Part shown: one piece after another, positions 1 through 64,000 of the stretch | How positions within the stretch are numbered: position 1 is the stretch's first letter | How the letters are laid out: each line of letters starts with the position of its first letter | From: Leptogorgia sarmentosa | Lineage: Eukaryota | DNA: 64,000 bases | Direction: 5' to 3' | NCBI GenBank assembly: GCA_964658305.1 | Contig: OZ210885.1 | Span: 744,001 to 808,000, forward strand | Translations under genes and position numbers: made by a program | Notes under the pieces: generated by a model | Seen by the model: the letters and a program-made list of their open reading frames with translations, nothing else | Told to the model about the DNA's origin: nothing | The model's database searches: none

Positions 1-269
1 AACTAAAATCAATCAATTTTTGGAATTTTGGGAGAAACGAGAAATTCCGTGGAAACACGAGCATGAAGTGTGAGTGTTTCTACCCAATTTCGAGACTTTT
101 TATTTCTTAAATTAAAAAATCATTAAGGAATATTTCCTAATGATAAACGGAATGATCATACTAAATTTCATGTCGTATGTGTAAAGTCAGAAAACCTGGC
201 CTGTCTAAGGAAAACAAACTACAGGTTAAAAGAAAAAAAGAAAAATTTGAAATCGCCCTTTTGGTTTAT

Positions 270-847
270 ATACATTCTTTTTCGAAAAAGTTTTGAAATT
301 TATATTTTAAAAATCCAGGGGGATCTTTTCCAACAGAAAAGAAATGGCTAGCTTTGCGCAAGAAATTGTAAAATTTATTAAAAGTAATTTTCAGTTCATG
401 GACGGAAACTTTGTGGAATTTAAAGCCCTTCAAAACGTCGCTTAATTTACGCTTGTACCTAATTTGCATAATTATCCCAACTAGGTAATTAGGCATGCAA
501 AAGAGCTAATTATTTTAAAAAACAAAAAAAAGTTTGCGCAATGCTTTGAAGTGGTTAAACTCAATCAAATTTCCTGAAATTTTGAACAGCAATACAAAAC
601 TCAGCAGAGTTTCCGTCCATCAACTCAAAATTACTATTAAGCGTTCAAATTACGTGCGCAAACTACTTCTTATCTGTTGGAAAAGAAACTCACCCCTGTA
701 TTTTCAAAACTTAAATTTCAATTTTTTTTCCGTTTATTCTTCATAATAATTACCCAAGCAATGTATATACATCAAAAATGTCGCACCCCGAGTCGCTTGG
801 CGAAGTTACGAACGATTTCTAATCTGTTCACTTTAATACACCCTGTA
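270..847. mobile_element. Degenerate foldback/MITE-like DNA element
   Basis: 288-420 is an imperfect inverted repeat of 600-730 (e.g. gtaattttcagttcatggacggaaact vs agtttccgtccatcaactcaaaattac); ends in caccctgta. Confidence 0.45.
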
Positions 848-1172
848 TTATTAGTCATAAAATGTTCACATCTCTCCTCCCCCCAGTCCCCCAGTCTTTT
901 CAATATACAGTGTATAAACAATAAATGCCATTAAAAATTAAGCTCGCGAAGGGATTTTTTCATTGAGGGGGTGGGGAGTTGGCGAAGGCGTGAGTCTCTA
1001 TTGAGGGATCGTTAGACCCTATTGTGGAAAAATGTACTTCAATTCAAACCCACCTAAAAGTATTATATAAAACTTAACCCTATTTGACCATGCATGTGCA
1101 TTTATGTTAATTTTTGAAACATCGAACCGCATCATTGTTGGCTGATTTGAGAATTTCTTTGTGTGAATTAAG

Positions 1173-1427
1173 GGCGAGTGCGGGAAGGCGAAGAATTGTA
1201 TAGAAATTTAACTGATGATGATAACTTCAAGTGTCCACAAAACTTTGCTCCAGTCTTCTTTCAAGAGGCACTAGACTCTCTCGACCCTGCCTTAAGAGCG
1301 CAAGCTCAAATGGTGTGTGGCAATGACCTCACGTGTCTCTTCGATATTGCTGCAACAGGAAATGTTGCTCTTGGGGAATCAACTTTATCCGAAAGCACTG
1401 AAATTCAAAATGACATTACAATCCTAG
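1173..1427 (+). CDS. Gene A exon: Cys-containing region following VWD (WRVREGEE...VCGNDLTCLFDIAATG)
   Basis: C-x4-CLFD-x3-TG motif as in MUC4/SUSD2-type post-VWD regions; near-identical to 33869-34123, which directly follows the VWD exons of gene B. Confidence 0.85.
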
Positions 1428-4400
1428 GTGAGCAATACGCGATTTAAATTATAGTAATAAGCAAAAATAGGTTGGTCATCTTTCGCATCTGCATGATATC
1501 TAGTGTTAGTTTAGGTCAGTTCAGGAAATTTTGTAAATTGTAGGAATTATTAGAGATCCATCACTTACCTATTTGTATTAATTTTTTGTTGCTTTTTTTG
1601 TTAAATTTCATTTTAATTTATTTTAATTTCTCCCTCAGGGTGGCATAGCTTAGTATGATTATTGTTGTTGCTTCTTATCACATCCTCAATGTATATAATT
1701 AATTGTTTTAATTCTTATATTATTAGTTTACCCTATTTTTTACATATATTTATTTTCACAAATATTTTACAGCGTAAAATTGATCCAATTCAATTAAATT
1801 ACTAATCGGTACTCATCCTGTTTACAACTGTGTACTCTACTAAGACTATCTACATTTACACTTAAGAAATTATTTAATTCCTCCTATAAACCACGGTTTG
1901 ACATGCATGTAATTAAAAAGATTTTAAGAATATGAACTCCACTCTTTGCATATACCATACTTTACTCAGAGTAACCAGCAGGACATGAACGATATCTTTC
2001 TTGCTACCCCTTGACCACACAAGCTCAGTGTTGAATATTGAAATTAATTGAAAATAAAGTCAAAAGTTCAATCCCTTTTCTTCCTTCCCTTCATTCTTTC
2101 TTAGAGAACAACGTACCTGTTTTTACCGAGAACATCACTGTGATCAATGTGACTTTGGGGGAGACGTTTGTATTGCGTTTAGACGCAACTGATGCTGATG
2201 GTGACCCACTGACCTTCGATGTTCCAAATCTTCCACCAAATGCGATGTTCAATTCAACAGGAAACATTCTTTATTTCTCCTGGAATGTAATTTCCGCAAA
2301 GGAGGTACTGATGTAATTTTTGGAAAAGGAAGGAAAATTTTCATTATTAAAATCTATAGCAACTAATAAAAATGTTCGATTATTGAATTTTTTAGACAAA
2401 CATTACGTTTTTAGTTCAAGATACAAGAAATGGTAGCTCCACATTCTCTCCTTCCATCACGCTTTGCCGTTGTGTCAATGGCGGCGAGTGTTTTGTTCCA
2501 GAAGCAACATCAGCGGAAACCGCAGCAGCAGTTTCTGCGTTTCTTGTAATGTCGTGTAATTGTCCAGTTGGTCGAACAGGGGAGTTTTGTGAAGCTGAAA
2601 ACGATTTTTGTCAAGGAGAAACGACTCCGCCATGTTTTCCTCTTGTTACTTGTACCAATAGTCCAACAAATTTCACGTGCGGTCCATGTCCCACTGGTTA
2701 TGAAGGAGATGGGATCACTTGCACAGGTATAAAAGAGACTTGATTTACTTTCGAATGTTCGATTTATATAATTATTATAGTTCATTTCCAAGCTTACATT
2801 TTAGGAATTTCGCTGCATAGTAATGCGTAAAATTAGTTATGTACAAAGATGTAGTTTCCTTCTCTTTTTGGGGCCTCGTAGAAATACTTTTGCACTCAAC
2901 AAAACTCACAGAGGAAGGCAAAAATTTGGCATTTTGCAATGCTTGGGCTGGCTAACAGTTTCGTAAAATATAAAAATACACAATATTCAAAGACAGTATA
3001 TTTGAAAATATATTGACCAGCATGCCTGAAAGTTTGGACTTTAAACCTGCGCTTAGCGGCCACGGTATTCCATAACAATGAAAAATCATAGAATTTGATC
3101 GAAAAGAAGAAAAGAAATCGAAAATCATACAACAGCATTCTGTGTACTGTGGAGCGAAATCAAGTTGCTTCAGATAATTAAATTTGAACGATTTTCCTAT
3201 ATAGGCCTAATAAACATTCGACTTGCTTAATTCTTTATTGAACCTATTTATTCAGTATAAAATAACCATAAAACATAGAGATGTCGTATAAAAAATGTTT
3301 GTAGGAAGACCTTTTGGTATATGCAGTTGTCGTGACCAGTGGATCGATTTGCTTTGTGCATTTTGGCAAAAAATAATTTTATCAACCTGGGGCCGGTTAT
3401 ATCATTTAGCTTAAACGGTGGATAAGCAAAATTTTAAAAACACTCCTATTCATTGTGCATGTAAATAATTGACCTGAATTTTATCAAATAATATTGTAGT
3501 TCCATGCAAAGTTGTTATGTTTAGACACAAAAGTTTGCTGGTAGTCAATAGTTCATAATTTTGTTTGATATTTTTTACTTACAGTATCCACCGTTTAAGC
3601 TAAACGGCTTTGATACAACCAGGTGATACAACCGGCCCCTGAACGTGAAGTGTGCGTGAGTGGAACATACGTGTCGAAAATACTTTCGTAATTTTGAAAA
3701 CTGGTTTACCTTATGCATACTTTACGATTTCTTAACCTCTTCAAATTTTAATGCTTTGTTTGTCGTGCATTGCTTTTTTTGGAGAATACGCAAGTAAGCT
3801 AAACGGAAGCCTCGGTAACTTTAAGCTCTTCGAGCGAGCAATAAAGGGGTCGCTTTCTATAAAATAGCAGATAATGCGCCATGCAGTTCACTGTTCACAA
3901 TTCGGCAGCTAAGTGTACATTTGAGAAGGAGTTTTATTTGAGACAAAGGAGTTGGTTAGAATTTGTATTTTATTAGAAAACCTACTTAAATTTGTGTCTT
4001 TGTTAGATCTTCTGTTTCGGCATTTTCTTGTTTTGAGAGTACTAAACTTCCCTTATGCATCAAAACAATGTGATTATGTGAAGTGTAAACAAAAAATGTA
4101 AATGTTCCTGTATTTGCTGACTTTCCAACGTGCAACTGATAATAATTTTATTTAAATTACCAGTCATATTTCTTTTAGATATTAATGAATGCAGCAGTAA
4201 CGCTACCAATGAATGTGATCAAATGTGTACGAATACTGATGGCTCTTATCTTTGTACATGTGGCAATGGTTTTTCTTTGGATCAGAATGGAAAAGTTTGT
4301 AATGGTATGTCAGTTTATCAGTAGAGATAATTAATAGACATAGCAAGGACGAAACTTACCAACTGATGTCTTAGACATGTGTTGGTCACTTTACTGTACA

Positions 4401-7400
4401 AAAACGTTAACCTTTCAAGGGTGAGGCCGCTGATCAGCAGAAAAACGTGAACGCGTATGAAGCAAAGTGCCAAAATCCTTCGTCAGGAAACTTTTCCTAT
4501 AAAAGGCTATAAAAGCTTTCTTTCCAAACTTCGAACTTAGTTGAGTTTACACATGTGTAGTTTCATGATATTATATAAATGGAAATATGTAGAGGGTACT
4601 ACACGGTGGTGCAAAGATATGAATTTTATCTTCGACTGGTGAAAGCAATATTTTACGAATGCGCGCAGCGAATGAATAAAATATCATTTTATCACGAGAA
4701 TAAAAAATTCATATCTTCAAACCGCCGTGTAATTTTCTATCTATTATATAGTCGGAAAGCCCACACAGTAAAAAGAAAAGGGCCATTTTGGCCCCATGGG
4801 GCCGTTTTGGATTTTCAAAGTGCGAGCCAATTTGGCGCTACTATAGGGTCAAAACAAAAAATAGGGGCCATTTTGGCCCAATCATGGGGCCGTTTCGGTT
4901 CCGATGTCCGAGCCATTTTGGCCCTATTGTAGTGCCAAAACAGCCAACAAGGGCCGTTTTGGCCCAATGGGGCCGTTATGGCTATTTCTAGGGCGAGCCA
5001 TTTTGGCCTTAGTATGGAGCCAAATCGGACGCAAGTGCCGTTTTGCATATAGAGCCAAAACATTTTTATATGGTTATATGCAGGGCGGTTCTGTTTAATA
5101 ATACTGAAGAACTGTTTTCGCTTAGTTGTTATCCAAATATCCTGTATGTATGTTTTGTCGGCAATATTAATTTTTGATCGATAATGCTGTATTTTTCAAC
5201 TAGTTGCATCAAATTATCTAAATTCAATGAATACCTGGTCATCGTTTTAGTGTTTTCTTGTAGCATTTGCATTTTCCGAACACAAATATGCTGCTTTTTC
5301 ATAGAACAAAAACAAATTGGTTCGCTGCTCGTAGACAAACGTCGCTATTTTTGAAACAAATTTATTGGCGCAAATTGCGATTGTCAATTGGCGTGATTGA
5401 CATCTTCATCAGTGAAGATATGGAAAATATCTCACTGTGTAGTTTTCGGTATCTCACTGTCTACTATATAATAAAATTGTGTATAGCTACTTTGAATTGT
5501 GCTATAATATAGCAACATTGTTGACGCAGCATTCAAGCAAAAACGGGAATGGAAAAAAAGACGAGAGAAAATGTAAATTCCATCAGGGCTTCTCTCTTAG
5601 TACTGAAAAGTTACTTTCAATTATTATGGCAAAAATAATTGTTCTCTCATTATTTTTTCTCTCAAAAATTTTTTCATTGCTCCAAAACTCTATGTCTGGT
5701 CTTGTTGATGTTTCCTGAATTTTTCAGATGTCGACGAATGTAATGGGGCAGATGACTGCGATCAACTGTGTAACAACACAATTGGGTCATACGAGTGCTA
5801 TTGCAGAATCGGGTTCAAAATCAACGAAACTGACATGACAAGATGTGAAGGTAATTGACTATTTCAAGATAATATAATACCAAAAATGATCTATAGGAAA
5901 ATCAAGTTAGTTGTTAGTTGACTGTAAATACTGACAATCCTCCTTGTGACGTGAAACCGAATTCAAATATTATTAAATGAAATGTTAATTAAAAAATTAT
6001 CAAAGCATGATAAAAAAAATAATTACGAGAAAAAAACGACTTATTATAGGTACAATAATTTAATTACAGAATAAAAATTTAGCCATAGAGTGTATTCGTG
6101 GATATGTGTAATTTCACGTAACCAATTATCATGAGAATATTCATTGAAACGACTTTCAATAAGTAAAAAATATTTTTTAGCTCTACTCGAATGTCCAAGA
6201 GAAAATGTATGCTCCGGGGAAAATGTGATTTGTTATATGGATATGTTGGACCCTGGGGTAGAAAAGTGTACTTGCCGTGCAGGATATGAACTTCAAGAGG
6301 ATCAGAGATCTTGTGCAGGTTTGTACATTAAACAATAGAGACCTTAAGATTGACGTTTTCTCTCGTTTCCCGCAAACGACAAACTTCAACTCGAGGTTTG
6401 CGGTTCGACGTTTGAGGGATGATATTTTCAAGATTTAAGATTGGCGTACTAAAGAAATCCGAGATGGCTTCCTCGTCCAGAAATCATAAGCAAACTTGGG
6501 TTTATGAAATATACATAATAATGTGATTTTTGGTTTACCATAAAACATTCTTTAAATAGCTAAGATGTTAAAGAGATTAAATTTATATCTTAAACATGAC
6601 ATTATATAATTTTAATGGTGTAAAAATGTTGCCGTAAGTCACCAACCTCAAGAACGCCTTCTTCCAGTAAAAACGGGAACCTCAAACCTCAGACGGACGG
6701 CAGGAGTTAAGTCACGTGACTTTTTGCGGTTCGCGGGAAACGAGAGAAAACGTCAATCTTAAGGTCTCTAATTATTGGATTCTTTGACCCTAAGACGGCC
6801 CGAACCCTAATCAGCCCTAACCCGGTCCTATAACCTTAAGATAACGGCAGATAACACAAACCGAACGTAACATAAACCAAATTCAATAATTGTTTTATTA
6901 GTTATTTCTATTTTGATCGGACTTAGGGTAAACGCTTGTGTTGTGAACAGGGTGAATTTTTCTGGGAGGAACCTTTCTTTCGTCCTAATGTCGCATATGT
7001 TTGATTTCATGCTCATGCACAAATCTTAACCAAACAGAACTGTTAAATTATTTTCAATAAATAATAAATACTATTATTATTTATTTAAAATAATTCAAAG
7101 GTTTTAATTGGTTAAGAGCAGTGGGTGAATTCGTCATATCTGCTCGATAAAACACATATACGACATTATGACGTAATCATGTCGTATATTGAAAATTATA
7201 TGACATTATGACGTCGACTAATTTATGCTGCTTATGTTAAAAGCGGTGAAAAATACACGTTCTTGTTTACAACGCAACCGTTTACACTAAGTCGGGTAAT
7301 AGTTATGTAGTTAAATGTTTCTAAAAAGAGGTCGAGATTTTCGTCAAGTTATGGTTGAGAGTATAAAATCAGAGATCAGTATTGAATAAAAAAATATCAG

Positions 7401-10400
7401 TCTGGAACATTGAACTAAAAATAATTTAGCGTTATTTTTAGTTCAATGATCTGGAAACGATTCGAAAATTATTGTTTATTAGTTATGGTGAAATGGATAA
7501 CCATGCAGTGTTAAAGCCAATTAAACTCCAGCATTGGCAACTGTATGAGCAAGAAAATTTAACTACGTTATAGTTAAACATTTAGCGATCAGTGTTGCTA
7601 TTTAATTATCCAATATACAACTATCTATTTTACTGCCTTCGGAGGAAGCACTTGTTATGGCTGTGTACTTTCTTCGGCTCGTTGTCAATATTTAAACATT
7701 AAAACAATCTAAATTTATAGCGTTTGTCTATATACTGATCTGAAAACTCATCATATGATACTATACTACTTTAATCCTTTTCCCCAACTTAAACTTCCAG
7801 TAAGACAACACGCACATTATAATCCTTACGTTTGCTTAATACGTTGTTTCATCACTAGTCTCAAAGAATTTGTAAAAAGGCAGGTCACGTTCCTTATAAG
7901 TTGAGAATTCAGTGATAAACTCGATCGTTATTTCAAAATTTTCCCATGTGGCAAGTCCGAGAATCTTGGGAACAAAACAAACAAGTTTGCTGTTTATTTA
8001 ATGAACTTGTTTAATTATTAAAACATCTTTGATTCGCTCATTTTTAGACATCAATGAATGTGCAACAACCGAAAGCAATCTATGTGATCAGATCTGCACC
8101 GACGTAGACGGAGGTTATACCTGCTCCTGTAGGGAAGGATTTGTTAGCAGCAGTGACACAGCTTGTCAAGGTTTTGTATTTTATTCATTTGTAGCATTAA
8201 TATGTTAAGTATACGTGATTCATCTTTAACGTTCCAGATTACCAGTTGACATTTCTGTTCATTAGAAAGTCTAGAAAATTGCACTAGTAGAAAATTAGAG
8301 CGAAATTTGCAATAATAAACAGCTGACCTTAACATTAATAAAAAGGCTGCTGAATAAAATTGTGGTCTATTATATGTTCAATTTTCGCGTGAGTGAGGTA
8401 TGGTATTGTAGAAATTGATACACCAGGCGTAGTTTAAAAATGAATATTGAAGCCAGCAAATAATGTTAATACCAAACATATTATAACAACAATTATTAGC
8501 CAATTTATTTGCTAACATTTCGTAATAAACACGTTAAATTATCAGGGGTCGGTTGTTCGTAGCCTGTTTAGCCTAAACGGCGGATAAGTCAATTTTAAAT
8601 TGCACTCCCAATCGCCTTGTGAGTAAATGAACATAAATTTTAAGCACTAAATATATAGTTGTATACATAAATGTTCCTTTCCGATTGAAGATTTTATTTT
8701 TATCGTTCAATGAATACATAGTCTTGTTTGATATTCTGGACTTATCCGCCGTTTAAGCTAAACGGCGTACGAACAACCGGCCCCAGAAATACAGTTGTGC
8801 CTCGTATAATAAATTCCTTATTGAATGGTTTGACATGCAATACGGCCTGGTATTTTACTCGTTTCTCGCATTTTTCTATGAAACTCGTAAAATACCAGGC
8901 CGTATTGCATGTCAAACCATTCAATAAGCTATATGTATATTATTAATTTTGTTATATGTGTGGTATTAAAATTATTGTGAGGTATAGTTTTTATACTAAA
9001 AGGGATATCTCACTTTGACCATAAATTAATATACTAATTTATTTTGACGAACTTCTTTTACTATTTTAATTTCCAACTCAACTTCTCTTTTAACCTGTTA
9101 CTGTAGACATAGACGAGTGTTTTGAAGGGAACTTCACTTGCTCTGGCGTTGAAGAATGTGAGAATCTCGCTGGAAGTTACAGGTGTTTGTGTCCAGAGAG
9201 GCTCAACATGGTCAGAGTCAATGGAACGTGTGAATGTAAGTGCTGCATGTAAATTAATTGGGGACAGTTTTCAAGTTGAATGTATCAGCGCCATTGAGCT
9301 ACCTACCATTGAGCTGTCCATCTGAAGACGGATCGTTACTTAAGGAGTACGTTTGATGTGGTAAATGGCTACAGTACTGACTTTCATGAGTTGCAAGTAT
9401 CTACATTGTTGTATGGGGTTATTAAAACTACCAAATCAAAGGTCGTTTAGGTCACTTAAAAATTCAGTTCAAGTTATTCCAACATCAAAATAATATTCGT
9501 TATCAAATAACGAATTGACTGTGAAAGTTCATTTTGATTCAGTAACGTTCTATAATACTGCAAATGTTCGCATGAATTTATGTGTTTGTAAATTTACTTT
9601 GGGCATGTTGATTTTGCCTTGTCATAAGACAACGATCTGTCTTTGGCATCAGGGACAACTAAATTTGTATATTATGCAACTTTGTGGATTTCGGTCTTTG
9701 AGGTGAGCCCATATTCCCGTATTTTCTGTCGAAGGATTTGTGTGTTTTAGATAGCTAGGCCATGTGCTCTGGCTGAATTGTCCATAAATATTGTTGGGAA
9801 GAAAACAAAATTGTGTTAGGGATGAAACGATGTGGAGTTTCTTGAATTAATGATACACTGCCTACATTTTGAATTCAGCAACCACCAAGCCTGAGGCGAC
9901 TAACTGTTTTAATATAAATTATATTTTTAAGCCTTAAATTATATCCTTTTATCCCATAATTATTTGTGCACTTTTTGAACTGTTGTTTACATCATAGCGT
10001 CAAAAACCTAGCTAAACAGGAAATTTGCATGGGACCAAGTTTGTTCTTTGTTGCATGTAATAACACTTTCAATATCTTCATTTATGATTGGTATTTCGTA
10101 TGATTGGTATTTTGTAATTATTGACCTCTCTAGAGGTGGCCATCGCCTAAAAGTGGGGCTTTTTTGACAAATCAGATTGCATGCAGGAAATGTTCTATTC
10201 GCATGAATTTATATACCAACTTGATAGGTCAAACAGAGTTAACCCTCTTTAAAATTCTCTCCACCAGTTAAAGACGAAGATACTGTAGAGGATATGGCAG
10301 ATCCTCCGCAAAATGCGACACAAGAACAGGAGGATAACTCTATTGAAATAACTTTGAAGAATTTTCAAAGTGAAAGCGTGAGTTTTTTATGTTTTAGAAT

Positions 10401-13400
10401 CTGTATAATTGTAGATACCTAATTTTCGTCTTTCGTCATATCTGAGAAAGACATTTCATACCTATATTGGAATTTGGCCGGCAAAACGTGAAATCGGAAA
10501 AAAAACATTTGTCTCAGCTGCATGACATTATAATATCTTTCATTTTTGCTCATCCAAAGTTATTTATCTTTCAGACAACCAGACCTTAACGCTTATCATT
10601 TTTTTTTAATTTTAGTACACCGTGGATGCTAACATCAAGTTTATAGATTCAGTTGTTCAAATAGTTAACGAGTTTTGTAATGAAAACAGATTTCGACCTC
10701 AAGATTGCGGCGTTTCCCAGTAAGTCAGAATAATTTTTTATGCTATCACGTTGCACTCATCGACCAATTTTTTTATATTTTATCACGTGACAGGAATACT
10801 AAAGTAAGTTAATTAATAGATGTGAAATTGTGATGCACGGGGCAATAATTTATTTTATACGTTTACAAAAATTTTAGTTGCTACTTTTGATGTGAGATAT
10901 ATGATGTGACATGATTGGAGTTACACCAATTTCAATGGCATGGACAAATCTATCGATCAATGTGTTAAAATAAAAAAAAATTAAGATATAGTATTAAATT
11001 ACGGGTCGAATGTTTTCCCACAAAAATATTTAGGTGATGTTTTCTACGACAAATATTAGATGAATTGCTTGGCATGAATTCTGTGCCTAATTTCATTCAA
11101 AAGTAACTCATGCGACGTATTTTAAGGCACTACTTTTCTTAATTCAACATACTGTATATACATAGTATTTACCGAATACCGACACATATTTTCTTTACTG
11201 ATAGAAACGAAATCTTATTCAACCAATTAAACGTGGAACGCCTGCCAGGCTATCCCCAAAACAGCGGTGTCAACACAACAATCAAGTTCTACGTTGATTA
11301 TCCAGAAATTGTAAGAACAGGATCACTTCCGAAAACAACACTGGCATCCATAGTGTTTGCCAAATTAGAGAGATTTCAAAATCTCACTGGTTATTGTATT
11401 ATTCTCAATACTCCTGTAACCCCAGACGCCCCGGCAGATCCAACTGATGATCAAAGAGATAACGCAATCGTGTTACAAATAATTGGCTTCAGTGAAGCTC
11501 AGGTATTAGCTATATCTGACACAGATTTTAGTAAAATATTATTCCGCACAGTTACACTAATGATCCATGCAACCAAAAACTTAAATTTGTGCCACGTGTC
11601 CAATAATTAAGATTTTCTGGCAAGAACCATGTCACTAGGAAAGTTCAGTGTCTCTCGGTTTTCCTCTGGGGGAAGGTCTTCGAATTTTGAAATATTCTGA
11701 ACGGGATATTGGACTTTTGAAATATCCTTCTTGTACCCAGTTTGCCAGTAGGCCGAGGGATATTTTGAATTCGAATTGTTAATAACTAATTTTTCCCTAA
11801 CACACTATAAAACACATCTAGCCAGATCATGTCAGCAAAAGAAATTCCGACAATGGAGAAAGTCTTTATCCACAAAAACGATCATTGGGTTTACGTATTT
11901 ACATACACAACCTGATTTATCATTTTTCTTTCTTTTCTTTCTTGCAGTGGACAATAAGTTATGATAACATATTCCGTCGTTCAGTCGCTCTTAGTCTGAC
12001 AAGATACTGCAACATTGAGAATGACGACTACCCTCGTACCCGGGACTGTGAATTCTCAGGGTTAGTGTGTTGCTGTTTTTTCTATGTGGTTATAAAGTGT
12101 TTGATTTTATCCCGTCATGAAAAGTTCAATAGAGCTCAAAAATTATACCTGATGATGTTTTGTTTCGCTGCTTGATCACAACTACCGGCGCGTGCGCAAC
12201 AATACACGATCATAGACAATTTATTATTATGCCTTCACTAAAATGAAAGGTGTCGAATATTTCCCTCGTGTGCTCAGAGGAAAGGCATCAGCTTCATCAG
12301 CGACGCGATATCCACACCTCCAACAACTGACCCCAAGGTGCCGGTAACAGCCGGTTGTTCGTAGCCGATGCATTTAGCTAATTAAACAGTGAATAAGTCA
12401 AAAATTTAAAATACACTTCCTTTCATCTTGTGAATACCTGAACATGAATTATACAAGTGTTCTGTTCCGATTGAAAATTTTTATTATGATGCATATGGTT
12501 CTCATTGAACACATGAACTTGTTTATATTTTGGACTTATCCACCGTTTAGGTTAATTAATGACATAGTGCATTTAAATTGCTATAGCTTAATGCAAAGTT
12601 GAAGCTCTTTCATTTATTATAATAAAATCTTATATAAAACTTTTCAGGTCGGTGACAAGCTATAACCTCACTCATGTTGCACGACTTCCTGGATATCCCA
12701 AAGACGCTGCATCGAATATTGTTAACGTTTCGTTTTATGTCACAAACCCGAGTACATCAACTCCAGTTCCACGAAAAGTACTTGCATCAATGTTGCTCAC
12801 TCAGGAGTCAATTTTAGAGAACGCGCTTTCTCAGCAAGTAGTATTACAAACCTTTGCTGGACCAGATACTCCACCAGTAGCAAGCAGTGAGCAAATTACT
12901 AACAGTGTTGTAATTCGAATATCGTCATTTTCACGAGAACAGGTATAGTATAAATTTGATACTTTGATTGATCATTTATATTAATTTATTTCTCGCGTGC
13001 GCTTTGACTGTTAACTATTAAGTTTATCTCGAATGATGCGCCGAATCTGTTAAATTCCCTGCTTGAATGCCTTTTTTTCGTTTTCGTTACAGTGGACATA
13101 TCTGAATGATCGCCGTTTAAGAAGAGCAATATCAAATCGGATTACGAACTTCTGTAACCAAACTAGCCAACGTCGTCTCGATTGCCAAATCACAGGGTAA
13201 AATATAATAATACTGATATACGGCCTGCGCATGCGTAATGGATGATCAACATGAACAAGCAGCGCACGTTTCCTTTCTCCTCAAAGACCCTTTCCACTTA
13301 TTCATGACGAATGGATTTTGAATATTTTTAGCGTTTCCCACGTTCTTCGGGACGTTACATCACGTCATATATATAGCATCTTATAATTATATACAATTTT

Positions 13401-16400
13401 TTCTTTTTGCAGTGACGTTGTGTTGTTCACGGAAACTGACGTGCACAGAACATCATCAGTCACGCCTTCTAATGTCGCTGGTAACAGTATCGACTACAGT
13501 TTTTACGTCAACTACCCCAATCAAAATGTTCCAATTGTTGGCAATATATTAGCATCGATTGTGAAATATGAATTGTTAAGAATGCAATCGGAATCTGCTC
13601 TTTTCTTCTCCCTGGAAACATCGTTCAGTCCTTATGCACCCTCGCCGCCAACATCAGATCAGTCCAGCAATACTGTACTGATCAGGATTTTTAATCAAAC
13701 GTCTACTGAGGTATGTAATCTTTATAATGTTTGCCCTCGTTTAAACGTATACCATATTCTGTTCCACACACGTATATTCGTCCCATATTCGTTAATTTTT
13801 CGTGTAAACATAAACAAACTCTCATAATAATGAGTAATGACAACTTCTGTTCAATTGACTTTTTCTAATTTCCTTGCAGTGGACGGCTATTAAAGACAAC
13901 AGATTCAGAAATTCAATATCAAACCAAGTTGGTGCTTATTGTTCAGATTGTTTGATTGCGTGCGTCCTAATGACAAGGTAATATAAAGACCGTAAAGTCT
14001 TAAAGTTCAGACAAACTGGCTAAGCGCTGAGTGCACGAGACATGTGATCATTGCTTCTGATGCAATATTTCCCAGAATATTATAGCGGCAATACCACATT
14101 ACATTTTAACTCCAAATATTGCTACCAAAATATACTTTCTACCAAATTGCCCTGATTATTCTGTAAAATAATGGTTTAAAATGAAATTGAATATATGTAT
14201 ATTATGTAATTTGTTAGGTATGCATTAGTTATGATTATGGTAAAATCAAGTATAAGTGACATGTTTATTAAATATTCTGTATTATTTTAGTGACCTGACA
14301 TCGTTCTCACCATCAAACGTGACTCGGAATCAAAGTTCCCCTGTGCAAGATGGATATCATGTCATTTATACTTTGTTTGTTGACTATCCATCTGGCAGTG
14401 GACCAATTCAGCAAAATTTACTGGCAGCCATTTTAACTATTCGACTTGAAAATATTGAGAACGAAACCAATATGAGACTTGAAATAATCACATCAATTCT
14501 GGCACCGTCTCCTCCTGCTGCCGACTCAAATAAAACTGACGAATCAGTAACCATGGTAGCACGTAATATTAATGCCTCGCAGGTAATTAACAAATATAAC
14601 TTCGTTGAGGCAATGAGACTGAATTACTTTTATTTCACGAAATATCTTGGAATCAGAAGTATACCAACTGTATACTGATTGTGAATACACCTCGAGGGAG
14701 CTCTGTATTCAATTATACTATTCTTTGTGTTCATTTGAGATAGTTCGTGGACGTTTCCACTGGTGATTTTATTCTGCATGCAATAAGTAGTATTCCCAAC
14801 ACCAATATAAAGTCTTCAAGGCTTCGGCCATATCAGCTATCACCTCATAGAAATCTGGAGTTCATAACCTAATTAAATTGTTTTTCTGTTTCAGTGGTCA
14901 GCCATTCAAGATAACAAATTCCGTGGGTATGTTGCCCAGGCAATTGGCGAATATTGCACAGCAAATGATGCACAACGTGATGAATGTGACCTTCCCACGT
15001 ACGTTTTTGACTAATTTATCTCATTTTATCACTTCCTATACTACTCCTGAATCTAGGAAATGGCTAATTTATTTTAATTTATTCATTTAGAAGAATTATT
15101 ATATCCTTAATATCTATATAATTATTCTTTGCCTGGCGTTTGTCGTTTGACGTTTGAACGTGTAGCTTAAACTCTCTAGTTATAATTCACATAGCGGAGA
15201 CGTTTGAAAATTAGAATTTCTCACCACAAAAGTATGTATGAATGTTTGCCGACCTCTTACTGTTGTTTTAATAAAGTTTTCAAATACTCGCGTTTTTCAT
15301 CCTTCCATATTATGCGACATTAGATGGCGTCACCATTTTTGAAGCTGCTCAAAGATTAAAAGATTATTTATTCGGTTGCATGACAAACAAGAAATTTCGG
15401 AAATATCACAATTTTTCTATTAGCTATCACTTTGTGGTTTTCAAAAAATTTGTGCCCGTAAATTTAGGCATCTTTCTGAAGTTAACGTTTCTTCACCTCA
15501 TTAAACACAGACGGTAGAAGTGACCTTTTTTGATAAAACTGAGTTGTTAATAATTCTTGATATCAGAATGAGTAAACTGCATGTAGTCAATGACAAAATC
15601 AAAATGCGGTAAAGTTGCACTCGCTACCTGAATTATAAAACAAGATGCAACGTTCTCTAGCTGGGTTCTTCGTCCGGAATTTGTGTGGGTGGTCGAGAGA
15701 AAGTACCCGTAATTTAAAACAAATGCACCACACATGTTAAAATAACATGTGACAAATTTAAAAGTGGTTGAACCAACAATGTATTAAGGCATCATATAGT
15801 TTCCTTTTTATTTCCAGGCCAAGAAGGAAAAAACGAGCTGCAACGTAAGTGCATAAGCTAACTTATTTCACTTCAAGAAACTAGTGACCTCCATGTTCTT
15901 TAAATTATACTACCACTGGGTGATATTGCCTCTTTTATACTTCCCAGAGTAACGTGGCAAAACTTTATGTTGTGCCTTCAAAACTGGGAGCTCATTTGCA
16001 TCCCCTCCCCTGATCTACCTTTACTCTGCATTCATATTTTATTCTCTTTAGAAATGACGCTTCGTTTACACAAGATCACGTCCAACGTGTCCCAGGTTCA
16101 CCCTCACAAGATGGCACTGATTCTGAAATCGAATTTTATGTTAATTATCCTGGTGGTGGTACAATGTCTAAGGAAATTTTACTTTTGATCATGAATGAGA
16201 AAACCGACTCTATTGCCAATAATACTGAAATGGCTCTTGTGTTGATAACTCCCGAATTTCCAACACCTCCTCCAGCAACACGCAGTCAAAATGAAAGCGC
16301 TGTCTCTGTTGTATTGAAGAATTTCCAAGTGGGCGAGGTTTGTTTGTCTAGAAATTAAAAAGAAGAAATTAGAAATTAGTGTCCGATCGACACTGTTGAG

Positions 16401-19400
16401 CTTCAAGTTTAAAAGCTCTGTTTGCATGCATCGTCTACACACTTACAATTTTTGCTGCGAAATTTCTATAGTACGGTTGTCTCCTTTTGATCGATGTAAA
16501 CGGGAAAACCAGTCACGAATTTTCCAGCGAAAACATGCACTTAGCGTGTTTGTTATCATTCTACTCAATCACATCATTCAGAATGAGAAAATCGTAAGCG
16601 CGGCTTTTGCCAGCACACAGTAATCAGAGTGATAATTTGTTGATAACCAAGTTTACCCTCACCTAACTCCCAGGCCGAATGACGTAATGGTAAAAAAGGT
16701 GAATACAAACAAAGCGTCAAGAAGAAATGTAAAACAATGTAAAATGTCCAAATTTTGGATGAGATAAACGATAGCTGTAACGACAACTATAACAATGTCA
16801 ATATGTAGAGTGACGTTAACTTATTTCAAACTTGCCTGTTCTTTTAGTGGCCTGCCAGAGATTTGCCGTTCCGACAGAATATGGCCAAAGAAATTCAGGA
16901 CTTTTGTAGCACTTATAACACTCTTTGTAACATCACAGTGTGAGTATTGTAATATCACAGCATTATAGACATCGTTTCTCAATTCCGAGCAAGTCTCATG
17001 GTTGCAGGTTCTTACGTATTATATACTATACTGTAACAGCAAATGTAAGAACAAGTTGTTAAATTTAACATTAATTACAAATGCTCGTGTGAGTTAATTT
17101 TCATAACATTACTGAATCACTTTTTCCATTAATTCGTGTTGTTCAGATCTGTGTAGTTGTACATAATTACTCCCTTTGTCAGCGATATTCGTTTCTCTTT
17201 CAGTGACGACCTGAACAGCCTCACAAGTGCTGACATTCAAAGACTGCCAGGTTCTCCAACACAAAATGGCACCAATTCAATCCTCAAATTTTACGCACAG
17301 TTGACAAGCGGTAGAGTTATTCCTAAAACCATCTTGGCCACCATCTTCGTAGAAAGACGGGAAAAAATATTTTCACTTGACAGCAGTCTGGAAGATTTCA
17401 CAGAAAGTTTTACATCTGATGAAACAGTTCTTACTGCAGAACAACAACAAAATACAGTTCCTATTAAATTAATCAACTTTCCTCGTTCAAAGGTGAGTGC
17501 AGCAGCTCTGGGATGGTTGATTTGTTGGTGTTTGAGGTGTATACGTATTTCTGATTTATTCAGTCCCATTTTTCGCAAAATGTGCCTTCTTATAAAACTA
17601 TGTTTGTCTGAAATGAAAAAAAATTCAATACAATTTTGGAAAGTTGTTTTTAATTTTGTTGACACAACCATGAGCAAAATTTGGTTTTGTGGTCATATAT
17701 TTTCTTAAGTATTTTTATTTATATATTAACGTTGAAAATTCAAGCCATTTTGTTAAATTACACTTCACATGAAATATATTTCATCGTGATTATGTTACGT
17801 TGTGTTCCCTTGCTAATATAGTTCACATCCTTGCGAAAGATGGATATCAAAGCGTCAGTTGCACGAAGAATGAATATCTTTTGCTTTACAACAGCTGCAG
17901 ATACGTGCGGTATTACAAGGTAGGCATATGTACAATCAATTTCTACCATTTTTAGAACATGAAATGCACAACAGGAATAAGATTTTGTGCAACAGATAAT
18001 GAATCTTGTTGTATGAAAATATAATTAGGTCTAATGTAATGGTGTCCTTCTTGTTAATAATTATTGAAGAATAATAAGTAAACTGCAGTCATTGCCGAAA
18101 TGAAAGTGATTGACGAACTCTGGGACGTTATAAGGCATCATATTTCTTTTTATTTCCAGGCCAAGAAGAAGAAAGAGAAATACGAAGTAAGTGCATCACC
18201 TAAATCATTACAATTTCAACTCGTGAAACTAGTGACCATTGGTTTTTCCAAAAACTTTAATATTAGTGACGGATCTTAATTGAATATAAAGAATGTGGTG
18301 TTGCGACAAAATAATGAAAGATGATAAATAACATTTTTCACTGGAAGAGTGTTCGTTCTACTTTGGTGTCAGTGTAGCAACAAGGCGGCAACGTCAAATG
18401 GTATATCTACTTCAACACTGAGGAGGTCTCGATATAACTATAACATTTGACATCGTTTTTTAATAAAAAAATCATAGCTAATCTTGCCATGTTATTGTAA
18501 GTACCAACCATCCGTCGATCTATACGTACAAGAGATAATAGATAACAGAAATAATACAGAAATAATAGATATATTATATACGTACTTCAATATAGCAGAA
18601 GCTCAGGGGCCGGTCAGTGTGCGAAAGTCGGATAACTTTATCCACTGGATAGTGATTTTTTTAACTGTTGTAAAAATGACGCACCATCTAGGATCTAATA
18701 AATGCAATTAAGATCTAAATCAATTACATCTCTAAAATGCTCACATGTATTTCCAGCAGTGAACAATTCAGTGAAAATGACGTCATAGTTACCGACTCCG
18801 TCATGGCAGCCGGAAATGATACAGTTATCAATGTTGTTGTGAACGAACCAGGAGAGAATAACTCAGTTCCAGCTAATATTGTTGAAGAAGCAATGCGTGA
18901 ATCCATTGAAACTGATAACACATCACTCATTACTGGTTTACAACTTGCTCTTGTTAATACACCGGAAGTAATTACAACCAATCAACGTTCCAACGCAGTC
19001 AGTGTTCGCTTACCAAACACTCAGGCGAGTGAGGTGAGTTGATTCATTAATCATTCAACGAAACTTCTCAAACAGGTAGATCAAAGATTGGGTGAACATG
19101 GCTATAAGGTTAATCCTCCCATACTTTAACAATTTGAGAATGGAATTATGGAAATAGTTTTAATCCTGTGTTATTATTTGCACTGAAATTAAACCATGTT
19201 GTTCAAATGAATACATTTTAGTGGCAATTTGAGGATGAAATATCATTCAGAGAAAATATGTCGGAAGCCATTAAACAATTTTGTGTAATGAGTGCGTTAC
19301 ATCTGGATTTGTGTGGCCTTACTAGGTATGTATAACTATTAAGGCATTATTAAGGGTTGCGATTGTTCAAAGTTCAATATTTGGCCATAACAAACGCTAA

Positions 19401-22286
19401 TTCCAACAAGGAGCAAAACGTCTACTCACACATAAATATGACACATTAAGTGTCGACGTTTCGAGCACTGATTCCCGATGAATGGCCTTAAAACGTCTAA
19501 ACGTATTGTGTCCCATCGTAGAACTTGTTGGTGATCTGGATCAATGTGAAGTTTTTATCTCTTTGGCGTTGTGAGATATACAGAAATATAATAATTATAT
19601 ACATGCACCAAGTAAAATAAATCAACATTAACTAAATTATCAGTTGAAAACTGAATTATCAGCCTGTATGTGCCATCTCCTTTATATCGTAGCTATATCT
19701 ATGCAGATCAACGTTTTCAGATGCTGTTGAGTTCTCCCTGCTAAGAGTTCTCCCTGCTAAACCGTTAAGGTTTTTGCATAAAATATAAGTGTGAAGAAAC
19801 GGCTTAACAAAATATTTCATTATAGTGCTCAAGTTAATGAAATCCAACCCTTGAATGTGAGGACATTGCCTGAATCTCCAAGTCAAAATGGAACAGACAC
19901 CATACTGTCGTTCTTCGTGGATCTGCCCAGTGGAACAACTATGCCTTTGGATGTTTTAACAACAATATTCAAGTCATCACCAAACATCCTTTCACAACCA
20001 AACAGTGTTAGCTCAGCAACAAGCGAAAACGTTAACCCTGTGCTTACAGATGCTGAGACTAAAAACCTCGTTCCATTGTCCATAAATATCCCAGCAAACC
20101 AGGTAAAATATCCCCAACATAATAAGTTTCTTCCAACTTTGGAATCAATATTTCGAGCTTTTATCGCCCATACTAGTTTTTTTTTTAAATAGATTTAGAA
20201 AACACGACGCGACGTCAAAGACCACGTGAGCATGGCGTGCGTTGCACATGTAGTGGACATGCCACGACAGTTGTATTTTGTCTTTGACGTCGCGTCGTGT
20301 TTTCTAAATCTAGCTAATGATGAACTAGAATTAAATTCTGTACAAATGGATATAAGATTTAGATAAGACGAGAAAATTTACTCCAATTAAACAAAAAAGT
20401 TTGACTGTTTCTCAAGAAGCTCGATTCCCATAATTATCATAATTATTCAAACCTGAAGCATTTTTTGCGCTTTAATTAACGCCGTTTTAACTGTTCATAA
20501 TTATAATTAAAGTGTGGTTTGTTTTTTGTTAAAAATATGTAGTAACGCTATTATAACAACACAATTATTGACCGTAATTATCGGTGAATGTTTCCAGGAC
20601 TTATACGGAGGATTTATTTCGACTTTGGTAAAATAATTATCGTTTTATAGCAAATTTCGGAAAAAAATACATTGCCTTTGGCATTGTCAGGAGAGGACAA
20701 TTTCAAAGTGACGACAAAATTCCATCACTGAAAACGTAAATAATTTTCAACTTACCAGCGCCCTAACACAGCATTTCAGTACAACGTTTACTAAAAATCT
20801 GCATGATTCATTGCGATATTTATTTTATGTTGGTTTGTTTTTGCTTTCCTAATCTACTTCAATTATTATCAAAATATCTTTCTTTCGTTTCAGGATGTAA
20901 GACTGGATATTCAGGTTTCAATAGCGCACAGACTCAATGAATATTGTAAAAACAATTCCCAAGCTGAACTTTGTCCCAGCAGTCGGTACGTGATATTATG
21001 ACACAACTAATGTTTTTGCTATAAACATAGGTAGCCCAGCGCACGCATGACGTAGTATTCATAATAATACTATACTAATGAATACTACGTCATGCGTGCG
21101 TTGGGCTACCCTATATGGTTATGAATGACAGTTGTTGTACATTTTAATACAAAAATGCACAGTGAGTTGTCATATGGAATATTGATTTGAGATGATAATT
21201 ATGCAATCATAATTATAATCTAATGATCAGAATTTTTGCCACAATGATCAGACAAGCCTGCCCTATCATGCCACCATTTTCAATTTAGCGAGGAGCGAGT
21301 GGTAAATAATAATAATGTTTTTACGAATACAACAGTGTACAAAATATATGTTTAGCATTAGGCTCGTTGACATTTGTAACTGAAAAATTAACATTTATAA
21401 AGCAATGTACAAAATATATGTTTAGCAATTAAGTTGCAAAACAGCCGGAAACAAAAAACCTGACCCGGCCTCACTTCAGAAAAATTGTGAGAAAGAGATA
21501 GGCGTATAGGTATGCACATTTTGTCTAATATTTCTATAATTTCTACGCTTATTTATTATTATATCAGGAACTTCACCAAAGATGATATTCGTGTTGTTAT
21601 TCATCGTAACAATGGCTCTGTCAGTTTTGTGGTCACTGATCCCGATACTGGATCAACACTTCCCGTGAACCAAATACAAGAAGCAATCAGTGGAAAGTTC
21701 AATTCCATAATTTACGGTCTACCACTCACAGTGTCTGCTAACGTTGATGATGAAGAAGATGAGGACTGGCCATTGATAATAGGATTAAGCATTGCTGGAG
21801 CATTTATGTTTTTACTTCTGATTGTTTCTGCGATTTATGTGTAAGTTCACTGTTTGTTTTTAACAATTTAAGAACGAGTCGCGTGTTTTTTATAGTGTAA
21901 TTATGCAATTAATGTTAGGAAATGTTTAAAACCATAAATTGCTTTACTTCTTCAAAAAGAAGAAGGAAAAAGCTTTGTTTTTTGTGTTAAAATTTGTCGA
22001 TACGATGAGATTCGATCTGTGTGCTGTTTTACATTACACACTGCGAAAATGTCACCTTTCTATCTTTTGTATCGACTAAAATGTTGTTTATTTATTTTTT
22101 AGCATGACAGTTCGTTCTGGCAAAGTACAGGGTAAAGTAAATCTAGGCTGGAGACGGTCTGTCTATTCTGGTCATTCTGATGGCGGTTGGCAATTCGACA
22201 GAAATTCACCATACACTGGGTCACCATTTTCAGAAATTGATGGTATACCCGGCTTTGATGCTGATGGTCTGCCATCAAATATTTAG
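1173..22286 (+). CDS. Gene A (5'-partial, spliced): mucin-4/SUSD2-like type I membrane glycoprotein: VWD C-terminal region, cadherin/Ig-like domain, 7 EGF, 9 SEA-like modules, TM, cytoplasmic tail
   Basis: Frame-consistent GT-AG exons: 1173-1427, 2105-2304, 2396-2726, 4179-4304, 5728-5850, 6181-6318, 8048-8170, 9107-9235, 10268-10377, 10616-10719, 11205-11502, 11948-12060, 12648-12942, 13093-13196, 13413-13710, 13880-13977, 14291-14582, 14895-14998, 15818-15844, 16052-16337, 16848-16939, 17204-17492, 17822-17919, 18160-18186, 18757/18760-19033, 19222-19325, 19826-20102, 20894-20985, 21568-21840, 22103-22286 (TAG). Nearly all have a counterpart in gene B. Confidence 0.88.
2105..2726 (+). CDS. 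Gene A exons: cadherin/Ig-like domain (NNVPVF...ATDADGDPLTF) plus two EGF-like domains
   Basis: N-x2-P-x-F and A-T-D-x-D-G-D cadherin-like motifs in 2105-2304; CVNGGEC...CNCPVGRTGEFCE and a second 6-Cys EGF in 2396-2726. Confidence 0.85.
3387..3641. mobile_element. MITE, family with ggggccggtt...aaccggcccc TIRs
   Basis: TIRs plus internal inverted tttagcttaaacggtggata/tatccaccgtttaagctaaa; relatives at 8543, ~12349 and ~41221. Confidence 0.75.
4179..9235 (+). CDS. Gene A: five phase-1/1 EGF exons, four with the calcium-binding consensus
   Basis: 4179-4304 DINECSS, 5728-5850 DVDECNG, 6181-6318 ALLECPRE, 8048-8170 DINECATT, 9107-9235 DIDECFEG; 6-Cys spacing with C-x-N/D-x2-G-S/G-Y-x-C-x-C. 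Confidence 0.9.
4587..5475 (+). mobile_element. Non-autonomous dispersed element (5' hairpin, 3' end ...atataataaa) with a nested GC-richer insert
   Basis: Hairpin 4601-4730 (acacgg..aagatatgaatttt / aaaattcatatctt..ccgtgt); absent from the equivalent gene B intron. Confidence 0.55.
4762..5062 (+). repeat. Degenerate minisatellite-like array of ggggcc(a/g)ttttggccc motifs
   Basis: About ten imperfect copies of gggcc(a/g)tttt(g)g; resembles subterminal repeats of a DNA transposon end beginning cacacagtaaaaag. Confidence 0.7.
6337..6769. mobile_element. MITE with ~36-bp perfect TIRs (agagaccttaagattgacgttttctctcgtttcccgc), flanked by AAT on both sides
   Basis: TIRs read directly; AAT at 6334-6336 and 6770-6772; absent in the gene B paralogous intron. 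Confidence 0.85.
8543..8786. mobile_element. MITE, ggggccggttgttcgta TIR family
   Basis: ggggtcggttgttcgtagcctgtttagcctaaacggcggataagtc ... gacttatccgccgtttaagctaaacggcgtacgaacaaccggcccc. Confidence 0.8.
8817..8928. repeat. Perfect 42-bp inverted repeat with a 28-nt spacer (foldback remnant)
   Basis: 8817-8858 is the exact reverse complement of 8887-8928. Confidence 0.9.
10268..21723 (+). CDS. Gene A: nine tandem ~135-aa SEA-like modules, each a short phase-0/2 exon plus a long phase-2/0 exon
   Basis: Short exons (10616, 11948, 13093, 13880, 14895, 16848, 17822, 19222, 20894) share W-x6-7-F-R-x2-V/I-A/S...F/Y-C-x5-13-C. Long exons share V-x-R-L-P-G-x-P...F-Y-V...L-A-x-I...N-S/T-V-x-I. The repetition is seen directly; the SEA fold is inference. 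Confidence 0.75.
12349..12555. mobile_element. Degenerate copy of the 8543-8786 MITE family
   Basis: gccggttgttcgtagccg ... ttttggacttatccaccgtttag; internal sequence similar to 8543-8786. Confidence 0.6.
15818..15844 (+). CDS. 27-nt microexon encoding a furin-type site (T)PRRKKRAA(T), gene A module 5
   Basis: tttatttccAG|gccaagaaggaaaaaacgagctgcaac|GTaagt; phase 2/2, frame-preserving; R-x-K-R consensus. Confidence 0.8.
18160..18186 (+). CDS. 27-nt microexon encoding a furin-type site (R)PRRRKRNT(N), gene A module 7
   Basis: tttatttccAG|gccaagaagaagaaagagaaatacgaa|GTaagt; phase 2/2; equivalent position to 49953, 54729 and 59505. Confidence 0.82.
20190..20312. mobile_element. Short MITE-like element with perfect 33-bp inverted arms
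   Basis: tagatttagaaaacacgacgcgacgtcaaagac / gtctttgacgtcgcgtcgtgttttctaaatcta. Confidence 0.8.
21028..21113. repeat. Short palindromic MITE-like element
   Basis: ggtagcccagcgcacgcatgacgtagtattcat / atgaatactacgtcatgcgtgcgttgggctacc, one mismatch. Confidence 0.8.
21568..21840 (+). CDS. Gene A exon: end of module 9, acidic juxtamembrane stretch and transmembrane helix
   Basis: ...NVDDEEDEDWPLIIGLSIAGAFMFLLLIVSAIYV, a ~24-residue hydrophobic run; donor gt|GTAAGT at 21841. Confidence 0.88.
22103..22286 (+). CDS. Gene A terminal exon: cytoplasmic tail ending ...DADGLPSNI*
   Basis: Polypyrimidine tract plus AG at 22101-22102; phase 2 matches the TM exon; stop TAG at 22284-22286. Confidence 0.7.
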
Positions 22287-22700
22287 TCGAATCAACATGA
22301 ACTGCACAAGAATAATTAAAACAGCACATCTCAGTCTTCTATATATATCACAGCAAAATAATATCAAAACTATATCCATCCTGCCATGGTTACAGTCAAT
22401 CCATCCTGCCAATAACAGCACCATATCAATTGTATCATCTACTGGGCGTATAAAGAAAGTTGAGCCTTTGAAGTGAAGTAAGTAGCGGAAGTACTGTTAT
22501 ATTGTCGCAACTACTACTTTTATTGATAGCCCTATAATTGCTTGTAATGAATGCATGTGTAAAAGCACAAAATCATATACACATTGGAGAAAACTAAGAC
22601 GACATGTACGTACAAAATAACTTTTTAAGCAAAATTATTGTTCAAAGTATTTTTTCCGGGCAGAGTTGATATTGATTGATTTAGAGCTATCAAGTGACTA

Positions 22701-23256
22701 TACAGGGTATACCAAAGATAATCTATTGTTAAAATTTCAATCCTTTAGCACGAAATGGAACCCACGAGTGCATAAATATGTATTGACAAAATATTCTGTT
22801 TCCGTATTTACGAAACTCCTTTAATTTAATTTCGAAGGGCACATCTTTTAATTTCTTAATAAGTCAATACTTAATATATGCACCTTTCAACACTTTTCAC
22901 TGTTTACATTCGGCTTCGTGCTTGGTCACTGAAAATATGACAATAGACTATAATTAATCAATATTTTGCCGGCATTTTTGTACCCTGTACAGGGTTTTTC
23001 AAAAAAAATGGGCAAACGATTGAAAATAAGCTATTGTTCGAATGTGAATGGCATAATCTGTGACGAGTTCATCATTCATGCCAAATTGCCTTGAAATTCG
23101 CAAGAGCGAACAATCTTGCTGGCGTTACAAACATACTTTAATCAGCCATTTTTTTATAATATTATGCACCTCTAATTTTATGCACCTTTGCATCGGGCAT
23201 TCAAATTCGAACAACAGAGTTTTTTCACCGTTTGCCCCTTTTTTTTAGAAAAACTG
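22701..23256. mobile_element. Two abutting Tc1/mariner-like MITEs (22703-22987 and 22990-23256) sharing a TA
   Basis: TA|cagggta...taccctg|TA|cagggtttttcaaaaaaaatgggcaaacg...cgtttgccccttttttttagaaaaactg. Confidence 0.6.
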
Positions 23257-26200
23257 TGTTATTTCGGCTGACTTCATTTCCAAATTATAGGATCTTCATT
23301 TTTTTATACACCGTACACCGAATACATATAGATTGTGAGTGAAAAACTGATACTTTTTATATACTCATGCAATGAGCGGAAAACTAATTTTCACCCATCT
23401 GGATTCTCAAATTGAACGCGGTTCTGCTCATATGAACTAGTCTCCCTCGAGTTTACTAGACACAAAGAGCGGCTGCGAGGGAGACTACATATGAACATGC
23501 AGGCCCTATAACACAATGAAAATCAATTATCGCACGAGTATATGGTGCATTAATTTTCAACCCCATTGGGGATTAGGTTTATTATTTAGATTCAGGTGAG
23601 ATCTATGATGTATTTAGGCAATTTAATTAACTATCAGTTTTTCTACTCACCTCAATCAGTATACATGTTTTAAAAAAGTAGAGTTTGAGCTTCGTGTTCA
23701 AATGCCGAAGCCAAGAGCGAGAGTTGAACCGATCGTTTGTCGTTGTCGGGAAACACGAAGCCTAAACTTTCTGTTGTATGATTACGTTGAAGTTATATGA
23801 GGAAGGAAATTCCTATGGCAGCCATTGCAGACATAATAAAGTTATAATTATAATCAATCAAGTTGGAAAGATAATACCAACAAAGAAAACCAAGTCATTC
23901 ATTGTGGGACGATCGAAGAGATGTAAAAATAATACATCGTGCTATACAAGCTATGTTTATATAGTAGCTATTAATCCCTATTTAAATGTCATGTGCTATA
24001 TAATTTTGACAATCGCTATATATATATATTGTATAACTAATATTATGTATCCACAAAACGTTCTTTATGTTATTGAAGTGGTTGTTTATGAGCAAATGGG
24101 GAAAATTTTATTATTCTCGCGGGATTCCCGACGAAGCGCCTTTGCTCGATCGAGTCAAATCATATCGTACCGTTTAGTATTGTGTATTGCTGCGTGTTCA
24201 TAGCATCTGACTATCGAACATTTAGTTTGCTTTTAGCGAAATTAAAAGTTTCGAAAGTTTGTAATTTTCCTGGCAGAAGCTGTGGTATTCCTGGTATTTT
24301 GTTCCTGTTGCTAAGTGCAGCGATGTCATGGCAAGATTTCTTAGCTGATTCACACGTCATAGGATAATTTTGGCATAATGGTAGATAAAGAATTTAAGCA
24401 ACCGCAAGGTCGTATAATTTATATTAAAGCAGATTAGCATAAGCTAAATATATCTGTATCAAAATTAATAGCATTTCAAGATAACGGCCCTGAACGTATT
24501 ATTAAATAATAGCGTCGAATAAATATTTCGAGTGCCAAGGTGAAAACTATATATATGGGAATCTGAACCTTCCCAAACGACGAAACTATAAATTTTTGTC
24601 CAACTAATTTGGTTGTTGTTGTAACGCTCTGTTTTAAGCGTTGCCGTATAAGCTTTTAAAGCATGCTTTCAAAAGGCTACGTCTTTTTCAGTGTGTTGTA
24701 TGGAGATGTCGTAGCGAGTTGTTAGCTAAAGTAATTCGAGTTGTAAGCGCATTGCATGCGACAGTTGTAAGCAAAGGTTGTACAGTATAAACCTCACAAG
24801 AACTTAATGCTGCCATTGTTGAAATACGTTGACGTTATTCATCTGCATTTGTTGGTTTCGGTATTTTACATATTTCAGGTTCCTTTAGAAAACACTATGG
24901 CTTTCAATGTGAATGCCTTACATGCCCAATGTCTATCAGCGAAAACTATGTTGAATGTTCGCGTAGCTTCAAAAATGTTAAGAGTGGGTAATTTTCTTCA
25001 TGGGGTGCTGGTATGGATTGGCATCTGCTCAGGGATCTACACCCACACTTTAGTTTCAATGCGCTCCACTTGGATTTTGCTCCGGGCAACAATTGTCATA
25101 AGTGGCATAACTTTAAAGCAAATAATTTTCTACATAGACGTATTAAAATCAATTTCCAGTGTCATCTTAGTTTAGAGATCTAGAGATCTACATGACAAAA
25201 TCATGGTGACAGGAACAACAACTTTTGACAGGAAATCGTCGTTCCGTCCTCCGCAGATTCCTCAGTTTAGAATTGAGATCCGGTAATTCAGTAAATTAAC
25301 ATAAATTTAAGTTGAAATTATAAATTTATGCTGTTATCGATGTTCATAAATCCTCAGACACGCAAACATGGAAACTGTGCTTAAATGATGGCAATCGCAT
25401 CTGAGATACTTTGATACGTTCCTAATTACTATCTTAGGGACATATTATACTTATAACTTATTCATTTATTTAGATTCAAGGTTAATATTATTAAGAAATA
25501 TTATTATGAGTGAGGGACGGCAATCATAAAGCCCAATTAAGAAGCCCAAGATATATTGAAACTTATAAAAGAAATGAAAAGCTAAACAAACTTTAATCTC
25601 TCGATCTCACTCGCTGGCAGCAAACTTGACGCATCTCAATGAAAAAGAGATCATGCATGGTTTTTAAAATAGTAACTTCTCGAATTACTGAACCCCTCAA
25701 TGTCTTCCAAAACTTGTATTATATCTTTACTAATTCGCAAGAGAATTAAAGGTCGTTTCATATTGAACTTGCCAGCGTTTTTGGTGTTTCTGCATTGCAC
25801 ATTCTCCAACCAAGCAAAATGTTTATTTCTGTTTTGTAACATTGACAAGGCAACCAGGGAGTCAAGCTGCTGTCAGAAATTGTGCCATCTACTTTCAAAC
25901 AATGAGAACTATTTCCTAACAATCTGGAGAAAGATAGTTTACAGTAATTGTTTCACAACAATGCGGGCAATCGAAAACACTTCACAAGTATTAATAAAGA
26001 TACTTTATAGTTCCTGTCGTCAATTGATATCAATGGAGTGAGCTAATTATGGCTCTTTAATTTCTGTCCAAGCTGAATATTCCATTCCGTAGTTTATGCT
26101 TCGTGGCGCTTGTTTGTCAGTCCCCAAAGTGCACTGTTTGAATCGAATATGGAAAATTCACATGTGCTGTCTACAGTGTTGATCTTTTGGCTATCTTGGG

Positions 26201-26983
26201 CTGGTTACGTTTTTAGCTGTAAGTTATATGAAATTTCTCACTAATTTTTAATCAGTTTTAAACAACTTTTAGTGTATGTTCAATATACGAATGATTATGA
26301 AAAGGGTAAAAGTATTTATCAGGGAAGCTTTTTAGTTTTCAGTAACTGCCACAGTTATATCATTCAAACAATCAACAACTTCATTGAAGTGCCTAACCTC
26401 TAGCATGACACAAGTGACACACTAATGAAGGAGATATAACAAGGAAAACCTTTTTTATTCGCAATTAAAAGTCTGTTGTAGGACAAAGACATTGACAAGC
26501 CATATCACAGAATGTGATCACGAAGTCCAATACCATATTTTTTTTCGTAAGCGCTATTCCTCATCATTCGTCACTCAGCAAGTGTCTAATAAGAGGCACT
26601 TACCCCCCCCCCGGAAATATTTAGAATAGCGTGTCATTCAGGAGGGGGACTATTCCGTTTAGGGAACGTGCTGAGTGACAAATCATGACTATAGCGCTTG
26701 CGCAACATATAGTTGCACTTCCCCGTAGTATTCTATAGCGTTATGCTCTCAAAAGATATTCCCAGCATGAGCCACGCGCCGCGAAAGCCCGTAAGCGTGG
26801 GCCAGGATACTAATTCCGCACGGCTATATACTCCCGGGTAAAAGCCGGATAGCGAAGTCTCAAGTTCATTAAAGGTCGGGCGGTCATTTTGCGTCATGGT
26901 GTGTGGGTTAGGGCTGGGCATTTATCTTTTTTATTGTTTTAAAAGGCTATTTAACAAAGGAAATAGAAAACATTTTTTCCGTG

Positions 26984-27492
26984 TTAACTTACTGACTGAG
27001 AGTGAGGGCTGTATGGGAAAATATCAAACTGAAGTCTTGCTGTATTGATCGAGCGATCATCTCGAGGTTAATGCAAACAAGACCGGGCTTTTATAATTTC
27101 CCGTACAGCCCGAGTAACTTTTTTATTGTATGGCATATGACATATGTGCGTTTCGAAATGAGCTCAAGACGAATAAATCAAATGCACGACTAAATCAACT
27201 TATCATACCTTACTTCGTTAAACGGACTAACAAAAAACCGTTTAGTATATAATTATATCTTTCATTTTCAACCTCTGGGTAATAAAACTCGCTCTCACAA
27301 TGCTCCTCGTCGTTCATTTTAACATTTTCTACTTCAATAAATAAAATTTCATTGAATTTTAATGTTTTTCGTGATTGCTTTCCTGACAGGGCAAAAAAAA
27401 ATGCGTATTGCCCGCGTGGGTAACACGGGAAATATTCTGCCTCGTCAGTCAATTGCGCCATTCACCAAAACAAATGCTTGCCATATAATAAA
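26984..27492 (+). mobile_element. Dispersed non-autonomous element ending ccatataataaa
   Basis: Same layout as 43131-43567 (tgactgag.gtgagg start, hairpin, ttatt.tatggca, 3' ccatataataaa). Confidence 0.55.
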
Positions 27493-28246
27493 AGTAAACA
27501 ATTGTTGCCTGTCCCAAAACAAAGATTTGTGGCTCTGAACTTGCAAATTTATAATGTTTTTTATAGTTTTTTAATCACCACCGAGGCTTAAATTCGCAGC
27601 ACACAACATAAATGCAGTGAAATTCTCTAGGCAAGATTTTAACTTTAAAATTGTTTTCTTTGTCTTGTTTTTATCACAAAATACAATTGTTAAACTAACT
27701 ATTTTCCATCCGGGCAAAACCAAGACATAAGCCTCTTACAGACGAGCAAGTTTTCTATGACAAGTTTTTATGTGGCAAGTTTACTTTGCCAAGTGTATGT
27801 GTGTATGCACAACATTTTTTATATGACAAGTTTTTATGTGACAAGTTTTTCTTGCCCGTCTGTACAAGTCAATAATTTTACTTTGAAAAAATATAAGAAA
27901 ACATAAACGTTTTAAAAAGACAGAAAAGCGCGGAAAGAATTCGAGATTGAAACACAAGAAATGTTTGTCACACATTGTTTGCATTCACACTCACACAGCA
28001 GTTGAATAAAATGAAATTTATACACAGGCGCAAAAGATTTTGTTTTCGTCAAAAATCCGTTGCTATAGCGTTACTATATAAAAAGCATGACTCTGGTACA
28101 AAATTATCACGGATATAGACAGGTTTGTGGCATTTTCTTGAAATTTTCAGTCTGAAAGCAGTTCGTAGTAATGCCTTTATGTCGATAGCACTTGTGACAT
28201 CTGTAAGTTTCTAATTTTATTGTTTTTTATATATTCTTTTCTGCAG

Positions 28247-31200
28247 GTCCTACAAGAGATCCTGATGAGGGAAGCGGGAACGGATTTGGTAAATTAAAAC
28301 ACATTTCTATCTATAAACACAGAACATCATAATTATATGTAAATGTTTATCTCGCATCCAGAAATGCAAAATACTCATTCAATGATCAAAGTAACCGCAC
28401 ACAGAATTCAGAGTGAATCTTAGGAGATATAATCATAAAAAGAAATGCCTGTTTGTCTCACACACTTCAAAACATCTGAAAAGTTGCTGTTTTGAAATTT
28501 GTCAGCAGCAGATAATTCCTATCTTTTGAGACAGGCTGTATTGGTGAATTTTTTGTGATAAAAACTACGCAATTTGCGCTATATCTATGATCTATCGAGC
28601 ACTCTTTTTACATTTAATAATCACCAACCAAAACAGCAGACGGCGCAGCAAACTAACAGATATCTTTCGCTTTCTTTAGGCCCAGTGCCGCCATTACCCA
28701 TCCCAACAAACACCACCCCTGTTCCCTTTGATGGTCGTTGTACCAGGTTTTCGCTTCCAAAACTTGGATTGTGGTTCAATGGGATAAATTTCAGACGTCT
28801 TTCGGTAAGTTACATTTCTTCAAAGATTTGACTTCATCAAAGTAGCCATTTTCCAGCTGATCTGGGCAGGACAACAAGTTTTAAAACGAGCGAGCTGAAA
28901 TTATAAATCAAAAGATGCCTCATTCTACCAATTTCTTCTAATAAACGTCTTTTTTTCGGTTTAAAACGTATAGAATTTGAATGATAAAGAGAACGGTCAC
29001 TATATTATACTAGCCTTATTTTTGATTTTGTAACAGAATATATGGCGATTATCAATACTGCGAATTTAAAAATTTACCAATCACACAGTGGGCAATAAAA
29101 ATTGTTTATTTTCGACTCCAAATTTTCCTTTCCAGGTTTGTCCGAACGGATTAGTAAGGTTTCGCGGGCGCAGGTTTCAGCCCAATCCACGAAATTTTGG
29201 CACCTATCGCAACCAACGATCTTTTGCCTTACTCGCTCCTTACTGGTGCAATGCTGATCTGAATTCATTTGAAACTGGAGACTCGCAGGTGTTTTTTTAT
29301 ACAGTCACAGTCGAGAACCAAGAAGAGAACACGGAACTGTTTGACATGGCTAGGGAATATGGTAACACGCTCTTAAAGAAAGTTGATTACGATCCATTGT
29401 GGGTTGGTGTTGTTAGTTGGCACAATCTCCGACCAAACAATCCTGGTAACTTTGAGCCCGTAAGTACTACCCGTGATAATGGTATTTATACTCTACCTAG
29501 GTGCAATTTTGTCTCAAACGTGCCACTGCTGCGTAATTAACTGCAAATCAATAAATTTCACTTTGAACTATTTAGTTTTCTGCTTTACCTCATCATCGAA
29601 CAAATTACGTAATTATTTTTTTCAAGTAAAGATTTTTTCAGCTTAAAAAGTAATCAATTATTTTGTCATTTGATAAAACAACCGCAAACATTTTCTTTCT
29701 TAGAAAAACTGTTTTGATATGTTACTGGCAAACAGCGTTTTGGATGAGACGATTGTCGTGTACAGATATGTTGATATAACTTGGGCTGTAAAGGCATCCA
29801 GGTATACGAATAACTTATTTTTTGAAAACAGTGCATGTACTGTATATAAAAAATAGCTTCTAAAACGCCTTTTTACATTTCTTGTTATAATTATAATGAT
29901 AACTATACTACTGGGCCGGACACCTTCCTCTGGGACTTGAAGATCACGAGCTTGATCACTGACGAACAACAGAACATGTTAATTCAGGGTGTCCCAGAAG
30001 AAGAAATCAATGCATTGTATGAATTAAAATGCCCTGCCCTTCTACATGGTGTCCCCCCCAAAAAGTCACCTCTTTGAAAATCAGCTTTTTTGTTGTCAAA
30101 CGTGCGTTGTTATGCCTTTGAGAATATAATTGAATGGTTCATGAACGACAGTATTTATAACAGCACGCGCTTTTGTTTAAGTTCGTCAGAAGGTAATTTA
30201 AATTTCCAGAGGTGTAATAACCCGATAACGAAAGAGTGACTTCATTAGAGGGGACTTTTTTAGTACACCCTAAACCTAGGAGTGCATGAAGATTGGGATA
30301 ACTGTCGTAATTAATGATACATTAAAAATGCTGGACATTCAAATTCAAAGTTCAAACAATGGTGTATTTTGATTCTCACTTTCTTTCAAAGGACATAATA
30401 AATAGTTGCGTGTATAAAAACGATGTTTTAAACAAAATAGACAACCACGCCCCTGTGCTTGATGATGGACTAATATCTTCCTATTTTTTAGTGACAATTT
30501 GGCAAATTTTCAAACAGCTAGTGATCTACCAGTCATTGGTTTTCGCATTGGATCGTTATTTCAAAACTATGCAGGGTAAGATTATAATTATTCACACTTT
30601 AAAAATAAATCCTACCCAAATGTAGAAGACGTTTGGGTTTTCATTCGCTCAAACGAACGGTGACATCATGCATCATTTCCCATGAGTAGAAAAACCCTGG
30701 TGTTCTTGCCCAACATTAAACCTGGGCAAGAGTATATAAACGTGGAAAATATAATGTTGTTTTTAATGACATCCATTATATTTGTAATAATATGGTTTTT
30801 ACTTCAAAAAGTATCGTGCTAAGTATCGTAAAAGCTACACAAAGGTACATAGTCAACACGAATTAAGAATAACACGTTTCAAATCCTGAACAGGTGGAGA
30901 ATTAGCATGTTGGTTTGGAAATAATAAAATTTTAATGTAGAATCTATTATATTGATTTACGTTAAAGATCTGGTACTGTGAATGTCTCAAACGTGAACGA
31001 TTTCTCTGGACCGCTGCTGGGGAGGCCTGGACAGATTGGGATCGTTCTCAACGATGGGCAATCAATAACGCTGTGCAATAAATGGTTAAATGAACAATGC
31101 CGTGAGGGTCGTGGAGCATTACAGTGTCCACTACCTTGCCCTCCAACTTATAGAAAACTAAGGGTTACAGTTGGATTTGATTTGAGGTACCGATATAGGA

Positions 31201-34200
31201 GGGATAAAGATGGATCCGACTGTGTGTTCAGTACTGCGTTCCGCGTTACCCCACCTTATGAATGTTGCTACGATAAAGTCTCTGGATCTCTCGTCCACTC
31301 TCGCAGACCTGGTGCAAGCCGAGCTCACATGTTTCACCCTCGCCTGAACCCTGCAAATTTTTTCGAGGAAGAAGCTGTCTACAGAAGTTGCTGTCTTGAG
31401 TCCACTGATGAGTCATGCGAATTGTTCTATAGTTTGCGACCACCTTGTAGAAGCCGTCGTTGGAAACGTTTCCAACCTGATATAGGTAAGCTTGTTTGTT
31501 TGTTTGTTTTCGCTTCCAACAAAACTGTTACTCTCGTTTGTTTATGGTTCCTAGGCGTACCCTCTCCACTGTAGCGATAGCAAGCGTTGTGAAATTATAC
31601 AACTATGCTTTGTTATTACATTTGGAAGTAAGCCATGTATATAAGTACAAAGTAAAGACATTATTTACATAATTATACTAGGCTGCAGTTTTCATTAATA
31701 CCTGGTACCATTTTTAGTTTTATTTTAAGTGTCTTCAATTTAATAGTTCTATTTACCACAAAAATTCTCGTCCAATATAAATTTCAGCATCCGGGTTTGG
31801 TGATCCTCATTATCTGACCAATGATGGTAAGAACTACACGTTTAATGGCTGTGGATGGTACACTTATCTTAATGGGACGATACCAGGTATAACGAAATTC
31901 TTTGCAATTTTATAAATACAAAATTATAATGGTTATTCATGTTGCAGCAGGGAATGTTACCTGCTGTGTACCCCGCGCAACACCTGAGCATTCACATTAT
32001 ATGAACAAGATAAATGTTACTGTTATATTAATAATTATTAATTGTGTTTGTTTGTCCTGTTCATGCTTTTTACACAACGTTTATTTTTACCAAGCTTGTA
32101 GGTTTGCATTACTTTTTTTCAGCAAATTATGTCAATCATATTATTCTGAGCGTGCATAATAGTAGCCTGCAATTTAGCGGAATACGGGATTTGCGATTCG
32201 GAAAAACGCGCAAAGTCGAGGAGTATTTGAGGAAATTCGGATCTAAGCGCAATCGTTTAAAACTCTGAAGCGTAATCTTAATTTAGAATGCAATTGAGAG
32301 CACATATGCACATTGAATTTATCATATTATTCTGAGTAAAAAGGAGACGTTCTCTGACCAATATTTTTTAATGACCAGCTTTCGGCTGCCAGTCTACAGG
32401 CTTCAACGGGTGACAGTAAATGAAATATGAAACATTTGTATAATTATGAAAAATGATGATGTGCATATGGAAGTGGAATATGATACGTGTATAATTACTG
32501 TCACCCGTTGAAGGCTGTAGACTGACAGCCGAAAGCTGGTCATTAAAAAATTATTGGTCAGAGAACGTCTCCTTTTTACTCAATATATATGTTTAATCCT
32601 GGCCGTGCTCTACCATTTTTTCATATTATTCTTTCATGTCCAATCTTGATTCCAATGCCACACGCCACCACAAAGTTCAAAAATCACAACAGTTTCCAAA
32701 TTATTATTTCAGGTACGGCCGACAGCAACCTTGTTATACAAGTTCGAACGACGAGAGTGGATGATGTGAATGCTACAGGATTCACTGCACTCGCTGTGAA
32801 AGAGGGTGACGCAGAAACCATTCAAGTTAATTTACTGAGCACAGGTAACAAACTTCGCAAATGAAAAAATAAATATGCCTTTCAATAGGCATCAAAATTT
32901 TAGCACATTCTGCTAGTGAGGTGTACACCCTATCTTATGAATAAATTCTTAAAACGTTTAGATTAGCTAAGAACGCAATTGTTGATCTTTCGACATACTA
33001 ATTTCATAATAGCTGTTTGGCAACCCATTATATATAAGGGTTCTACATCGATAATTATGCCTTCAGCAGTGGTTTCTCCCTCTTTCCACCCTGCTTTTTT
33101 ACATTAATAAAATGTTAATGTAAAATTTGTTTTAGCTTTCATTAAGTTAGAGAGGTTCAGATTTGCCTTCACAAGCCTTGCCCCATCCGCTCCTCGGAAG
33201 CTCAATTTCCGCCACTGGATGCGGCTGCTGTGGCAACGATTTCGAATGGAAATATGTCGAAAAATTCCCTTTGCCATGTGTGGCAGGTGTAATAGCACAG
33301 AATCTTTTATTTTCTAATCTCGCGCTTGATTTCTGTAGGAGATTTCTATGTGGAAACAGACCAGAAACGATTCAACATTCAGGATGATAATCAGACTATC
33401 CTGGATAGCGGCGTTATTCTCTCCTCCGTCAATAAATCTTTTTCTATATTGACTCCCTTGGGGACAAGATTGGAAGTCAGAAAAGCTGCAAATAACTCTC
33501 TGTTGACAATTGTGGCGGCCTTATTGCCGTCATACGAAAACAATTCATTGGGATTGACAGGAAACTGGAATGGCAACGTGGACGATGACTTCACTTTACC
33601 TAACGGAACTGTTTTACCAATTGATATGAGTGAATCGGACATCTTTTACAAATTTGGAGAAGAATGTGAGTTTCAAAATTAGTTTTTAAAGAATAGAAAT
33701 TATTTCAGCAATTTCAGCGTTATTCAAATTAGTCTTATACTTTATATCCACTTAAAATCCTGATATGAAACTTGACCATAATTATTTTACCATGTGCATA
33801 ACTGTTACACACAAACATCGATTAGTATCACTGTTGGCTGATTTGAGAATTTCTTTGTGTGAATTAAGGGCGAGTGCGGGAAGGCGAAGAATTGTACAGA
33901 AATTTAACTGATGATGATAACTTCAAGTGTCCACAAAACTTTGCTCCAGTCTTCTTTCAAGAGGCACTAGACTCTCTCGACCCTGCCTTAAGAGCGCAAG
34001 CTGAAATGGTGTGTGGAAATGACCTCACGTGTCTCTTCGATATTGCTGCGACAGGAAATGTTGCTCTTGGGGAATCAACTTTATCCGAAAGCACTGAAAT
34101 TCAAAATGACATTACAATCCTAGGTGAGCAGTACGCGATTTAAATTAAATGGTTGTAATAAGCAAAGAATAGGATGGTCATCTTTCGCGTCTGCAGTGGC

Positions 34201-37200
34201 GTCGTGGGAGGTTGAACAGGGGGGGCTCCAAAACCAGATTTTTCCGAAACAAATATTTTACATTTACCAGTGCATGACAATGCGGCGGAGGTGTTACGGT
34301 ATTTTGTACGACTAAAGGGCGTGGTCATGAGTGTTTTAGAAATGCGCCTATGAAATTTCCGACAAGCCTAAAATTCATGACCCCCCAAGCCTCCCCGGCC
34401 ACGACGCCACTGCGCGTCTGCGTCTACTGTAGGCCTAGTTATCTTCTCGTGGTCATTGTGTCTACAACTATCTGATCTACTAAGACTAGCTACTGCTATA
34501 CACCTGAGAAACTGTAATTAATTCCTCCTATAAACCATGGTTTGATAAATAATTAAAAAGTATTTGCTGCCAAAGCAACTGGTATAAATCAATAATTTAA
34601 TTGCTGATCTTGCTGTATCTTGAGCGCACAAGGTCAATGTTCAATATTGAAAGTAGTTGAAAAGGTTCAAAAGTTCAATCCTTTTCCTTTTTTTTCAGAA
34701 AACAACGAACCTGTTTTTACCGAGAACATCACTGTGATCAATGTGACTTTGGATGAGACGTTTGTATTGCGTTTGGACGCTACGGATGCTGATGGCGACC
34801 CACTGACCTTCGATGTTCCAAATCTTCCTCCTGGTGCAACCTTCAATTCAACAGGAAACATTCTTTATTTCTCCTGGAATGTAATTTCCGCAGATGAGGT
34901 ACTGATGTATTCTTTTTAATTTTTTCAACCCTGTGTTTAACGGTAGGTACATTGATTTGTTTCGACTCGTGTAGATTTTATTTCTTCCTTTATTTCACGA
35001 TTGAATCGGGTTTCTTCTCGATGCACTTTGTGCACCGAGGTATTTTGTTGCATAAATCGATTCAATGGGGGCTCAAGTTTTTCATAGGAAACAAGATAAT
35101 AATCTTGGAAGGTCTTGTCGACCGTAAAGTAAATACACATCATTAGTTGGCTGGAAATTTTGGTTAATTGCGTGCTTGAGCTTGCGTTGTTCCCGAGAGA
35201 AAGGAAGGGAAATAGTCCACTTAGTTTGGAGATGTCTTGAGTTCAGACAAAGCATACATTAAAAAAATCTCAATCTCTGTTTTACAGCAGTTTCGAGTGA
35301 TGCGCGACCATCTAACGCGAAATGTTTGACAGCAATTGTTGTTTTTGCCACGACCGGCAATATAAGGCCTAGTCTCTGATCGTTTAGGGGCGAAATGTTA
35401 CTTATCGACTTATTATGAACTGTTTATTACTCTCAATTCGCATTTGGGCGCTTTCTGGTCATGAATTTATTGAATTAGCTAGCGCACTCAAATGCAAAAA
35501 AAAATTTCAAACATTTCGTGTTAGGTGGTCGCGAATCACTCGAAACTTCTGTAAAGGTTTTTCGTGAAGCACTCTGTTGAGCTTTGATTTTTGTATAACA
35601 ATTCGACTGCACATCACTGGCTATAATATTTATTAATCTATAGCAACTAACAAAAATTTTCCATTATTGAATTTTTTAGACAAACATTACGTTTTTAGTT
35701 CAAGATACAAGAAATGGTAGCTCTACACTCTCTCCTTCCATCACGCTTTGTCGTTGTGTCAATGGCGGCGAGTGTTTTGTTCCAGAAGCGACATCAGGGG
35801 AAACCGCAGCAGCAGTTTCCACGTTTCTTGTAATGTCGTGTAATTGTCCAGTTGGTCGAACAGGCGAGTTTTGTGAAGCAGAAAACGATTTTTGTGAAGG
35901 AGAAACGACTCCGCCATGTTTTCCTCTTGTTACTTGTACCAATAATCCAACAAATTTCACGTGCGGTCCATGTCCCACTGGTTATGAAGGAGATGGGATC
36001 ACTTGCACAGGTATCCTATATAGTTCATTTGCATGTACGTTTTGTTTCGTAGTAAAGCGAAAAATTAGGGATGGATGTCAAGGGATACAGGTTCCAACCC
36101 TTTTGGAGCCTCGTAGAGAAATATGTTGGCACTCAACAAAACTCACTGAGGAAGGCAAACATTTTGGGGCACTTTACTAGCTGACTTGACAGTTATCAAA
36201 TATAAACAAAATACCTTTTTCAAAAACTATATTTTTGTATTTAGCCAGAAATGTTGGACTTTGAACCTGCGTGTAGCGTGCTATAGTCGAGCTTTAGCGC
36301 CCACTGGATGATAATATCTTCAAAACATAGTTCAAGCCCACTGTACAGCATGCAACCATATACATAAGTGCGAAGCCCTAAGACGAACTAACTAGTGGGC
36401 TGAAAAAAGGTTTTATTTCACACAAAAACCTACTTAGGATTGGTTTAGCTAGATCTTCTGATTTTGGCAGTTTCCTGTTTTTGTAATTTTGTATGTATTA
36501 AAACCATCTGAACAGTAAGCGAAAAATGAAAATATAGAATTTTTTCGTATGCCAAACTTTATTTGCTGGTTTTCCTGCAACTGTTAATATTTAAATTACC
36601 AGTCAAAATTTCTTTTAGATATTAATGAATGTAGCAGTAACGCTACCAATGAATGTGATCAAATGTGTATAAATACTGATGGCTCTTATCTTTGTACATG
36701 TGGCAATGGTTTTTCTTTGGATCAGAATGGAAAAGTTTGTAATGGTATGTCGGCCTATGAATGAGATAAAAGAGCATAAAAAAGACGACACAATCGAAAC
36801 TCACTAACTGATATAATTATGTTGGTCATTTTTACGACGAAAAACCCAATGGTTTTTTGGATCGACGTATAAATTAAGCAAAGTTGCTTTGGAAACATAT
36901 CCTATGTAAATTTGATTTGCTTCATCTGGAGACATATCCTATGTAAATTTGTATGACAAAACTTTCATCGTTACTTCGAAGTTTCTATATTTCTTTTTTC
37001 TCCCATGTAAAGTGAATTCACACTTGGAGGCAGTTTCATGTCAATTCAATAAAATATATTTCATATTTTTAATTGTGTTAAATAGCAGCATTTTCAACGC
37101 AGGATTTAGGAAAATTTCGGAAGAAAGAAAAGTGATGAAAATGTAAATTTGATCAGCGGTTTCCTCTTAGAATTAAAACGTTACCTTGAGATTACCATTC

Positions 37201-40200
37201 ATTCTTCAGAGCAAAGATATTACAATTATGGGCAAAAATAATTGTGCTCTCTCTATTTTTTCTCTCAGAAAATTTTTTTCATTGCTCCAAAACACTAAGT
37301 CTGGTCTTGTTAATGTTCCTGAATTTTTCAGATGTCGACGAATGTAATGGGGCAAATTTATGCGATCAACTGTGTAACAACACAATTGGGTCATACGAGT
37401 GCTATTGCACAATCGGGTTCAAAATCAACGAAACTGACATGGCAAGATGTGAAGGTATTTGACTATTTTTTTAGATGACATTTCAGATGAAACCAAAAAT
37501 TATCTGTACTAAATTAATAACTGAAATATACCGAACTAAAGCCTGTTTTGCACTAGCGAACTCTTTTGCTCGAAGAAACTTTTCTCTTTATTCGTATTAG
37601 CTCAATTAGTTCCAACCGGTTGCAGCTTTAAAACGAAACGAGTTTTTTAAAATAATTTTTTTAGCTCTACTCGAATGTCCAAGAGAAAATGTATGCTCCG
37701 GGGATAATGTGATTTGTTATATGGATATGTTGGACCCTGGGGTAGAAAAGTGTACTTGCCGTGCAGGATATGAACTTCGAGACGATCAGATATCTTGTGC
37801 AGGTTTGTATATCAGGCAGCTTTGGCAAACAACAACGCGACGTCCAAGAGGACGTAAAAATAGCGTGAAAATGGCGTGACCACATCCAGAGATTGGCTTT
37901 CACGCCATTTTTACGACATTTTCACGTCTTCTTTGACCTCGCATGTGTTTGCTGAAGCTGCCTATATTAATTGAATGAGATAGAGTAGGATATATTGAAC
38001 TATATTAAGGCAGAGGTTTGTGTTATCTCCCAAAGCCGAAGGCCGAGGTAATAGTCGAGCATTTACTATTTAGGGAAGAATGTTTCTGTCAATTACAACC
38101 TGTGCATTTCTGTGTAGTTTCTTCGGTTCGTTCAATATCTGAACCATTCATAGAATCTAATGGTGTTGTTCAAACAGAACTGAAAACAAATCACACCATA
38201 CCATAATTCTTTTTCCCAATGTGAACATTTAGTAAGGCAACACCATTATCGATCGTTACGTTGTTTCATCAATTCATCCCCCTCACAGAATTTGTGAAAA
38301 CGTAAGTCACTTCCCTTGTAATTCAGGGTAGAAATTTCAACATTGTCCCACTTGTTGCGCGTCGTATAGATTTTTGCGAAAAATGCAACAAGCTTGTTGC
38401 CTAATGACCTTATACTTGAATGTTAAAACATCTTTAATTCGCTGATTTTGTAGACATCAATGAATGTGCAACAACCGAAAGCAATCTATGTGATCAGATC
38501 TGCACCAACGTAGACGGAGGTTATACCTGCTCCTGTAGGGAAGGATTTGTTAGCAGCAGTGACACAGCTTGTCGAGGTTTTGTATTTTTCTCATTTGTTA
38601 AATTAATAAAATCTTAGAACGCGATCCATCGTTCCGGGTTTATTCGTTGAACATTGAAAAGTCTAGAAAACGCACTAGAATCAGAGCAAAATTCACATGT
38701 GTTCGAGTGATTTTTTGCTGCAATTTTCTGCTTTTGGTAGTTGTGAACGAGATAAATATTGACGAATGTGAGCATTGCTCTCATCTGAACATTCGCGACT
38801 GGTTTACTCGACGTTCACATCCGTCAGAAGGAGAAAAGCTCGTGTGACTTGAGAAGAGTAAACAGCTGACCAGTTAACATAAGGTTTTCTATCCCTGAAA
38901 GTGGGGTAGAAAAGCTAAAAGTTCTTTTCCCATTTTCAATTTTTGCGTACATACGTATTGCAGTATGTACGAAGCGTGCCTGCAGTTTTAATGCCGTCTT
39001 CCATTGCAGTCGCTTTGCTTTCGCGGGCGGAGCGAACAGGTTTCAAATTTCGCTATGATTTTTGAATCTGACCGTTTTCTGTCTGCTATTGCGGGCGCAA
39101 ACAAGCTTAGAAGTTGACCAACATTAAACTTTTGACGTGCCCACGTGATTAATTTTCCCCGAGATTGAAATCGTTCGCTCGGGCAAAGCGGCTGTAATGG
39201 AAAACGTCGGGCTTTACTATACTAAAAAGAGTCGCACTAATGAGGCACTTTGACGAACACTTTGTTCAGAATTTTAATTTCCAACTCAACTTCTCTTTCA
39301 ATCTGTTCTGTAGACATAGACGAGTGTTTTGAAGGAACCGTAAGTTGCTCTGGCGTTGAAGAATGTGAGAATCTCGCCGGAAGTTACAGATGTTTGTGTC
39401 CAGAGAGGCTCAACATGGTCAGAGTCAATGGAACGTGTGAATGTAAGTGTTGCATGTGAAAATTAATTAAGGATTTTCAAGTTGAATAATTTCATCGCAA
39501 CTGAGCTTTTGAAGAGTTAAACATCGTCACGTAAAGCGCAAATTTAACGTGGTAAATGGCTGTAAATAATTTTTTAATTTCAGTCAAAGTATTTTAATTG
39601 TTGCATGGGGTTATTCAGAGAACCAATCAAATGATAAAAATTTAGGCGTTATGTTAAATAACTCGTATTCCAACATTATCAAAATACGACCTGCTTATTT
39701 ACAGTATAGAAGTATCAAAGCAGCAACCGCCGGATTAAAGTCAGTGTACCCGCTACCTAAACAATACAATAAGATACAAAACGAAGACGTTTTGAGCTAA
39801 TTCACACAAATTCCGACAAGAGACCTCTACAAAAAATCGTTTATCTTACTGTATCTTTCGGTAGTGAGTAAAACTTTCGCTCCTTTTGATGTTGTTATCC
39901 GCTACCTACACTTCCCACATGTTGCAGTTCTGAATCAGTATAATGATTGTTTCAGTATAAATAAGTTTCAGTGAAAATATGAGTGTAAGCCATGAATATT
40001 ATGCTTATAATGATGCATAATATTTTTTCCCATATATGCATGTATAATAACACATAAATTTTCCAATATGTCCGTTCATGGTTACTATTCGGAAGATGGG
40101 TTACAGATTGCAAGAAATGATCTAGTCGCAGGAATTTTTACTATAAAAATACATAATTTATATGGCCAACCAACTTGATAAGTCATAGTTAACTTTCTTT

Positions 40201-43200
40201 AAAATTCTCTCCATCAGTTAAAGACGAAAATACTGTAGAGGATATGGCAGATCCTCCACCAAGTGCGACACAAGAACAGCAGGATAACTCTATTGAAATA
40301 ACTTTGAAGAATTTTCAAAGTGAAAGCGTGAGTTTTTGTCATGTTTCAGAATCTATAAAATTGTAGATACCTAATTTTCTTCGTTCGTCGTTTCCGAAAA
40401 AGACATTTCCTACCTCTATTGGAATTTGACAAAAATTCAAGTAAATACAAACTGACATTATAATACGACTTCATTTCAGCTCATTTACACTTTTTATCTT
40501 TTCAGATATAACCAGACCTTAATGCTTATCATATTTTTTTCATTGTAGTACACGGTGGATGCTGACATCAAGTTTAAAGATTCAGTAGTTGATATAATTA
40601 ACGCGTTTTGTAATGTAAACACATTGCGACCTCAAGATTGCGGCGTTTCCCAGTAAGTCAGAATAATCCCTGATGCTATCATGTTGCACCACAGAGAGCC
40701 CAAGCGTCGTGCTCATTCGTGTTGAATGTTTTTTCAGTTTATTTATAAAATCTTTTATAATTGTAATTCTTTTAATAATCCATTATATATTAGCTTTCAA
40801 GCACCACCCTTCAAACATGACAGTCTGTTGGCAGGTTAGTATCGTGGGAGACACGCGCGATGAAGCGGGACAATAATTTAAATACAGGGTAATTTGTGGG
40901 GCAATGCGTAACCAGCTCTTATTTCAAAAACAGAATAAATTATTGTCTCCTTTTTTTGGCTCCCGTCTCCCACGAAGTAACCTCCTAACAGGCCGTCACG
41001 TTTGAAAGCTGGTGCTCAGCAGCTACTTTATAACAGATTTTTAAAAGAATTACAACTATAATAGATTTTAAATGAATAAACTGAAAATCATTCAACACGA
41101 ATCAGCACGACGCTTGGGCCCCTGTGGGCGCGCGCACCAATCGACTTATTTCATATTATCTCTGATGTGACACGAATACTTTGTTAAGATAATTCATGTG
41201 AAATGATTGTAAATGCATTGGGGCGGGTTGTTTGTAGTCCGTTTAGCTTTAAACTGCGGATAACTGAAAATAATTTAAAATTACTCTCCAATACCTCTTG
41301 CGAATAACTAACTGAAGATAAATTTTACAATCTAAATATGCAGTTGTCTACATAACGGTGCTCTTATGAGAGTAAAAATTTTTTATTTTGATATTGTCCA
41401 ATGAATTTTTGGACTCGCCTAAAATTCTCGACTGGATACACTGTAGTAGCTAAAAAGACCACACGAACAACCGCCCGTTGCTACTTTTGATCGTGATGCG
41501 AAATAGTACATGATTGGAGGTAAAGAAAGTTTGAATGACATGGAAACAAACCGTCCATAAGGTTTTCGCTCTTATAAATCGATTGATGTGTTAGAAATGC
41601 AACATATCGGATATTGTTAAATGACGGGTCGAACGTATTACCAATATAATGTTCAGGTGAATCAGATGTTTTCTATTAAAATTATTGTATAAATTGTAGT
41701 TTGGTATAAATTATTCCTATCTAATTTCATACAAAAGTATAATTTGTGGCGTATTTCAAGAGTTGTTACAATTATTATCTCAACATATAGTTTTTACTCA
41801 TATTGTTTTTTATAGAAACAAAATCTCATTCAACCAATTGAACGTGAAACGCCTGCCAGGCTATCCACAAAACAGCGGCGCCAACACAACAATCAAGTTC
41901 TACGTTGATTATCCAGTAAGAACAGGATCACTTCCGAAAACAACACTGGCATCCATAGTGTTTGCAAAATTAGAGAGCTTTCAAAATGCCACTGGTTATT
42001 GTATTATTCTCAATACTCCTGTTACCCCAGACGCCCCGGCAGATCCAACTGATGATCAAAGAGATAACTCAGTCGTGTTACAAATAATTGGCTTCAGTAA
42101 AGCTCAGGTATTTCCTACAGCAAGAATTTCTAATAATATTGCACCTCACAATGACATCATCACATCAAAAGCTTAAATTTGTACCACGTGTCCATAATTA
42201 AGATTTTCTGGGGACCATCATGCCATAGAGACGTTCAATATAACCTTGAAAATATAAACGAAAATAGAATTCATTTTCCAGAGAAATAATCGTTAGGAAT
42301 AATGGGTCTAAAATAGGTCAACTGATTTAATTAGAGTATAATTTATCTTTTTTTTCCTTGCAGTGGACAATAAGTTATGACAGCATATTTCGCCGTTCAG
42401 TCGCTCTTAGTCTGACAAGATACTGCGACGTTATTGACAATGACGTGTACCCTCGTACCCAGGACTGTGAATTCTCAGGGTCAGTATGTTGATTTTTTTG
42501 TCTGGTTATGAAGATTTTGATGTTATCCCCGTCATCAAAATTTCAGTAGAGCTGAAAAATTATACCTGAACGTGTTTTGTTTTGCTATCTGATCGCCAAG
42601 GTTGCAAGATCACCTGAATAAATCCGCCAAAATTTTAACGATGCTCTTTGTTTTTCTTTTTATTTTGTTCTTTTGTTTTCATTGTCTCCTTGACGGTTTG
42701 AGTAATTTATTCCGGAATAATGGCAACCCTGTTGATCAATGTCAATAGACAATGAAGCAAAGCATTGAGGTATCAACAGGCTGATCTACTAAAGGGTGTA
42801 TCAGGGAAAAAGCTAGTCTTTGAAATTCAAATTAGCCGTGTTTAATTTAGTATAATATAATTCTGATCATGGCTTCACCAAAATGAAGTGTGTTGGTATT
42901 ATATCCAATATCAACTTAACATAAATTGTAGATGACTTGTGTCGTGACAGGAAAGGCTTCAGCTTCAAGAGCGACGTGATATTCCTTTTTGGATCGCATT
43001 CAACTTTGAGTTTCAATTCCGAATTCAGAAGTATCGCTATATTAGTAACCAAGCAATTAATGAAATAGCCCGCGGTTTAAATCGAAATAACATTTTTAAG
43101 CCAAGTTGAAGCTTTTTCATTTATTATAATAGCTCATATAAATATGTTATTGACTGAGTGTGAGGTCCGAACTGGAAGATACTGCACGGTCGAGTTCTTT

Positions 43201-46200
43201 TCTCCCTTGTATACGGACCCGAGCTGAAACTCAGTCAATAAGCTATTTATTATATGGCAAAAGATAAACAAAACTCGTTTACAACAATTCAACACTATGA
43301 ACAAAGCCGGTAAACGGCTAATTAACATAAGAACAGCTGTAAAATAAGTTCGCTAAAAATTGTTCTCTAAAATGTTATTGGTTACCAAAAAAAAAAGAAC
43401 AGAATGTTCAAAAATTTGTTAACTTATTTCGTCTTCGTTGTCGCTCGATTCAATAAAAAACCGACGTCGCTAAACCAGAGCGGTCGAACTTCAGGTTACC
43501 GACCGCTCAGGAACCAATCAGAATGCTGTATTTTAGGGCCGCTCAGAAACACTTCCCATATAATAAAAAAGCTTATACAAAACTTTTCAGGTCGGTGACA
43601 GGCTATAACCTCACTCATGTTGCACGACTTCCTGGATATCCCAAAGACGCTGCATCGAATATTGTTAACGTTTCGTTTTATGTCACAAACCCGAGTACAT
43701 CAACTCCAGTTCCACGAAAAGTACTTGCATCAATGTTGCTCATTCAGGAGTCAATTTTAGAGAACGCGCTTTCTCAGCAAGTAGTATTACAAACCTTTGC
43801 TGGACCAGATACTCCACCAGTAGCAAGCAGTGAGCAAATTAATAACAGTGTGGTAATTCGAATATCGTCATTTACACGAGAACAGGTATGTATGAATTGA
43901 AAAAATATATAATTTGTGCGCTTCAAATAATTATTATAGGCTCGTTTTATTAATATGTCTACAAAAATTCAACAGAACATATTAGACATATTAATTATAG
44001 TGGAAAATTGTGAGAAGGACGGAATGTTCTATTCAAAGTGAACAAAAGTCAATATTATGCCTAATTCCACGAAACTGCTGTCCTATCCAATCCCTGGTAG
44101 AGAAGAGTTAATATCATGTTACGCACAAAAATGTATTTTTCCGTATTCTTGATCCGTTCCCTATGTCCATCATGCAAGTCCCTGCTTGAATGCCTTTTTT
44201 TCGTTTTCGTTACAGTGGACATATCTGAATGATCGCCGTTTAAGAAGAGCAATATCAAATCGGATTACGAACTTCTGTAACCAAACTAGCCAACGTCGTC
44301 TCGATTGTCAAATCACAGGGTAAGTTTAATTTGTATTCCTAAATATGGCCAGTGCATGGCGTAAATCTTCAGCAATGCATCCCGGTTGAAGTGGTGTGGG
44401 GAGGGCCCCTTGATTATACCTCTTAGCTATAACTCTACAAAATATACGAAATACACATTTTTCGAGAACATACAGTAATATGATAGATTAGCTAGCTATT
44501 TAACATTTTATCCACTACGTCAATTATAGTAGTGGCATCTCCGTTTTTACATATTGCTTAAAAACGGGCAACCTCAATCGGCAACCAAATTGTTCCAGTT
44601 ACCGAATATTAATAATTTTGTCAACTCCGAGCTCAGGAATCAATCTCATTGTATCGTTTTGGTATAGACAGTAGAATTTTCGCTGCTTGTTGATATTGAA
44701 GCTGTATTAATTCTCAATGTTTTAATTCTCAATAATGAGTTATTCTCAATAAGTTTGCTAATTCTCCATAATTATAGTGACACCAGAAAAAGGGGGCACA
44801 ATTTTTTAGTAATAATTAAATTTTTACAACTTCTTCCGATTAACAATACGCTAAACCCATCACTAGGAAAATGGATTGATATGGTAGTCGCAGTCTAGCT
44901 TGAAATAAAATATCCGTTAATCAGGAAATCAATGTCTTTTTGCAGTGACGCTGTGTTGTTCACGGAAACTGACGTGCACCGAACATCATCAGCCACGCCT
45001 TCCAATGTCGCTGGTAACAGTATCGACTACAGTTTTTACGTCAACTATCCCATTCAAAATGTTCCAATTGTTGGCAATATATTAGCATCGATTGTGAAAT
45101 ATGAATTGTTAAGAATGCATTCGGAGTCTGCTCTTTTCTTCTCCCTGGAAACATCGTTCAGTCCTTATACACCCACGCCGCCAACATCAGCTCAGTCCAG
45201 CAATACTGTACAGATCAGGATTTTTAATCAATCGTCTACTGAGGTATATAATCTTTATAATGTTTGCCCTCGTTTAAACGTATACCATATTCTGTTGCAC
45301 ACGGGTATATTTTGTCCCATTTTTTTGCGAACATACTGTATAAACTCCGATAATGACAACTTCTGTTCAATTGACTTTTTCCAATTTCCTTGCAGTGGAC
45401 GGCTATTAAAGACAACAGATTCAGAAATTCAATAGCAAACCAAGTTGGTGCTTTTTGTTCAGATTATTCGGTCGCGTGCGTCCTTAACACAAGGAGGTAA
45501 AGTCGTACAAGATGACAGTTTTTACCAAACGACATTCCTATTTCTGATGCAATATTTCAAAAAATGTTATAACAACAATAGCACAATGCGTTTTAACTCC
45601 GAACGTGGCTACCATAAATTACCTTCTGGCGTACGGTTTTATGTACTTTCCAAACTTGAAAAATTGCATCGCGCTATAGTCATTCTAAAAAAGTTAGTAT
45701 AAAATTTATGGCGTCTAAAGTATCTCCTCCAATCTTATTGGTCGAGAAATTCCGACTTCCAGGCGATAGTCACAGGAAGTACAAATAATAACAACATTTT
45801 AGCCTAACGTTGACAGTGAATAACTTCCCTAATCCCAATAATATTATATTTTGCTAGGCAAGCTGTATAATTATGAAAACCTGGTCGAGCATAAGTGACA
45901 TGTTTATTAAATATTCTGTACTATTTTAGTGACCTGACATCGTTCTCACCATCAAATGTGATTCGGATTCGAAGTTCCCCTGTGCAAGATAGATATCATG
46001 TCATTTATACTTTGTTTGTGGTCTATCCATCTGACAGTGGACCAATTCAGCAAAATTTACTGGCAGCCATTTTAACTATTCGACTTGAAAATATTGAGAA
46101 CGAAAGCAACATGACACTTCAAATAATCACATCAAATCTGGCACCGTCTCCTCCTGATGCCGACTCAAGTAAAACTGACGAATCAGTAACCATGATAGCG

Positions 46201-49200
46201 CTTAATATTCAAGCCACGCAGGTAATTAACAAATATAACTTTGTTGAGGCAATGAGACTGAATTACTTTTATTTCACGAAATATCTTGGAATCAGAAGTA
46301 TAGCAACTGTATACTGATTGCGAATACACCTCGAGATAGTTCGTGGACGTTTCCACTGGTGATTTTATTCTGCATGCAATAAGTAGTATTCCCAACACCA
46401 ATATAAAGTCTTCAAGGCTTCGGCCAGATCAGCTAACACCTCATAGAAATCTGGAGTTCATAACCTAATTAAATTGTTTTTCTGTTTCAGTGGTCAGCCA
46501 TTCAAGATAACAAATTCCGTGGTTATGTTGCCCAGGCAATTGTCGAATATTGCACAGCAAATAATGCACAACGTGATGAATGTGACCTTCCCGCGTACGT
46601 TTTTGACTAATTTATCTCATTTTATGACTTCCTATACTATTAGTGAATCTTGGAAACTGCGAATTTATTTTAATTTATTCATTATAAAAAAATATTATAT
46701 CTTTAATATCTATAAAATTATTCTTTTCCTGGCCGTTTGTCGTTTGACGTTTGAACGTGTAGCTTAAACTCTCTAGTTATAATTCACATAGCGGAGACGT
46801 TTGAAAATTAGAATTTCTCGCCACAAAAGTATGTATGAATGTTTGCCGACCTCTTACTGCGTAAAAAAATGTCATTGAATCACTTGATGATTCTGTTTAT
46901 CACAATATTTCGTGTTGTTTTGAGCTAACTTTTGCGATAAGGTTCCATCCATCAGTTCACATTAGACAGTAATCTGAAACCTAAAATCTTTGTTTCAAAG
47001 ATCGTGATGCAACAATCGACGTCGTTTGATGCCCATCCATCAATTCATGTCGCTTGGGAAGCGATTTGAACACCCATTCTTTTAATAACGTTTTCAAATA
47101 CTCACGTTTTTCATCCTTCCACGTTACGCGACATTAGATGGCATCACTATTTTTGAAGCTGCTCAAAGATTAAAAGATTATTTATTCGGTTGCATGACAA
47201 ACAAGAAATTTCGGAAATATCACAATTTTTCAATTATCAGTTTGTGGTTTTCAAAAAACATATTCATTCCTCTCATTCGCACTAACAATCTCCCTCGCCA
47301 TATCTACCTTTACTCTGCATTCATATTTTATTCTCTTTAGAAATGACGCTACGTTTACACAAGATCACGTCCAACGTGTCCCAGGTTCACCCACAGAAAA
47401 TGGTGATGATTCTGAAATCGAATTTTATGTTAATTATCCTGGTGGTGGTACAATGTCTAAGGAAATTTTACTTTTGATCATGAATGAGAAAACCGACTCT
47501 ATTGCCAATAATACTGAAATGGCTCTTGTGTTGATAACTCCCGAATTTCCAACACCTCCTCCAGCAACACGCAGTCAAAATGAAAGCGCTGTCTCTGTTG
47601 TATTGAAGAATTTCCAAGTGGGCGAGGTTTGTTTGCCTGGGCCATTAATTTTACAATCGCAACTTTTGATGCAATTTAATTCTATTTAATTGTCCTTTTG
47701 ATGGAAGCAACCTCATGGCTAAGAACTCGATGTAACTTTTCGATGTTCCAGTTACGCGTTTTTACACGTTGCTACGTGTACGCATGTAAAATTCTAAACC
47801 CCTCATTAATAAAATATATTTAGAAACACATACTACATCATTTAAAGTATGAGATGCTTTACATTTAAATCAATTTCAAGTTTTTCGTGCATACACGTTA
47901 CACGTACGTAAAAAAACGCGTAATTGGAAAAGAGCCTTTAGGCTGAAAATTTCAAGTTCATTGATACAAAAACGTAAAATCATTGAATTACACGAGCAAA
48001 GGCTCCAAGGGCGAGCGAATGACTTAATAGTAATAATGTGAAAATGGTGAATAGAAACCATTAAACGGCAAAGTGAAATATTAAAATGTTTTTAAAAGAC
48101 TCGCGCGATATCTGCAGAGTGGCGTTAATTTATTCTAACATTGTACCTTTAGTGGCCTGCCAGAGATTTGCTGTTTCGACAAAATATGGCTAAAGAAATC
48201 CATGACTTTTGTAGCACTTCAGATTTCCATCGTACTCTTTGTAACATCACAAAGTGAGTATTTTGGATACGTCAGAAATACAACATTAGACATAGATCCT
48301 CAATTTCGAGCAATTGTAATGGTAAAAAATTATAAAAACTTTGTTATCGTTAATTTTGCTATCCTTTTGTCACTTCACCAATGGCATAATATTCCAGTGT
48401 TATTTGACTTCATTTCAATTCCGGTATTGCGTTCACCTGATTTGCATGCATTATAAAACTGTGTCCGCAAAATAGGCTATCTATTCAATGCTTGTACATT
48501 ATACTTTAACAGCAAATGTAAGACAAAGATGTTAAATTTAAAAATAATATGCAATTAATTACAAATCTTAGCAAACAAATTCTCGTGGGAGTTAACTTTC
48601 ATAACTTCCCTGAACATATCAATCAGTCCTTCCCTAATTTCTTGTTGGATCTGTATAATTGTCAGCGATATTCGTTTCTCTTTCAGTGACGACCTGAACA
48701 GCCTCACAAGTGCTGACATTCAAAGGCTGCCTGGTTCTCCATCACAAAATGGCACTAATTCAATCCTCAAATTTTACGCACAGTTGACAAGCGGTAGAAT
48801 TATTCCTAAAACCATCTTGGCCACCATCTTCGTAGAAAGACGGGAAAAAATATTTTCACTTGACAGCAGTCTGGAAGATTTCACAGAAAGTTTTACATCT
48901 GATGAAACAGTTCTTACTCCAGAACAACAACAAAATACAGTTCCTATTGCAATAATTAACTTTCTTCGTTCAAAGGTGAGGTAACAAGTCTGAGAGAAGT
49001 TACAATTATATTTGTCGGTCATAATTAAATTTGGCCGATGTTTAGCGAATGAATCTTGTTTTTCTACGTCGCGTATTTACGATGAACTCATGAAAGTGTT
49101 CACAAATCCTTTTGCATGGCGTACCTGCATAAGTTGTTTTCTTTATATCACTTCAAAATTTTAGTTTTAATGTTCATATCATGTGCTGCTATAACTATTT

Positions 49201-52200
49201 ATCGACAATACCAAAATTGTCAAAATTTTGTCAGTACCATATTAGGCTTGCAGCGGTTAGCTTTACGTTATTGTTGTCACAGCAAAAATGGACAACGTTT
49301 TGCAAATAATGATTGAGCAGGATTAAGCAATGTTTTGCTGCCTACAGTAATTGTTCACAGTTATTTTGTTATTGCCACGCCCGATTCAGTCCCAACAATA
49401 ATTTGTTGACAACCATGAGCAAAATGTGGGCAGTCAAACGCTGTTCAATCCTGTTTTACTGCAGACTGAAAATTTTGGTTTGTAGGATATATACATTAAA
49501 AATTGAAGGTATTTCCTCAATTACACTTACGTGAAGTATATTTTATTTAAATTATATGTTCCCTTGCTGTAGTTCACATCCTTGCGAAAGATGGATATCC
49601 AAGTGTCAGTTGCACGAAGAATGAATATCTTTTGTTTTACAACAGCTGCAGATACGTGCGGTATTACTAGGTAGGCATACAATCACTGTTCGTAGCCTAC
49701 TATTTTTAGAACATGAAATGCACAAAGCGAATAAGAGTTATGACCGTATGAAAATCTGATCATTGTTACGTATGTTTCCTTCTTGTTAATAATTCTCGAT
49801 ATCAGAATGAGTAAACTGCATTTGGCTAAGTTCTTCGTCCGGAATTTATGTGGTTGGTCTAGAGAACAAGTTAAAGTAACATGTGACAAAATTAAAAGTG
49901 GTTGAACCAACAATGTATTAAGGCATCATATTGGATTCCTTTTTATTTCCAGGCCAAGAAGAAGAAAACGGGCTGCGACGTAAGTTATTTCACTTCGTGA
50001 AACTAGTGGCCATCCCTGTTCTTTAATATGAAATAACTAATTATGCGGTGTTAAGACAAAAAAGATACATATCATTTTTCACTTGCAAAAACCACTAACT
50101 ACTCTAAGCGTCTACTTTGTTGAAAAAATAGAAACAAGGCAACAACGTAATGATAATTATACACTTTAACCCTCCCAATTACCTATTACGCATAAACCCC
50201 GCATATCAACATGAGCTATCATGCTTTAGAGAAAGGTCACGGTAGATAAATATCTGGAGAGCTGACAAAGGTTCCATCTGACCACATATGCAGTGACTGC
50301 AGTTACATAAGCTCTTCCCATTAAGAACTCTGTCTTACACTTTAAAATTACTATTACGCTCCGTCCATGCAATAAGTAGAATTAACAACTAAATGAACTA
50401 TCTCTCTAAATCCTCGTATATATTTTTGGCAGCGATCAATTCAGTGATAATGACGTCATAGTTACTGGCGTCATGGCAGCCGGAAATGATACAGTTATCA
50501 ATGTTGTTGTCAACGAACCAGGAGAGAATAACTCAGTTCCAGCTAATATTGTTGAAGAAGCAATGCGTGAATCCATTGAAACTGATAACACATCACTCAT
50601 TACTGGTTTACAACTTGCTCTTGTTAATACACCGGAAGTAATTACAACCAATCAACGTTCCAACGCAGTCAGTGTTCGCTTACCAAACACTCAGGCGAGT
50701 GAGGTGAGTTGACTCATTAATCATTCAACGAAACCTCTCAAACAGGAAATCGATTGGGAAAAAATCCCCAATGTGAAAGCGCGCAGCAATTTTTTCATGA
50801 AAATTGAACTTGTTATGGAATTAGTTTTAATTCTGTATTATTATTTGCATTGAAATTAAACCATGTTGTTCAAATGAATACATTTTAGTGGCAATTTGAG
50901 GATGAAATATCATTCAGAGAAAATATGTCGGAAGCCATTAAACAATTTTGTGGAATGAGTGCGTTACATCTGGATTTGTGTGGCCTTACTAGGTATGTAT
51001 CATTTAAGGAATGACAATGAGCTCTTCGGGCGAGTGTTTCCACACATTTATCATTTCCTCCCCAGCAAAGTAATTTTGGTTTCTTTTGCAACTATATCCT
51101 GCACGTATCGGAGTTTGTTGCTGCGGAAGGAAATGCAATCACACATGTTATTGTAAATCGTATCCGCGTCACTCCAACATTATGTTACAATGTTTTGTCC
51201 AGATCAAATGGAAATTTGTCAACAACAAACAAACTGGTGTCAAATTGAGGACTGATATTGTTCCTTAATTCTGATAGTGTTCGGTCCATCGCGTTTATGG
51301 TCAATTTGAGCTGTATGCATGTGGATCAACTGCTCTTGAGTTTCCCTTGCTTCTCGATATCAACCTGGAAAAATACGGCTTACAGCAATATCTCATTATT
51401 TCATTATAGTGCTCAAGTTAATGAAATCCAACCTTTGAATGTGAGGACATTGCCTGAATCTCCAAGTCAAAATGGAACAGACACCATACTGTCGTTCTTC
51501 GTGGATCTACCCAGTGGAACAACTATGCCTTTGGATCTTTTGACAACAATATTCATGTCATCACCAAACGTTCTTTCACAAGCAAACAGTGTTATTTCAG
51601 CAACAAGCGAAAACCCTGTGCTTACAGATGCTGAGACTAAAAACCTCGTTCCCTTGTCCATAATTATCCCAGCAAACAAGGTAAAATATCCCCAACAGTT
51701 TCTTCAATCAGTTTCTTTCAACTTTGAGATCAACATTGCGTGCTTTTAATGTAATTAACTTTAGTACATAGAATTCATAAGGAATCCTTCAAAAAATCTC
51801 AAACAGAAAAGGGTGAAAAGTTCAAACGCGTCTCATGTCGAAATGCGTTCAAATTCCACATGTCGAGGAAAAAATGACCTCATTTTCCTTGATTTCGGAG
51901 ATAACATTTCCCTATTTGTTCAAAGATTTGTTCCTTTTTTTTACATTCGAGCAAACATCCTACTCCTCCTCCACCTCCTCCTCCTTAGACCCGCTTTAAT
52001 GTAGTGCATGAATGACGAATCCATCAGGCTTTCTAAATGAGTGTTCATGCTGACTGAAAAAAACCTCAGAATTTAAAACTTATCAATTGGATGAACTTTA
52101 ATTTTATCGCCATATACACGTTTTGTTTTGGGTTTTTTCAGGATGTAAGACTGGATATCCAGGTTTCAATCGCCCACAGATTCAATGAACACTGTAAAAA

Positions 52201-55200
52201 CAATTTCAATGCCGAAATTTGTCCCAGCAACCGGTAAGTATTAGCAGGACATTTTAATACCAAAATGCATAGCGATGGGGAATGGATATTTAATTGAAAC
52301 GAGATGCAATCATCTTATCTGATGATGTTTTAAAAAACGACCATTTGCGGCTTGCCTTCACATTTTGCTTTTGTATTTTCTTAGTTTTTTATACTTGTTT
52401 ATTTTCTTTGATTTCAGGAACTTCACCAAAGATGATATTCGTGTTGTTATTCATCGTAACAATGGCTCTGTCAGTTTTGTGGTCACTGATCCTGATACTG
52501 GATCAACACTTCCCGTGAACCAAATACAAGAATCAATCAGTGGAAAGTTCAATTCCATAATTTACGGTCTACCTTATACACTGGAAGTTACAACCAATCA
52601 ACGTTCCAACGCAGTCAGTGTTCGCTTACCAAACACTCAGGCGAGTGAGGTGAGTTGATTCATTAATCATTCAACGAAACTTCTCAAACAGGAAATCCGA
52701 TTGGGAAAAAATCCCCAATCTGAAAGCGCGCAGAAATTTTTTTCCTGAAAAACGTAAAATCATTGAATTACACGAGCAAAGGCTCCTAGGGCGAGCGAAT
52801 GACGTAATAGTAATAATGAAAATGGTGAATACAAACAAAACGGGAAGGTGAAATATTAAAATGTTTTTAAAAGACTCGCGCGATGTCTGCAGAGTGGCGT
52901 TAATTTATTCTAACATTGTACCTTTAGTGGCCTGCCAGAGATTTGCTGTTTCGACAAAATATGGCCAAAGAAATCCAGGACTTTTGTAACACTTCAGATT
53001 TCCATCGTACTCTTTGTAACATCACAAAGTGAGTATTTTGGATACGTCAGAAATACAACATTAGACATTGTTCCTCAATTTCGAGCAATTGTAATGGTGA
53101 AAAATTATAAAAACTTTGTTATCGTTAATTTTGCTATCCTTTTGTCACTTCACCAATGGCATAATATTCCAGTGTTATTTGAGTTCATTTCAATTCCGGT
53201 ATTGCGTTTACCTGATTTGCATGCATTATAAAACTTTGTACCCAAAATAGGCTATCTATTCAATGCTTGTGCATTATACTTTAACAGCAAATGTAAGACA
53301 AAGATGTTAAATTTAACAATAATATGCAATTAATCACAAATCTTGGCAAACAAATTCTCGTGGGAGTTAACTTTCATAAGTTCCCTAATTTCTTGTTGGA
53401 TCTGTATAATTGTTAGCGATATTTGTTTCTCTTTCAGTGATGACCTGAACAGCCTCACAAGTGCTAACATTCAAAGACTGCCAGGTTCTCCATCACAAAA
53501 TGGCACCAATTCAATCCTCAAATTTTACGCACAGTTGACAAGCGGTAGAGTTATTCCTAAAACCATCTTGGCCACCATCTTCGTAGAAAGACGGGAAAAA
53601 ATATTGTCACTTGACAGCAGTCTGGAAGATTTCACAGAAAGTTTTACATCTGATGAAACAGTTCTTACTCCAGAACAACAAAATAATACAGTTCCTATTG
53701 CAATAATTAACTTTCTCCTTTCAAAGGTGAGTGTAACAAGTCTGAAATTAAATTTGTCCGACGTTTAGCGAATGAGTCTTTCATTCATGTTTTTCTATGT
53801 TGCGTATTTACGATAAAAGTGTTCACAAATCCTTTTGGCGTACCTGCATAACTTGTTTTCTTTATATCACTTCAAAATTTTAGTTTTAATGTTCCTATCA
53901 TGTGCTGCTATACTATTTATCGACAATACCAAAATTGTCAGAATATTGTCAGTACCAAATTAGGCTTGCAGCGGTTAGCTTTACGTTATTGTTGTCACAG
54001 CAAAAATGGACAACGTTTTGCAAATAATGATTGAGCAGGATTAAGCAATGTTTTGCTGCCTACAGTAATTGTTCACAGTTGTTTTGTTATTGCCACGCCC
54101 GATTCAGTCCCAACAATAATTTGTTGACAACCATGCATGAGCAAAATGTGGGCGGTTAAACGCTGTTCAATCCTGTTTTACTGCAGGCTGAAAATTTTGG
54201 TTTGTAGGATATATACATTACAAATTGAAGGTATTTCCTCAATTACACTTACGTGAAGTATATTTTATTTAAATTATATGTTCCCTTGCTATAGTTCACA
54301 TCCTTGCGAAAGATGGATATCAAAGTGTCAGTTGCACGAAGAATGAATATCTTTTGTTTTACAACAGCTGCAGACACGTGCGGTATTACTAGGTAGGCAT
54401 ACAATCACTGTTCGTACTATTTTTAAAACATGAAATGCACAAAGCGAATAAGAGTTATGGCAGTATTAAAATATATTTAAGTCTGATCATTGTTACTATG
54501 TTTTCTTCTTGTTAATAATTCTTGATATCAGAATGAGGAAACTGCATGTAGTCATTGACAAAATCAATGCTACGTTTTCTGGCTAGGTTCTTCGTCCGGA
54601 ATTTGTGTGGTTGGTCGAGAGAACTAATACAAATGCAATACACATGTTAAAGTAACATGTGACAAAATTGAAAGTGGTTGAACTAACAATGTACTAAGGC
54701 ATGATATTGGATTCTTTTTTATTTCCAGGCCAAGAAGAAGAAAACGAGCTGCGACGTAAGTTATTTCACTTCGTGAAACTAGTGGCCATCCCTGTTCTTT
54801 AATGTGAAATAACTAATTATGCGGTGTTAAGACAAAAAAGATACATATCATTTTTCACTTGCAAAAACCACTAACTACTCTAAGCGTCTACTTTGTTGAA
54901 AAAGTAGAAACAAGGCAACAACGTAATGATAATTATACACTTTAACCCTCCCAATTACCTATTACGCATAAACCCCGCATATCAACATGAGCTATCATGC
55001 TTTAGAGAAAGGTCACGGTAGATAAATATCTGGAGAGCTGACAAAGGTTCCATCTGACCACATATGCAGTGACTGCAGTTACATAAGCTCTTCCCATTAA
55101 GAACTCTGTCTTACACTTTAAAATTACTATTACGCACCGTCCATGCAATAAGTACAATTAACAACTAAATGAACTATCTCTCTAAATCCTCGTATATATT

Positions 55201-58200
55201 TTTGGCAGCGATCAATTCAGTGATAATGACGTCATAGTTACTGGCGTCATGGCAGCCGGAAATGATACCGTTATCAATGTTGTTGTCAACGAACCAGGAG
55301 AGAATAACCCAGTTCCAGCTAATATTGTTGAAGAAGCAATGCGTGAATCCATTGAAACTGATAACACATCACTCATTACTGGTTTACAACTGGCTCTTGG
55401 TAATACACCGGAAGTAATTACAATCAATCAACGTTCCAACGCAGTCAGTGTTCGCTTACCAAACACTCAGGCGAGTGAGGTGAGTTGACTCATTAATCAT
55501 TCAACGAAACCTCTCAAACAGGAAATCGATTGGGAAAAAATCCCCAATGTGAAAGCGCGCAGCAATTTTTTCATGAAAATTGAACTTGTTATGGAATTAG
55601 TTTTAATTCTGTATTATTATTTGCATTGAAATTAAACCATGTTGTTCAAATGAATACATTTTAGTGGCAATTTGAGGATGAAATATCATTCAGAGAAAAT
55701 ATGTCGGAAGCCATTAAACAATTTTGTGGAATGAGTGCGTTACATCTGGATTTGTGTGGCCTTACTAGGTATGTATCATTTAAGGAATGACAATGAGCTC
55801 TTCGGGCGAGTGTTTCCACACATTTATCATTTCCTCCCCAGCAAAGTAATTTTGGTTTCTTTTGCAACTATATCCTGCACGTATCGGAGTTTGTTGCTGC
55901 GGAAGGAAATGCAATCACACATGTTATTGTAAATCGTATCCGCGTCACTCCAACATTATGTTACAATGTTTTGTCCAGATCAAATGGAAATTTGTCAACA
56001 ACAAACAAACTGGTGTCAAATTGAGGACTGATATTGTTCCTTAATTCTAATAGTGTTCGGTCCATCGCGTTTATGGTCAATTTGAGCTGTATGCATGTGG
56101 ATCAACTGCTCTTGAGTTTCCCTTGCTTCTCGATATCAACCTGGAAAAATACGGCTTACAGCAATATCTCATTATTTCATTATAGTGCTCAAGTTAATGA
56201 AATCCAACCTTTGAATGTGAGGACATTGCCTGAATCTCCAAGTCAAAATGGAACAGACACCATACTGTCGTTCTTCGTGGATCTACCCAGTGGAACAACT
56301 ATGCCTTTGGATCTTTTGACAACAATATTCATGTCATCACCAAACGTTCTTTCACAAGCAAACAGTGTTATTTCAGCAACAAGCGAAAACCCTGTGCTTA
56401 CAGATGCTGAGACTAAAAACCTCGTTCCCTTGTCCATAATTATCCCAGCAAACAAGGTAAAATATCCCCAACAGTTTCTTCAATCAGTTTCTTTCAACTT
56501 TGAGATCAACATTGCGTGCTTTTAATGTAATTAACTTTAGTACATAGAATTCATAAGGAATCCTTCAAAAAATCTCAAACAGAAAAGGGTGAAAAGTTCA
56601 AACGCGTCTCATGTCGAAATGCGTTCAAATTCCACATGTCGAGGAAAAAATGACCTCATTTTCCTTGATTTCGGAGATAACATTTCCCTATTTGTTCAAA
56701 GATTTGTTCCTTTTTTTTACATTCGAGCAAACATCCTACTCCTCCTCCACCTCCTCCTCCTTAGACCCGCTTTAATGTAGTGCATGAATGACGAATCCAT
56801 CAGGCTTTCTAAATGAGTGTTCATGCTGACTGAAAAAAACCTCAGAATTTAAAACTTATCAATTGGATGAACTTTAATTTTATCGCCATATACACGTTTT
56901 GTTTTGGGTTTTTTCAGGATGTAAGACTGGATATCCAGGTTTCAATCGCCCACAGATTCAATGAACACTGTAAAAACAATTTCAATGCCGAAATTTGTCC
57001 CAGCAACCGGTAAGTATTAGCAGGACATTTTAATACCAAAATGCATAGCGATGGGGAATGGATATTTAATTGAAACGAGATGCAATCATCTTATCTGATG
57101 ATGTTTTAAAAAACGACCATTTGCGGCTTGCCTTCACATTTTGCTTTTGTATTTTCTTAGTTTTTTATACTTGTTTATTTTCTTTGATTTCAGGAACTTC
57201 ACCAAAGATGATATTCGTGTTGTTATTCATCGTAACAATGGCTCTGTCAGTTTTGTGGTCACTGATCCTGATACTGGATCAACACTTCCCGTGAACCAAA
57301 TACAAGAATCAATCAGTGGAAAGTTCAATTCCATAATTTACGGTCTACCTTATACACTGGAAGTTACAACCAATCAACGTTCCAACGCAGTCAGTGTTCG
57401 CTTACCAAACACTCAGGCGAGTGAGGTGAGTTGATTCATTAATCATTCAACGAAACTTCTCAAACAGGAAATCCGATTGGGAAAAAATCCCCAATCTGAA
57501 AGCGCGCAGAAATTTTTTTCCTGAAAAACGTAAAATCATTGAATTACACGAGCAAAGGCTCCTAGGGCGAGCGAATGACGTAATAGTAATAATGAAAATG
57601 GTGAATACAAACAAAACGGGAAGGTGAAATATTAAAATGTTTTTAAAAGACTCGCGCGATGTCTGCAGAGTGGCGTTAATTTATTCTAACATTGTACCTT
57701 TAGTGGCCTGCCAGAGATTTGCTGTTTCGACAAAATATGGCCAAAGAAATCCAGGACTTTTGTAACACTTCAGATTTCCATCGTACTCTTTGTAACATCA
57801 CAAAGTGAGTATTTTGGATACGTCAGAAATACAACATTAGACATTGTTCCTCAATTTCGAGCAATTGTAATGGTGAAAAATTATAAAAACTTTGTTATCG
57901 TTAATTTTGCTATCCTTTTGTCACTTCACCAATGGCATAATATTCCAGTGTTATTTGAGTTCATTTCAATTCCGGTATTGCGTTTACCTGATTTGCATGC
58001 ATTATAAAACTTTGTACCCAAAATAGGCTATCTATTCAATGCTTGTGCATTATACTTTAACAGCAAATGTAAGACAAAGATGTTAAATTTAACAATAATA
58101 TGCAATTAATCACAAATCTTGGCAAACAAATTCTCGTGGGAGTTAACTTTCATAAGTTCCCTAATTTCTTGTTGGATCTGTATAATTGTTAGCGATATTT

Positions 58201-61200
58201 GTTTCTCTTTCAGTGATGACCTGAACAGCCTCACAAGTGCTAACATTCAAAGACTGCCAGGTTCTCCATCACAAAATGGCACCAATTCAATCCTCAAATT
58301 TTACGCACAGTTGACAAGCGGTAGAGTTATTCCTAAAACCATCTTGGCCACCATCTTCGTAGAAAGACGGGAAAAAATATTGTCACTTGACAGCAGTCTG
58401 GAAGATTTCACAGAAAGTTTTACATCTGATGAAACAGTTCTTACTCCAGAACAACAAAATAATACAGTTCCTATTGCAATAATTAACTTTCTCCTTTCAA
58501 AGGTGAGTGTAACAAGTCTGAAATTAAATTTGTCCGACGTTTAGCGAATGAGTCTTTCATTCATGTTTTTCTATGTTGCGTATTTACGATAAAAGTGTTC
58601 ACAAATCCTTTTGGCGTACCTGCATAACTTGTTTTCTTTATATCACTTCAAAATTTTAGTTTTAATGTTCCTATCATGTGCTGCTATACTATTTATCGAC
58701 AATACCAAAATTGTCAGAATATTGTCAGTACCAAATTAGGCTTGCAGCGGTTAGCTTTACGTTATTGTTGTCACAGCAAAAATGGACAACGTTTTGCAAA
58801 TAATGATTGAGCAGGATTAAGCAATGTTTTGCTGCCTACAGTAATTGTTCACAGTTGTTTTGTTATTGCCACGCCCGATTCAGTCCCAACAATAATTTGT
58901 TGACAACCATGCATGAGCAAAATGTGGGCGGTTAAACGCTGTTCAATCCTGTTTTACTGCAGGCTGAAAATTTTGGTTTGTAGGATATATACATTACAAA
59001 TTGAAGGTATTTCCTCAATTACACTTACGTGAAGTATATTTTATTTAAATTATATGTTCCCTTGCTATAGTTCACATCCTTGCGAAAGATGGATATCAAA
59101 GTGTCAGTTGCACGAAGAATGAATATCTTTTGTTTTACAACAGCTGCAGACACGTGCGGTATTACTAGGTAGGCATACAATCACTGTTCGTACTATTTTT
59201 AAAACATGAAATGCACAAAGCGAATAAGAGTTATGGCAGTATTAAAATATATTTAAGTCTGATCATTGTTACTATGTTTTCTTCTTGTTAATAATTCTTG
59301 ATATCAGAATGAGGAAACTGCATGTAGTCATTGACAAAATCAATGCTACGTTTTCTGGCTAGGTTCTTCGTCCGGAATTTGTGTGGTTGGTCGAGAGAAC
59401 TAATACAAATGCAATACACATGTTAAAGTAACATGTGACAAAATTGAAAGTGGTTGAACTAACAATGTACTAAGGCATGATATTGGATTCTTTTTTATTT
59501 CCAGGCCAAGAAGAAGAAAACGAGCTGCGACGTAAGTTATTTCACTTCGTGAAACTAGTGGCCATCCCTGTTCTTTAATGTGAAATAACTAATTATGCGG
59601 TGTTAAGACAAAAAAGATACATATCATTTTTCACTTGCAAAAACCACTAACTACTCTAAGCGTCTACTTTGTTGAAAAAGTAGAAACAAGGCAACAACGT
59701 AATGATAATTATACACTTTAACCCTCCCAATTACCTATTACGCATAAACCCCGCATATCAACATGAGCTATCATGCTTTAGAGAAAGGTCACGGTAGATA
59801 AATATCTGGAGAGCTGACAAAGGTTCCATCTGACCACATATGCAGTGACTGCAGTTACATAAGCTCTTCCCATTAAGAACTCTGTCTTACACTTTAAAAT
59901 TACTATTACGCACCGTCCATGCAATAAGTACAATTAACAACTAAATGAACTATCTCTCTAAATCCTCGCATATATTTTTGGCAGCGATCAATTCAGTGAT
60001 AATGACGTCATAGTTACTGGCGTCATGGCAGCCGGAAATGATACCGTTATCAATGTTGTTGTCAACGAACCAGGAGAGAATAACCCAGTTCCAGCTAATA
60101 TTGTTGAAGAAGCAATGCGTGAATCCATTGAAACTGATAACACATCACTCATTACTGGTTTACAACTGGCTCTTGGTAATACACCGGAAGTAATTACAAT
60201 CAATCAACGTTCCAACGCAGTCAGTGTTCGCTTACCAAACACTCAGGCGAGTGAGGTGAGTTGACTCATTAATCATTCAACGAAACCTCTCAAACAGGAA
60301 ATCGATTGGGAAAAAATCCCCAATGTGAAAGCGCGCAGCAATTTTTTCATGAAAATTGAACTTGTTATGGAATTAGTTTTAATTCTGTATTATTATTTGC
60401 ATTGAAATTAAACCATGTTGTTCAAATGAATACATTTTAGTGGCAATTTGAGGATGAAATATCATTCAGAGAAAATATGTCGGAAGCCATTAAACAATTT
60501 TGTGGAATGAGTGCGTTACATCTGGATTTGTGTGGCCTTACTAGGTATGTATCATTTAAGGAATGACAATGAGCTCTTCGGGCGAGTGTTTCCACACATT
60601 TCGAATTCTCCCAAACTTACACGAGTGTTTACGTAACTCAATGTAAACATAGGAAAATGTTTTCCGTTGTTTTCATAAAATAACAAGATGACAAACGCGG
60701 AATAACGGAATAGCGAGAAGCAGCGGGAAATAGCTGTGTTTACATAATCTCACATCAACACGGCTGTTAGCCAATCACACGCGTGTTGTCTTTTTCACTT
60801 ACTTCCGGTTATTTTATAAAATATATTATAATTAAAGGCATGGTACGAATTTTTTTAAAATCCAAGATATGGCCATATATCTCTCCGTGAAATTTCAATA
60901 TGTCGCTAATATCAACAAGCAGCAAAAGTTCTACTCACTACACTAAACGATACCTTAAAGTTCGAAATTTTGAGCACCAATTCCCGACGAATGGTCTTGC
61001 CTCAAATCTTTGAATCTTATTGTGTGGCTTGGTTAACTTTTACTGTTTTTTGATGATTGTTCAAAAGTCGATCAGCTGTCTGGATCAATATGAATTTTAA
61101 TTTCTTCCTTGAGGTTTTGAAATAAAGAAACTAAAATAATTAAAATTAACTATTCAATATCACCTCAAAATCGCAGTTAGTTTTTAGAGCTATTTCACCT

Positions 61201-63948
61201 TTGAGCAACCTGCCTTTGCAAATGATCATTTAGCATCAGTTAGCATTGCCGACTCTGTATGGAATGCCAAGTAAAATTATCATTTCCTCCCCAGCAAAGT
61301 AATTTTGGTTTCTTTTGCAAGTATACCCTGTACGTATCGGAGTTTTTTGCTGCGGAAGGAAATGCAATCACACATGTTATTGAAAATCGTATCCGCGTCA
61401 CCCTAGCATTATAAGCACCAATGTTTTGTCCAGATCAAACGGAAATTTGTCAACAAACAAACTTGTGTCTAATTGAGAATATTGTTCCTTAATTCTGATA
61501 GTGTTCGGTCGATCACGTTTATCGTCAATTTGAGCTATATATGCATGGGATCAAGTGCTCTTGACTGTTTTCCTTGCTTAGGAAAAACGTGGAAAAACGG
61601 CTTACAGCAATATCTCATTATTTCATTATAGTTCTCAAGTCAATGAAATCCAATCCTTGAATGTGAAGACATTGCCTGAATCTCCAAGTCAAAATGGAAA
61701 TGACACCATACTGTCGTTCTACGTGGATCTGCCCAGTAATAAAACTATGCCTTTGGATCTTTTAACAACAATATTCATGTCATCACCAAACGTTCTTTCA
61801 CAACCAAACAGTGTTATTTCAGAAACAAGCGAAAACCCTGTGCTTACAGATGCTGAGACTAAAAACCTCGTTCCCTTGTCCATAAATGTCCTACCAAACC
61901 AGGTAAAATATCCCCAACAGTTTCTTCAATCAGTTTCTTTCAACTTTGAGATCAACATTGCGTGCTTTTAATGGAATTAACTTTAGTACATAGAATTCAT
62001 AAGGAATCCTTCAAAAAATCTCAAACAGAAAAGGGTGAAAAGTTCAAACGCGTCTCATGTCGAAATGCGTTCAAATTCCACATGTCGAGGAAAAAATGAC
62101 CTCATTTTCCTTGATTTCGGAGATAACATTTCCCTATTTGTTCAAAGATTTGTTCCTTTTTTTTACATTCGAGCAAACATCCTACTCCTCCTCCACCTCC
62201 TCCTCCTTAGACCCGCTTTAATGTAGTGCATGAATGACGAATCCATCAGGCTTTCTAAATGAGTGTTCATGCTGACTGAAAAAAACCTCAGAATTTAAAA
62301 CTTATCAATTGGATGAACTTTAATTTTATCGCCATATACACGTTTTGTTTTGGGTTTTTTCAGGATGTAAGACTGGATATCCAGGTTTCAATCGCCCACA
62401 GATTCAATGAACACTGTAAAAACAATTTCAATGCCGAAATTTGTCCCAGCAACCGGTAAGTATTAGCAGGACATTTTAATACCAAAATGCATAGCGATGG
62501 GGAATGGATATTTAATTGAAACGAGATGCAATCATCTTATCTGATGATGTTTTAAAAAACGACCATTTGCGGCTTGCCTTCACATTTTGCTTTTGTATTT
62601 TCTTAGTTTTTTATACTTGTTTATTTTCTTTGATTTCAGGAACTTCACCAAAGATGATATTCGTGTTGTTATTCATCGTAACAATGGCTCTGTCAGTTTT
62701 GTGGTCACTGATCCTGATACTGGATCAACACTTCCCGTGAACCAAATACAAGAATCAATCAGTGGAAAGTTCAATTCCATAATTTACGGTCTACCTTATA
62801 CACTGGAAGTTACAACCAATCAACGTTCCAACGCAGTCAGTGTTCGCTTACCAAACACTCAGGCGAGTGAGGTGAGTTGATTCATTAATCATTCAACGAA
62901 ACTTCTCAAACAGGAAATCCGATTGGGAAAAAATCCCCAATCTGAAAGCGCGCAGAAACTTTTTTCCTGAAAAACGTAAAATCATTGAATTACACGAGCA
63001 AAGGCTCCTAGGGCGAGCGAATGACGTAATAGTAATAATGAAAATGGTGAATACAAACAAAACGGGAAGGTGAAATATTAAAATGTTTTTAAAAGACTCG
63101 CGCGATGTCTGCAGAGTGGCGTTAATTTATTCTAACATTGTACCTTTAGTGGCCTGCCAGAGATTTGCTGTTTCGACAAAATATGGCCAAAGAAATCCAG
63201 GACTTTTGTAACACTTCAGATTTCCATCGTACTCTTTGTAACATCACAAAGTGAGTATTTTGGATACGTCAGAAATACAACATTAGACATTGTTCCTCAA
63301 TTTCGAGCAATTGTAATGGTGAAAAATTATAAAAACTTTGTTATCGTTAATTTTGCTATCCTTTTGTCACTTCACCAATGGCATAATATTCCAGTGTTAT
63401 TTGAGTTCATTTCAATTCCGGTATTGCGTTTACCTGATTTGCATGCATTATAAAACTTTGTACCCAAAATAGGCTATCTATTCAATGCTTGTGCATTATA
63501 CTTTAACAGCAAATGTAAGACAAAGATGTTAAATTTAACAATAATATGCAATTAATCACAAATCTTGGCAAACAAATTCTCGTGGGAGTTAACTTTCATA
63601 AGTTCCCTAATTTCTTGTTGGATCTGTATAATTGTTAGCGATATTTGTTTCTCTTTCAGTGATGACCTGAACAGCCTCACAAGTGCTAACATTCAAAGAC
63701 TGCCAGGTTCTCCATCACAAAATGGCACCAATTCAATCCTCAAATTTTACGCACAGTTGACAAGCGGTAGAGTTATTCCTAAAACCATCTTGGCCACCAT
63801 CTTCGTAGAAAGACGGGAAAAAATATTGTCACTTGACAGCAGTCTGGAAGATTTCACAGAAAGTTTTACATCTGATGAAACAGTTCTTACTCCAGAACAA
63901 CAAAATAATACAGTTCCTATTGCAATAATTAACTTTCTCCTTTCAAAG
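28247..63948 (+). CDS. Gene B (signal-peptide exon unresolved, 3'-partial): NIDO-AMOP-VWD-Ig-like-7xEGF plus >=18 SEA-like modules; tandem paralog of gene A
   Basis: Exons: 28247-28288, 28680-28804, 29136-29459, 29704-29801, 30492-30575, 30968-31485, 31788-31886, 32713-32844, 33339-33665, 33869-34123, 34699-34898, 35680-36010, 36619-36744, 37332-37454, 37665-37802, 38454-38576, 39314-39442, 40218-40327, 40549-40652, 41816-42107, 42364-42479, 43591-43885, 44216-44319, 44946-45243, 45396-45496, 45930-46221, 46491-46594, 47341-47626, then repeated 9-exon units from 48153; no stop codon seen in the spliced frame. Confidence 0.88.
28680..31050 (+). CDS. Gene B NIDO domain exons
   Basis: LWFNGINFRRLS|VCPNGLVRF...LLAPYWCNAD...YDPLWVGVVSW|KNCFDMLL...YRYVDITW|VIGFRIG|SGT...GRPGQ follows the NIDO motif order (NGxxsF, APyW, PxwxxxxtW, NtFqxxL, YxxIxW, GF, GxPG). 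Confidence 0.8.
31051..31485 (+). CDS. Gene B AMOP domain (3' part of exon 30968-31485)
   Basis: CNKWL...CPLPCP...CVFS...ECCYD...SCCLES...CELFYSLRPPC, the AMOP cysteine pattern. Confidence 0.82.
31788..33665 (+). CDS. Gene B VWD domain exons, with GDPH at 31799-31810
   Basis: ASGFGDPHYLTNDGKNYTFNGCGWY ... QVRT ... ATGFTALAV ... YENNSLGLTGNWNGNVDDDFTLPNG...IFYKFGEEW. Confidence 0.9.
32333..32582. repeat. Long inverted repeat with ~87-bp arms
   Basis: 32333-32420 vs 32495-32582 are reverse complements with few mismatches. Confidence 0.85.
34194..34412. mobile_element. hAT-like MITE with an 8-bp target-site duplication
   Basis: TIR cagtggcgtcgtgg/ccacgacgccactg; TSD cgcgtctg at 34186-34193 and 34413-34420; empty site cgcatctg in gene A near 1484. 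Confidence 0.9.
34699..39442 (+). CDS. Gene B cadherin/Ig-like domain and seven EGF domains
   Basis: Exon-for-exon paralogs of 2105-9235 with identical lengths and phases. Confidence 0.9.
35281..35555. mobile_element. MITE with ~49-bp imperfect TIRs
   Basis: tttacagcagtttcgagtgatgcgcgaccatctaacgcgaaatgtttga / tcaaacatttcgtgttaggtggtcgcgaatcactcgaaacttctgtaaa; the gene A intron here is only 91 bp. Confidence 0.8.
37814..37963. mobile_element. Short foldback MITE
   Basis: aggcagctttggcaaaca...aaaatggcgtga / tcacgccatttt...tgtttgctgaagctgcct. Confidence 0.7.
38995..39206. mobile_element. Degenerate MITE
   Basis: cgtcttccattgcagtcgctttgc..gagcgaac / gttcgctc..gcaaagcggctgtaatggaaaacg. Confidence 0.6.
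40690..41126. mobile_element. Long-TIR foldback element with CACAG...CTGTG termini
   Basis: Inverted similarity runs ~170 bp in from each end (gcccaagcgtcgtgct.attcgtgttgaatg / cattcaacacgaatcagcacgacgcttgggc); empty site in gene A near 10755. Confidence 0.8.
41221..41477. mobile_element. Degenerate copy of the ggggccggtt MITE family
   Basis: gggcgggttgtttgtagtccgtttagctttaaactgcggataa ... cgaacaaccgccc; absent in gene A. Confidence 0.6.
43131..43567 (+). mobile_element. Dispersed non-autonomous element inserted at an ataataaa site just upstream of a splice acceptor
   Basis: Gene A has the empty site ttcatttattataataaaatcttatataaaacttttcag (12609-12647); internal hairpin ttattgactgag/ctcagtcaataa. 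Confidence 0.7.
47746..47929. mobile_element. MITE immediately upstream of the tandem-array start
   Basis: ttccagttacgcgttttttac / gtaaaaaaacgcgtaattggaa inverted repeats. Confidence 0.7.
49953..49979 (+). CDS. 27-nt furin-site microexon (R)PRRRKRAA(T), unit copy 1
   Basis: tttccAG|gccaagaagaagaaaacgggctgcgac|GTaagt. Confidence 0.82.
52418..52649 (+). CDS. Chimeric exon: 5' part of the TM exon fused to the 3' end of the module-7 long exon (also 57194-57425 and 62640-62871)
   Basis: NFTKDDIR...IIYGLP matches 21568-21724; EVTTNQRSNAVSVRLPNTQASE and the following intron start match 18965-19075 and 50635-50800. Confidence 0.9.
52748..57523 (+). repeat. Intragenic tandem unit copy 2 (4776 bp; 1485 coding nt = 495 aa)
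   Basis: Exons 52928-53028, 53438-53726, 54295-54392, 54729-54755, 55209-55479, 55665-55768, 56186-56456, 56918-57009, 57194-57425; ORF-track hits recur at a +4776 offset. Confidence 0.93.
54729..54755 (+). CDS. 27-nt furin-site microexon (R)PRRRKRAA(T), unit copy 2
   Basis: tttccAG|gccaagaagaagaaaacgagctgcgac|GTaagt; differs from copy 1 by a synonymous CGG/CGA change. Confidence 0.82.
57524..62969 (+). repeat. Intragenic tandem unit copy 3 (5446 bp; ~670 bp of extra intron)
   Basis: Exons 57704-57804, 58214-58502, 59071-59168, 59505-59531, 59985-60255, 60441-60544, 61632-61902, 62364-62455, 62640-62871. Confidence 0.93.
59505..59531 (+). CDS. 27-nt furin-site microexon (R)PRRRKRAA(T), unit copy 3
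   Basis: Identical to 54729-54755. Confidence 0.82.
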
Positions 63949-64000
63949 GTGAGTGTAACAAGTCTGAAATTAAATTTGTCCGACGTTTAGCGAATGAGTC
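62970..64000 (+). repeat. Intragenic tandem unit copy 4 (truncated by the window end)
   Basis: Matches 57524-58554; exons 63150-63250 and 63660-63948. Confidence 0.92.

Follow-up and report, generated by a model that had tools for sequence, protein, structure and literature searches.

A predicted stalk of nine SEA-like modules, with a putative furin-type site in the seventh, in a MUC4-like octocoral membrane protein

The window analysed here, a 64,000-nt stretch of Leptogorgia sarmentosa DNA, likely encodes in its first gene (gene 1) the nine-module extracellular stalk of an octocoral MUC4-like type I membrane protein. The modules are predicted to be divergent SEA-like domains with a ferredoxin-like fold. 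The best explanation, and the one that seems to us probable, is that this stalk is cut by a furin-type enzyme in module 7, leaving a non-covalent joint that would release the outer part of the protein under pull. It builds on features read directly from the sequences: exon structure, open frame, repeats, transmembrane (TM) helix, conserved module order, Cys pair, and module-7 motif.

All features described here lie on the forward strand. Twenty-two exons were modelled between positions 10268 and 22286; all 22 acceptors are AG, and all 21 internal exons have a GT donor. The array exons form an open frame of 1280 codons with its stop at 22286. Nine short exons (92-113 nt), each entered in phase 0 and left in phase 2, are interleaved with nine long exons (273-298 nt). 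These junctions and this frame bear out the preliminary description, which had seen nine diverged repeats with constant intron phases of 0 then 2. The short exon (S) codes for helix 1 and the Cys pair of a module; the long exon (L) codes for the remaining module, the linker, and strand 1 of the next module.

The array opens with the modelled exon E0 (10268-10377; phase 1 to 0), which holds the linker and strand 1 of module 1. Module 1 (10616-11502) comprises S1 (10616-10719; helix 1 and Cys pair) and L1 (11205-11502; strands 2-3, helix 2, strand 4, linker, and next strand 1). There follow module 2 (11948-12942; S2 11948-12060, L2 12648-12942); module 3 (13093-13710; S3 13093-13196, L3 13413-13710); module 4 (13880-14582; S4 13880-13977, L4 14291-14582); module 5 (14895-16337; S5 14895-14998, L5 16052-16337); module 6 (16848-17492; S6 16848-16939, L6 17204-17492); module 7 (17822-19033; S7 17822-17919, L7 18760-19033); and module 8 (19222-20102; S8 19222-19325, L8 19826-20102). 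The membrane-proximal module 9 (20894-21840; S9 20894-20985, L9 21568-21840) is short, and its long exon also encodes the TM helix. The last exon (22103-22286) encodes the cytoplasmic tail and the stop. (The tail ends in an acidic/aromatic G-F-D-x-D-G-L-P motif that is kept in the homologue records P0047, P0048, and P0049.)

Most gene 1 modules are 127-139 aa long, close to the ~135 aa first proposed; module 9, with 104 aa, departs from that figure. Modules 1-6 and 8 are clearly alike, with mutual identities of 24-38% and local-score z values of 5.5-33 (against 200 shuffles). Divergence is greater in modules 7 and 9, which score z 13-14 against each other, with module 9 below 3.5 against the remaining modules. 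A profile of 57 modules finds module 9 at 46-62 bits. The repeat relationship proposed in the preliminary description is strongest among modules 1-6 and 8, modules 7 and 9 giving the weaker signal. Its motif pattern stands as a consensus, individual motifs occurring in 3-9 of the nine modules (RLPG in 3/9, FYV in 4/9, LA-x-I/M in 5/9); the Pro-rich linker is confined to modules 1-5 of gene 1. The two Cys columns hold C in 56/57 and 57/57 modules, spaced x6-x12 within a module, and the pair presumably closes the loop after helix 1. The many sequons remarked on earlier are indeed present (23 in the array), but composition explains their number (shuffle mean, 17.8; 223 of 2000 shuffles equally high), and sequon enrichment was rejected. 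A third Cys in module 4 (C-x2-C-x3-C, within 13880-13977) is common to P0047 and missing from the tandem paralog, gene 2.

Gene 1 exons at 1175-9231 encode a MUC4-type C8-3 domain (Pfam C8-3_MUC4, E 2.8e-14), an Ig-like domain, and an EGF array, supported also by tblastn of the homologue P0042. The window starts inside gene 1 at the C8-3 exon, and these three elements are the part of the gene 1 head that it contains; the NIDO, AMOP, and VWD exons fall before position 1 and are seen only in gene 2 (~29100-33700) and in homologues. The gene 2 head (29115-39438) has NIDO, an AMOP-like exon, a VWD beginning with GDPH, C8-3, an Ig-like domain, and an EGF array; the MUC4-like set of NIDO, VWD with GDPH, C8-3, and EGF recurs in the homologues. 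NIDO scores 22.4 bits in gene 2 (cut-off 25) and 38.7 bits in P0048. GDPH is the cleavage motif of MUC4. A Cys-rich exon between NIDO and VWD of gene 2 (30966-31469) is AMOP-like by eye; Pfam AMOP had no match at E<=1 in gene 2 exons or homologues. The NIDO-AMOP-VWD-EGF head of the preliminary description therefore holds for C8-3 and EGF in gene 1 and for NIDO and VWD in the paralog and homologues, with AMOP lacking a Pfam match. The N-termini of P0048 and P0055 look signal-peptide-like by eye, and the modules sit extracellularly between the head domains and the single TM helix. (A GC-richer repetitive stretch at 4752-5095, in an EGF-region intron of gene 1, gives rise to overlapping spurious ORFs.)

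The fold was modelled with AF2 on modules 2-3 of the D. gigantea protein P0039, which are orthologues of modules 2 and 3 of gene 1 (thus neither the window's own modules nor module 7). The input was a 26-row alignment containing one misaligned short row and a few misaligned ends. The model reached pLDDT 89.1 and pTM 0.78, with the order of strands and helices alike in both modules; exon L2 folded alone gave a confident yet incomplete fragment. In a Foldseek search with this model, all 10 matches at E<=0.001 were ACE2, most of the matched ranges ending at ~710-731 and one spanning 614-730. The ACE2 neck was reportedly counted as SEA-like by Pei and Grishin in 2017. VIA, run on the Foldseek matches, placed the ACE2 neck first (Z 12.9, rmsd 2.4, 106 residues), then CELSR1 (11.9), PCDH15 (11.8), Nup54 (10.5), CDH23 (10.0), and IA-2/phogrin (~8); unrelated folds scored 6 or less. 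Run against 48,161 chains, it gave PCDH15 MAD12 (Z 10.8; rmsd 2.0, 101 residues), CELSR1 (10.0), CDH23 MAD28 (9.7), a nuclear-pore chain (9.3), and IA-2 (7.7), with the best unrelated chain at 6.8. Among these, PCDH15, CDH23, and IA-2, like Notch and dystroglycan, are described as SEA or SEA-like in PMC6586460. The AlphaFold and Foldseek check proposed in the preliminary description thus supports its SEA/ferredoxin-like fold, with the ACE2 neck as best match. Identity of the modules to their best structural matches is 9-25%. Against the SEA-like reading, canonical SEA domains score low (MUC16, Z 6.0-6.7). The 48,161-chain comparison also listed GPR126, the dystrophin glycoprotein complex, and Notch2, which together with the MUC16 SEA lie at 5.6-6.7.

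By sequence, the modules appear to have no link to a characterised SEA family that passes a cut-off. Pfam SEA (PF01390) had no match among the exons, the full homologues, or five whole modules, and the autoproteolysis motif (G-S followed by three hydrophobic residues, between strands 2 and 3) is present in 0/57 modules. Single-exon Pfam scans gave no module match above cut-off; exon L9 reached 13.7 bits (E 0.051) against Pfam Collectrin (PF16959; cut-off 27.1), and whole module 9 of P0047 had no Collectrin match. A whole-module profile reached PCDH15 only at E 1.2. PDB sequence searches with the queries A1, A4, A5, A7, and exon L9 gave no significant module match (A5 gave EGF matches among the best 60 of 81). 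The family PF26284 is precomputed on 6/6 array-bearing octocoral search matches; it is the only family on P0039, a protein made almost wholly of modules. P0049, with two related modules, does not have it among its listed families. Pfam scans of octocoral homologues run in this analysis did not report it. PF26284 is presumably a domain of unknown function (DUF8077); a literature search on both names found nothing.

Spliced octocoral proteins (Dendronephthya, Xenia, Paramuricea, and P0047) share these modules and their order. The spliced gene 1 product is 67% identical to P0047 (2236 aa) over 1286 columns with 25 gap positions; at 7628 nt for its 2236 aa, the P0047 record looks like a transcript. 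One-to-one module matches in D. gigantea and P. clavata are 47-64% identical. The yield of the searches varied with the query: single exons against 1.84 billion representatives gave 23 matches, all of single-exon length; exon L5 as homologue query gave one unspliced ORF; a profile of 35 exon sequences found three spliced proteins among 7992 candidates, all octocoral; and the P0042 head region found nine among 7989. The 57-module profile counts 9 modules in P0039, 10 in P0042, 10 in P0046, 9 in P0047, 9 in P0048, and 11 in P0056.

A tree built from 67 modules over 118 columns (without gene 2 modules 11-18, P0039, P0040, P0055, and P0056) clusters modules by position across species. The groups for positions 1-5 and 8 are starred; support is weak for those of 7 and 9. 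Blocks of modules have been duplicated in three lineages. The tenth modules each group, at starred support, with the module 6 from their own lineage, so the extensions arose separately or were homogenised, and one common origin of the tenth modules was rejected. Since the gene 2 junction is unlike the other two, at least two extension events are needed. In D. gigantea and Xenia (P0042, P0046, P0055, P0056) there is more than one gene copy on a contig, and extra copies resembling modules 6 and 7 follow module 9. Xenia isoform X1 closes with a Thr-rich stretch ahead of the membrane helix. A more distant D. gigantea paralog, P0049 (XP_028400186), has two modules with EGF repeats between them and the same tail motif; it is possibly closer to the state that preceded expansion of the array.

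A 27-nt microexon, m7 (18160-18186; phase 2-2), encodes PRRRKRNT, a predicted furin-type site, at the S/L junction of module 7, after helix 1 and its Cys loop and ahead of strand 2. The R-x-K-R motif is found in module 7 of 8/8 genes that reach this module (genes 1 and 2; P0039, P0042, P0046/P0056, P0055, P0047, P0048; two pairs among them are near-copies); spliced records from D. gigantea and Xenia show it, as does P0047. The eleventh module of Xenia, a copy of module 7, also bears R-x-K-R. Within the 57-module set, the sole loop site outside module 7 is in module 5 of gene 1: a candidate microexon, m5 (PRRKKRAA, 15818-15844, 27 nt, phase 2-2), within a ~360-nt insertion (15544-15903). The insertion resembles the module-7 intron of gene 2 (73-84% identity) more closely than the corresponding intron of gene 1, which suggests copying between paralogs; the splice signals of m5 are intact. 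The candidate m5 is present in DNA contigs, and missing from gene 2 intron 5 and from module 5 of spliced homologues; its symmetric phases would make it skippable without change of frame. Two weak candidates for microexons in other S-L introns, neither with a basic site, were rejected, as was an R-L-R-R of module 3 located within predicted helix 1.

The position of m7 matches that of the convertase site in KIAA1549, in which furin or a related convertase cuts the third SEA-like domain in the loop before strand 2, most SEA domains being cut between strands 2 and 3 (bioRxiv 2025.08.18.670743; the KIAA1549 cut also PMC13570299). The correspondence is one of reported loop position. By this analogy, a furin-type convertase probably cuts module 7 at its R-x-K-R loop. 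Both proteins would then have tandem SEA-like domains lacking the autoproteolysis motif and a convertase site before strand 2. They differ in that the KIAA1549 site is in the last of three domains and the coral site in the seventh of nine, and in that KIAA1549 carries a long O-mannosylated head segment and the coral protein a NIDO-VWD-EGF head. The preliminary description had compared the loop with KIAA1549-type modules; the comparison holds for the placing of the basic site, and membership of that family is at most a possibility. Pfam KIAA1549 (PF12877) had no match, Atlas feature matches to KIAA1549 were 0.76 and 0.82 (below the 0.9 level, a lead only), KIAA1549 is missing from the rows of the fold search, and the closest solved structure is the ACE2 neck.

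These features suggest a model for the stalk. The array, replacing a PTS stalk, would hold the NIDO-(AMOP)-VWD-EGF head some 35-45 nm off the membrane (estimated at 4-5 nm a module). A convertase would cleave the R-x-K-R loop of module 7 in the secretory pathway, and the two halves would remain joined through their shared sheet, since ferredoxin topology places strand 1 among the inner strands. Shear or tension would then part the joint, shedding the head and six modules into mucus or matrix. Release under load is proposed by analogy with MAD12, which is mechanically weak in simulation (bioRxiv 460097), and with other SEA-like domains, described as force-gated proteolytic switches (PMC6586460). 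Finally, duplication of phase-symmetric exon pairs together with the microexon would alter how long the stalk is and how many cut sites it has. One observation counts against a mechanical fuse: chains with duplicated units have several sites, more than a single fuse would call for.

The chief rival keeps the fold and the cut, and has furin shed the ectodomain constitutively: the soluble head and six modules would work in mucus, mesoglea, or skeletal matrix, with no mechanical joint. The authors of the KIAA1549 study expect furin processing to lead to ectodomain secretion (PMC13570299), an expectation that speaks for plain shedding rather than for a joint that holds; likewise, NIDO-AMOP-VWD proteins are part of the skeletal matrices of octocorals and scleractinians (PMC7853314, PMC7533068, PMC4890752). 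However, the site is placed by the model topology inside a folded domain, between interlocked strands, rather than in a free linker. Moreover, the octocoral skeletal proteins of PMC7853314 and PMC7533068 are described there as Sushi-domain or SUSD2-like, and that domain has no Pfam match in the homologues. We regard constitutive shedding as improbable, if still a serious competitor.

The structural matches suggest a further alternative, in which the array serves chiefly for dimerisation or binding, as a scaffold that zips two parallel chains, with cleavage secondary. The ACE2 neck, itself a dimer interface, and MAD12 match best, and every module position keeps its own sequence across species, as position-specific contacts would require. 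MAD12 itself induces parallel dimers (bioRxiv 460097). However, a shared fold shows no function, identity to these matches is 9-25%, and the duplication of whole module blocks in three lineages also counts against it. This alternative appears less probable still than constitutive shedding.

The held-joint stalk that we favour is made of parts with known counterparts. The ACE2 neck (collectrin-like, PF16959), PCDH15 MAD12, CDH23 MAD28, CELSR1, and Nup54 resemble the predicted fold at Z 9.3-12.9, and in the membrane proteins among them the domain is extracellular and above one TM helix, as are the coral modules. Those proteins have one copy; the coral array has nine or more, with a Cys pair after helix 1 and different heads. 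MUC4 and cnidarian mucin4-like proteins share NIDO, VWD with G-D-P-H, C8-3, an EGF array, and one TM helix. Human MUC4 is without SEA, whereas the coral proteins have 9-18 divergent modules after the EGFs, and gene 1 has no PTS stalk between EGFs and membrane (array S+T content, 19%). MUC16 has tandem SEA domains with Pro/Ser/Thr linker repeats, each with a conserved Cys pair (PMC10829539). Its C-loop, however, is 19 residues (Cys59-Cys79; PMC10829539), against 6-12 directly after helix 1 in the coral loop; the structural match is weak, and no furin microexon is described in the accessible part of that paper. The likeness to the MUC16 array is likely convergent.

Relatives of the NIDO-EGF type in other animals have one, two, or nine canonical SEA matches (amphioxus and hemichordate, one or two; P0054, nine). 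P0054, a Logan record of 3193 aa, has NIDO, GDPH, C8-3, and EGF, then nine canonical Pfam SEA stretches and a TM helix; it is the same layout made of ordinary SEA domains, in another animal. The 57-module profile had no match to the canonical SEA domains of five non-octocoral relatives (best E 0.067). For several anemones, MUC4-like proteins ending in one C-terminal SEA have been described (PMC9080433). Anemone, octocoral, amphioxus, and hemichordate relatives and P0054 all have SEA or SEA-like domains above the membrane, which adds a case to the question, discussed in PMC9080433, of whether MUC4-like proteins once carried SEA domains.

The feature is real and its component parts are of known kinds. 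Paper searches, whose coverage leaves out most subscription papers, found no description of the octocoral array or of its basic microexon. The earlier suggestion that the architecture may be undescribed thus stands for the array and its cleavage cassette, and is narrowed by PF26284 on the modules, by the anemone proteins in PMC9080433, and by the relatives with one, two, or nine SEA domains. The analysis gives a repeat left unexplained by sequence libraries a predicted fold and a likely site of processing, in a protein family linked to coral mucus and skeletal matrix, and offers a case, amenable to testing, of a cleavage site carried from one domain to another on a microexon.

Gene 2 extends the pattern. 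Its array (40218-63948) has modules 1-9 and then tandem 4.78-kb units of modules 6-9; up to the window end it holds at least 18 modules and three basic, furin-type microexons (49953, 54729, 59505), with no stop. The repeat runs beyond the window, so the TM exon of gene 2 is outside view. The four-module units (47968-64000) are 97.6-99.7% identical, and a chimeric exon (52418-52649) joins them: the start of L9 is fused to the end of L7, and S6 follows. Contig depth over the unit is ~2-3 times that of gene 1 stretches; since the depths come from a single sample and do not measure copy number, they do not establish three copies of the unit. Between genes 1 and 2, dN/dS is 0.64 (Fisher p 0.01), which indicates only mild constraint.

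A broader reading is possible but doubtful: that the 27-nt furin-site microexon is a portable, skippable cleavage cassette in octocoral SEA-like domains, copied from module 7 to module 5 and multiplied with exon blocks, so that duplication and splicing tune stalk length and break points in a programmable stalk convergent with that of MUC16. The opposite view, that the basic microexons are unused in this organism or the modules an inert spacer, and that the extra gene 2 units are an assembly overcount, could appeal to m5 as a recent insertion absent from paralog and homologues and to the 99.7% identity of units 1 and 2 over 5960 nt, but is very improbable given the module-7 motif in spliced records, the recurrence of the chimeric junction in separately assembled contigs of all three runs (one sample, perhaps the one from which the window itself derives), and the extensions that Xenia and D. 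gigantea bear of their own. The third gene 2 unit contains a unique segment of ~670 nt (60600-61280), possibly a mobile insertion, with a 47-nt inverted match at 44651-44697.

Follow-up and report, generated by a model that had tools for sequence, protein, structure and literature searches.

Small exons adding a predicted furin-type site to SEA-like stalk modules of two tandem MUC4-like genes, probably old in module 7 and likely a copy in module 5

The window, by which we mean the whole 64,000-nucleotide stretch of Leptogorgia sarmentosa DNA analysed here, contains 27-nt segments that are real, separate small exons. Their host genes are two tandem paralogs, A and B, for a membrane protein of MUC4-like NIDO/VWD/EGF type, which has a stalk of nine SEA-like modules, with the microexon in one or two of the nine. 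In our judgement these exons are probably included by default and add a predicted furin site, that of module 7 being old and that of module 5 likely a copy. Coordinates are given in Table 1.

Table 1. Features of genes A and B, numbered from the first letter of the window.
Feature	Position	Strand	Remarks
Gene A	9107..22286	+	last EGF exon, nine SEA-like modules, TM exon, cytoplasmic exon; 23 exons, open frame
Gene A module 5 short exon	14895..14998	+	helix ending in C..C; phase 0 to 2
Stretch of module-5 intron present in gene A only	15449..16002	+	554 nt, absent from gene B
Intron block around module-5 microexon	15544..15905	+	~360 bp; homologous to module-7 introns
Microexon, gene A module 5, T-PRRKKRAA-T	15818..15844	+	27 nt, phase 2/2; likely recent gain
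Gene A module 5 long exon	16052..16337	+	carries strands 2-4 and the following module's strand 1; phase 2 to 0
Gene A module 7 short exon	17822..17919	+	end coincides with L002 junction
Microexon, gene A module 7, R-PRRRKRNT-N	18160..18186	+	27 nt; ancestral position
Gene A module 7 long exon	18760..19033	+	alternative acceptor 18757
Gene A transmembrane exon	21568-21840	+	
Gene A cytoplasmic exon	22103-22286	+	
Gene B	29070..64000	+	NIDO-like, GDPH, VWD, C8 and EGF exons, then module stalk; extends past window end
Gene B GDPH exon	starts 31788	+	
Gene B module stalk	39314-63948	+	frame open across 41 exons
Gene B module 5 short exon	46491..46594	+	
Empty site, gene B module-5 intron	47259..47291	+	33 nt at matching place, no microexon
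Gene B module 5 long exon	47341..47626	+	
Tandem array of module 6-9 unit, gene B	47968..64000	+	~97% identity; repeat junction in DNA contigs
Gene B module 7 short exon, first unit	49573..49670	+	
Microexon, gene B module 7, first unit, R-PRRRKRAA-T	49953..49979	+	27 nt; bridged by DNA contigs
Gene B module 7 long exon, first unit	50433..50703	+	
Microexon, gene B module 7, second tandem unit	54729..54755	+	27 nt
Microexon, gene B module 7, third tandem unit	59505..59531	+	27 nt; identical to 54729

As an earlier note on this DNA had described, five such segments are present, each flanked by tttatttccag and gtaagt and each inside the phase-2 intron that separates the short from the long exon of its module. 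Read in phase 2 they encode PRRKKRAA (15818), PRRRKRNT (18160) and PRRRKRAA (49953, 54729 and 59505), and the reading frame is free of stops whether the microexon is included or skipped. The note's count of five copies stands, but not as five independent observations: only three distinct types exist, given that three of the copies derive from one recent tandem repeat with a period of 4,776 bp. The codon changes named in the note are likewise found. Three of the six variable codon columns are fully synonymous in the coding frame, and none is in the other two frames (0 of 5 and 0 of 6); a basic core maintained under synonymous change counts in favour of the microexon explanation.

Chance splice-like segments are ruled out by a screen of AG..GT segments, 12-45 nt long, that keep the frame and have a pyrimidine tract. 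The pattern R-x-K/R-R is encoded by 5 of 52 such segments on the + strand, all five being the microexons, versus 0 of 23 on the - strand. When a splice-site matrix trained on the other exons of the window was used for scanning, nine candidates were obtained on the + strand, five of them the microexons, and one on the - strand. The microexons score 9.3-10.8 at the acceptor and 8.5-9.7 at the donor, mid-range or better among the ordinary exons of the gene. The long exon following 18160 has a NAGNAG acceptor (18757 or 18760).

A microexon is a very short internal exon, of 27 nt or less, spliced into mRNA. The segments of the window are 27 nt long, and they are taken as separate exons because a homologous 24-nt piece is spliced in at the matching junctions of module 7 in a close relative. 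This relative is represented by an intronless contig, L002, in which the module-7 short exon, the 24-nt insert (SRRKRAV) and the long exon are joined at the window's own junctions, and modules 8 and 9 have no insert. The absence of introns in this one contig suggests that it is transcript-derived. Three DNA runs from one sample cover the introns without splice joints; they may be the source of the assembly and carry no information on expression. An assembly artefact is ruled out, since the empty module-5 junction and the repeat junction are both present in DNA contigs, whose depth is not a copy number.

All homologs with names are from octocorals. Xenia gene models have RRKKR at the module-7 junction in five of five copies, at three loci, and LOC124445696, LOC124447171 and LOC124445700 show the nine-module stalk and module-7 motif as in the window. 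Together with the L002 insert, this speaks for a real exon. For LOC124445696, a 30-nt exon encoding RRKKR is predicted from the alignment of the proteins. Gene predictors, which the note thought might miss the microexon, do not always do so, given that the motif is present in Xenia RefSeq models. Across copies and homologs, the residues after K-R are AA, AV, AI, NT or EA. Gene A of the window is the one place where the module-5 site was found: RRKKR occurs in none of the three Xenia models covering module 5, and a genomic read-through of another species has a module-5 intron of ~195 nt with no workable place for the motif, judged by codon compatibility from protein P0001. Of 179 metagenome stretches found with module-5 patterns, none was confirmed as a relative's module-5 locus.

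The earlier note had proposed that either exon gain and loss or splicing could set which modules are cleavable. The first part holds, gain and loss deciding which modules bear the site, while the alternative-splicing switch is unsupported: every spliced module-7 form, in L002 and in the Xenia models, includes the motif, no skipping form was found, and two listed Xenia isoforms do not differ at the site. The microexons are likely included by default. A regulated cassette, by which cells would pick cleavable or intact modules as with the 13-residue furin exon of ApoER2 (in the account of PMC6213145), is in our view unlikely, although a case can be made for it. The exons are symmetric (phase 2/2) and a multiple of three, and skipping keeps both stalks open without the loop motif; modules lacking a microexon occur naturally, so a skipped module should fold; and very short exons are often leaky. 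However, the symmetry is a consequence of where the exons sit, within a phase-2 intron, and is no sign of skipping, and the splice-site scores lie within or above the middle of those of ordinary exons. An eMIC-dependent neural microexon was rejected, on grounds that also weigh against a regulated cassette, as there is no TGC (UGC in the transcript) within 30 nt of the acceptor in any of the five copies, acceptor scores are mid-range, and the neural microexon programme is described, in the cited part of PMC8797185, as bilaterian, the named homologs being octocoral.

Module 5 of gene A likely gained its microexon by copying from a gene-B-type module-7 intron, judging from intron sequence. The block around this microexon is 91% identical to the gene B module-7 intron versus 76% to gene A's own, which makes copying into module 5 likely. 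Writing A5, A7 and B7 for the gene and module concerned, 163 four-way columns comprise 32 in which A5 = B7 ≠ A7, 6 in which A7 = B7 ≠ A5, and one in which A5 = A7 ≠ B7. A7 and B7 show 74% identity within the block and 74% upstream; the block therefore belongs by origin to module-7 introns. Since this identity does not drop inside the block, overwriting of gene B module 7 by the module-5 block was rejected as the only event. Carriage by a transposable element was rejected as well, no repeat pair (terminal inverted repeats or target-site duplication) being found at the block ends within 14990-16060. The sides of the stretch present only in gene A, of ~95 and 99 nt, match neither the module-7 introns nor gene B; gene B may thus have lost a microexon by deletion rather than always having lacked one.

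If the block was copied recently, as 91% identity implies, its intact splice sites need not mean selection, and the module-7 exon could be functional while the one at 15818 is carried as a passenger and seldom, if ever, included. In no species was the motif found in a spliced module 5, and gene B module 5 has no microexon; both fit such a history. Against it, both splice sites were kept, with ~260 nt of upstream and 60 nt of downstream donor context, and the differences from the B7 exons, though small in number, are synonymous or K/R. We regard a passenger as improbable. Also rather improbable is a wider claim: that a portable cleavage cassette both moves between non-equivalent repeats, through the copying of intron blocks, and undergoes alternative splicing. 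Soft corals would then set the number of break points in their mucin stalks by evolution as well as by splicing, without the bilaterian microexon machinery.

The assignment of the host genes to the MUC4-like group follows from VWD (E 8e-6), C8-3_MUC4 (E 2.5e-14) and EGF matches, with GDPH spanning the 31485/31788 junction in gene B. NIDO was matched in one exon at E 1.4e-4, which falls short of the curated cut-off. AMOP gave no match on exon 30966-31574, a homolog search with the exon taken as 30966-31571 found none among 1445 candidates, and Rfam gave 0 matches. Known NIDO/AMOP/VWD/EGF proteins of this type include the mucin-like skeletal protein B3EWY9 of Acropora millepora; as far as the cited part of PMC3748352 goes, NIDO-like, VWD with GDPH, C8 and EGF are shared. 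The window's proteins differ in their nine-module SEA-like stalk, which is unannotated in Pfam.

The note's description of the modules as SEA-like is upheld by fold matches of a modelled L002 module to known SEA-like domains. The AlphaFold2 model (mean pLDDT 66, pTM 0.59) appears as an alpha/beta sandwich of the ferredoxin-like type, similar to such domains. In comparisons with VIA-align, the best match was the membrane-adjacent domain of PCDH15 (Z 9.2, rmsd 4.0, 107 aligned), followed by a second PCDH15 match (Z 8.8, rmsd 3.1, 103 aligned) and CELSR1 (Z 8.0, rmsd 2.1, 92 aligned), the top matches being classed as divergent SEA domains. Divergent SEA domains often escape Pfam; Pfam SEA gave no match for the nine gene A long exons or five spliced homologs. 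Later fold matches were Nup54-type, CDH23, IA-2, Gpr126 (Z 5.6) and a protease SEA domain (Z 5.0), and ACE2 chains were matched at E 3e-4. A sequence-profile search of solved structures gave one weak match (E 0.27), and a single-sequence fold of P0083 reached a pLDDT of 38. Autoproteolysis of the MUC1 type was rejected, because GS with three hydrophobic residues between strands 2 and 3 is absent from the alignment of 18 long exons; the GSVSF of module 9 is not kept in L002, P0136 or Xenia.

All five copies match the R-x-K/R-R consensus of furin and proprotein convertases, as the note had claimed, and in gene A the motif lies upstream of the transmembrane exon, which makes it luminal. In the L002 model the motif occupies residues 51-57, in a low-confidence loop after a helix (20-40), and is predicted to be accessible. 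This is the position of a proven furin site, that of SEA-like domain 3 of KIAA1549, cut in the loop joining helix 2 to strand 2 according to the cited part of bioRxiv 10.1101/2025.08.18.670743 (PMC13570299), and this correspondence counts for the cleavage reading. KIAA1549 is likewise a type I membrane protein with tandem SEA-like domains and a convertase motif in only some of them, in the same loop; the likeness is one of architecture and loop position, and the coral motif differs in having its own exon of 24-27 nt, in one or two of nine modules. It is very unlikely that the polybasic insert is expressed but serves as a heparan-, glycan- or mineral-binding patch: clusters of Arg and Lys do bind polyanions, and a MUC4-like protein belongs to the Acropora skeletal matrix (PMC3748352, in the part cited), but an invariant K-R end followed by small residues, in the KIAA1549 cut loop, fits convertase sites.

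Two further systems invite comparison. In ApoER2/LRP8, a small additional exon encodes a furin site that frees the ligand-binding head; as outlined in PMC6213145, this 13-aa exon is subject to alternative splicing and sits between domains, whereas the coral exon has 8-9 aa, lies inside the SEA-like fold, has shown no skipping so far and apparently moved between repeats. Notch and GPR126 share a convertase cut within a ferredoxin-like SEA domain whose halves stay together until force or binding; their cut, in the cited part of PMC6954182, falls between strands 2 and 3, and the coral site would be one loop earlier.

The following mechanism is proposed. With the microexon, a SEA-like module would carry a polybasic R-R-(K/R)-K-R in the loop that follows its long helix, and cleavage there by a furin-type convertase, after KR and in the Golgi, is predicted. 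As Notch, mucins and GPR126 are described as doing, the halves would stay bound in the SEA-like fold, leaving a break point at which force or binding may free the NIDO/VWD/EGF head together with the outer stalk. The microexon, old in module 7, likely reached module 5 by copying, along with ~360 bp of flanking intron, possibly in a conversion-like or repair-templated transfer out of a gene-B-type module-7 intron, and tandem duplication of modules 6-9 may afterwards have given gene B its multiple sites. Cut sites would thus vary in number and position by exon gain, exon loss and unit duplication, not by a splicing switch.

What is new is the likely movement of a furin-site exon between modules; since SEA domains with a furin loop and cassette exons encoding a furin site (ApoER2) are both already known, the surprise is limited. 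In searches of the open-access literature, no title concerned a furin-site microexon, and no paper came up for exon gain together with gene conversion. The case is a datable one in which a domain repeat likely acquired a site for post-translational processing in a single step: an exon already equipped with its splice signals would have been copied into the same-phase intron of a sister repeat whose protein is only ~23% identical. Copying of this kind would be exon shuffling at the scale of a single motif. The finding predicts the position of a cut in an octocoral surface mucin, and bears on the shedding of mucus or skeletal-matrix proteins.

Two tandem paralogs, gene A and gene B, lie on the + strand. 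Gene A ends in a transmembrane exon followed by a cytoplasmic exon ending at 22286. In gene B, exons of NIDO-like, VWD, C8-3_MUC4 and EGF-like type are present, along with a GDPH site. Downstream of the EGF repeats, both genes present nine modules, each encoded by a short exon that runs from phase 0 to phase 2 and a long exon that returns from phase 2 to phase 0. The five 27-nt segments with splice sites, phase 2 and a furin-type motif described in the earlier note were confirmed (see table), and the stalk frames stay open whether these small exons are included or skipped (23 stalk exons for gene A and 41 for gene B, all AG/GT). They are found in modules 5 and 7 of gene A and in module 7 of gene B, whose three copies count as one type because gene B carries the module 6-9 unit as a tandem repeat. 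Both the repeat junction and gene B's empty module-5 junction are present in DNA contigs from one sample sequenced in three runs, possibly the source of the assembly itself.

Small exons and other features of the two genes
Feature	Position	Strand	Location	Description
Small exon	15818	+	gene A module 5	27 nt, tttatttccag...gtaagt, phase 2, PRRKKRAA
Small exon	18160	+	gene A module 7	27 nt, tttatttccag...gtaagt, phase 2, PRRRKRNT
Small exon	49953	+	gene B module 7	27 nt, tttatttccag...gtaagt, phase 2, PRRRKRAA
Small exon	54729	+	gene B module 7	27 nt, tttatttccag...gtaagt, phase 2, PRRRKRAA
Small exon	59505	+	gene B module 7	27 nt, tttatttccag...gtaagt, phase 2, PRRRKRAA
Intron block	15544-15905		gene A module-5 intron	aligns to module-7 introns
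Hybrid long exons	52418-52649, 57194-57425, 62640-62871			module 9 start and module 7 end; tandem-repeat junction
AG..GT segments	49465-49508, 54187-54230, 58963-59006			44 nt, good splice scores, inclusion shifts frame; possibly pseudo-exons
NAGNAG acceptor	18757/18760		gene A	gene B retains distal AG only; L002 (intronless contig from a relative) agrees with distal AG
SRRWKR	31455-31485 and 31788		gene B	extra R-x-K-R motif ~ten residues upstream of GDPH site; absent at corresponding place in Xenia protein
RRLRR	13093-13196 and 44216-44319		module 3	sole other R-x-K/R-R of stalk; within predicted helix, probably inaccessible
GSVSF	21568-21840		membrane-proximal module 9	between strands 2 and 3, faintly like GSVVV autoproteolysis motif; present in L001 (second intronless contig), absent from L002, P0136 and Xenia
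Inverted repeat	20185-20317		intron	38-nt arms, 95% complementary, 57 nt apart; MITE-like
High-depth repeats	near 14681-14718, 18618-18634, 21110, 47746-47899		introns
Short tandem repeat	4771-5045		gene A intron	offsets ~85 and 171 nt

Of the frame-preserving AG..GT candidates, 52 lie on the + strand; five of these encode R-x-K/R-R, all five being the small exons, and none of the 23 on the - strand does. With a splice matrix trained on 38 acceptors and 38 donors from these genes, nine candidates emerged on the + strand (five of them the small exons) and one on the - strand. Of the six codon columns that vary among the five copies in the coding frame, three are fully synonymous; the two other frames have none.

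The module-7 introns are mutually collinear on both flanks of the block shared with gene A's module-5 intron. The module-5 block (A5) is 91% identical to the module-7 introns of gene B (B7) and 76% to that of gene A (A7). Among 163 four-sequence columns, A5 agrees with B7 at 32; six pair A7 with B7 and one pairs A5 with A7. The rest are invariant (116), differ between B copies (7) or differ in all (1). Given that A7-B7 identity is 74% both within the block and upstream, the block is native to module 7. Judged from these alignments, the A5 block is probably the younger copy, with a B-type donor. This supports the earlier proposal that exon gain or loss sets a module's furin site, and gives it a direction. 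Transposon carriage was rejected, as the block has no terminal repeats at its ends.

Gene B may have lost a module-5 exon or may never have had one. The module-5 introns of the two genes are 92-94% identical, but 33 nt in B replaces 554 nt in A, and either history would fit the ~95 and ~99 nt flanking A's block, which match nothing else in the window. In P0001, a read-through protein from another species, the module-5 short exon is recognizable in a shifted frame (29/34 residues, against no more than 14 in shuffles), and an intron of ~195 nt comes next. By codon compatibility with the protein, this intron could encode the motif solely ~40 nt before the acceptor, too near for an exon.

A second metagenome scan yielded two loci, L001 and L002, both intronless. 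L002, inferred to be transcript-derived, matches gene A exons collinearly at 76-90% identity. Between its module-7 short and long exons, at junctions identical to those of the window, stands a 24-nt insert (SRRKRAV), which indicates that the module-7 small exon is spliced in there. This is presence evidence from a single contig of a relative, whose span excludes the module-5 junction; no such insert occurs in its modules 8 and 9. L001 starts just 3' of the module-7 site. It also carries an intronless 538-aa ORF (2525-4141, - strand) whose heme motif, recognized by eye, resembles that of cytochrome P450; this ORF and a paralog of the mucin-like gene lie tail to tail.

The further suggestion that alternative splicing switches cleavability is unsupported: every spliced module-7 form observed includes the motif, the small exons' splice sites match ordinary exons in strength, no UGC lies near the acceptor, and PMC8797185 presents the neural microexon programme as bilaterian. 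Given that few forms were sampled and contigs drop rare ones, some skipping is possible.

Modelled with AlphaFold2 (91-row alignment; pLDDT 66, pTM 0.59), the L002 module shows a strand, a long helix, a low-confidence loop with the motif, strands, a helix and a strand. Its best structure match is the PCDH15 membrane-adjacent domain (Z 9.2 and 8.8), followed by CELSR1 (8.0), a Nup54-type domain and CDH23 (7.6), and by IA-2, Gpr126 and a protease SEA domain (5.0-5.7); Foldseek ranked ACE2 chains first (E 3e-4). KIAA1549, Notch and GPR126 are known to carry furin sites in loops of SEA-like domains, and ApoER2 has a furin cassette exon (PMC6213145). As predicted for the small-exon motif, the KIAA1549 site is in a loop of a SEA-like domain, between helix 2 and strand 2 (bioRxiv 10.1101/2025.08.18.670743; PMC13570299), and its cut is reported as demonstrated (bioRxiv 10.1101/2025.08.18.670743). 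By analogy, we infer furin-type cleavage at the small-exon motif; furin-cut SEA halves reportedly remain associated until pulled apart by force (PMC6954182). Searches of open-access papers turned up neither a coral microexon encoding a furin site nor a case of such an exon moving between repeats.

A profile built from 18 long exons matched 134 proteins, most of them single-exon read-throughs breaking at the same intron position; named homologs come from Xenia sp. and Paramuricea clavata, with a distant one from Lingula that has RLRPRR in the same loop, so an octocoral source for the window is likely. The Xenia RefSeq models share the nine-module layout, with RRKKR at the module-7 junction in all five copies (gene models P0139, P0140, P0141 twice and P0083, from three loci, one of which contributes two isoforms) and without it in module 5 in 3/3 models. 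Modules 6-7 are repeated downstream of module 9 in P0141. Given that this junction looks different from gene B's, the putatively cleavable unit may have been multiplied twice independently. In two distant single-module membrane proteins, P0132 and P0122, the corresponding loop likewise contains basic residues (SSRRRAL; RLRPRRAL), which suggests that the basic loop is an old feature of the family.

Follow-up and report, generated by a model that had tools for sequence, protein, structure and literature searches.

Gene A, the upstream member of a tandem pair of MUC4-like genes in the window (the whole 64,000-nucleotide stretch analysed here), has probably gained a second furin-type site, through the copying into module 5 of a 360-bp piece of module-7 intron that carries a 27-nt exon; the exon is spliced, and the cut predicted from it lies two modules further from the membrane.

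Two tandem MUC4-like paralogues and their microexons

Self-comparison of the window places two paralogues in tandem on the + strand, gene A at about 1-22 kb and gene B occupying everything from about 31 kb onwards.

1175..22283, + strand: gene A (3' part; its 5' start lies outside the window), with C8, EGF repeats, nine two-exon modules, a hydrophobic membrane segment and a short tail
30969..64000, + strand: gene B, starting at the first exon matched to an outgroup protein, with vWD, EGF repeats and modules 1-9
after modules 1-9 and continuing past the window end, + strand: 3' part of gene B, tandem repeats of modules 6-9

Both genes share a layout of nine modules, each opening with a small exon of phase 0 to 2, which encodes a predicted helix and a pair of cysteines, and closing with a large exon of phase 2 to 0, and the models of the module regions are open, without stops, over 1182 codons in A and 1455 codons in B. 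A single-exon Pfam scan returned vWD in exon 33338-33661 (PF00094, 26.4 bits against a cut-off of 22.9); MUC4-type C8 was matched at 1175-1417 (PF23263, 52.3 bits) and Ca-EGF with 33.7 and 32 bits (PF07645), and the single membrane segment is a hydrophobic run closing exon 21568-21840, read from the translation without a predictor. The Cys-rich exon 30969-31487 gave no AMOP match in the Pfam scan and aligned at 38% to the N-terminal part of the outgroup protein P0146; a search for long homologues of this AMOP-like exon found none. The closest named homologues come from the octocorals Dendronephthya gigantea, Paramuricea clavata and Xenia sp., with 52-55% identity over the module region to those of Dendronephthya and Paramuricea, and because of this the window is likely octocoral. 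Both genes likely encode MUC4-like membrane proteins, octocoral by homology. Two outgroup proteins, P0144 and P0145, carry a precomputed PF26284 match, a family that the local Pfam scan did not return.

Within gene B, modules 6-9 recur over 47968-64000 as three complete units and an incomplete one, arrayed in tandem with a unit length of about 4.78 kb; comparison of units 2 and 3 gives 1 difference in 3077 bases, and that of units 1 and 2 gives 83 in 4703. The junction exon 52418-52649 is chimeric, a module-9 large exon whose terminal part is the 3' end of a module-7 large exon, and it bypasses the membrane segment. In Dendronephthya P0146 and Xenia P0086, module 9 likewise runs back to module 6. 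An extra stretch of about 670 bp in an intron of repeat 3 (60602-61276), which has weak matches to other introns of the window, is probably a recent mobile insertion.

A pattern of acceptor plus microexon (the 27-nt exon being of microexon size) matches the window at five places, 15811, 18153, 49946, 54722 and 59498, against a chance mean of 0.5, and none of 100 shuffles reaches five. An in-frame scan of the introns between small and large exons, nine in A and nine in the first copy of B, found furin mini-exons in 3 of these 18, namely in module 5 of gene A (A5) and in module 7 of both genes (A7 and B7), and none in B5. Contigs from other samples were also compared, covering 5 of 16 listed runs: X4 and X7 are DNA from one study, and X8, X9 and X11, from one study, are taken as RNA from their GT..AG joints, no run being recorded as RNA.

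15818..15844, + strand: gene A module-5 microexon, 27 nt, phase 2-2, PRRKKRAA (R-X-K/R-R motif)
18160..18186, + strand: gene A module-7 microexon, PRRRKRNT, in an eroded cassette
49953..49979, + strand: gene B module-7 microexon, repeat 1, PRRRKRAA; a B7-type exon is present in an X8 RNA contig
54729..54755, + strand: gene B module-7 microexon, repeat 2
59505..59531, + strand: gene B module-7 microexon, repeat 3

Between the A7 microexon and that of the B7a copy, 7 of 27 bases differ; A7 keeps the basic motif, and its residues after the site have changed.

The additional segment in module 5 of gene A

The module-5 introns of A and B align up to 15448 and 47258, respectively, and resume at 16003 and 47292, with mismatches at 30 of 495 aligned bases in the shared flanks. 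Between these points, A5 holds 554 bp (15449-16002) where B5 holds 33 bp (47259-47291). The initial annotation had described a microexon cassette in A5 with no counterpart in B5, and alignment, intron scan and shuffle scores bear out its presence; the length of about 540 bp then given to the A-only stretch was slightly short.

14895..14998, + strand: gene A module-5 small exon, with predicted helix and Cys pair; RNA joints
15446..15542, strand not given: 97-bp piece, found also at another locus with 2 substitutions and a 5-bp indel
15544..15903, + strand: cassette, 360 bp, comprising the microexon with about 274 bp of upstream and 59 bp of downstream intron; homologue of module-7 introns
15904..16002, strand not given: 99-bp piece, present in X4 and X7 contigs
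16052..16337, + strand: gene A module-5 large exon; gene model, RNA joints and fold model
47259..47291, + strand: 33-bp counterpart in gene B, with branch-point-like CACTAAC; the same 33 letters in X4 and X7 contigs

The A-only 554 bp is a three-part composite of 97 bp, 360 bp and 99 bp, within which the microexon has consensus AG/GT splice sites and an open gene model. The 97-bp piece extends 3 bp into the common flank, and a single base pair separates it from the cassette; it forms the middle of a 575-nt X8 contig, with about 236 unrelated letters on either side there, and its indel form has single-locus depth in the DNA runs X4 and X7. Contig depth at that other locus is 329 in X8 and 392 in X11, with no cover in X9. 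Two substitutions in 97 bp are few for a divergence of 8% (p 0.017; p 0.26 with a constrained donor), and separate, later capture of this piece is possible. The 99-bp piece shows no homology to the module-7 introns, to B5 or to the local flanks and has no source in the window; the 33 bp of gene B, likely the ancestral sequence, match neither the A-only segment nor the local flanks. Local templating was found for neither the 99-bp nor the 33-bp piece (best case 39 of 500 shuffles), direct or inverted repeats of at least 6 bp are absent from the segment ends, and a search of Rfam gave one chance-level match, of 19 bits against a cut-off of 50. One patchwork insertion that replaced the 33 bp is the simplest reading. 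A transposon-borne exon was rejected, since terminal repeats of at least 6 bp are lacking and most of the segment has the depth of a single locus in X4 and X7. Branch-point-like motifs, suggestive as motifs, occur in both genes, that of B within the 33 bp at 56 nt before the acceptor and another in A at 39 nt. Elsewhere in these introns, 217 bp of the B5 intron (46860-47076) are absent from A and have no second copy in the window, and short intronic pieces at 15120-15178, 14681-14718 and 18624-18678, found in many genomic copies among the contigs of X4 and X7, are probably repeat fragments.

The cassette scores 349 against the B7b copy, 240 against B7a and 94 against A7, values reached by none of 300 shuffles in each case (means about 21). 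In a MAFFT alignment that includes the exon, A5 has mismatches at 21 of 242 positions with B7a, 27 of 292 with B7b and 46 of 191 with A7; pairwise comparison of intron only gives 15 of 207 (7%), 24 of 258 (9%) and 23 of 151 (15%), respectively, so that overall A5 lies about 9% from B7 and 15-24% from A7. Across 165 shared columns, 32 set A7 alone apart and one unites A5 with A7. The tree node that places A5 is weak (41%), and part of the A7 distance may reflect fast erosion or misalignment. Outside the cassette, the exons and introns of modules 5 and 7 have no detectable nucleotide similarity, and for that reason the 91% identity of the cassette does not stem from old common ancestry. Homology between A7 and B7 extends past both cassette ends (scores 67 and 45; 0 of 500 shuffles), and in module 5 the similarity stops sharply at those ends. 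Against the B5 intron the cassette scores 20, which is chance, the shuffles averaging 20.8 and 208 of 300 scoring at least as well, and this result together with the in-frame scan ruled out a degenerate B5 microexon; no remnant is present.

A5 is the longest copy of the cassette: it has a piece after the donor site in common with A7 that is absent from all three B7 copies, and it retains 43-bp and 12-bp pieces that are missing in B7b. Because A5 keeps pieces without counterpart in all three, none of today's B7 copies served as the donor; an older copy from which these three descend, or an unseen one of similar kind, would fit the sequences. The earlier proposal that the microexon had been copied between modules together with its flanking intron thus finds support, the likeness of modules 5 and 7 being confined to the cassette, as does the special affinity of 15546-15903 to the module-7 intron of gene B over that of gene A, which the flank comparison recovered. 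The two findings that would have spoken against it, a decayed microexon in B5 (sought by in-frame scan and shuffle test) and flanks of indifferent affinity, did not emerge.

The other samples carry both arrangements. In X4 and X7, the B junction, its 33 letters unchanged, has depths of 7.2 and 6.4, contigs spanning the left junction of A have depths of 5.8 and 7.0, and the 97-bp/cassette junction and the right junction are also spanned; A and B forms thus occur in both DNA samples (2/2) at similar depth. An assembly artefact or an allelic pair was ruled out, since the window has the two forms one after the other and X4 and X7 each contain both. Among the RNA contigs, X8 and X9 have the 27-nt exon between the module-5 small and large exons (depths 2.9 and 10.4); these exon-bearing joints end in A5-type letters, and in X9 the downstream side is that of A without difference. 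Exon-less module-5 joints with B-type letters have depths of 5.0 in X8 and 21.9 in X9. No exact A-type skip of the exon is present among the joints listed for X8 and X9, in contigs, which drop rare forms. A third, exon-less joint type occurs at depth 4.3 in X8 and at 36.5 in X11, where it is the only module-5 joint among those listed; candidates for its source are an allele of B, a further paralogue and an allele of A that lacks the exon. The microexon is polymorphic at 15827-15829, reading RRKKR in the window and X4 and RRRKR in X7 and in X8/X9 RNA, as in B7; both alleles seen keep R-X-K-R.

Age, direction and rival histories

The introns of A and B fall into two divergence groups, about 2-11% and 14-28%, a pattern that would fit conversion tracts overlaid on a duplication of greater age. 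Measured against the upper group (10 of 17 introns; 286/1502, 19%), the cassette is younger (p below 1e-4); those ten introns were chosen after inspection, and the background of all 17 pooled (344/2640, 13%) weakens the case for a cassette younger than the duplication. Divergence of the cassette is not different from that of the A5/B5 flanks (24/258 versus 30/495, p 0.10, range 0.10-0.61), and since its age is not separable from homogenisation of those flanks, the clock alone gives no direction. Identity between 12648-20102 of A and 43591-51680 of B is a patchwork, with exons 1-14% and introns 2-28% apart, and other samples hold alleles mixing A and B letters; both observations point to ongoing gene conversion.

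Direction comes from the outgroups. Module 5 has B5-like length in all four models that span it, with a 9-residue gap relative to A and the insert in 0 of 4; these are P0144 and P0146, from two Dendronephthya loci, and P0145 and P0148, two Paramuricea models on one contig. At module 7, the motif is present in 3 of the 4 models that reach it (P0144, P0146 and Xenia P0086), the remaining one, the partial Paramuricea model P0043, being unrelated there and without the motif. These states are those of gene predictions, which may miss 27-nt exons, although those of Dendronephthya captured the site in module 7. Lingula P0132, which has one such module, carries a basic motif at the same place, and on this basis the motif is old at that position, unlike the module-5 site in A. 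As outgroup module 5 is without the insert and outgroup module 7 has the motif, gain in A is favoured over loss in B, which bears on the question of polarity that the initial annotation had left to orthologues and further paralogues; the site was likely gained by A recently, from a donor resembling B7, rather than lost from B. Metagenome contigs scanned with protein patterns and a 22-nt pattern yielded nothing.

In the preferred account, an ancestor of the present B7 copies would have been the donor, and the cassette would have brought its own splice sites into the equivalent intron of module 5. The copying itself would have been a homology-independent templated insertion, that is, break repair with template switches, because 33 bp were replaced, an unrelated 97-bp piece was joined, and there is neither flanking homology nor a transposon end. 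With 27 nt the frame is preserved, and the phase-2 intron, the only one from which the basic motif is read, would yield that reading at the new place.

Among other histories, it is improbable that the cassette entered B5, or a conversion tract of A and B, first, was converted to A and was then deleted from B. An intragenic copy from B7 to B5 would account for the B7 affinity, conversion between A and B is evident near module 5 (exons 2-4% and flanks 6% apart), and the ages of cassette and flanks are inseparable; however, the route requires three events, and B5 offers no remnant, only the unmatched 33 bp whose branch-point-like motif is as expected of native intron. More improbable still is an unseen third paralogue as donor, perhaps together with the 99-bp piece, which would make the B7 likeness indirect. 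The indel pieces of A5 described above, the third joint type in X8 and X11 and the lack of a source for the 99 bp in the window would all suit such a gene, but the only cassette pieces among those listed from contigs matching at 88% or more are of A5 and B7 type, and the indels have a simple explanation in deletions that the B7 lineage underwent later. The idea that the microexon was original to modules 5 and 7, with flanks kept alike by constraint, and was lost in B hardly deserves credence: the old position of the motif in the module family, as in Lingula, is in its favour, yet 360 bp of intron are 91% alike where the coding exons have no nucleotide similarity, and the motif is in 0 of 4 outgroup module-5 models.

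The consequences of the insertion are a separate matter. That it happened as described and is functionally neutral, with the exon tolerated in a loop and the site uncut or without effect, is unlikely, if less so than any of the alternative histories. The exon has neither the length nor the age that a test of selection requires, and in X9 the exon-less B-type joint is deeper than the exon-bearing one (21.9 versus 10.4), contig depth being a poor measure; against this, R-X-K-R is kept in both alleles, module 7 across octocorals and the Lingula module keep the motif at the same place, and the cassette or the spliced exon is found in all four other samples examined closely (X4, X7, X8 and X9). A wider proposal can be put forward tentatively, and may well be wrong: the microexon and its short flanks would be a portable break-point cassette, pasted once and without need of homology into the corresponding intron in A, where it was spliced from the outset as a new cleavage site, and multiplied in B by the tandem duplication of modules 6-9, with selection driving both paralogues to more cleavage points by different routes.

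Predicted cleavage, module fold and known systems

The microexon contains a furin-type R-X-K/R-R motif, its place in an extracellular loop being inferred, and from this motif furin cleavage is predicted. A and B differ in predicted cleavage map at the level of motif and transcript. The ancestor would have had one site, in module 7, and gene A two, in modules 5 and 7, which would delimit a two-module fragment; gene B is predicted to have at least three, all module-7 copies that arose via tandem repeats. In both genes the module-3 helix contains R-L-R-R, which the outgroups are without and which is probably not a site. Pfam SEA gave no match for eight single large exons or for P0144. A single-exon model reached pLDDT 81 with a strand-strand-helix order, and its fold search gave a best Z of 3.3; neither that search nor PDB sequence searches returned anything informative, and a single-sequence fold of P0086 gave no usable model (pLDDT 38). 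In the Atlas comparison, SEA clusters scored 0.82 and KIAA1549 clusters 0.81, scores under 0.9 counting as leads only, and 8 of the 10 best family matches fall in one clan; the SEA-like nature of the module is accordingly a lead. GSVVV is absent from the aligned large exons. The basic motif lies upstream of the first strand predicted in the large exon. If the module is ferredoxin-like, the site would fall between helix 1 and strand 2, past both cysteines, with no disulfide across the cut, and the halves would be expected to stay bound via the sheet until force or shedding. The furin cut in the ectodomain of A would then lie two modules more distant from the membrane, within a loop of a SEA-like domain and after the Cys pair, leaving halves non-covalently bound until pulled apart or shed. 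The neural microexon programme that depends on the eMIC domain of Srrm234 is of bilaterian origin according to the portion of PMC8797185 available, and eMIC-type regulation of an octocoral microexon is unlikely. A search of titles and the start of abstracts, with subscription journals outside its coverage, found no published report of the present case.

Exon shuffling moves symmetric exons by intronic recombination and is usually inferred for whole domains and old events. The present case is similar in that a phase-symmetric exon with flanking intron entered an intron of the same phase; it is unlike the usual ones in that only a 9-residue motif was moved, and in that donor, junctions and empty site are still readable. 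Exon shuffling has mostly been argued from old events whose junctions are lost; in the present case the donor, the recipient, the empty site, the state in outgroups and the product of splicing are all legible. Some 360 bp of intronic sequence were enough for a microexon to be carried to another intron of a non-bilaterian, and for this reason the splicing signals are directly testable in a minigene.

Cnidarian mucin4-like proteins have a NIDO-AMOP-vWD-EGF order, some with a C-terminal SEA, in the sections seen of PMC9080433 and PMC4890752. The vWD, MUC4-type C8, Ca-EGF and membrane segment are found here too, and the mucin4-like paralogues of Dendronephthya are tandem as well; unlike those proteins, the present ones have nine or more SEA-like modules, unrecognised by local Pfam, and a cleavage motif on a microexon of its own, a feature not described in those same sections. 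The furin exon of ApoER2/LRP8, in the accessible part of PMC6213145, encodes 13 residues in frame and adds an ectodomain furin site, with a released fragment. Here, likewise, a tiny in-frame exon adds a furin-type motif to an ectodomain, with cleavage predicted; ApoER2, as that part has it, switches by alternative splicing in one gene, whereas here paralogues differ through exon-intron copying. The SEA domains of GPR126, MUC1 and Notch are cut in a loop between strands 2 and 3 and their halves stay together, and the furin site of GPR126 differs by lineage between human and zebrafish (PMC6954182, in excerpt). To the extent of that excerpt, the protease motif here is alike in lying in a loop of a small alpha/beta domain, the SEA-like fold being a lead, and is unlike in its predicted earlier position, between helix 1 with the Cys loop and strand 2. 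Teneurin paralogues also have different predicted furin sites, as paralogues A and B do, and the part of PMC3278476 consulted describes no transplant of an exon cassette, unlike what is seen here. Exon shuffling and furin mini-exons are thus known already, and this is an unusually clean and recent case of them, in which A and B form a natural protein pair for the effect of one extra cleavage point on a large octocoral surface mucin.

Follow-up and report, generated by a model that had tools for sequence, protein, structure and literature searches.

The mucin MUC16 (CA125) carries SEA repeats of 156 aa, each encoded by five exons over about 1,900 bp, with a candidate cleavage motif in only one SEA domain (PMC3431878), and 19 repeats have been counted by long reads (PMC10829539). 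MUC4-like proteins occur in the skeletal matrices of octocorals and stony corals (PMC7853314, PMC7533068), and some anemone MUC4-like proteins have a single C-terminal SEA domain (PMC9080433). In MUC1, Notch2 and GPR126 the cut falls in the loop joining strands 2 and 3, and cleaved SEA domains remain intact until force is applied (PMC6954182). Furin cuts KIAA1549 in a SEA-like loop that connects a helix to strand 2 (bioRxiv 2025.08.18.670743); its authors suggest that this processing likely frees the ectodomain, though the freed form was not detected (PMC13570299). In the published cases compared, cleaved SEA-like domains occur once per protein, near the membrane. Here we describe a gene of Leptogorgia sarmentosa, gene B, in which a candidate furin site recurs with every unit of a multi-exon array. 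Our reading, to which we give about an even chance, is that a MUC4-like head stands on a SEA-like stalk lengthened by these units, and that the RRRKR motif is cut by a furin-type protease with the halves staying interlocked, giving a chain of periodic break-points.

The window, by which we mean the whole 64,000-nt stretch analysed (contig OZ210885.1, positions 744,001 to 808,000), holds an upstream paralogue, gene A, and a MUC4-like gene B, modelled with 58 exons, GT-AG at 57 of 57 introns and a frame that stays open for 3,397 aa up to the window end. Outside the array the parts are as follows, in window coordinates.

1173..22286, + strand: gene A, upstream paralogue, its 5' part outside the window
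26149..26218, + strand: predicted first exon of gene B, signal-peptide-like (ATG, hydrophobic stretch, GT donor phase-matched to the next exon)
28247..34123, + strand: MUC4-like head of gene B, with NIDO-like exons, Cys-rich exon, VWD with GDPH, and C8-3_MUC4 (Pfam)
34699..39442, + strand: Ig-like and EGF exons of gene B (EGF by Pfam)
40218..47626, + strand: single-copy SEA-like modules B1-B6 and S1-S5 of gene B

The head of gene B has the MUC4-like arrangement of a VWD domain with GDPH (residue 425), followed by C8-3_MUC4 and EGF domains. With exons scanned singly against Pfam, C8-3_MUC4 scored E 2.1e-14, VWD E 1.1e-5 (26.3 bits against a cut-off of 22.9) and EGF_CA exceeded its cut-off in four of the five single-EGF exons, while NIDO (PF06119) on one exon stayed below the 25-bit cut-off (E 1.1e-4, 22.7 bits). 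Pfam matched no AMOP in gene B, though a 518-nt Cys-rich exon occupies the place expected for it. The NIDO-like, VWD-GDPH, C8-3_MUC4 and EGF elements are shared with MUC4 and with cnidarian MUC4-like proteins (Acropora B3EWY9, Corallium CR_2, Actinia mucin4-like), from which gene B differs in this AMOP place without a match, in the number of its SEA-like modules, at least 18 within the window (against about ten in gene A), and in lacking a PTS mucin tract within the window, where P+T+S reaches at most 34% in any 100 aa. Within the 64-kb window gene B has neither a TM exon nor a hydrophobic segment; a TM segment is present in gene A and in the Xenia homologue introduced below, and the gene B stalk is likely membrane-anchored.

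The single-copy modules are followed by a repeated nine-exon unit.

48153..52649, + strand: unit copy 1, nine exons, 495 codons
52928..57425, + strand: unit copy 2
57704..62871, + strand: unit copy 3; one intron is longer, and exon B9 (61632-61902) has diverged
63150..63948, + strand: unit copy 4, truncated where the window stops after its second exon
49953-49979, 54729-54755 and 59505-59531, + strand: symmetric 27-nt RRRKR microexon, its ends spliced in RNA-like contigs
52418..52649, 57194-57425 and 62640-62871, + strand: chimeric exon B10h, which starts as the TM exon and finishes as B8
52745..52751, no strand assigned: unit-to-unit intron junction, where a B8-type intron runs into the one preceding S6

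A sequence-only reading of this DNA had proposed a 4776-bp period (5446 bp for copy 3) with at least 3.2 copies, which the exon coordinates bear out, and units of 1485 nt (495 codons) with a single RRRKR microexon, which hold in all three full copies. The exon lengths, 101+289+98+27+271+104+271+92+232 nt, are the same in copies 1, 2 and 3, each with one phase-2/phase-2 microexon; beyond these three units the window holds two exons (130 codons) of copy 4 and no stop codon. The 5446-bp spacing spans the intron preceding the copy-3 B9 exon, and indels reduce the spacing from copy 1 to copy 2 to 4722-4775 bp at the first three exons. Tandem Repeats Finder, with its period limit of 500, does not report the 4.8-kb unit. 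Each unit has a computed mass of 54.7 kDa, a pI of 5.0, 10 sequons and 24% P+T+S. The copies are mosaic, with three distinct sequence types among them: of the 76 aligned positions that separate copies 1 and 2, 75 fall in the 5' half, copies 2 and 3 are identical over a stretch of 3,919 bp, and the copy-3 B9 exon differs from that of copy 2 at 21 of 271 nt. Because of the identical run, the exact copy number may be off. The unit copies show purifying selection; dN/dS is 0.36-0.52 for each of the three copies against gene A and 0.35 for copy 1 against copy 2, with a value of about 1 in the copy-3 B9 patch.

In B10h, the unit's last exon, 156 nt from the 5' end of the TM exon are fused to the tail of exon B8: positions 52399-52573 are 96% alike to 21549-21723, and 52576-52751 are 94% alike to 50627-50803. 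Where the TM segment would be, B10h has the first strand of another module, and the unit loop closes through it; such a chimera would convert a "stop at membrane" exon into a "continue" exon. Gene A, with ten modules, a TM exon (21568-21840) and a short cytoplasmic exon, had been taken as one copy of the block followed by the TM. The TM exon is there, but the plain-copy relation fails, the unit's last exon being chimeric. The earlier reading also needs correcting on the microexons: gene A has two basic ones, RRKKR at 15818 and RRRKR at 18160, of which the first is absent from gene B, where no microexon stands between S5 and B6.

The same loop recurs in other octocorals. Uncharacterised homologues were found in Dendronephthya gigantea (XP_028408025.1, XP_028408014.1), Paramuricea clavata (CAB3993946.1, CAB4015194.1) and Xenia sp. 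(XP_046852406.1); PF26284 is precomputed on three of the five, and over 2,200 aa XP_028408025.1 and gene B align colinearly at 52%. Gene models from all three genera show the same module order, the basic motif and the loop from module 10 back to S6, so it is likely that the loop is old and that it has been homogenised in some species. Its exon tail, assigned by eye from the alignment, is B6-like in these models, in contrast to B8 in gene B. The database models break off short of a third copy, except that of Xenia, which finishes with a Thr-rich tract and a TM segment. No relative of 3,897-5,000 aa was present among 2,205 candidates, which is weak evidence. One of six branches is starred in a tree of the S6+B7 segment, that of the window's own five rows, and the order of the other species is not given. 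Unequal crossing-over and gene conversion would expand and homogenise the copies.

By sequence, the modules match no Pfam family; the Pfam SEA profile matched none of 31 single exons nor a 1,217-aa homologue, and a PDB sequence search returned two matches at chance level (E about 0.5). Fold models built on two homologues (mean pLDDT 59 and 66) predict a unit of four SEA-like (ferredoxin-fold) domains, both models with the order strand-helix-strand-strand-helix, and the ectodomain modules would accordingly have the ferredoxin-like alpha/beta fold of the SEA superfamily. The best structural match was the ACE2 neck (Z 11.4, rmsd 2.2, 93 aligned), which also matched the motif-bearing domain (Z 10.8, rmsd 2.5, 99 aligned), followed by PCDH15 MAD12 (Z 8.8, rmsd 1.9, 87 aligned; also Z 7.9), CELSR1 (Z 8.0), Nup54 (Z 7.8) and phogrin (Z 7.1). 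Pei and Grishin reportedly classed the matched structures, the ACE2 neck and PCDH15 MAD12 among them, as divergent SEA domains in 2017. With the motif-bearing model as query, Foldseek found no match at E <= 0.001, the best being 1.8e-3. The predicted fold and the unit's P+T+S content agree with the earlier proposal of a stalk of folded domains rather than a PTS repeat.

In the homologue model, the loop that carries the basic motif (residues 271-278, low confidence) follows helix 241-261 and precedes strand 290-300, which places it within a domain, after helix 1 and before strand 2; both Cys precede the motif, and no disulfide would span the candidate cut. The motif fits the furin pattern R-x-K/R-R in a predicted exposed loop of a protein with a predicted signal peptide, and R-x-K/R-R stands at the same place in four of four octocoral taxa even though species share only 35-70% identity in the flanking module. 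The motif would be cut in the Golgi by a furin-type protease; strand 1 and helix 1 would then come from the N-side piece, and the remainder of that domain from the C-side piece. Because the motif is inside a folded domain, the cut halves likely stay interlocked, and the chain would hold until shear or pulling separates it and sheds the outer part. A candidate or proven protease site in a ferredoxin-like domain loop is common to gene B, KIAA1549, GPR126/ADGRG6, Notch2 and autoproteolytic MUC1; each of the latter has one site, whereas the candidate sites of gene B are serial, each on its own microexon. The suggested analogy with MUC1 and Notch holds for the fold and not for the loop: the modelled motif does not lie between strands 2 and 3, as the cuts of MUC1, Notch2 and GPR126 do, and its position between helix 1 and strand 2 resembles that of KIAA1549. 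Autoproteolysis at a G-S motif of exon B10 was set aside, the G-S pair not being conserved in the three other genera.

The array is present in DNA beyond this assembly. The joint of 52745 to 47968 occurs in DNA contigs of runs X1 and X4, from two studies, of which X1 may be the window's own source. Contig depth in X1 was 81-125 in six single-copy-region contigs, 432 and 465 in two array contigs and 333.5 at the junction, and in X4 3.6-9.2 in four single-copy-region contigs, 15-23.7 in four array contigs and 16.8 at the junction; these depths are compatible with several copies, contig depth itself being no copy number. Runs X8 and X9 have no RNA record and were classed as RNA-like solely from contigs joining exons across GT-AG introns. 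Their contigs show splicing of the unit exon types, with the microexon ends spliced in both runs. The spliced joints fit gene A equally. Array exons are deeper in X8 and X9 contigs, which is not a ranking of expression.

That the array was inflated by assembly, or that its downstream copies are a recent untranscribed duplication, strikes us as quite improbable. Such an origin would suit the 3,919-bp identical run between neighbouring copies, the dN/dS of about 1 in the copy-3 B9 patch and the lack of a B10h-to-S6 joint among the matches listed for the RNA-like contigs. It sits poorly with the three sequence types of the mosaic copies, the junction in the DNA of two studies and the same loop in gene models of three other genera, all of which indicate that the array is not purely an artefact, the alternative that the sequence-only reading had itself named. 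RNA-like contigs with the letter of copies 2-4 at 48214 (X9 172.8/172.8, X8 15.8/39.6) and, in X8, with a copy-3-like B9 end also speak against it, although alleles could explain both.

The units might instead be freed, furin cutting every unit into pieces of about 55 kDa plus N-glycans that enter the mucus or skeletal matrix, with copy number setting the dose. One conserved site per 495 aa, the unit's mass, acidic pI and sequons, the lack of a disulfide across the cut and the MUC4-like proteins of coral skeletal matrices (PMC7853314, PMC7533068) would all fit; the site, however, is inside a domain and not in a linker, and release would leave two half-domains per piece. Strand 1 is an inner strand of the ferredoxin fold, a further point against release. 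We regard this shedding as unlikely, and of the two outcomes earlier proposed for cleavage, release of 495-aa subunits is the weaker and periodic break-points appear the more likely. We give similarly little credence to a pure spacer, in which the array distances the head from the cell, as is thought for MUC16, with the motif uncut or the microexon often skipped. Gene B does without gene A's post-S5 microexon with the frame kept, an X9 RNA-like contig joins S5 directly to B6, and MUC16 itself has its candidate motif in a single SEA domain (PMC3431878); yet the motif's position is constant in the four taxa despite the divergent flanking module, and splicing at the microexon ends is seen in both X8 and X9. 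Returning to periodic break-points, we tentatively entertain, as possible but doubtful, a stronger form in which several furin-nicked SEA-like domains per chain act as serial mechanical fuses; how many there are would follow from the copies of the old nine-exon unit and from gain or loss of the symmetric 27-nt microexon, and force would shed the coat in measured 495-aa steps.

Given the MUC16 precedent, a multi-exon SEA array is not new in itself: MUC16, like gene B, has its ectodomain lengthened in this way. Gene B differs in its unit of four different domains, nine exons and 4.8 kb with one basic motif, in its MUC4-type head and in having neither PTS tract nor PTS linker, and Pfam and PDB sequence searches found no homology to MUC16. 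In the literature searched we found no description of a MUC4 head carried on units of four domains that each include one furin-site microexon, an arrangement we consider a variant of known designs. Graded, force-dependent shedding would find a natural test in a stalk whose every repeat holds one such site, with relevance to the sloughing of surface coats by soft corals or to the attachment of tissue to skeleton. The combination of a MUC4-type head and a long SEA-like array bears on the proposed SEA-bearing ancestor of MUC4 (PMC9080433), and a loop exon common to four genera, with near-identical copies within some species, offers a compact case of concerted evolution in a multi-exon coding unit. 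The TM exon of gene A drew a weak Collectrin match (Pfam, E 0.051).

Self-comparison of the window revealed a tandem pair of paralogous genes, along with a repeat that begins at 47,968 and continues up to the end of the window. Exon mapping placed 1,485 nt over nine exons in each of the three full copies, spaced at periods of 4,776 and 5,446 bp, and a further 390 nt of copy 4 inside the window, with no stop codon. The in-frame amplification proposed by the sequence-only reading is borne out. The model of gene B, the downstream gene, comprises 58 exons and 3,397 aa, with GT-AG ends at 57 of 57 introns, a signal-peptide-like first exon, GDPH at residue 425 and RRRKR at 1947, 2442 and 2937. Within the window the model lacks a hydrophobic segment; gene A, the upstream paralogue, has one. 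As modeled, the stalk of a MUC4-like protein is lengthened by units that each comprise four predicted SEA-like domains and bear one furin-type motif within a domain, where cleavage is putative.

A single-copy assembly artefact, which would undo this reading, is opposed by two observations. The copies are mosaic: copies 1 and 2 show 76 aligned differences, nearly all in the 5' half of copy 1, and 58 of the 61 differences between copies 3 and 2 fall in one intron and exon B9, while one run of 3,919 bp is identical between neighbouring copies. Moreover, the junction from 52,745 back to 47,968 was seen in contigs of the DNA runs X1 and X4, from two studies (contigs of 4 of the 16 listed runs were examined; the window may itself derive from X1). 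There is good support for several copies, but not for their precise number. Exon B9 of copy 3 (61632-61902) carries 14 amino acids unlike copy 2, with dN/dS of about 1; the intron before it is 670 bp longer and retains a piece like gene A's intron, and a similar exon end occurs in contigs of run X8. Very high contig depth in X1 and X4 at the introns at 43054-43897 and 47696-48117 points to dispersed high-copy elements there, and a gene A intron holds an 86-bp tandem repeat of 2.3 copies (4771-4968).

Runs X8 and X9 have no record as RNA; their contigs join exons across predicted introns. Both are spliced at GT-AG ends at S6-B7, B7-S7, microexon-B8, B8-S8, S8-B9 and S9-B10, and X9 also joins B9-S9 and shows S7-microexon as a loose end. 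These joints are compatible with gene A as well; loose ends in both runs show the transmembrane-type exon 10, and the joint from the chimeric exon that closes the unit (B10h) to S6 was absent among the matches listed. The three copies compared with gene A gave dN/dS of 0.36, 0.41 and 0.52. We regard it as quite improbable that the array is inflated or silent.

Each module consists of a large and a small exon, the small one carrying a Cys pair and a helix. Gene A's tenth large exon continues into the transmembrane helix. The gene B counterpart consists of the first 156 nt of that exon fused to the tail of exon B8; about 100 nt of B8-type intron come next, and after them the intron that precedes S6. 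The chimeric exon would give the next module its first strand in place of the transmembrane helix, so that the array could go on in frame. Gene A's first basic microexon (15818-15844) is missing from gene B (46595-47340); the array microexon with its upstream intron (49866-49985) matches that microexon at 92% over 120 nt, unlike the second, and in X1 and X4 there are DNA contigs that join 49985 back to 47292. The microexon resembles a cassette that was relocated or duplicated among modules.

The fold was predicted from homologues, Xenia P0083 (mean pLDDT 59; 55 rows, 44 of them from 132 profile matches) and Paramuricea P0140 (mean pLDDT 66; 52 rows, 39 of them from the 132), which jointly span the four module types. 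The top Foldseek match of both was ACE2 (E 1.8e-3 and 1.1e-4, respectively), and realignment onto its neck (about residues 611-728) gave Z 11.4 (rmsd 2.2 over 93 residues) and Z 10.8 (rmsd 2.5 over 99). PCDH15 MAD12, CELSR1, Nup54, cadherin-23 and phogrin/IA-2 came next; together with the ACE2 neck, these are classed as divergent SEA domains. Most of the structural matches fall on two modules, and the comparison barely covered S6/B7. MAD12 has been termed ferredoxin-like (PMC7547225).

The motif occupies residues 274-278 of the Xenia model, in a loop of low confidence flanked by helix 241-261 and strand 290-300, and both Cys are N-terminal of it. A cut there would divide the domain into one piece with strand 1 and helix 1 and a second with everything else, unbridged by any disulfide. 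In the ferredoxin-like/SEA-like fold strand 1 is internal to the sheet, so the cut halves would likely remain together. Cleaved SEA domains stay intact until pulled; in MUC1, Notch2 and GPR126 the cut falls in the loop joining strands 2 and 3, unlike the coral site (PMC6954182); in KIAA1549, furin cuts in the loop from helix to strand 2 (bioRxiv 10.1101/2025.08.18.670743). We give an even chance to a chain of interlocked break-points, with one predicted cut per unit. Release of the cut subunits seems unlikely; the KIAA1549 authors favour ectodomain release, which they did not detect (PMC13570299). It is likewise doubtful that the array is a spacer whose motif stays uncut.

The closest precedent is MUC16, with SEA repeats of 156 aa over five exons (PMC3431878), numbering 19 by long reads (PMC10829539). 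Relative to MUC16, the apparently new part is the periodic furin-type motif, with its putative cleavage. Anemone MUC4-like proteins with a single SEA domain are on record (PMC9080433), and coral skeletal matrices contain MUC4-like proteins (PMC7853314, PMC7533068). In the literature searched, which included few subscription papers, we found no description of a furin microexon or of octocoral SEA arrays that bear furin sites. The exon B10 hairpin (52418-52649, 21568-21840) has a G-S motif positioned like the MUC1 autoproteolysis site; it is not conserved in Dendronephthya, Paramuricea or Xenia.

The return from module 10 to S6 also occurs in gene models of these three genera, where the loop-exon tail, judged by eye, is B6-like; gene B has the B8 tail instead. 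When the first S6+B7 segment is compared with later ones, identity is 95-100% within gene B, 99% within Paramuricea and 68% within Dendronephthya; comparisons between species give 35-70%. The pattern is consistent with an old unit that was homogenised in some lineages and whose junction was remodelled in gene B. The loop may instead have arisen repeatedly: the S6+B7 tree resolves the window's clade only, and the Paramuricea model includes a fused helitron piece, its two segments possibly coming from different paralogues.

Pfam scans of 31 exons taken singly found NIDO (weak), VWD, C8-3_MUC4, Ig-like and EGF matches in the head and none in the stalk modules; the stalk module seems already catalogued as PF26284. 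Word-index searches, with 1 hit among 192 candidates and 3 among 7,994, named octocoral proteins only, from Dendronephthya and Paramuricea. A Dendronephthya protein runs colinear with gene B (2,200 aa, 52%). The host is therefore probably an octocoral. A profile of 16 window exons retrieved 132 proteins, chiefly exon-sized fragments and with a Xenia protein among them; 131 align to gene A modules. The set also includes a brachiopod membrane protein, Lingula anatina XP_013396629.1 (P0128), in which a module of weak similarity (E 6e-5) carries a Cys pair and then a basic R-x-R-R motif at a comparable position, a hint that the module family is wider. Further basic motifs end the Cys-rich exon ahead of the GDPH site (31000-31485), so the head may have additional candidate convertase sites. 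Three near-identical Dendronephthya gigantea gene models (P0001, P0004, P0005), in one cluster and with longest contigs equal in length, point to genes clustered in tandem, as genes A and B are.

Follow-up and report, generated by a model that had tools for sequence, protein, structure and literature searches.

The locus described here raises the question of how an exon that ends in a membrane anchor in one gene came, in a paralog of that gene, to lead into another round of a repeat. The window, the whole stretch of 64,000 nucleotides that was analysed, has a GC content of 36% and carries two paralogous intron-rich genes, A and B, on its + strand. Gene A begins before the first exons of the window and finishes with a tail exon whose last base is 22286; the start of gene B lies at about 29070 or upstream of it, and the gene continues past the end of the window. 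Nine related modules of approximately 130 residues each lie downstream of the EGF repeats, and each of them is laid out as a short exon (phase 0 to 2) followed by a long exon (phase 2 to 0). Assembled contigs from four of 16 sequencing runs (X1, X2, X7, and X8) were compared with the window. Run X7 bears a second organism label, and run X8 is called spliced from its GT-AG joints alone, with no run being recorded as RNA.

29070–47626, + strand: upstream exons of gene B, encoding NIDO-like, VWD-region, and C8 segments, EGF repeats, and modules 1–5 (Pfam, and tblastn with homolog P0004).
21568–21840, + strand: gene A exon encoding module 9 and the transmembrane segment, spliced to the tail exon in run X8.
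22103–22286, + strand: gene A cytoplasmic-tail exon, ending at the stop codon.

The domains upstream of the modules indicate what kind of protein is encoded. A MUC4-type C8 domain (PF23263) is matched above the cut-off by the exon 33868–34140, with an E-value of 2.5e-14 in the Pfam scan, and the VWD family is precomputed on homologs P0004–P0006, which align to 31787–33664. The NIDO match (PF06119, E-value 1.4e-4) is limited to one exon and its 22.4 bits are below the cut-off of 25; the family is precomputed on homolog P0005 only. The cysteine-rich exon 30966–31571 sits between NIDO and VWD, a place fitting AMOP; that domain was found neither on this exon by Pfam nor among the precomputed families of the homologs. 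Neither the PTS tandem-repeat mucin domain of MUC4 nor the Sushi domain of SUSD2 is present among the homologs' families or the annotated exons, which leave out the 5′ and 3′ ends of gene B. PF26284 is precomputed on four homologs, and a Pfam scan of P0001 returned no family. As judged from the sequence, the product is likely a large mucin-like NIDO-VWD-C8-EGF surface protein with nine predicted SEA-like modules; it resembles MUC4 and SUSD2 in its working without being classed as either.

The exon in question is built from three segments. The original prediction described an exon that follows the gene A anchor exon and then continues with the terminal part of the module-7 long exon, with two breakpoints, and the alignments confirm this three-part structure.

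52418–52649, + strand: chimeric exon of unit 1 (module-9 body and module-7 long-exon end), 232 nucleotides, phase 2 to phase 0.
52418–52573, + strand: part common to the gene A anchor exon (predicted strands 2–4 and helix 2 of module 9).
52574–52751, + strand: graft, consisting of 76 nucleotides of exon, the GT donor, and 102 nucleotides of module-7 intron, the last four bases (AAAA) overlapping the next segment.
52748–52927, + strand: remainder of the chimeric intron, copied from the intron that precedes module 6 (47968–48152).
50433–50803, + strand: module-7 long exon (50433–50703) and the start of its intron; the donor of the graft is at approximately 50627–50803.

In the window alignment, 52418–52573 differs from gene A 21568–21723 at two of 156 bases. 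The graft is 178 bp long in all, and its positions 52576–52751 are 93.9% identical to 50627–50803 over 179 columns. The piece of module-7 intron, anticipated at about 95 bp, is present and measures 102 bp, or 98 bp without the AAAA overlap. From 52748 onward the sequence matches the intron upstream of module 6 from 47968, which is where the join had been placed. The three segments tile 52418–52927 without a gap, the exceptions being two substitutions and a 3-base deletion by junction 1. The graft also provides the donor phase, as proposed: the 232-nucleotide exon is entered in phase 2 and left in phase 0, and the gene A anchor exon ends in phase 2.

The two junctions have different characters. 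Junction 2 (52748–52751) has a 4-base microhomology, AAAA, and junction 1 has no clean microhomology. A homeology-guided junction 1 (nine of 11 bases matching) was rejected as not significant, because its frequency of 25 in 5000 for one chosen word rises to 179 in 2000 shuffles when any nearby word is allowed. A longer microhomology, TGAAAA at about 47944, was also discarded: the C of the graft at that place occurs in intron 7 of run X7 as well, so that plain AAAA is enough. At approximately 47718–47936 there are inverted repeats resembling those of a small non-autonomous DNA transposon, which end about 30 bp upstream of the landing point of junction 2.

The chimeric exon has the same structure in all three complete units of a tandem array in gene B.

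47968–52747, + strand: repeat unit 1 (modules 6–9, nine exons, 495 codons).
52748–57523, + strand: repeat unit 2.
57524–62969, + strand: repeat unit 3, carrying a 677-bp insertion near 60601 and a module-8 long exon that has diverged.
62970–64000, + strand: repeat unit 4, incomplete because the window stops after module 6.
57194–57425, + strand: chimeric exon of unit 2.
62640–62871, + strand: chimeric exon of unit 3.

From module 5 to the end of the window, all 30 annotated exons have AG and GT ends and, when spliced, form one open frame with a period of 495 residues; each unit contains 10 glycosylation sequons and eight cysteines. Identity between the units is a mosaic. Units 1 and 2 differ in modules 6 and 7 (11 of 289 bases in the module-6 long exon) and at a single base beyond 50650. 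Unit 3 is the same as unit 2 apart from the region of the module-8 long exon (21 of 271 bases differ), and units 2–4 are nearly identical across kilobases. Such a pattern would fit unequal crossing-over together with conversion. The insertion in unit 3 (60601–61277) is followed by a diverged intron and the module-8 long exon 61632–61902, which has 14 non-synonymous and three synonymous codon differences from that of unit 2. A reading of this divergence as the mark of an initial duplication of modules 8 and 9 was set aside: the module-8 type of unit 3 is the common type in runs X7 and X8, and it has no dating value.

The module fold accounts for why the place of the graft matters. In an AF2 model of modules 6–9 of the Dendronephthya homolog P0005, calculated from a three-row alignment (mean pLDDT 73, pTM 0.47) and not including the hybrid module, the chain forms repeated β-α-β-β-α-β units in which the first strand consists of residues ending the previous long exon. 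Each module is therefore predicted to be a SEA-like, ferredoxin-like domain of this topology. Classical SEA (PF01390) was matched by none of the 10 module exons scanned with Pfam, nor by P0001. The top hit of the structural search, with a Z-score of 9.3, is a nuclear-pore chain, which we take to be Nup54; it is followed by PCDH15 EC11-EL (MAD12; Z 9.1, rmsd 2.3, 92 aligned residues), CELSR1 (Z 8.9), and CDH23 (MAD28; Z 8.3), in a search in which best Z-scores of 7–8 are commonly reached by chance arrangement. IA-2, MUC16 (MUC16-like SEA, Z 5.5), the dystroglycan complex, and GPR126 score 5–6. Foldseek gave no match at an E-value of 0.001 or lower; its best rows are ACE2 (6e-3), in line with a weak Pfam match of Collectrin to module 9 (E-value 0.05). 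The structure atlas offers SEA/KIAA1549 at 0.79–0.80 as a lead only.

Junction 1 is located at the end of predicted strand 4, and a break just after this strand would leave module 9 whole. The grafted end is identical to that of module 7 in 16 of 16 residues and to that of module 5, the natural partner of module 6, in eight of 16; the six other long-exon ends of gene A score 2–6. Among the eight long-exon ends of gene A, that of module 7 is thus the closest to the natural one of module 6, module 5's own aside. As whole modules, 6 and 8 are the joint closest pair within gene A (38% identical). The proposal that the graft supplies the first strand of the next module agrees with the homolog model, in which the matching residues form that strand. 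The graft is predicted to give module 6 a substitute first strand, with which the hybrid would fold.

The divergence of the copied segments bears on how the graft originated. The graft differs from module 7 of unit 1 by seven substitutions and three indels in 178 bases, and the copy of the upstream intron differs from its source by seven substitutions and two indels in approximately 185. The copied flanks are thus about equally diverged from their sources, as expected if they are of one age. At two intron sites the graft has the base of gene A where all three gene B module-7 introns differ, and beyond about +45 its intron is that of gene B, which indicates copying from an early gene B. Intron 7 in run X7 carries two further graft-type states (50797 C and one extra T). 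The module-6 copies of gene B are 89–95% identical to that of gene A and at most 65% identical to that of any homolog; the module-9 body of gene B is 93% identical to its gene A counterpart.

The graft most plausibly marks the junction at which the four-module block itself was first duplicated, and not, as originally proposed, a prior step that made the block amplifiable. A 178-bp local template lies between two junctions, the second with AAAA, as in a tandem duplication with templated insertion. It is an even call that one template-switching tandem duplication made the chimeric exon, a route that is inseparable from two successive duplications, with no intermediate or array end in view. Copying would have left its template at the end of module 9, resumed within module 7, and then moved upstream once more to the intron before module 6, completing the tandem duplication; once two units existed, unequal crossing-over and conversion would have enlarged and homogenised the array. 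Template switching of this type is known as FoSTeS or MMBIR.

Two ordinary steps are a possible, though clearly less probable, origin. A single crossover within the exon would have fused the body of module 9 with the end of module 7, so that modules 8 and 9 were duplicated and module 8 received a native first strand, and a later break in the short intron would have joined it to the intron before module 6 in a second duplication. Frame and fold would survive each step. Single in-exon chimeras also look common: in an automatic sort of 111 matches, module-5-type ends stand behind three of 11 module-9, four of 20 module-8, and one of 35 module-7 bodies, one of the module-8 assignments being marginal and eight bodies and many ends not being placed. 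The second break would necessarily lie near the first, as intron 7 is only 185 bp long, and the closeness of the junctions is therefore forced under the one-event and two-event routes alike. The intermediate, however, is absent among the contigs listed, all three chimeric exons in the window run on into the module-6 intron, and the equal divergence of the flanks also speaks for a single event.

Comparison with homologs introduces a third possibility. All named homologs with these modules are octocorals (Dendronephthya, Xenia, and Paramuricea), which makes an octocoral the likely source of the window. Module 9 reads on into a second module 6 in P0002 and P0006, P0001 ends right after a module-6-type first strand, and a single block followed by an anchor is found in P0005 and in P0004, which is the nearest full homolog. 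Thirteen of the 111 library matches carry module 9: it is directly followed by a transmembrane segment in eight, by a module-5-type end in four (two of which continue into module 6), and by neither in one; a module-7 end follows it in none of the 13. The reading of module 9 into module 6, attributed by the original prediction to the graft, is therefore seen but is not special to gene B, because the other three genera loop with a module-5-type end. Xenia P0007 (XP_046852406.1) has modules 9, 6, and 7, a Thr-rich linker, and a transmembrane segment, as in a looped gene ending after module 7, and it may be a gene-model join. Single-exon matches P0038, P0051, P0052, P0091, and P0068 have module-8 or module-7 bodies with module-5-type ends and are further chimeric exons in relatives. 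The distant P0105 combines EGF repeats with one such module, in which a basic site follows the Cys loop, and with a Thr-rich linker and transmembrane segment; it is a possible single-module relative.

It is improbable that gene B inherited an old 9-to-6 loop, which was homogenised with gene A and in which a module-7 patch later overwrote the module-5-type end. The loop is indeed present in Dendronephthya (P0001, P0002), Xenia (P0006, P0007), and Paramuricea (P0019), and homogenisation, evident within the array, is able to erase old history. By contrast, neither a module-5-type end nor a separate old intron has left a trace in 52418–52927, the entire unit is gene-A-like, and the single block of P0004 ends in an anchor. 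In a tree of 20 module-9 bodies (56 columns), the loop label needs at least three changes on well-supported branches, gene B groups with gene A, and P0083 groups with the anchored P0005. One clade of looped module-9 bodies is rejected (p-AU 2.4e-4 with gene B and 1.9e-5 without it), a rejection that conversion could also cause. Most likely, gene B re-created the 9-to-6 loop by another route, repeated origin being likely for this gene because its graft differs. In-gene conversion could yield the same tree pattern, and the case for repeated origin outside gene B is weaker.

An assembly artefact from collapsed or mis-joined repeats has a negligible chance of being the explanation and is largely refuted already for the junction: near-identical units 2–4 could make the copy number wrong, but junction 1 is found in contigs of three runs, one of them spliced and one with the second organism label, which come from two studies, and the graft has substitutions of its own. 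The original prediction had been staked on support for the junction by raw reads; assembled contigs, rather than raw reads, support junction 1. In run X8, a 116-base contig bridges it with 72 and 44 bases and zero differences, and the junction is also present in two DNA runs, one of which bears the second label. At 21723, three of the four runs (X1, X7, and X8; X2 is not listed) show a loose end that continues as the chimeric exon does. Junction 2 is covered in three DNA-like runs, with neither a loose end nor a bridging contig among those listed. In another contig of run X8, the module-6 short exon follows directly on a module-7-type end, with only 24 bases on the short side, and the letters of this contig fit 50703 or 52649 equally. 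The chimeric exon is a real, spliced, and expressed hybrid, with one contig carrying the splice to module 6.

Whether the product of gene B is anchored is a question separate from the route of origin. A second type of anchor exon, differing from that of gene A at 21795, 21818, and 21826 and joined to a diverged tail, occurs in runs X2, X7, and X8; its intron is shorter in X2 and X7, and it is spliced in X8. Run X7 has three versions of the 3′ part of the anchor exon, and X1 has the second tail only, without its exon. The last unit of gene B is the simplest owner of this exon, which is unphased to gene B and could belong to a third paralog or an allele of gene A. Gene B is probably anchored. 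It had been suggested that gene B would be secreted should no transmembrane exon lie downstream, and no anchor exon follows the array within the window; a transmembrane segment is missing from the ends of the looped models P0001, P0002, and P0006, which look truncated, and the anchor exon of P0034, which is of the second type, is preceded by an A-like intron. Secretion is nevertheless unlikely, considering the second anchor exon and tail in DNA contigs, their splicing in X8, and the transmembrane segment with which P0007, the looped Xenia model, terminates. An anchor exon likely still closes the last unit of the array, and the product would be a longer membrane-tethered, glycosylated stalk with one furin-type site per 495 residues. 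A homolog search with the anchor exon alone as the query gave no match among 253 candidates. All four runs also have loose ends at 22185 and 22229, which mark a more distant tail exon belonging to another family paralog in these organisms.

The furin-type site is encoded by an exon of its own.

49953–49979, + strand: 27-nucleotide micro-exon of module 7 with a basic R-x-K-R (furin-type) site, putatively cleaved.
54729–54755 and 59505–59531, and 18160–18186 in gene A, + strand: copies of the micro-exon.
15818–15844, + strand: second copy in gene A, in the module-5 intron, AG and GT intact and in frame (putative exon).

In the AF2 homolog model, the basic site lies in a low-confidence loop between helix 1 and strand 2 of module 7. 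The chain would be cut inside this module, and its two halves would be held together afterwards, like those of other cleaved SEA domains; in GPR126, MUC1, and Notch they remain together until pulled apart (PMC6954182, excerpt), and KIAA1549 has three SEA-like domains and a furin site (PMC13570299, excerpt). The gene A segment 15449–16002 resembles the module-7 intron of gene B (73–84% over up to 360 bp) and is absent from gene B intron 5; its extra micro-exon would be spliced into module 5 in frame, at the corresponding position. This piece is a putative second templated graft. Module 9 of both genes has G-S-V at the predicted strand 2–3 turn (52461–52480 in gene B), like the SEA self-cleavage motif in the excerpted account of PMC6954182; it is also a glycosylation sequon and is not conserved in most homologs. 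It is conceivable, but tentative, that octocoral genes looped modules 6–9, the block with the furin site, several times independently, gene B differently from the others, under selection favouring stalks of cleavable SEA-like 'fuses' or shed 495-residue units, and that the cleavage site itself is a movable 27-nucleotide exon that gene A copied into module 5.

Mucin-like proteins of this type have been reported in skeleton proteomes of octocorals and stony corals (PMC7533068, PMC7853314, excerpts). Acropora B3EWY9 and Corallium CR_2, which are mucin-like or SUSD2-like skeletal matrix proteins, and MUC4-type NIDO-AMOP-VWD-EGF proteins share with the genes described here the NIDO-like, VWD, MUC4-type C8, and EGF parts and, in gene A, the single anchor. 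The coral skeletal proteins are described with a Sushi domain (PMC7533068, excerpt), whereas these genes, known from sequence and not from skeleton, have nine SEA-like modules after the EGF repeats.

The modules have a predicted ferredoxin-like fold in common with PCDH15 MAD12, CELSR1, CDH23, KIAA1549, GPR126, the Notch HD, the MUC16 SEA array, and the ACE2/collectrin neck. GPR126, Notch-2, and KIAA1549 also have a furin-type site inside the domain (PMC6954182, PMC13570299, excerpts). Unlike divergent SEA domains, the modules have no Pfam SEA match and carry a conserved Cys pair after helix 1, and the basic site is between helix 1 and strand 2, in its own 27-nucleotide exon, and not in the strand 2–3 loop. 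Because the site lies in another loop, the parallel with cleaved SEA domains may serve only as a lead.

The closest known counterparts of the looped gene B are XP_028408025.1 and XP_028408014.1 of Dendronephthya gigantea, LOC124445696 and XP_046852406.1 of Xenia sp., and CAB4038878.1 of Paramuricea clavata, which have the same nine modules, 40–55% identical to those of gene A, and the basic site in module 7. In all five, module 9 leads into a module-6-type first strand, and in four of them into module 6. Their loop uses a module-5-type end and one crossover; in gene B, by contrast, it is closed by a module-7 end through two junctions. Titles and abstract openings searched by the homolog accessions, PF26284, octocoral NIDO-AMOP-SEA, and octocoral mucin SEA tandem describe neither the family nor the loop, most subscription journals being outside this scope. 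An octocoral surface-protein family with SEA-like arrays and a furin-type micro-exon is apparently undescribed.

As a rearrangement, the event resembles tandem duplications with templated insertion (PMC7025897, excerpt) in its two junctions, short local template, microhomology, and re-replicated host segment. It differs from known templated insertions in being germline, in frame, expressed, common to two organism labels, and later amplified. The birth junctions of multi-domain super-repeats are usually erased; here the junction can be read per base, together with the donor, a pre-duplication paralog, and outgroups. The exon grid is offset from the domain grid, with the first strand encoded on the previous exon, which limits the duplications that survive. 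Since the 9-to-6 join was made through a different graft in three named genera, the repeatability of repeat boundaries is testable. What places this case above the ordinary, in a process already known in kind, is a birth junction that can be read, a loop that related genera close in a different way, and a furin-type micro-exon that is apparently movable.
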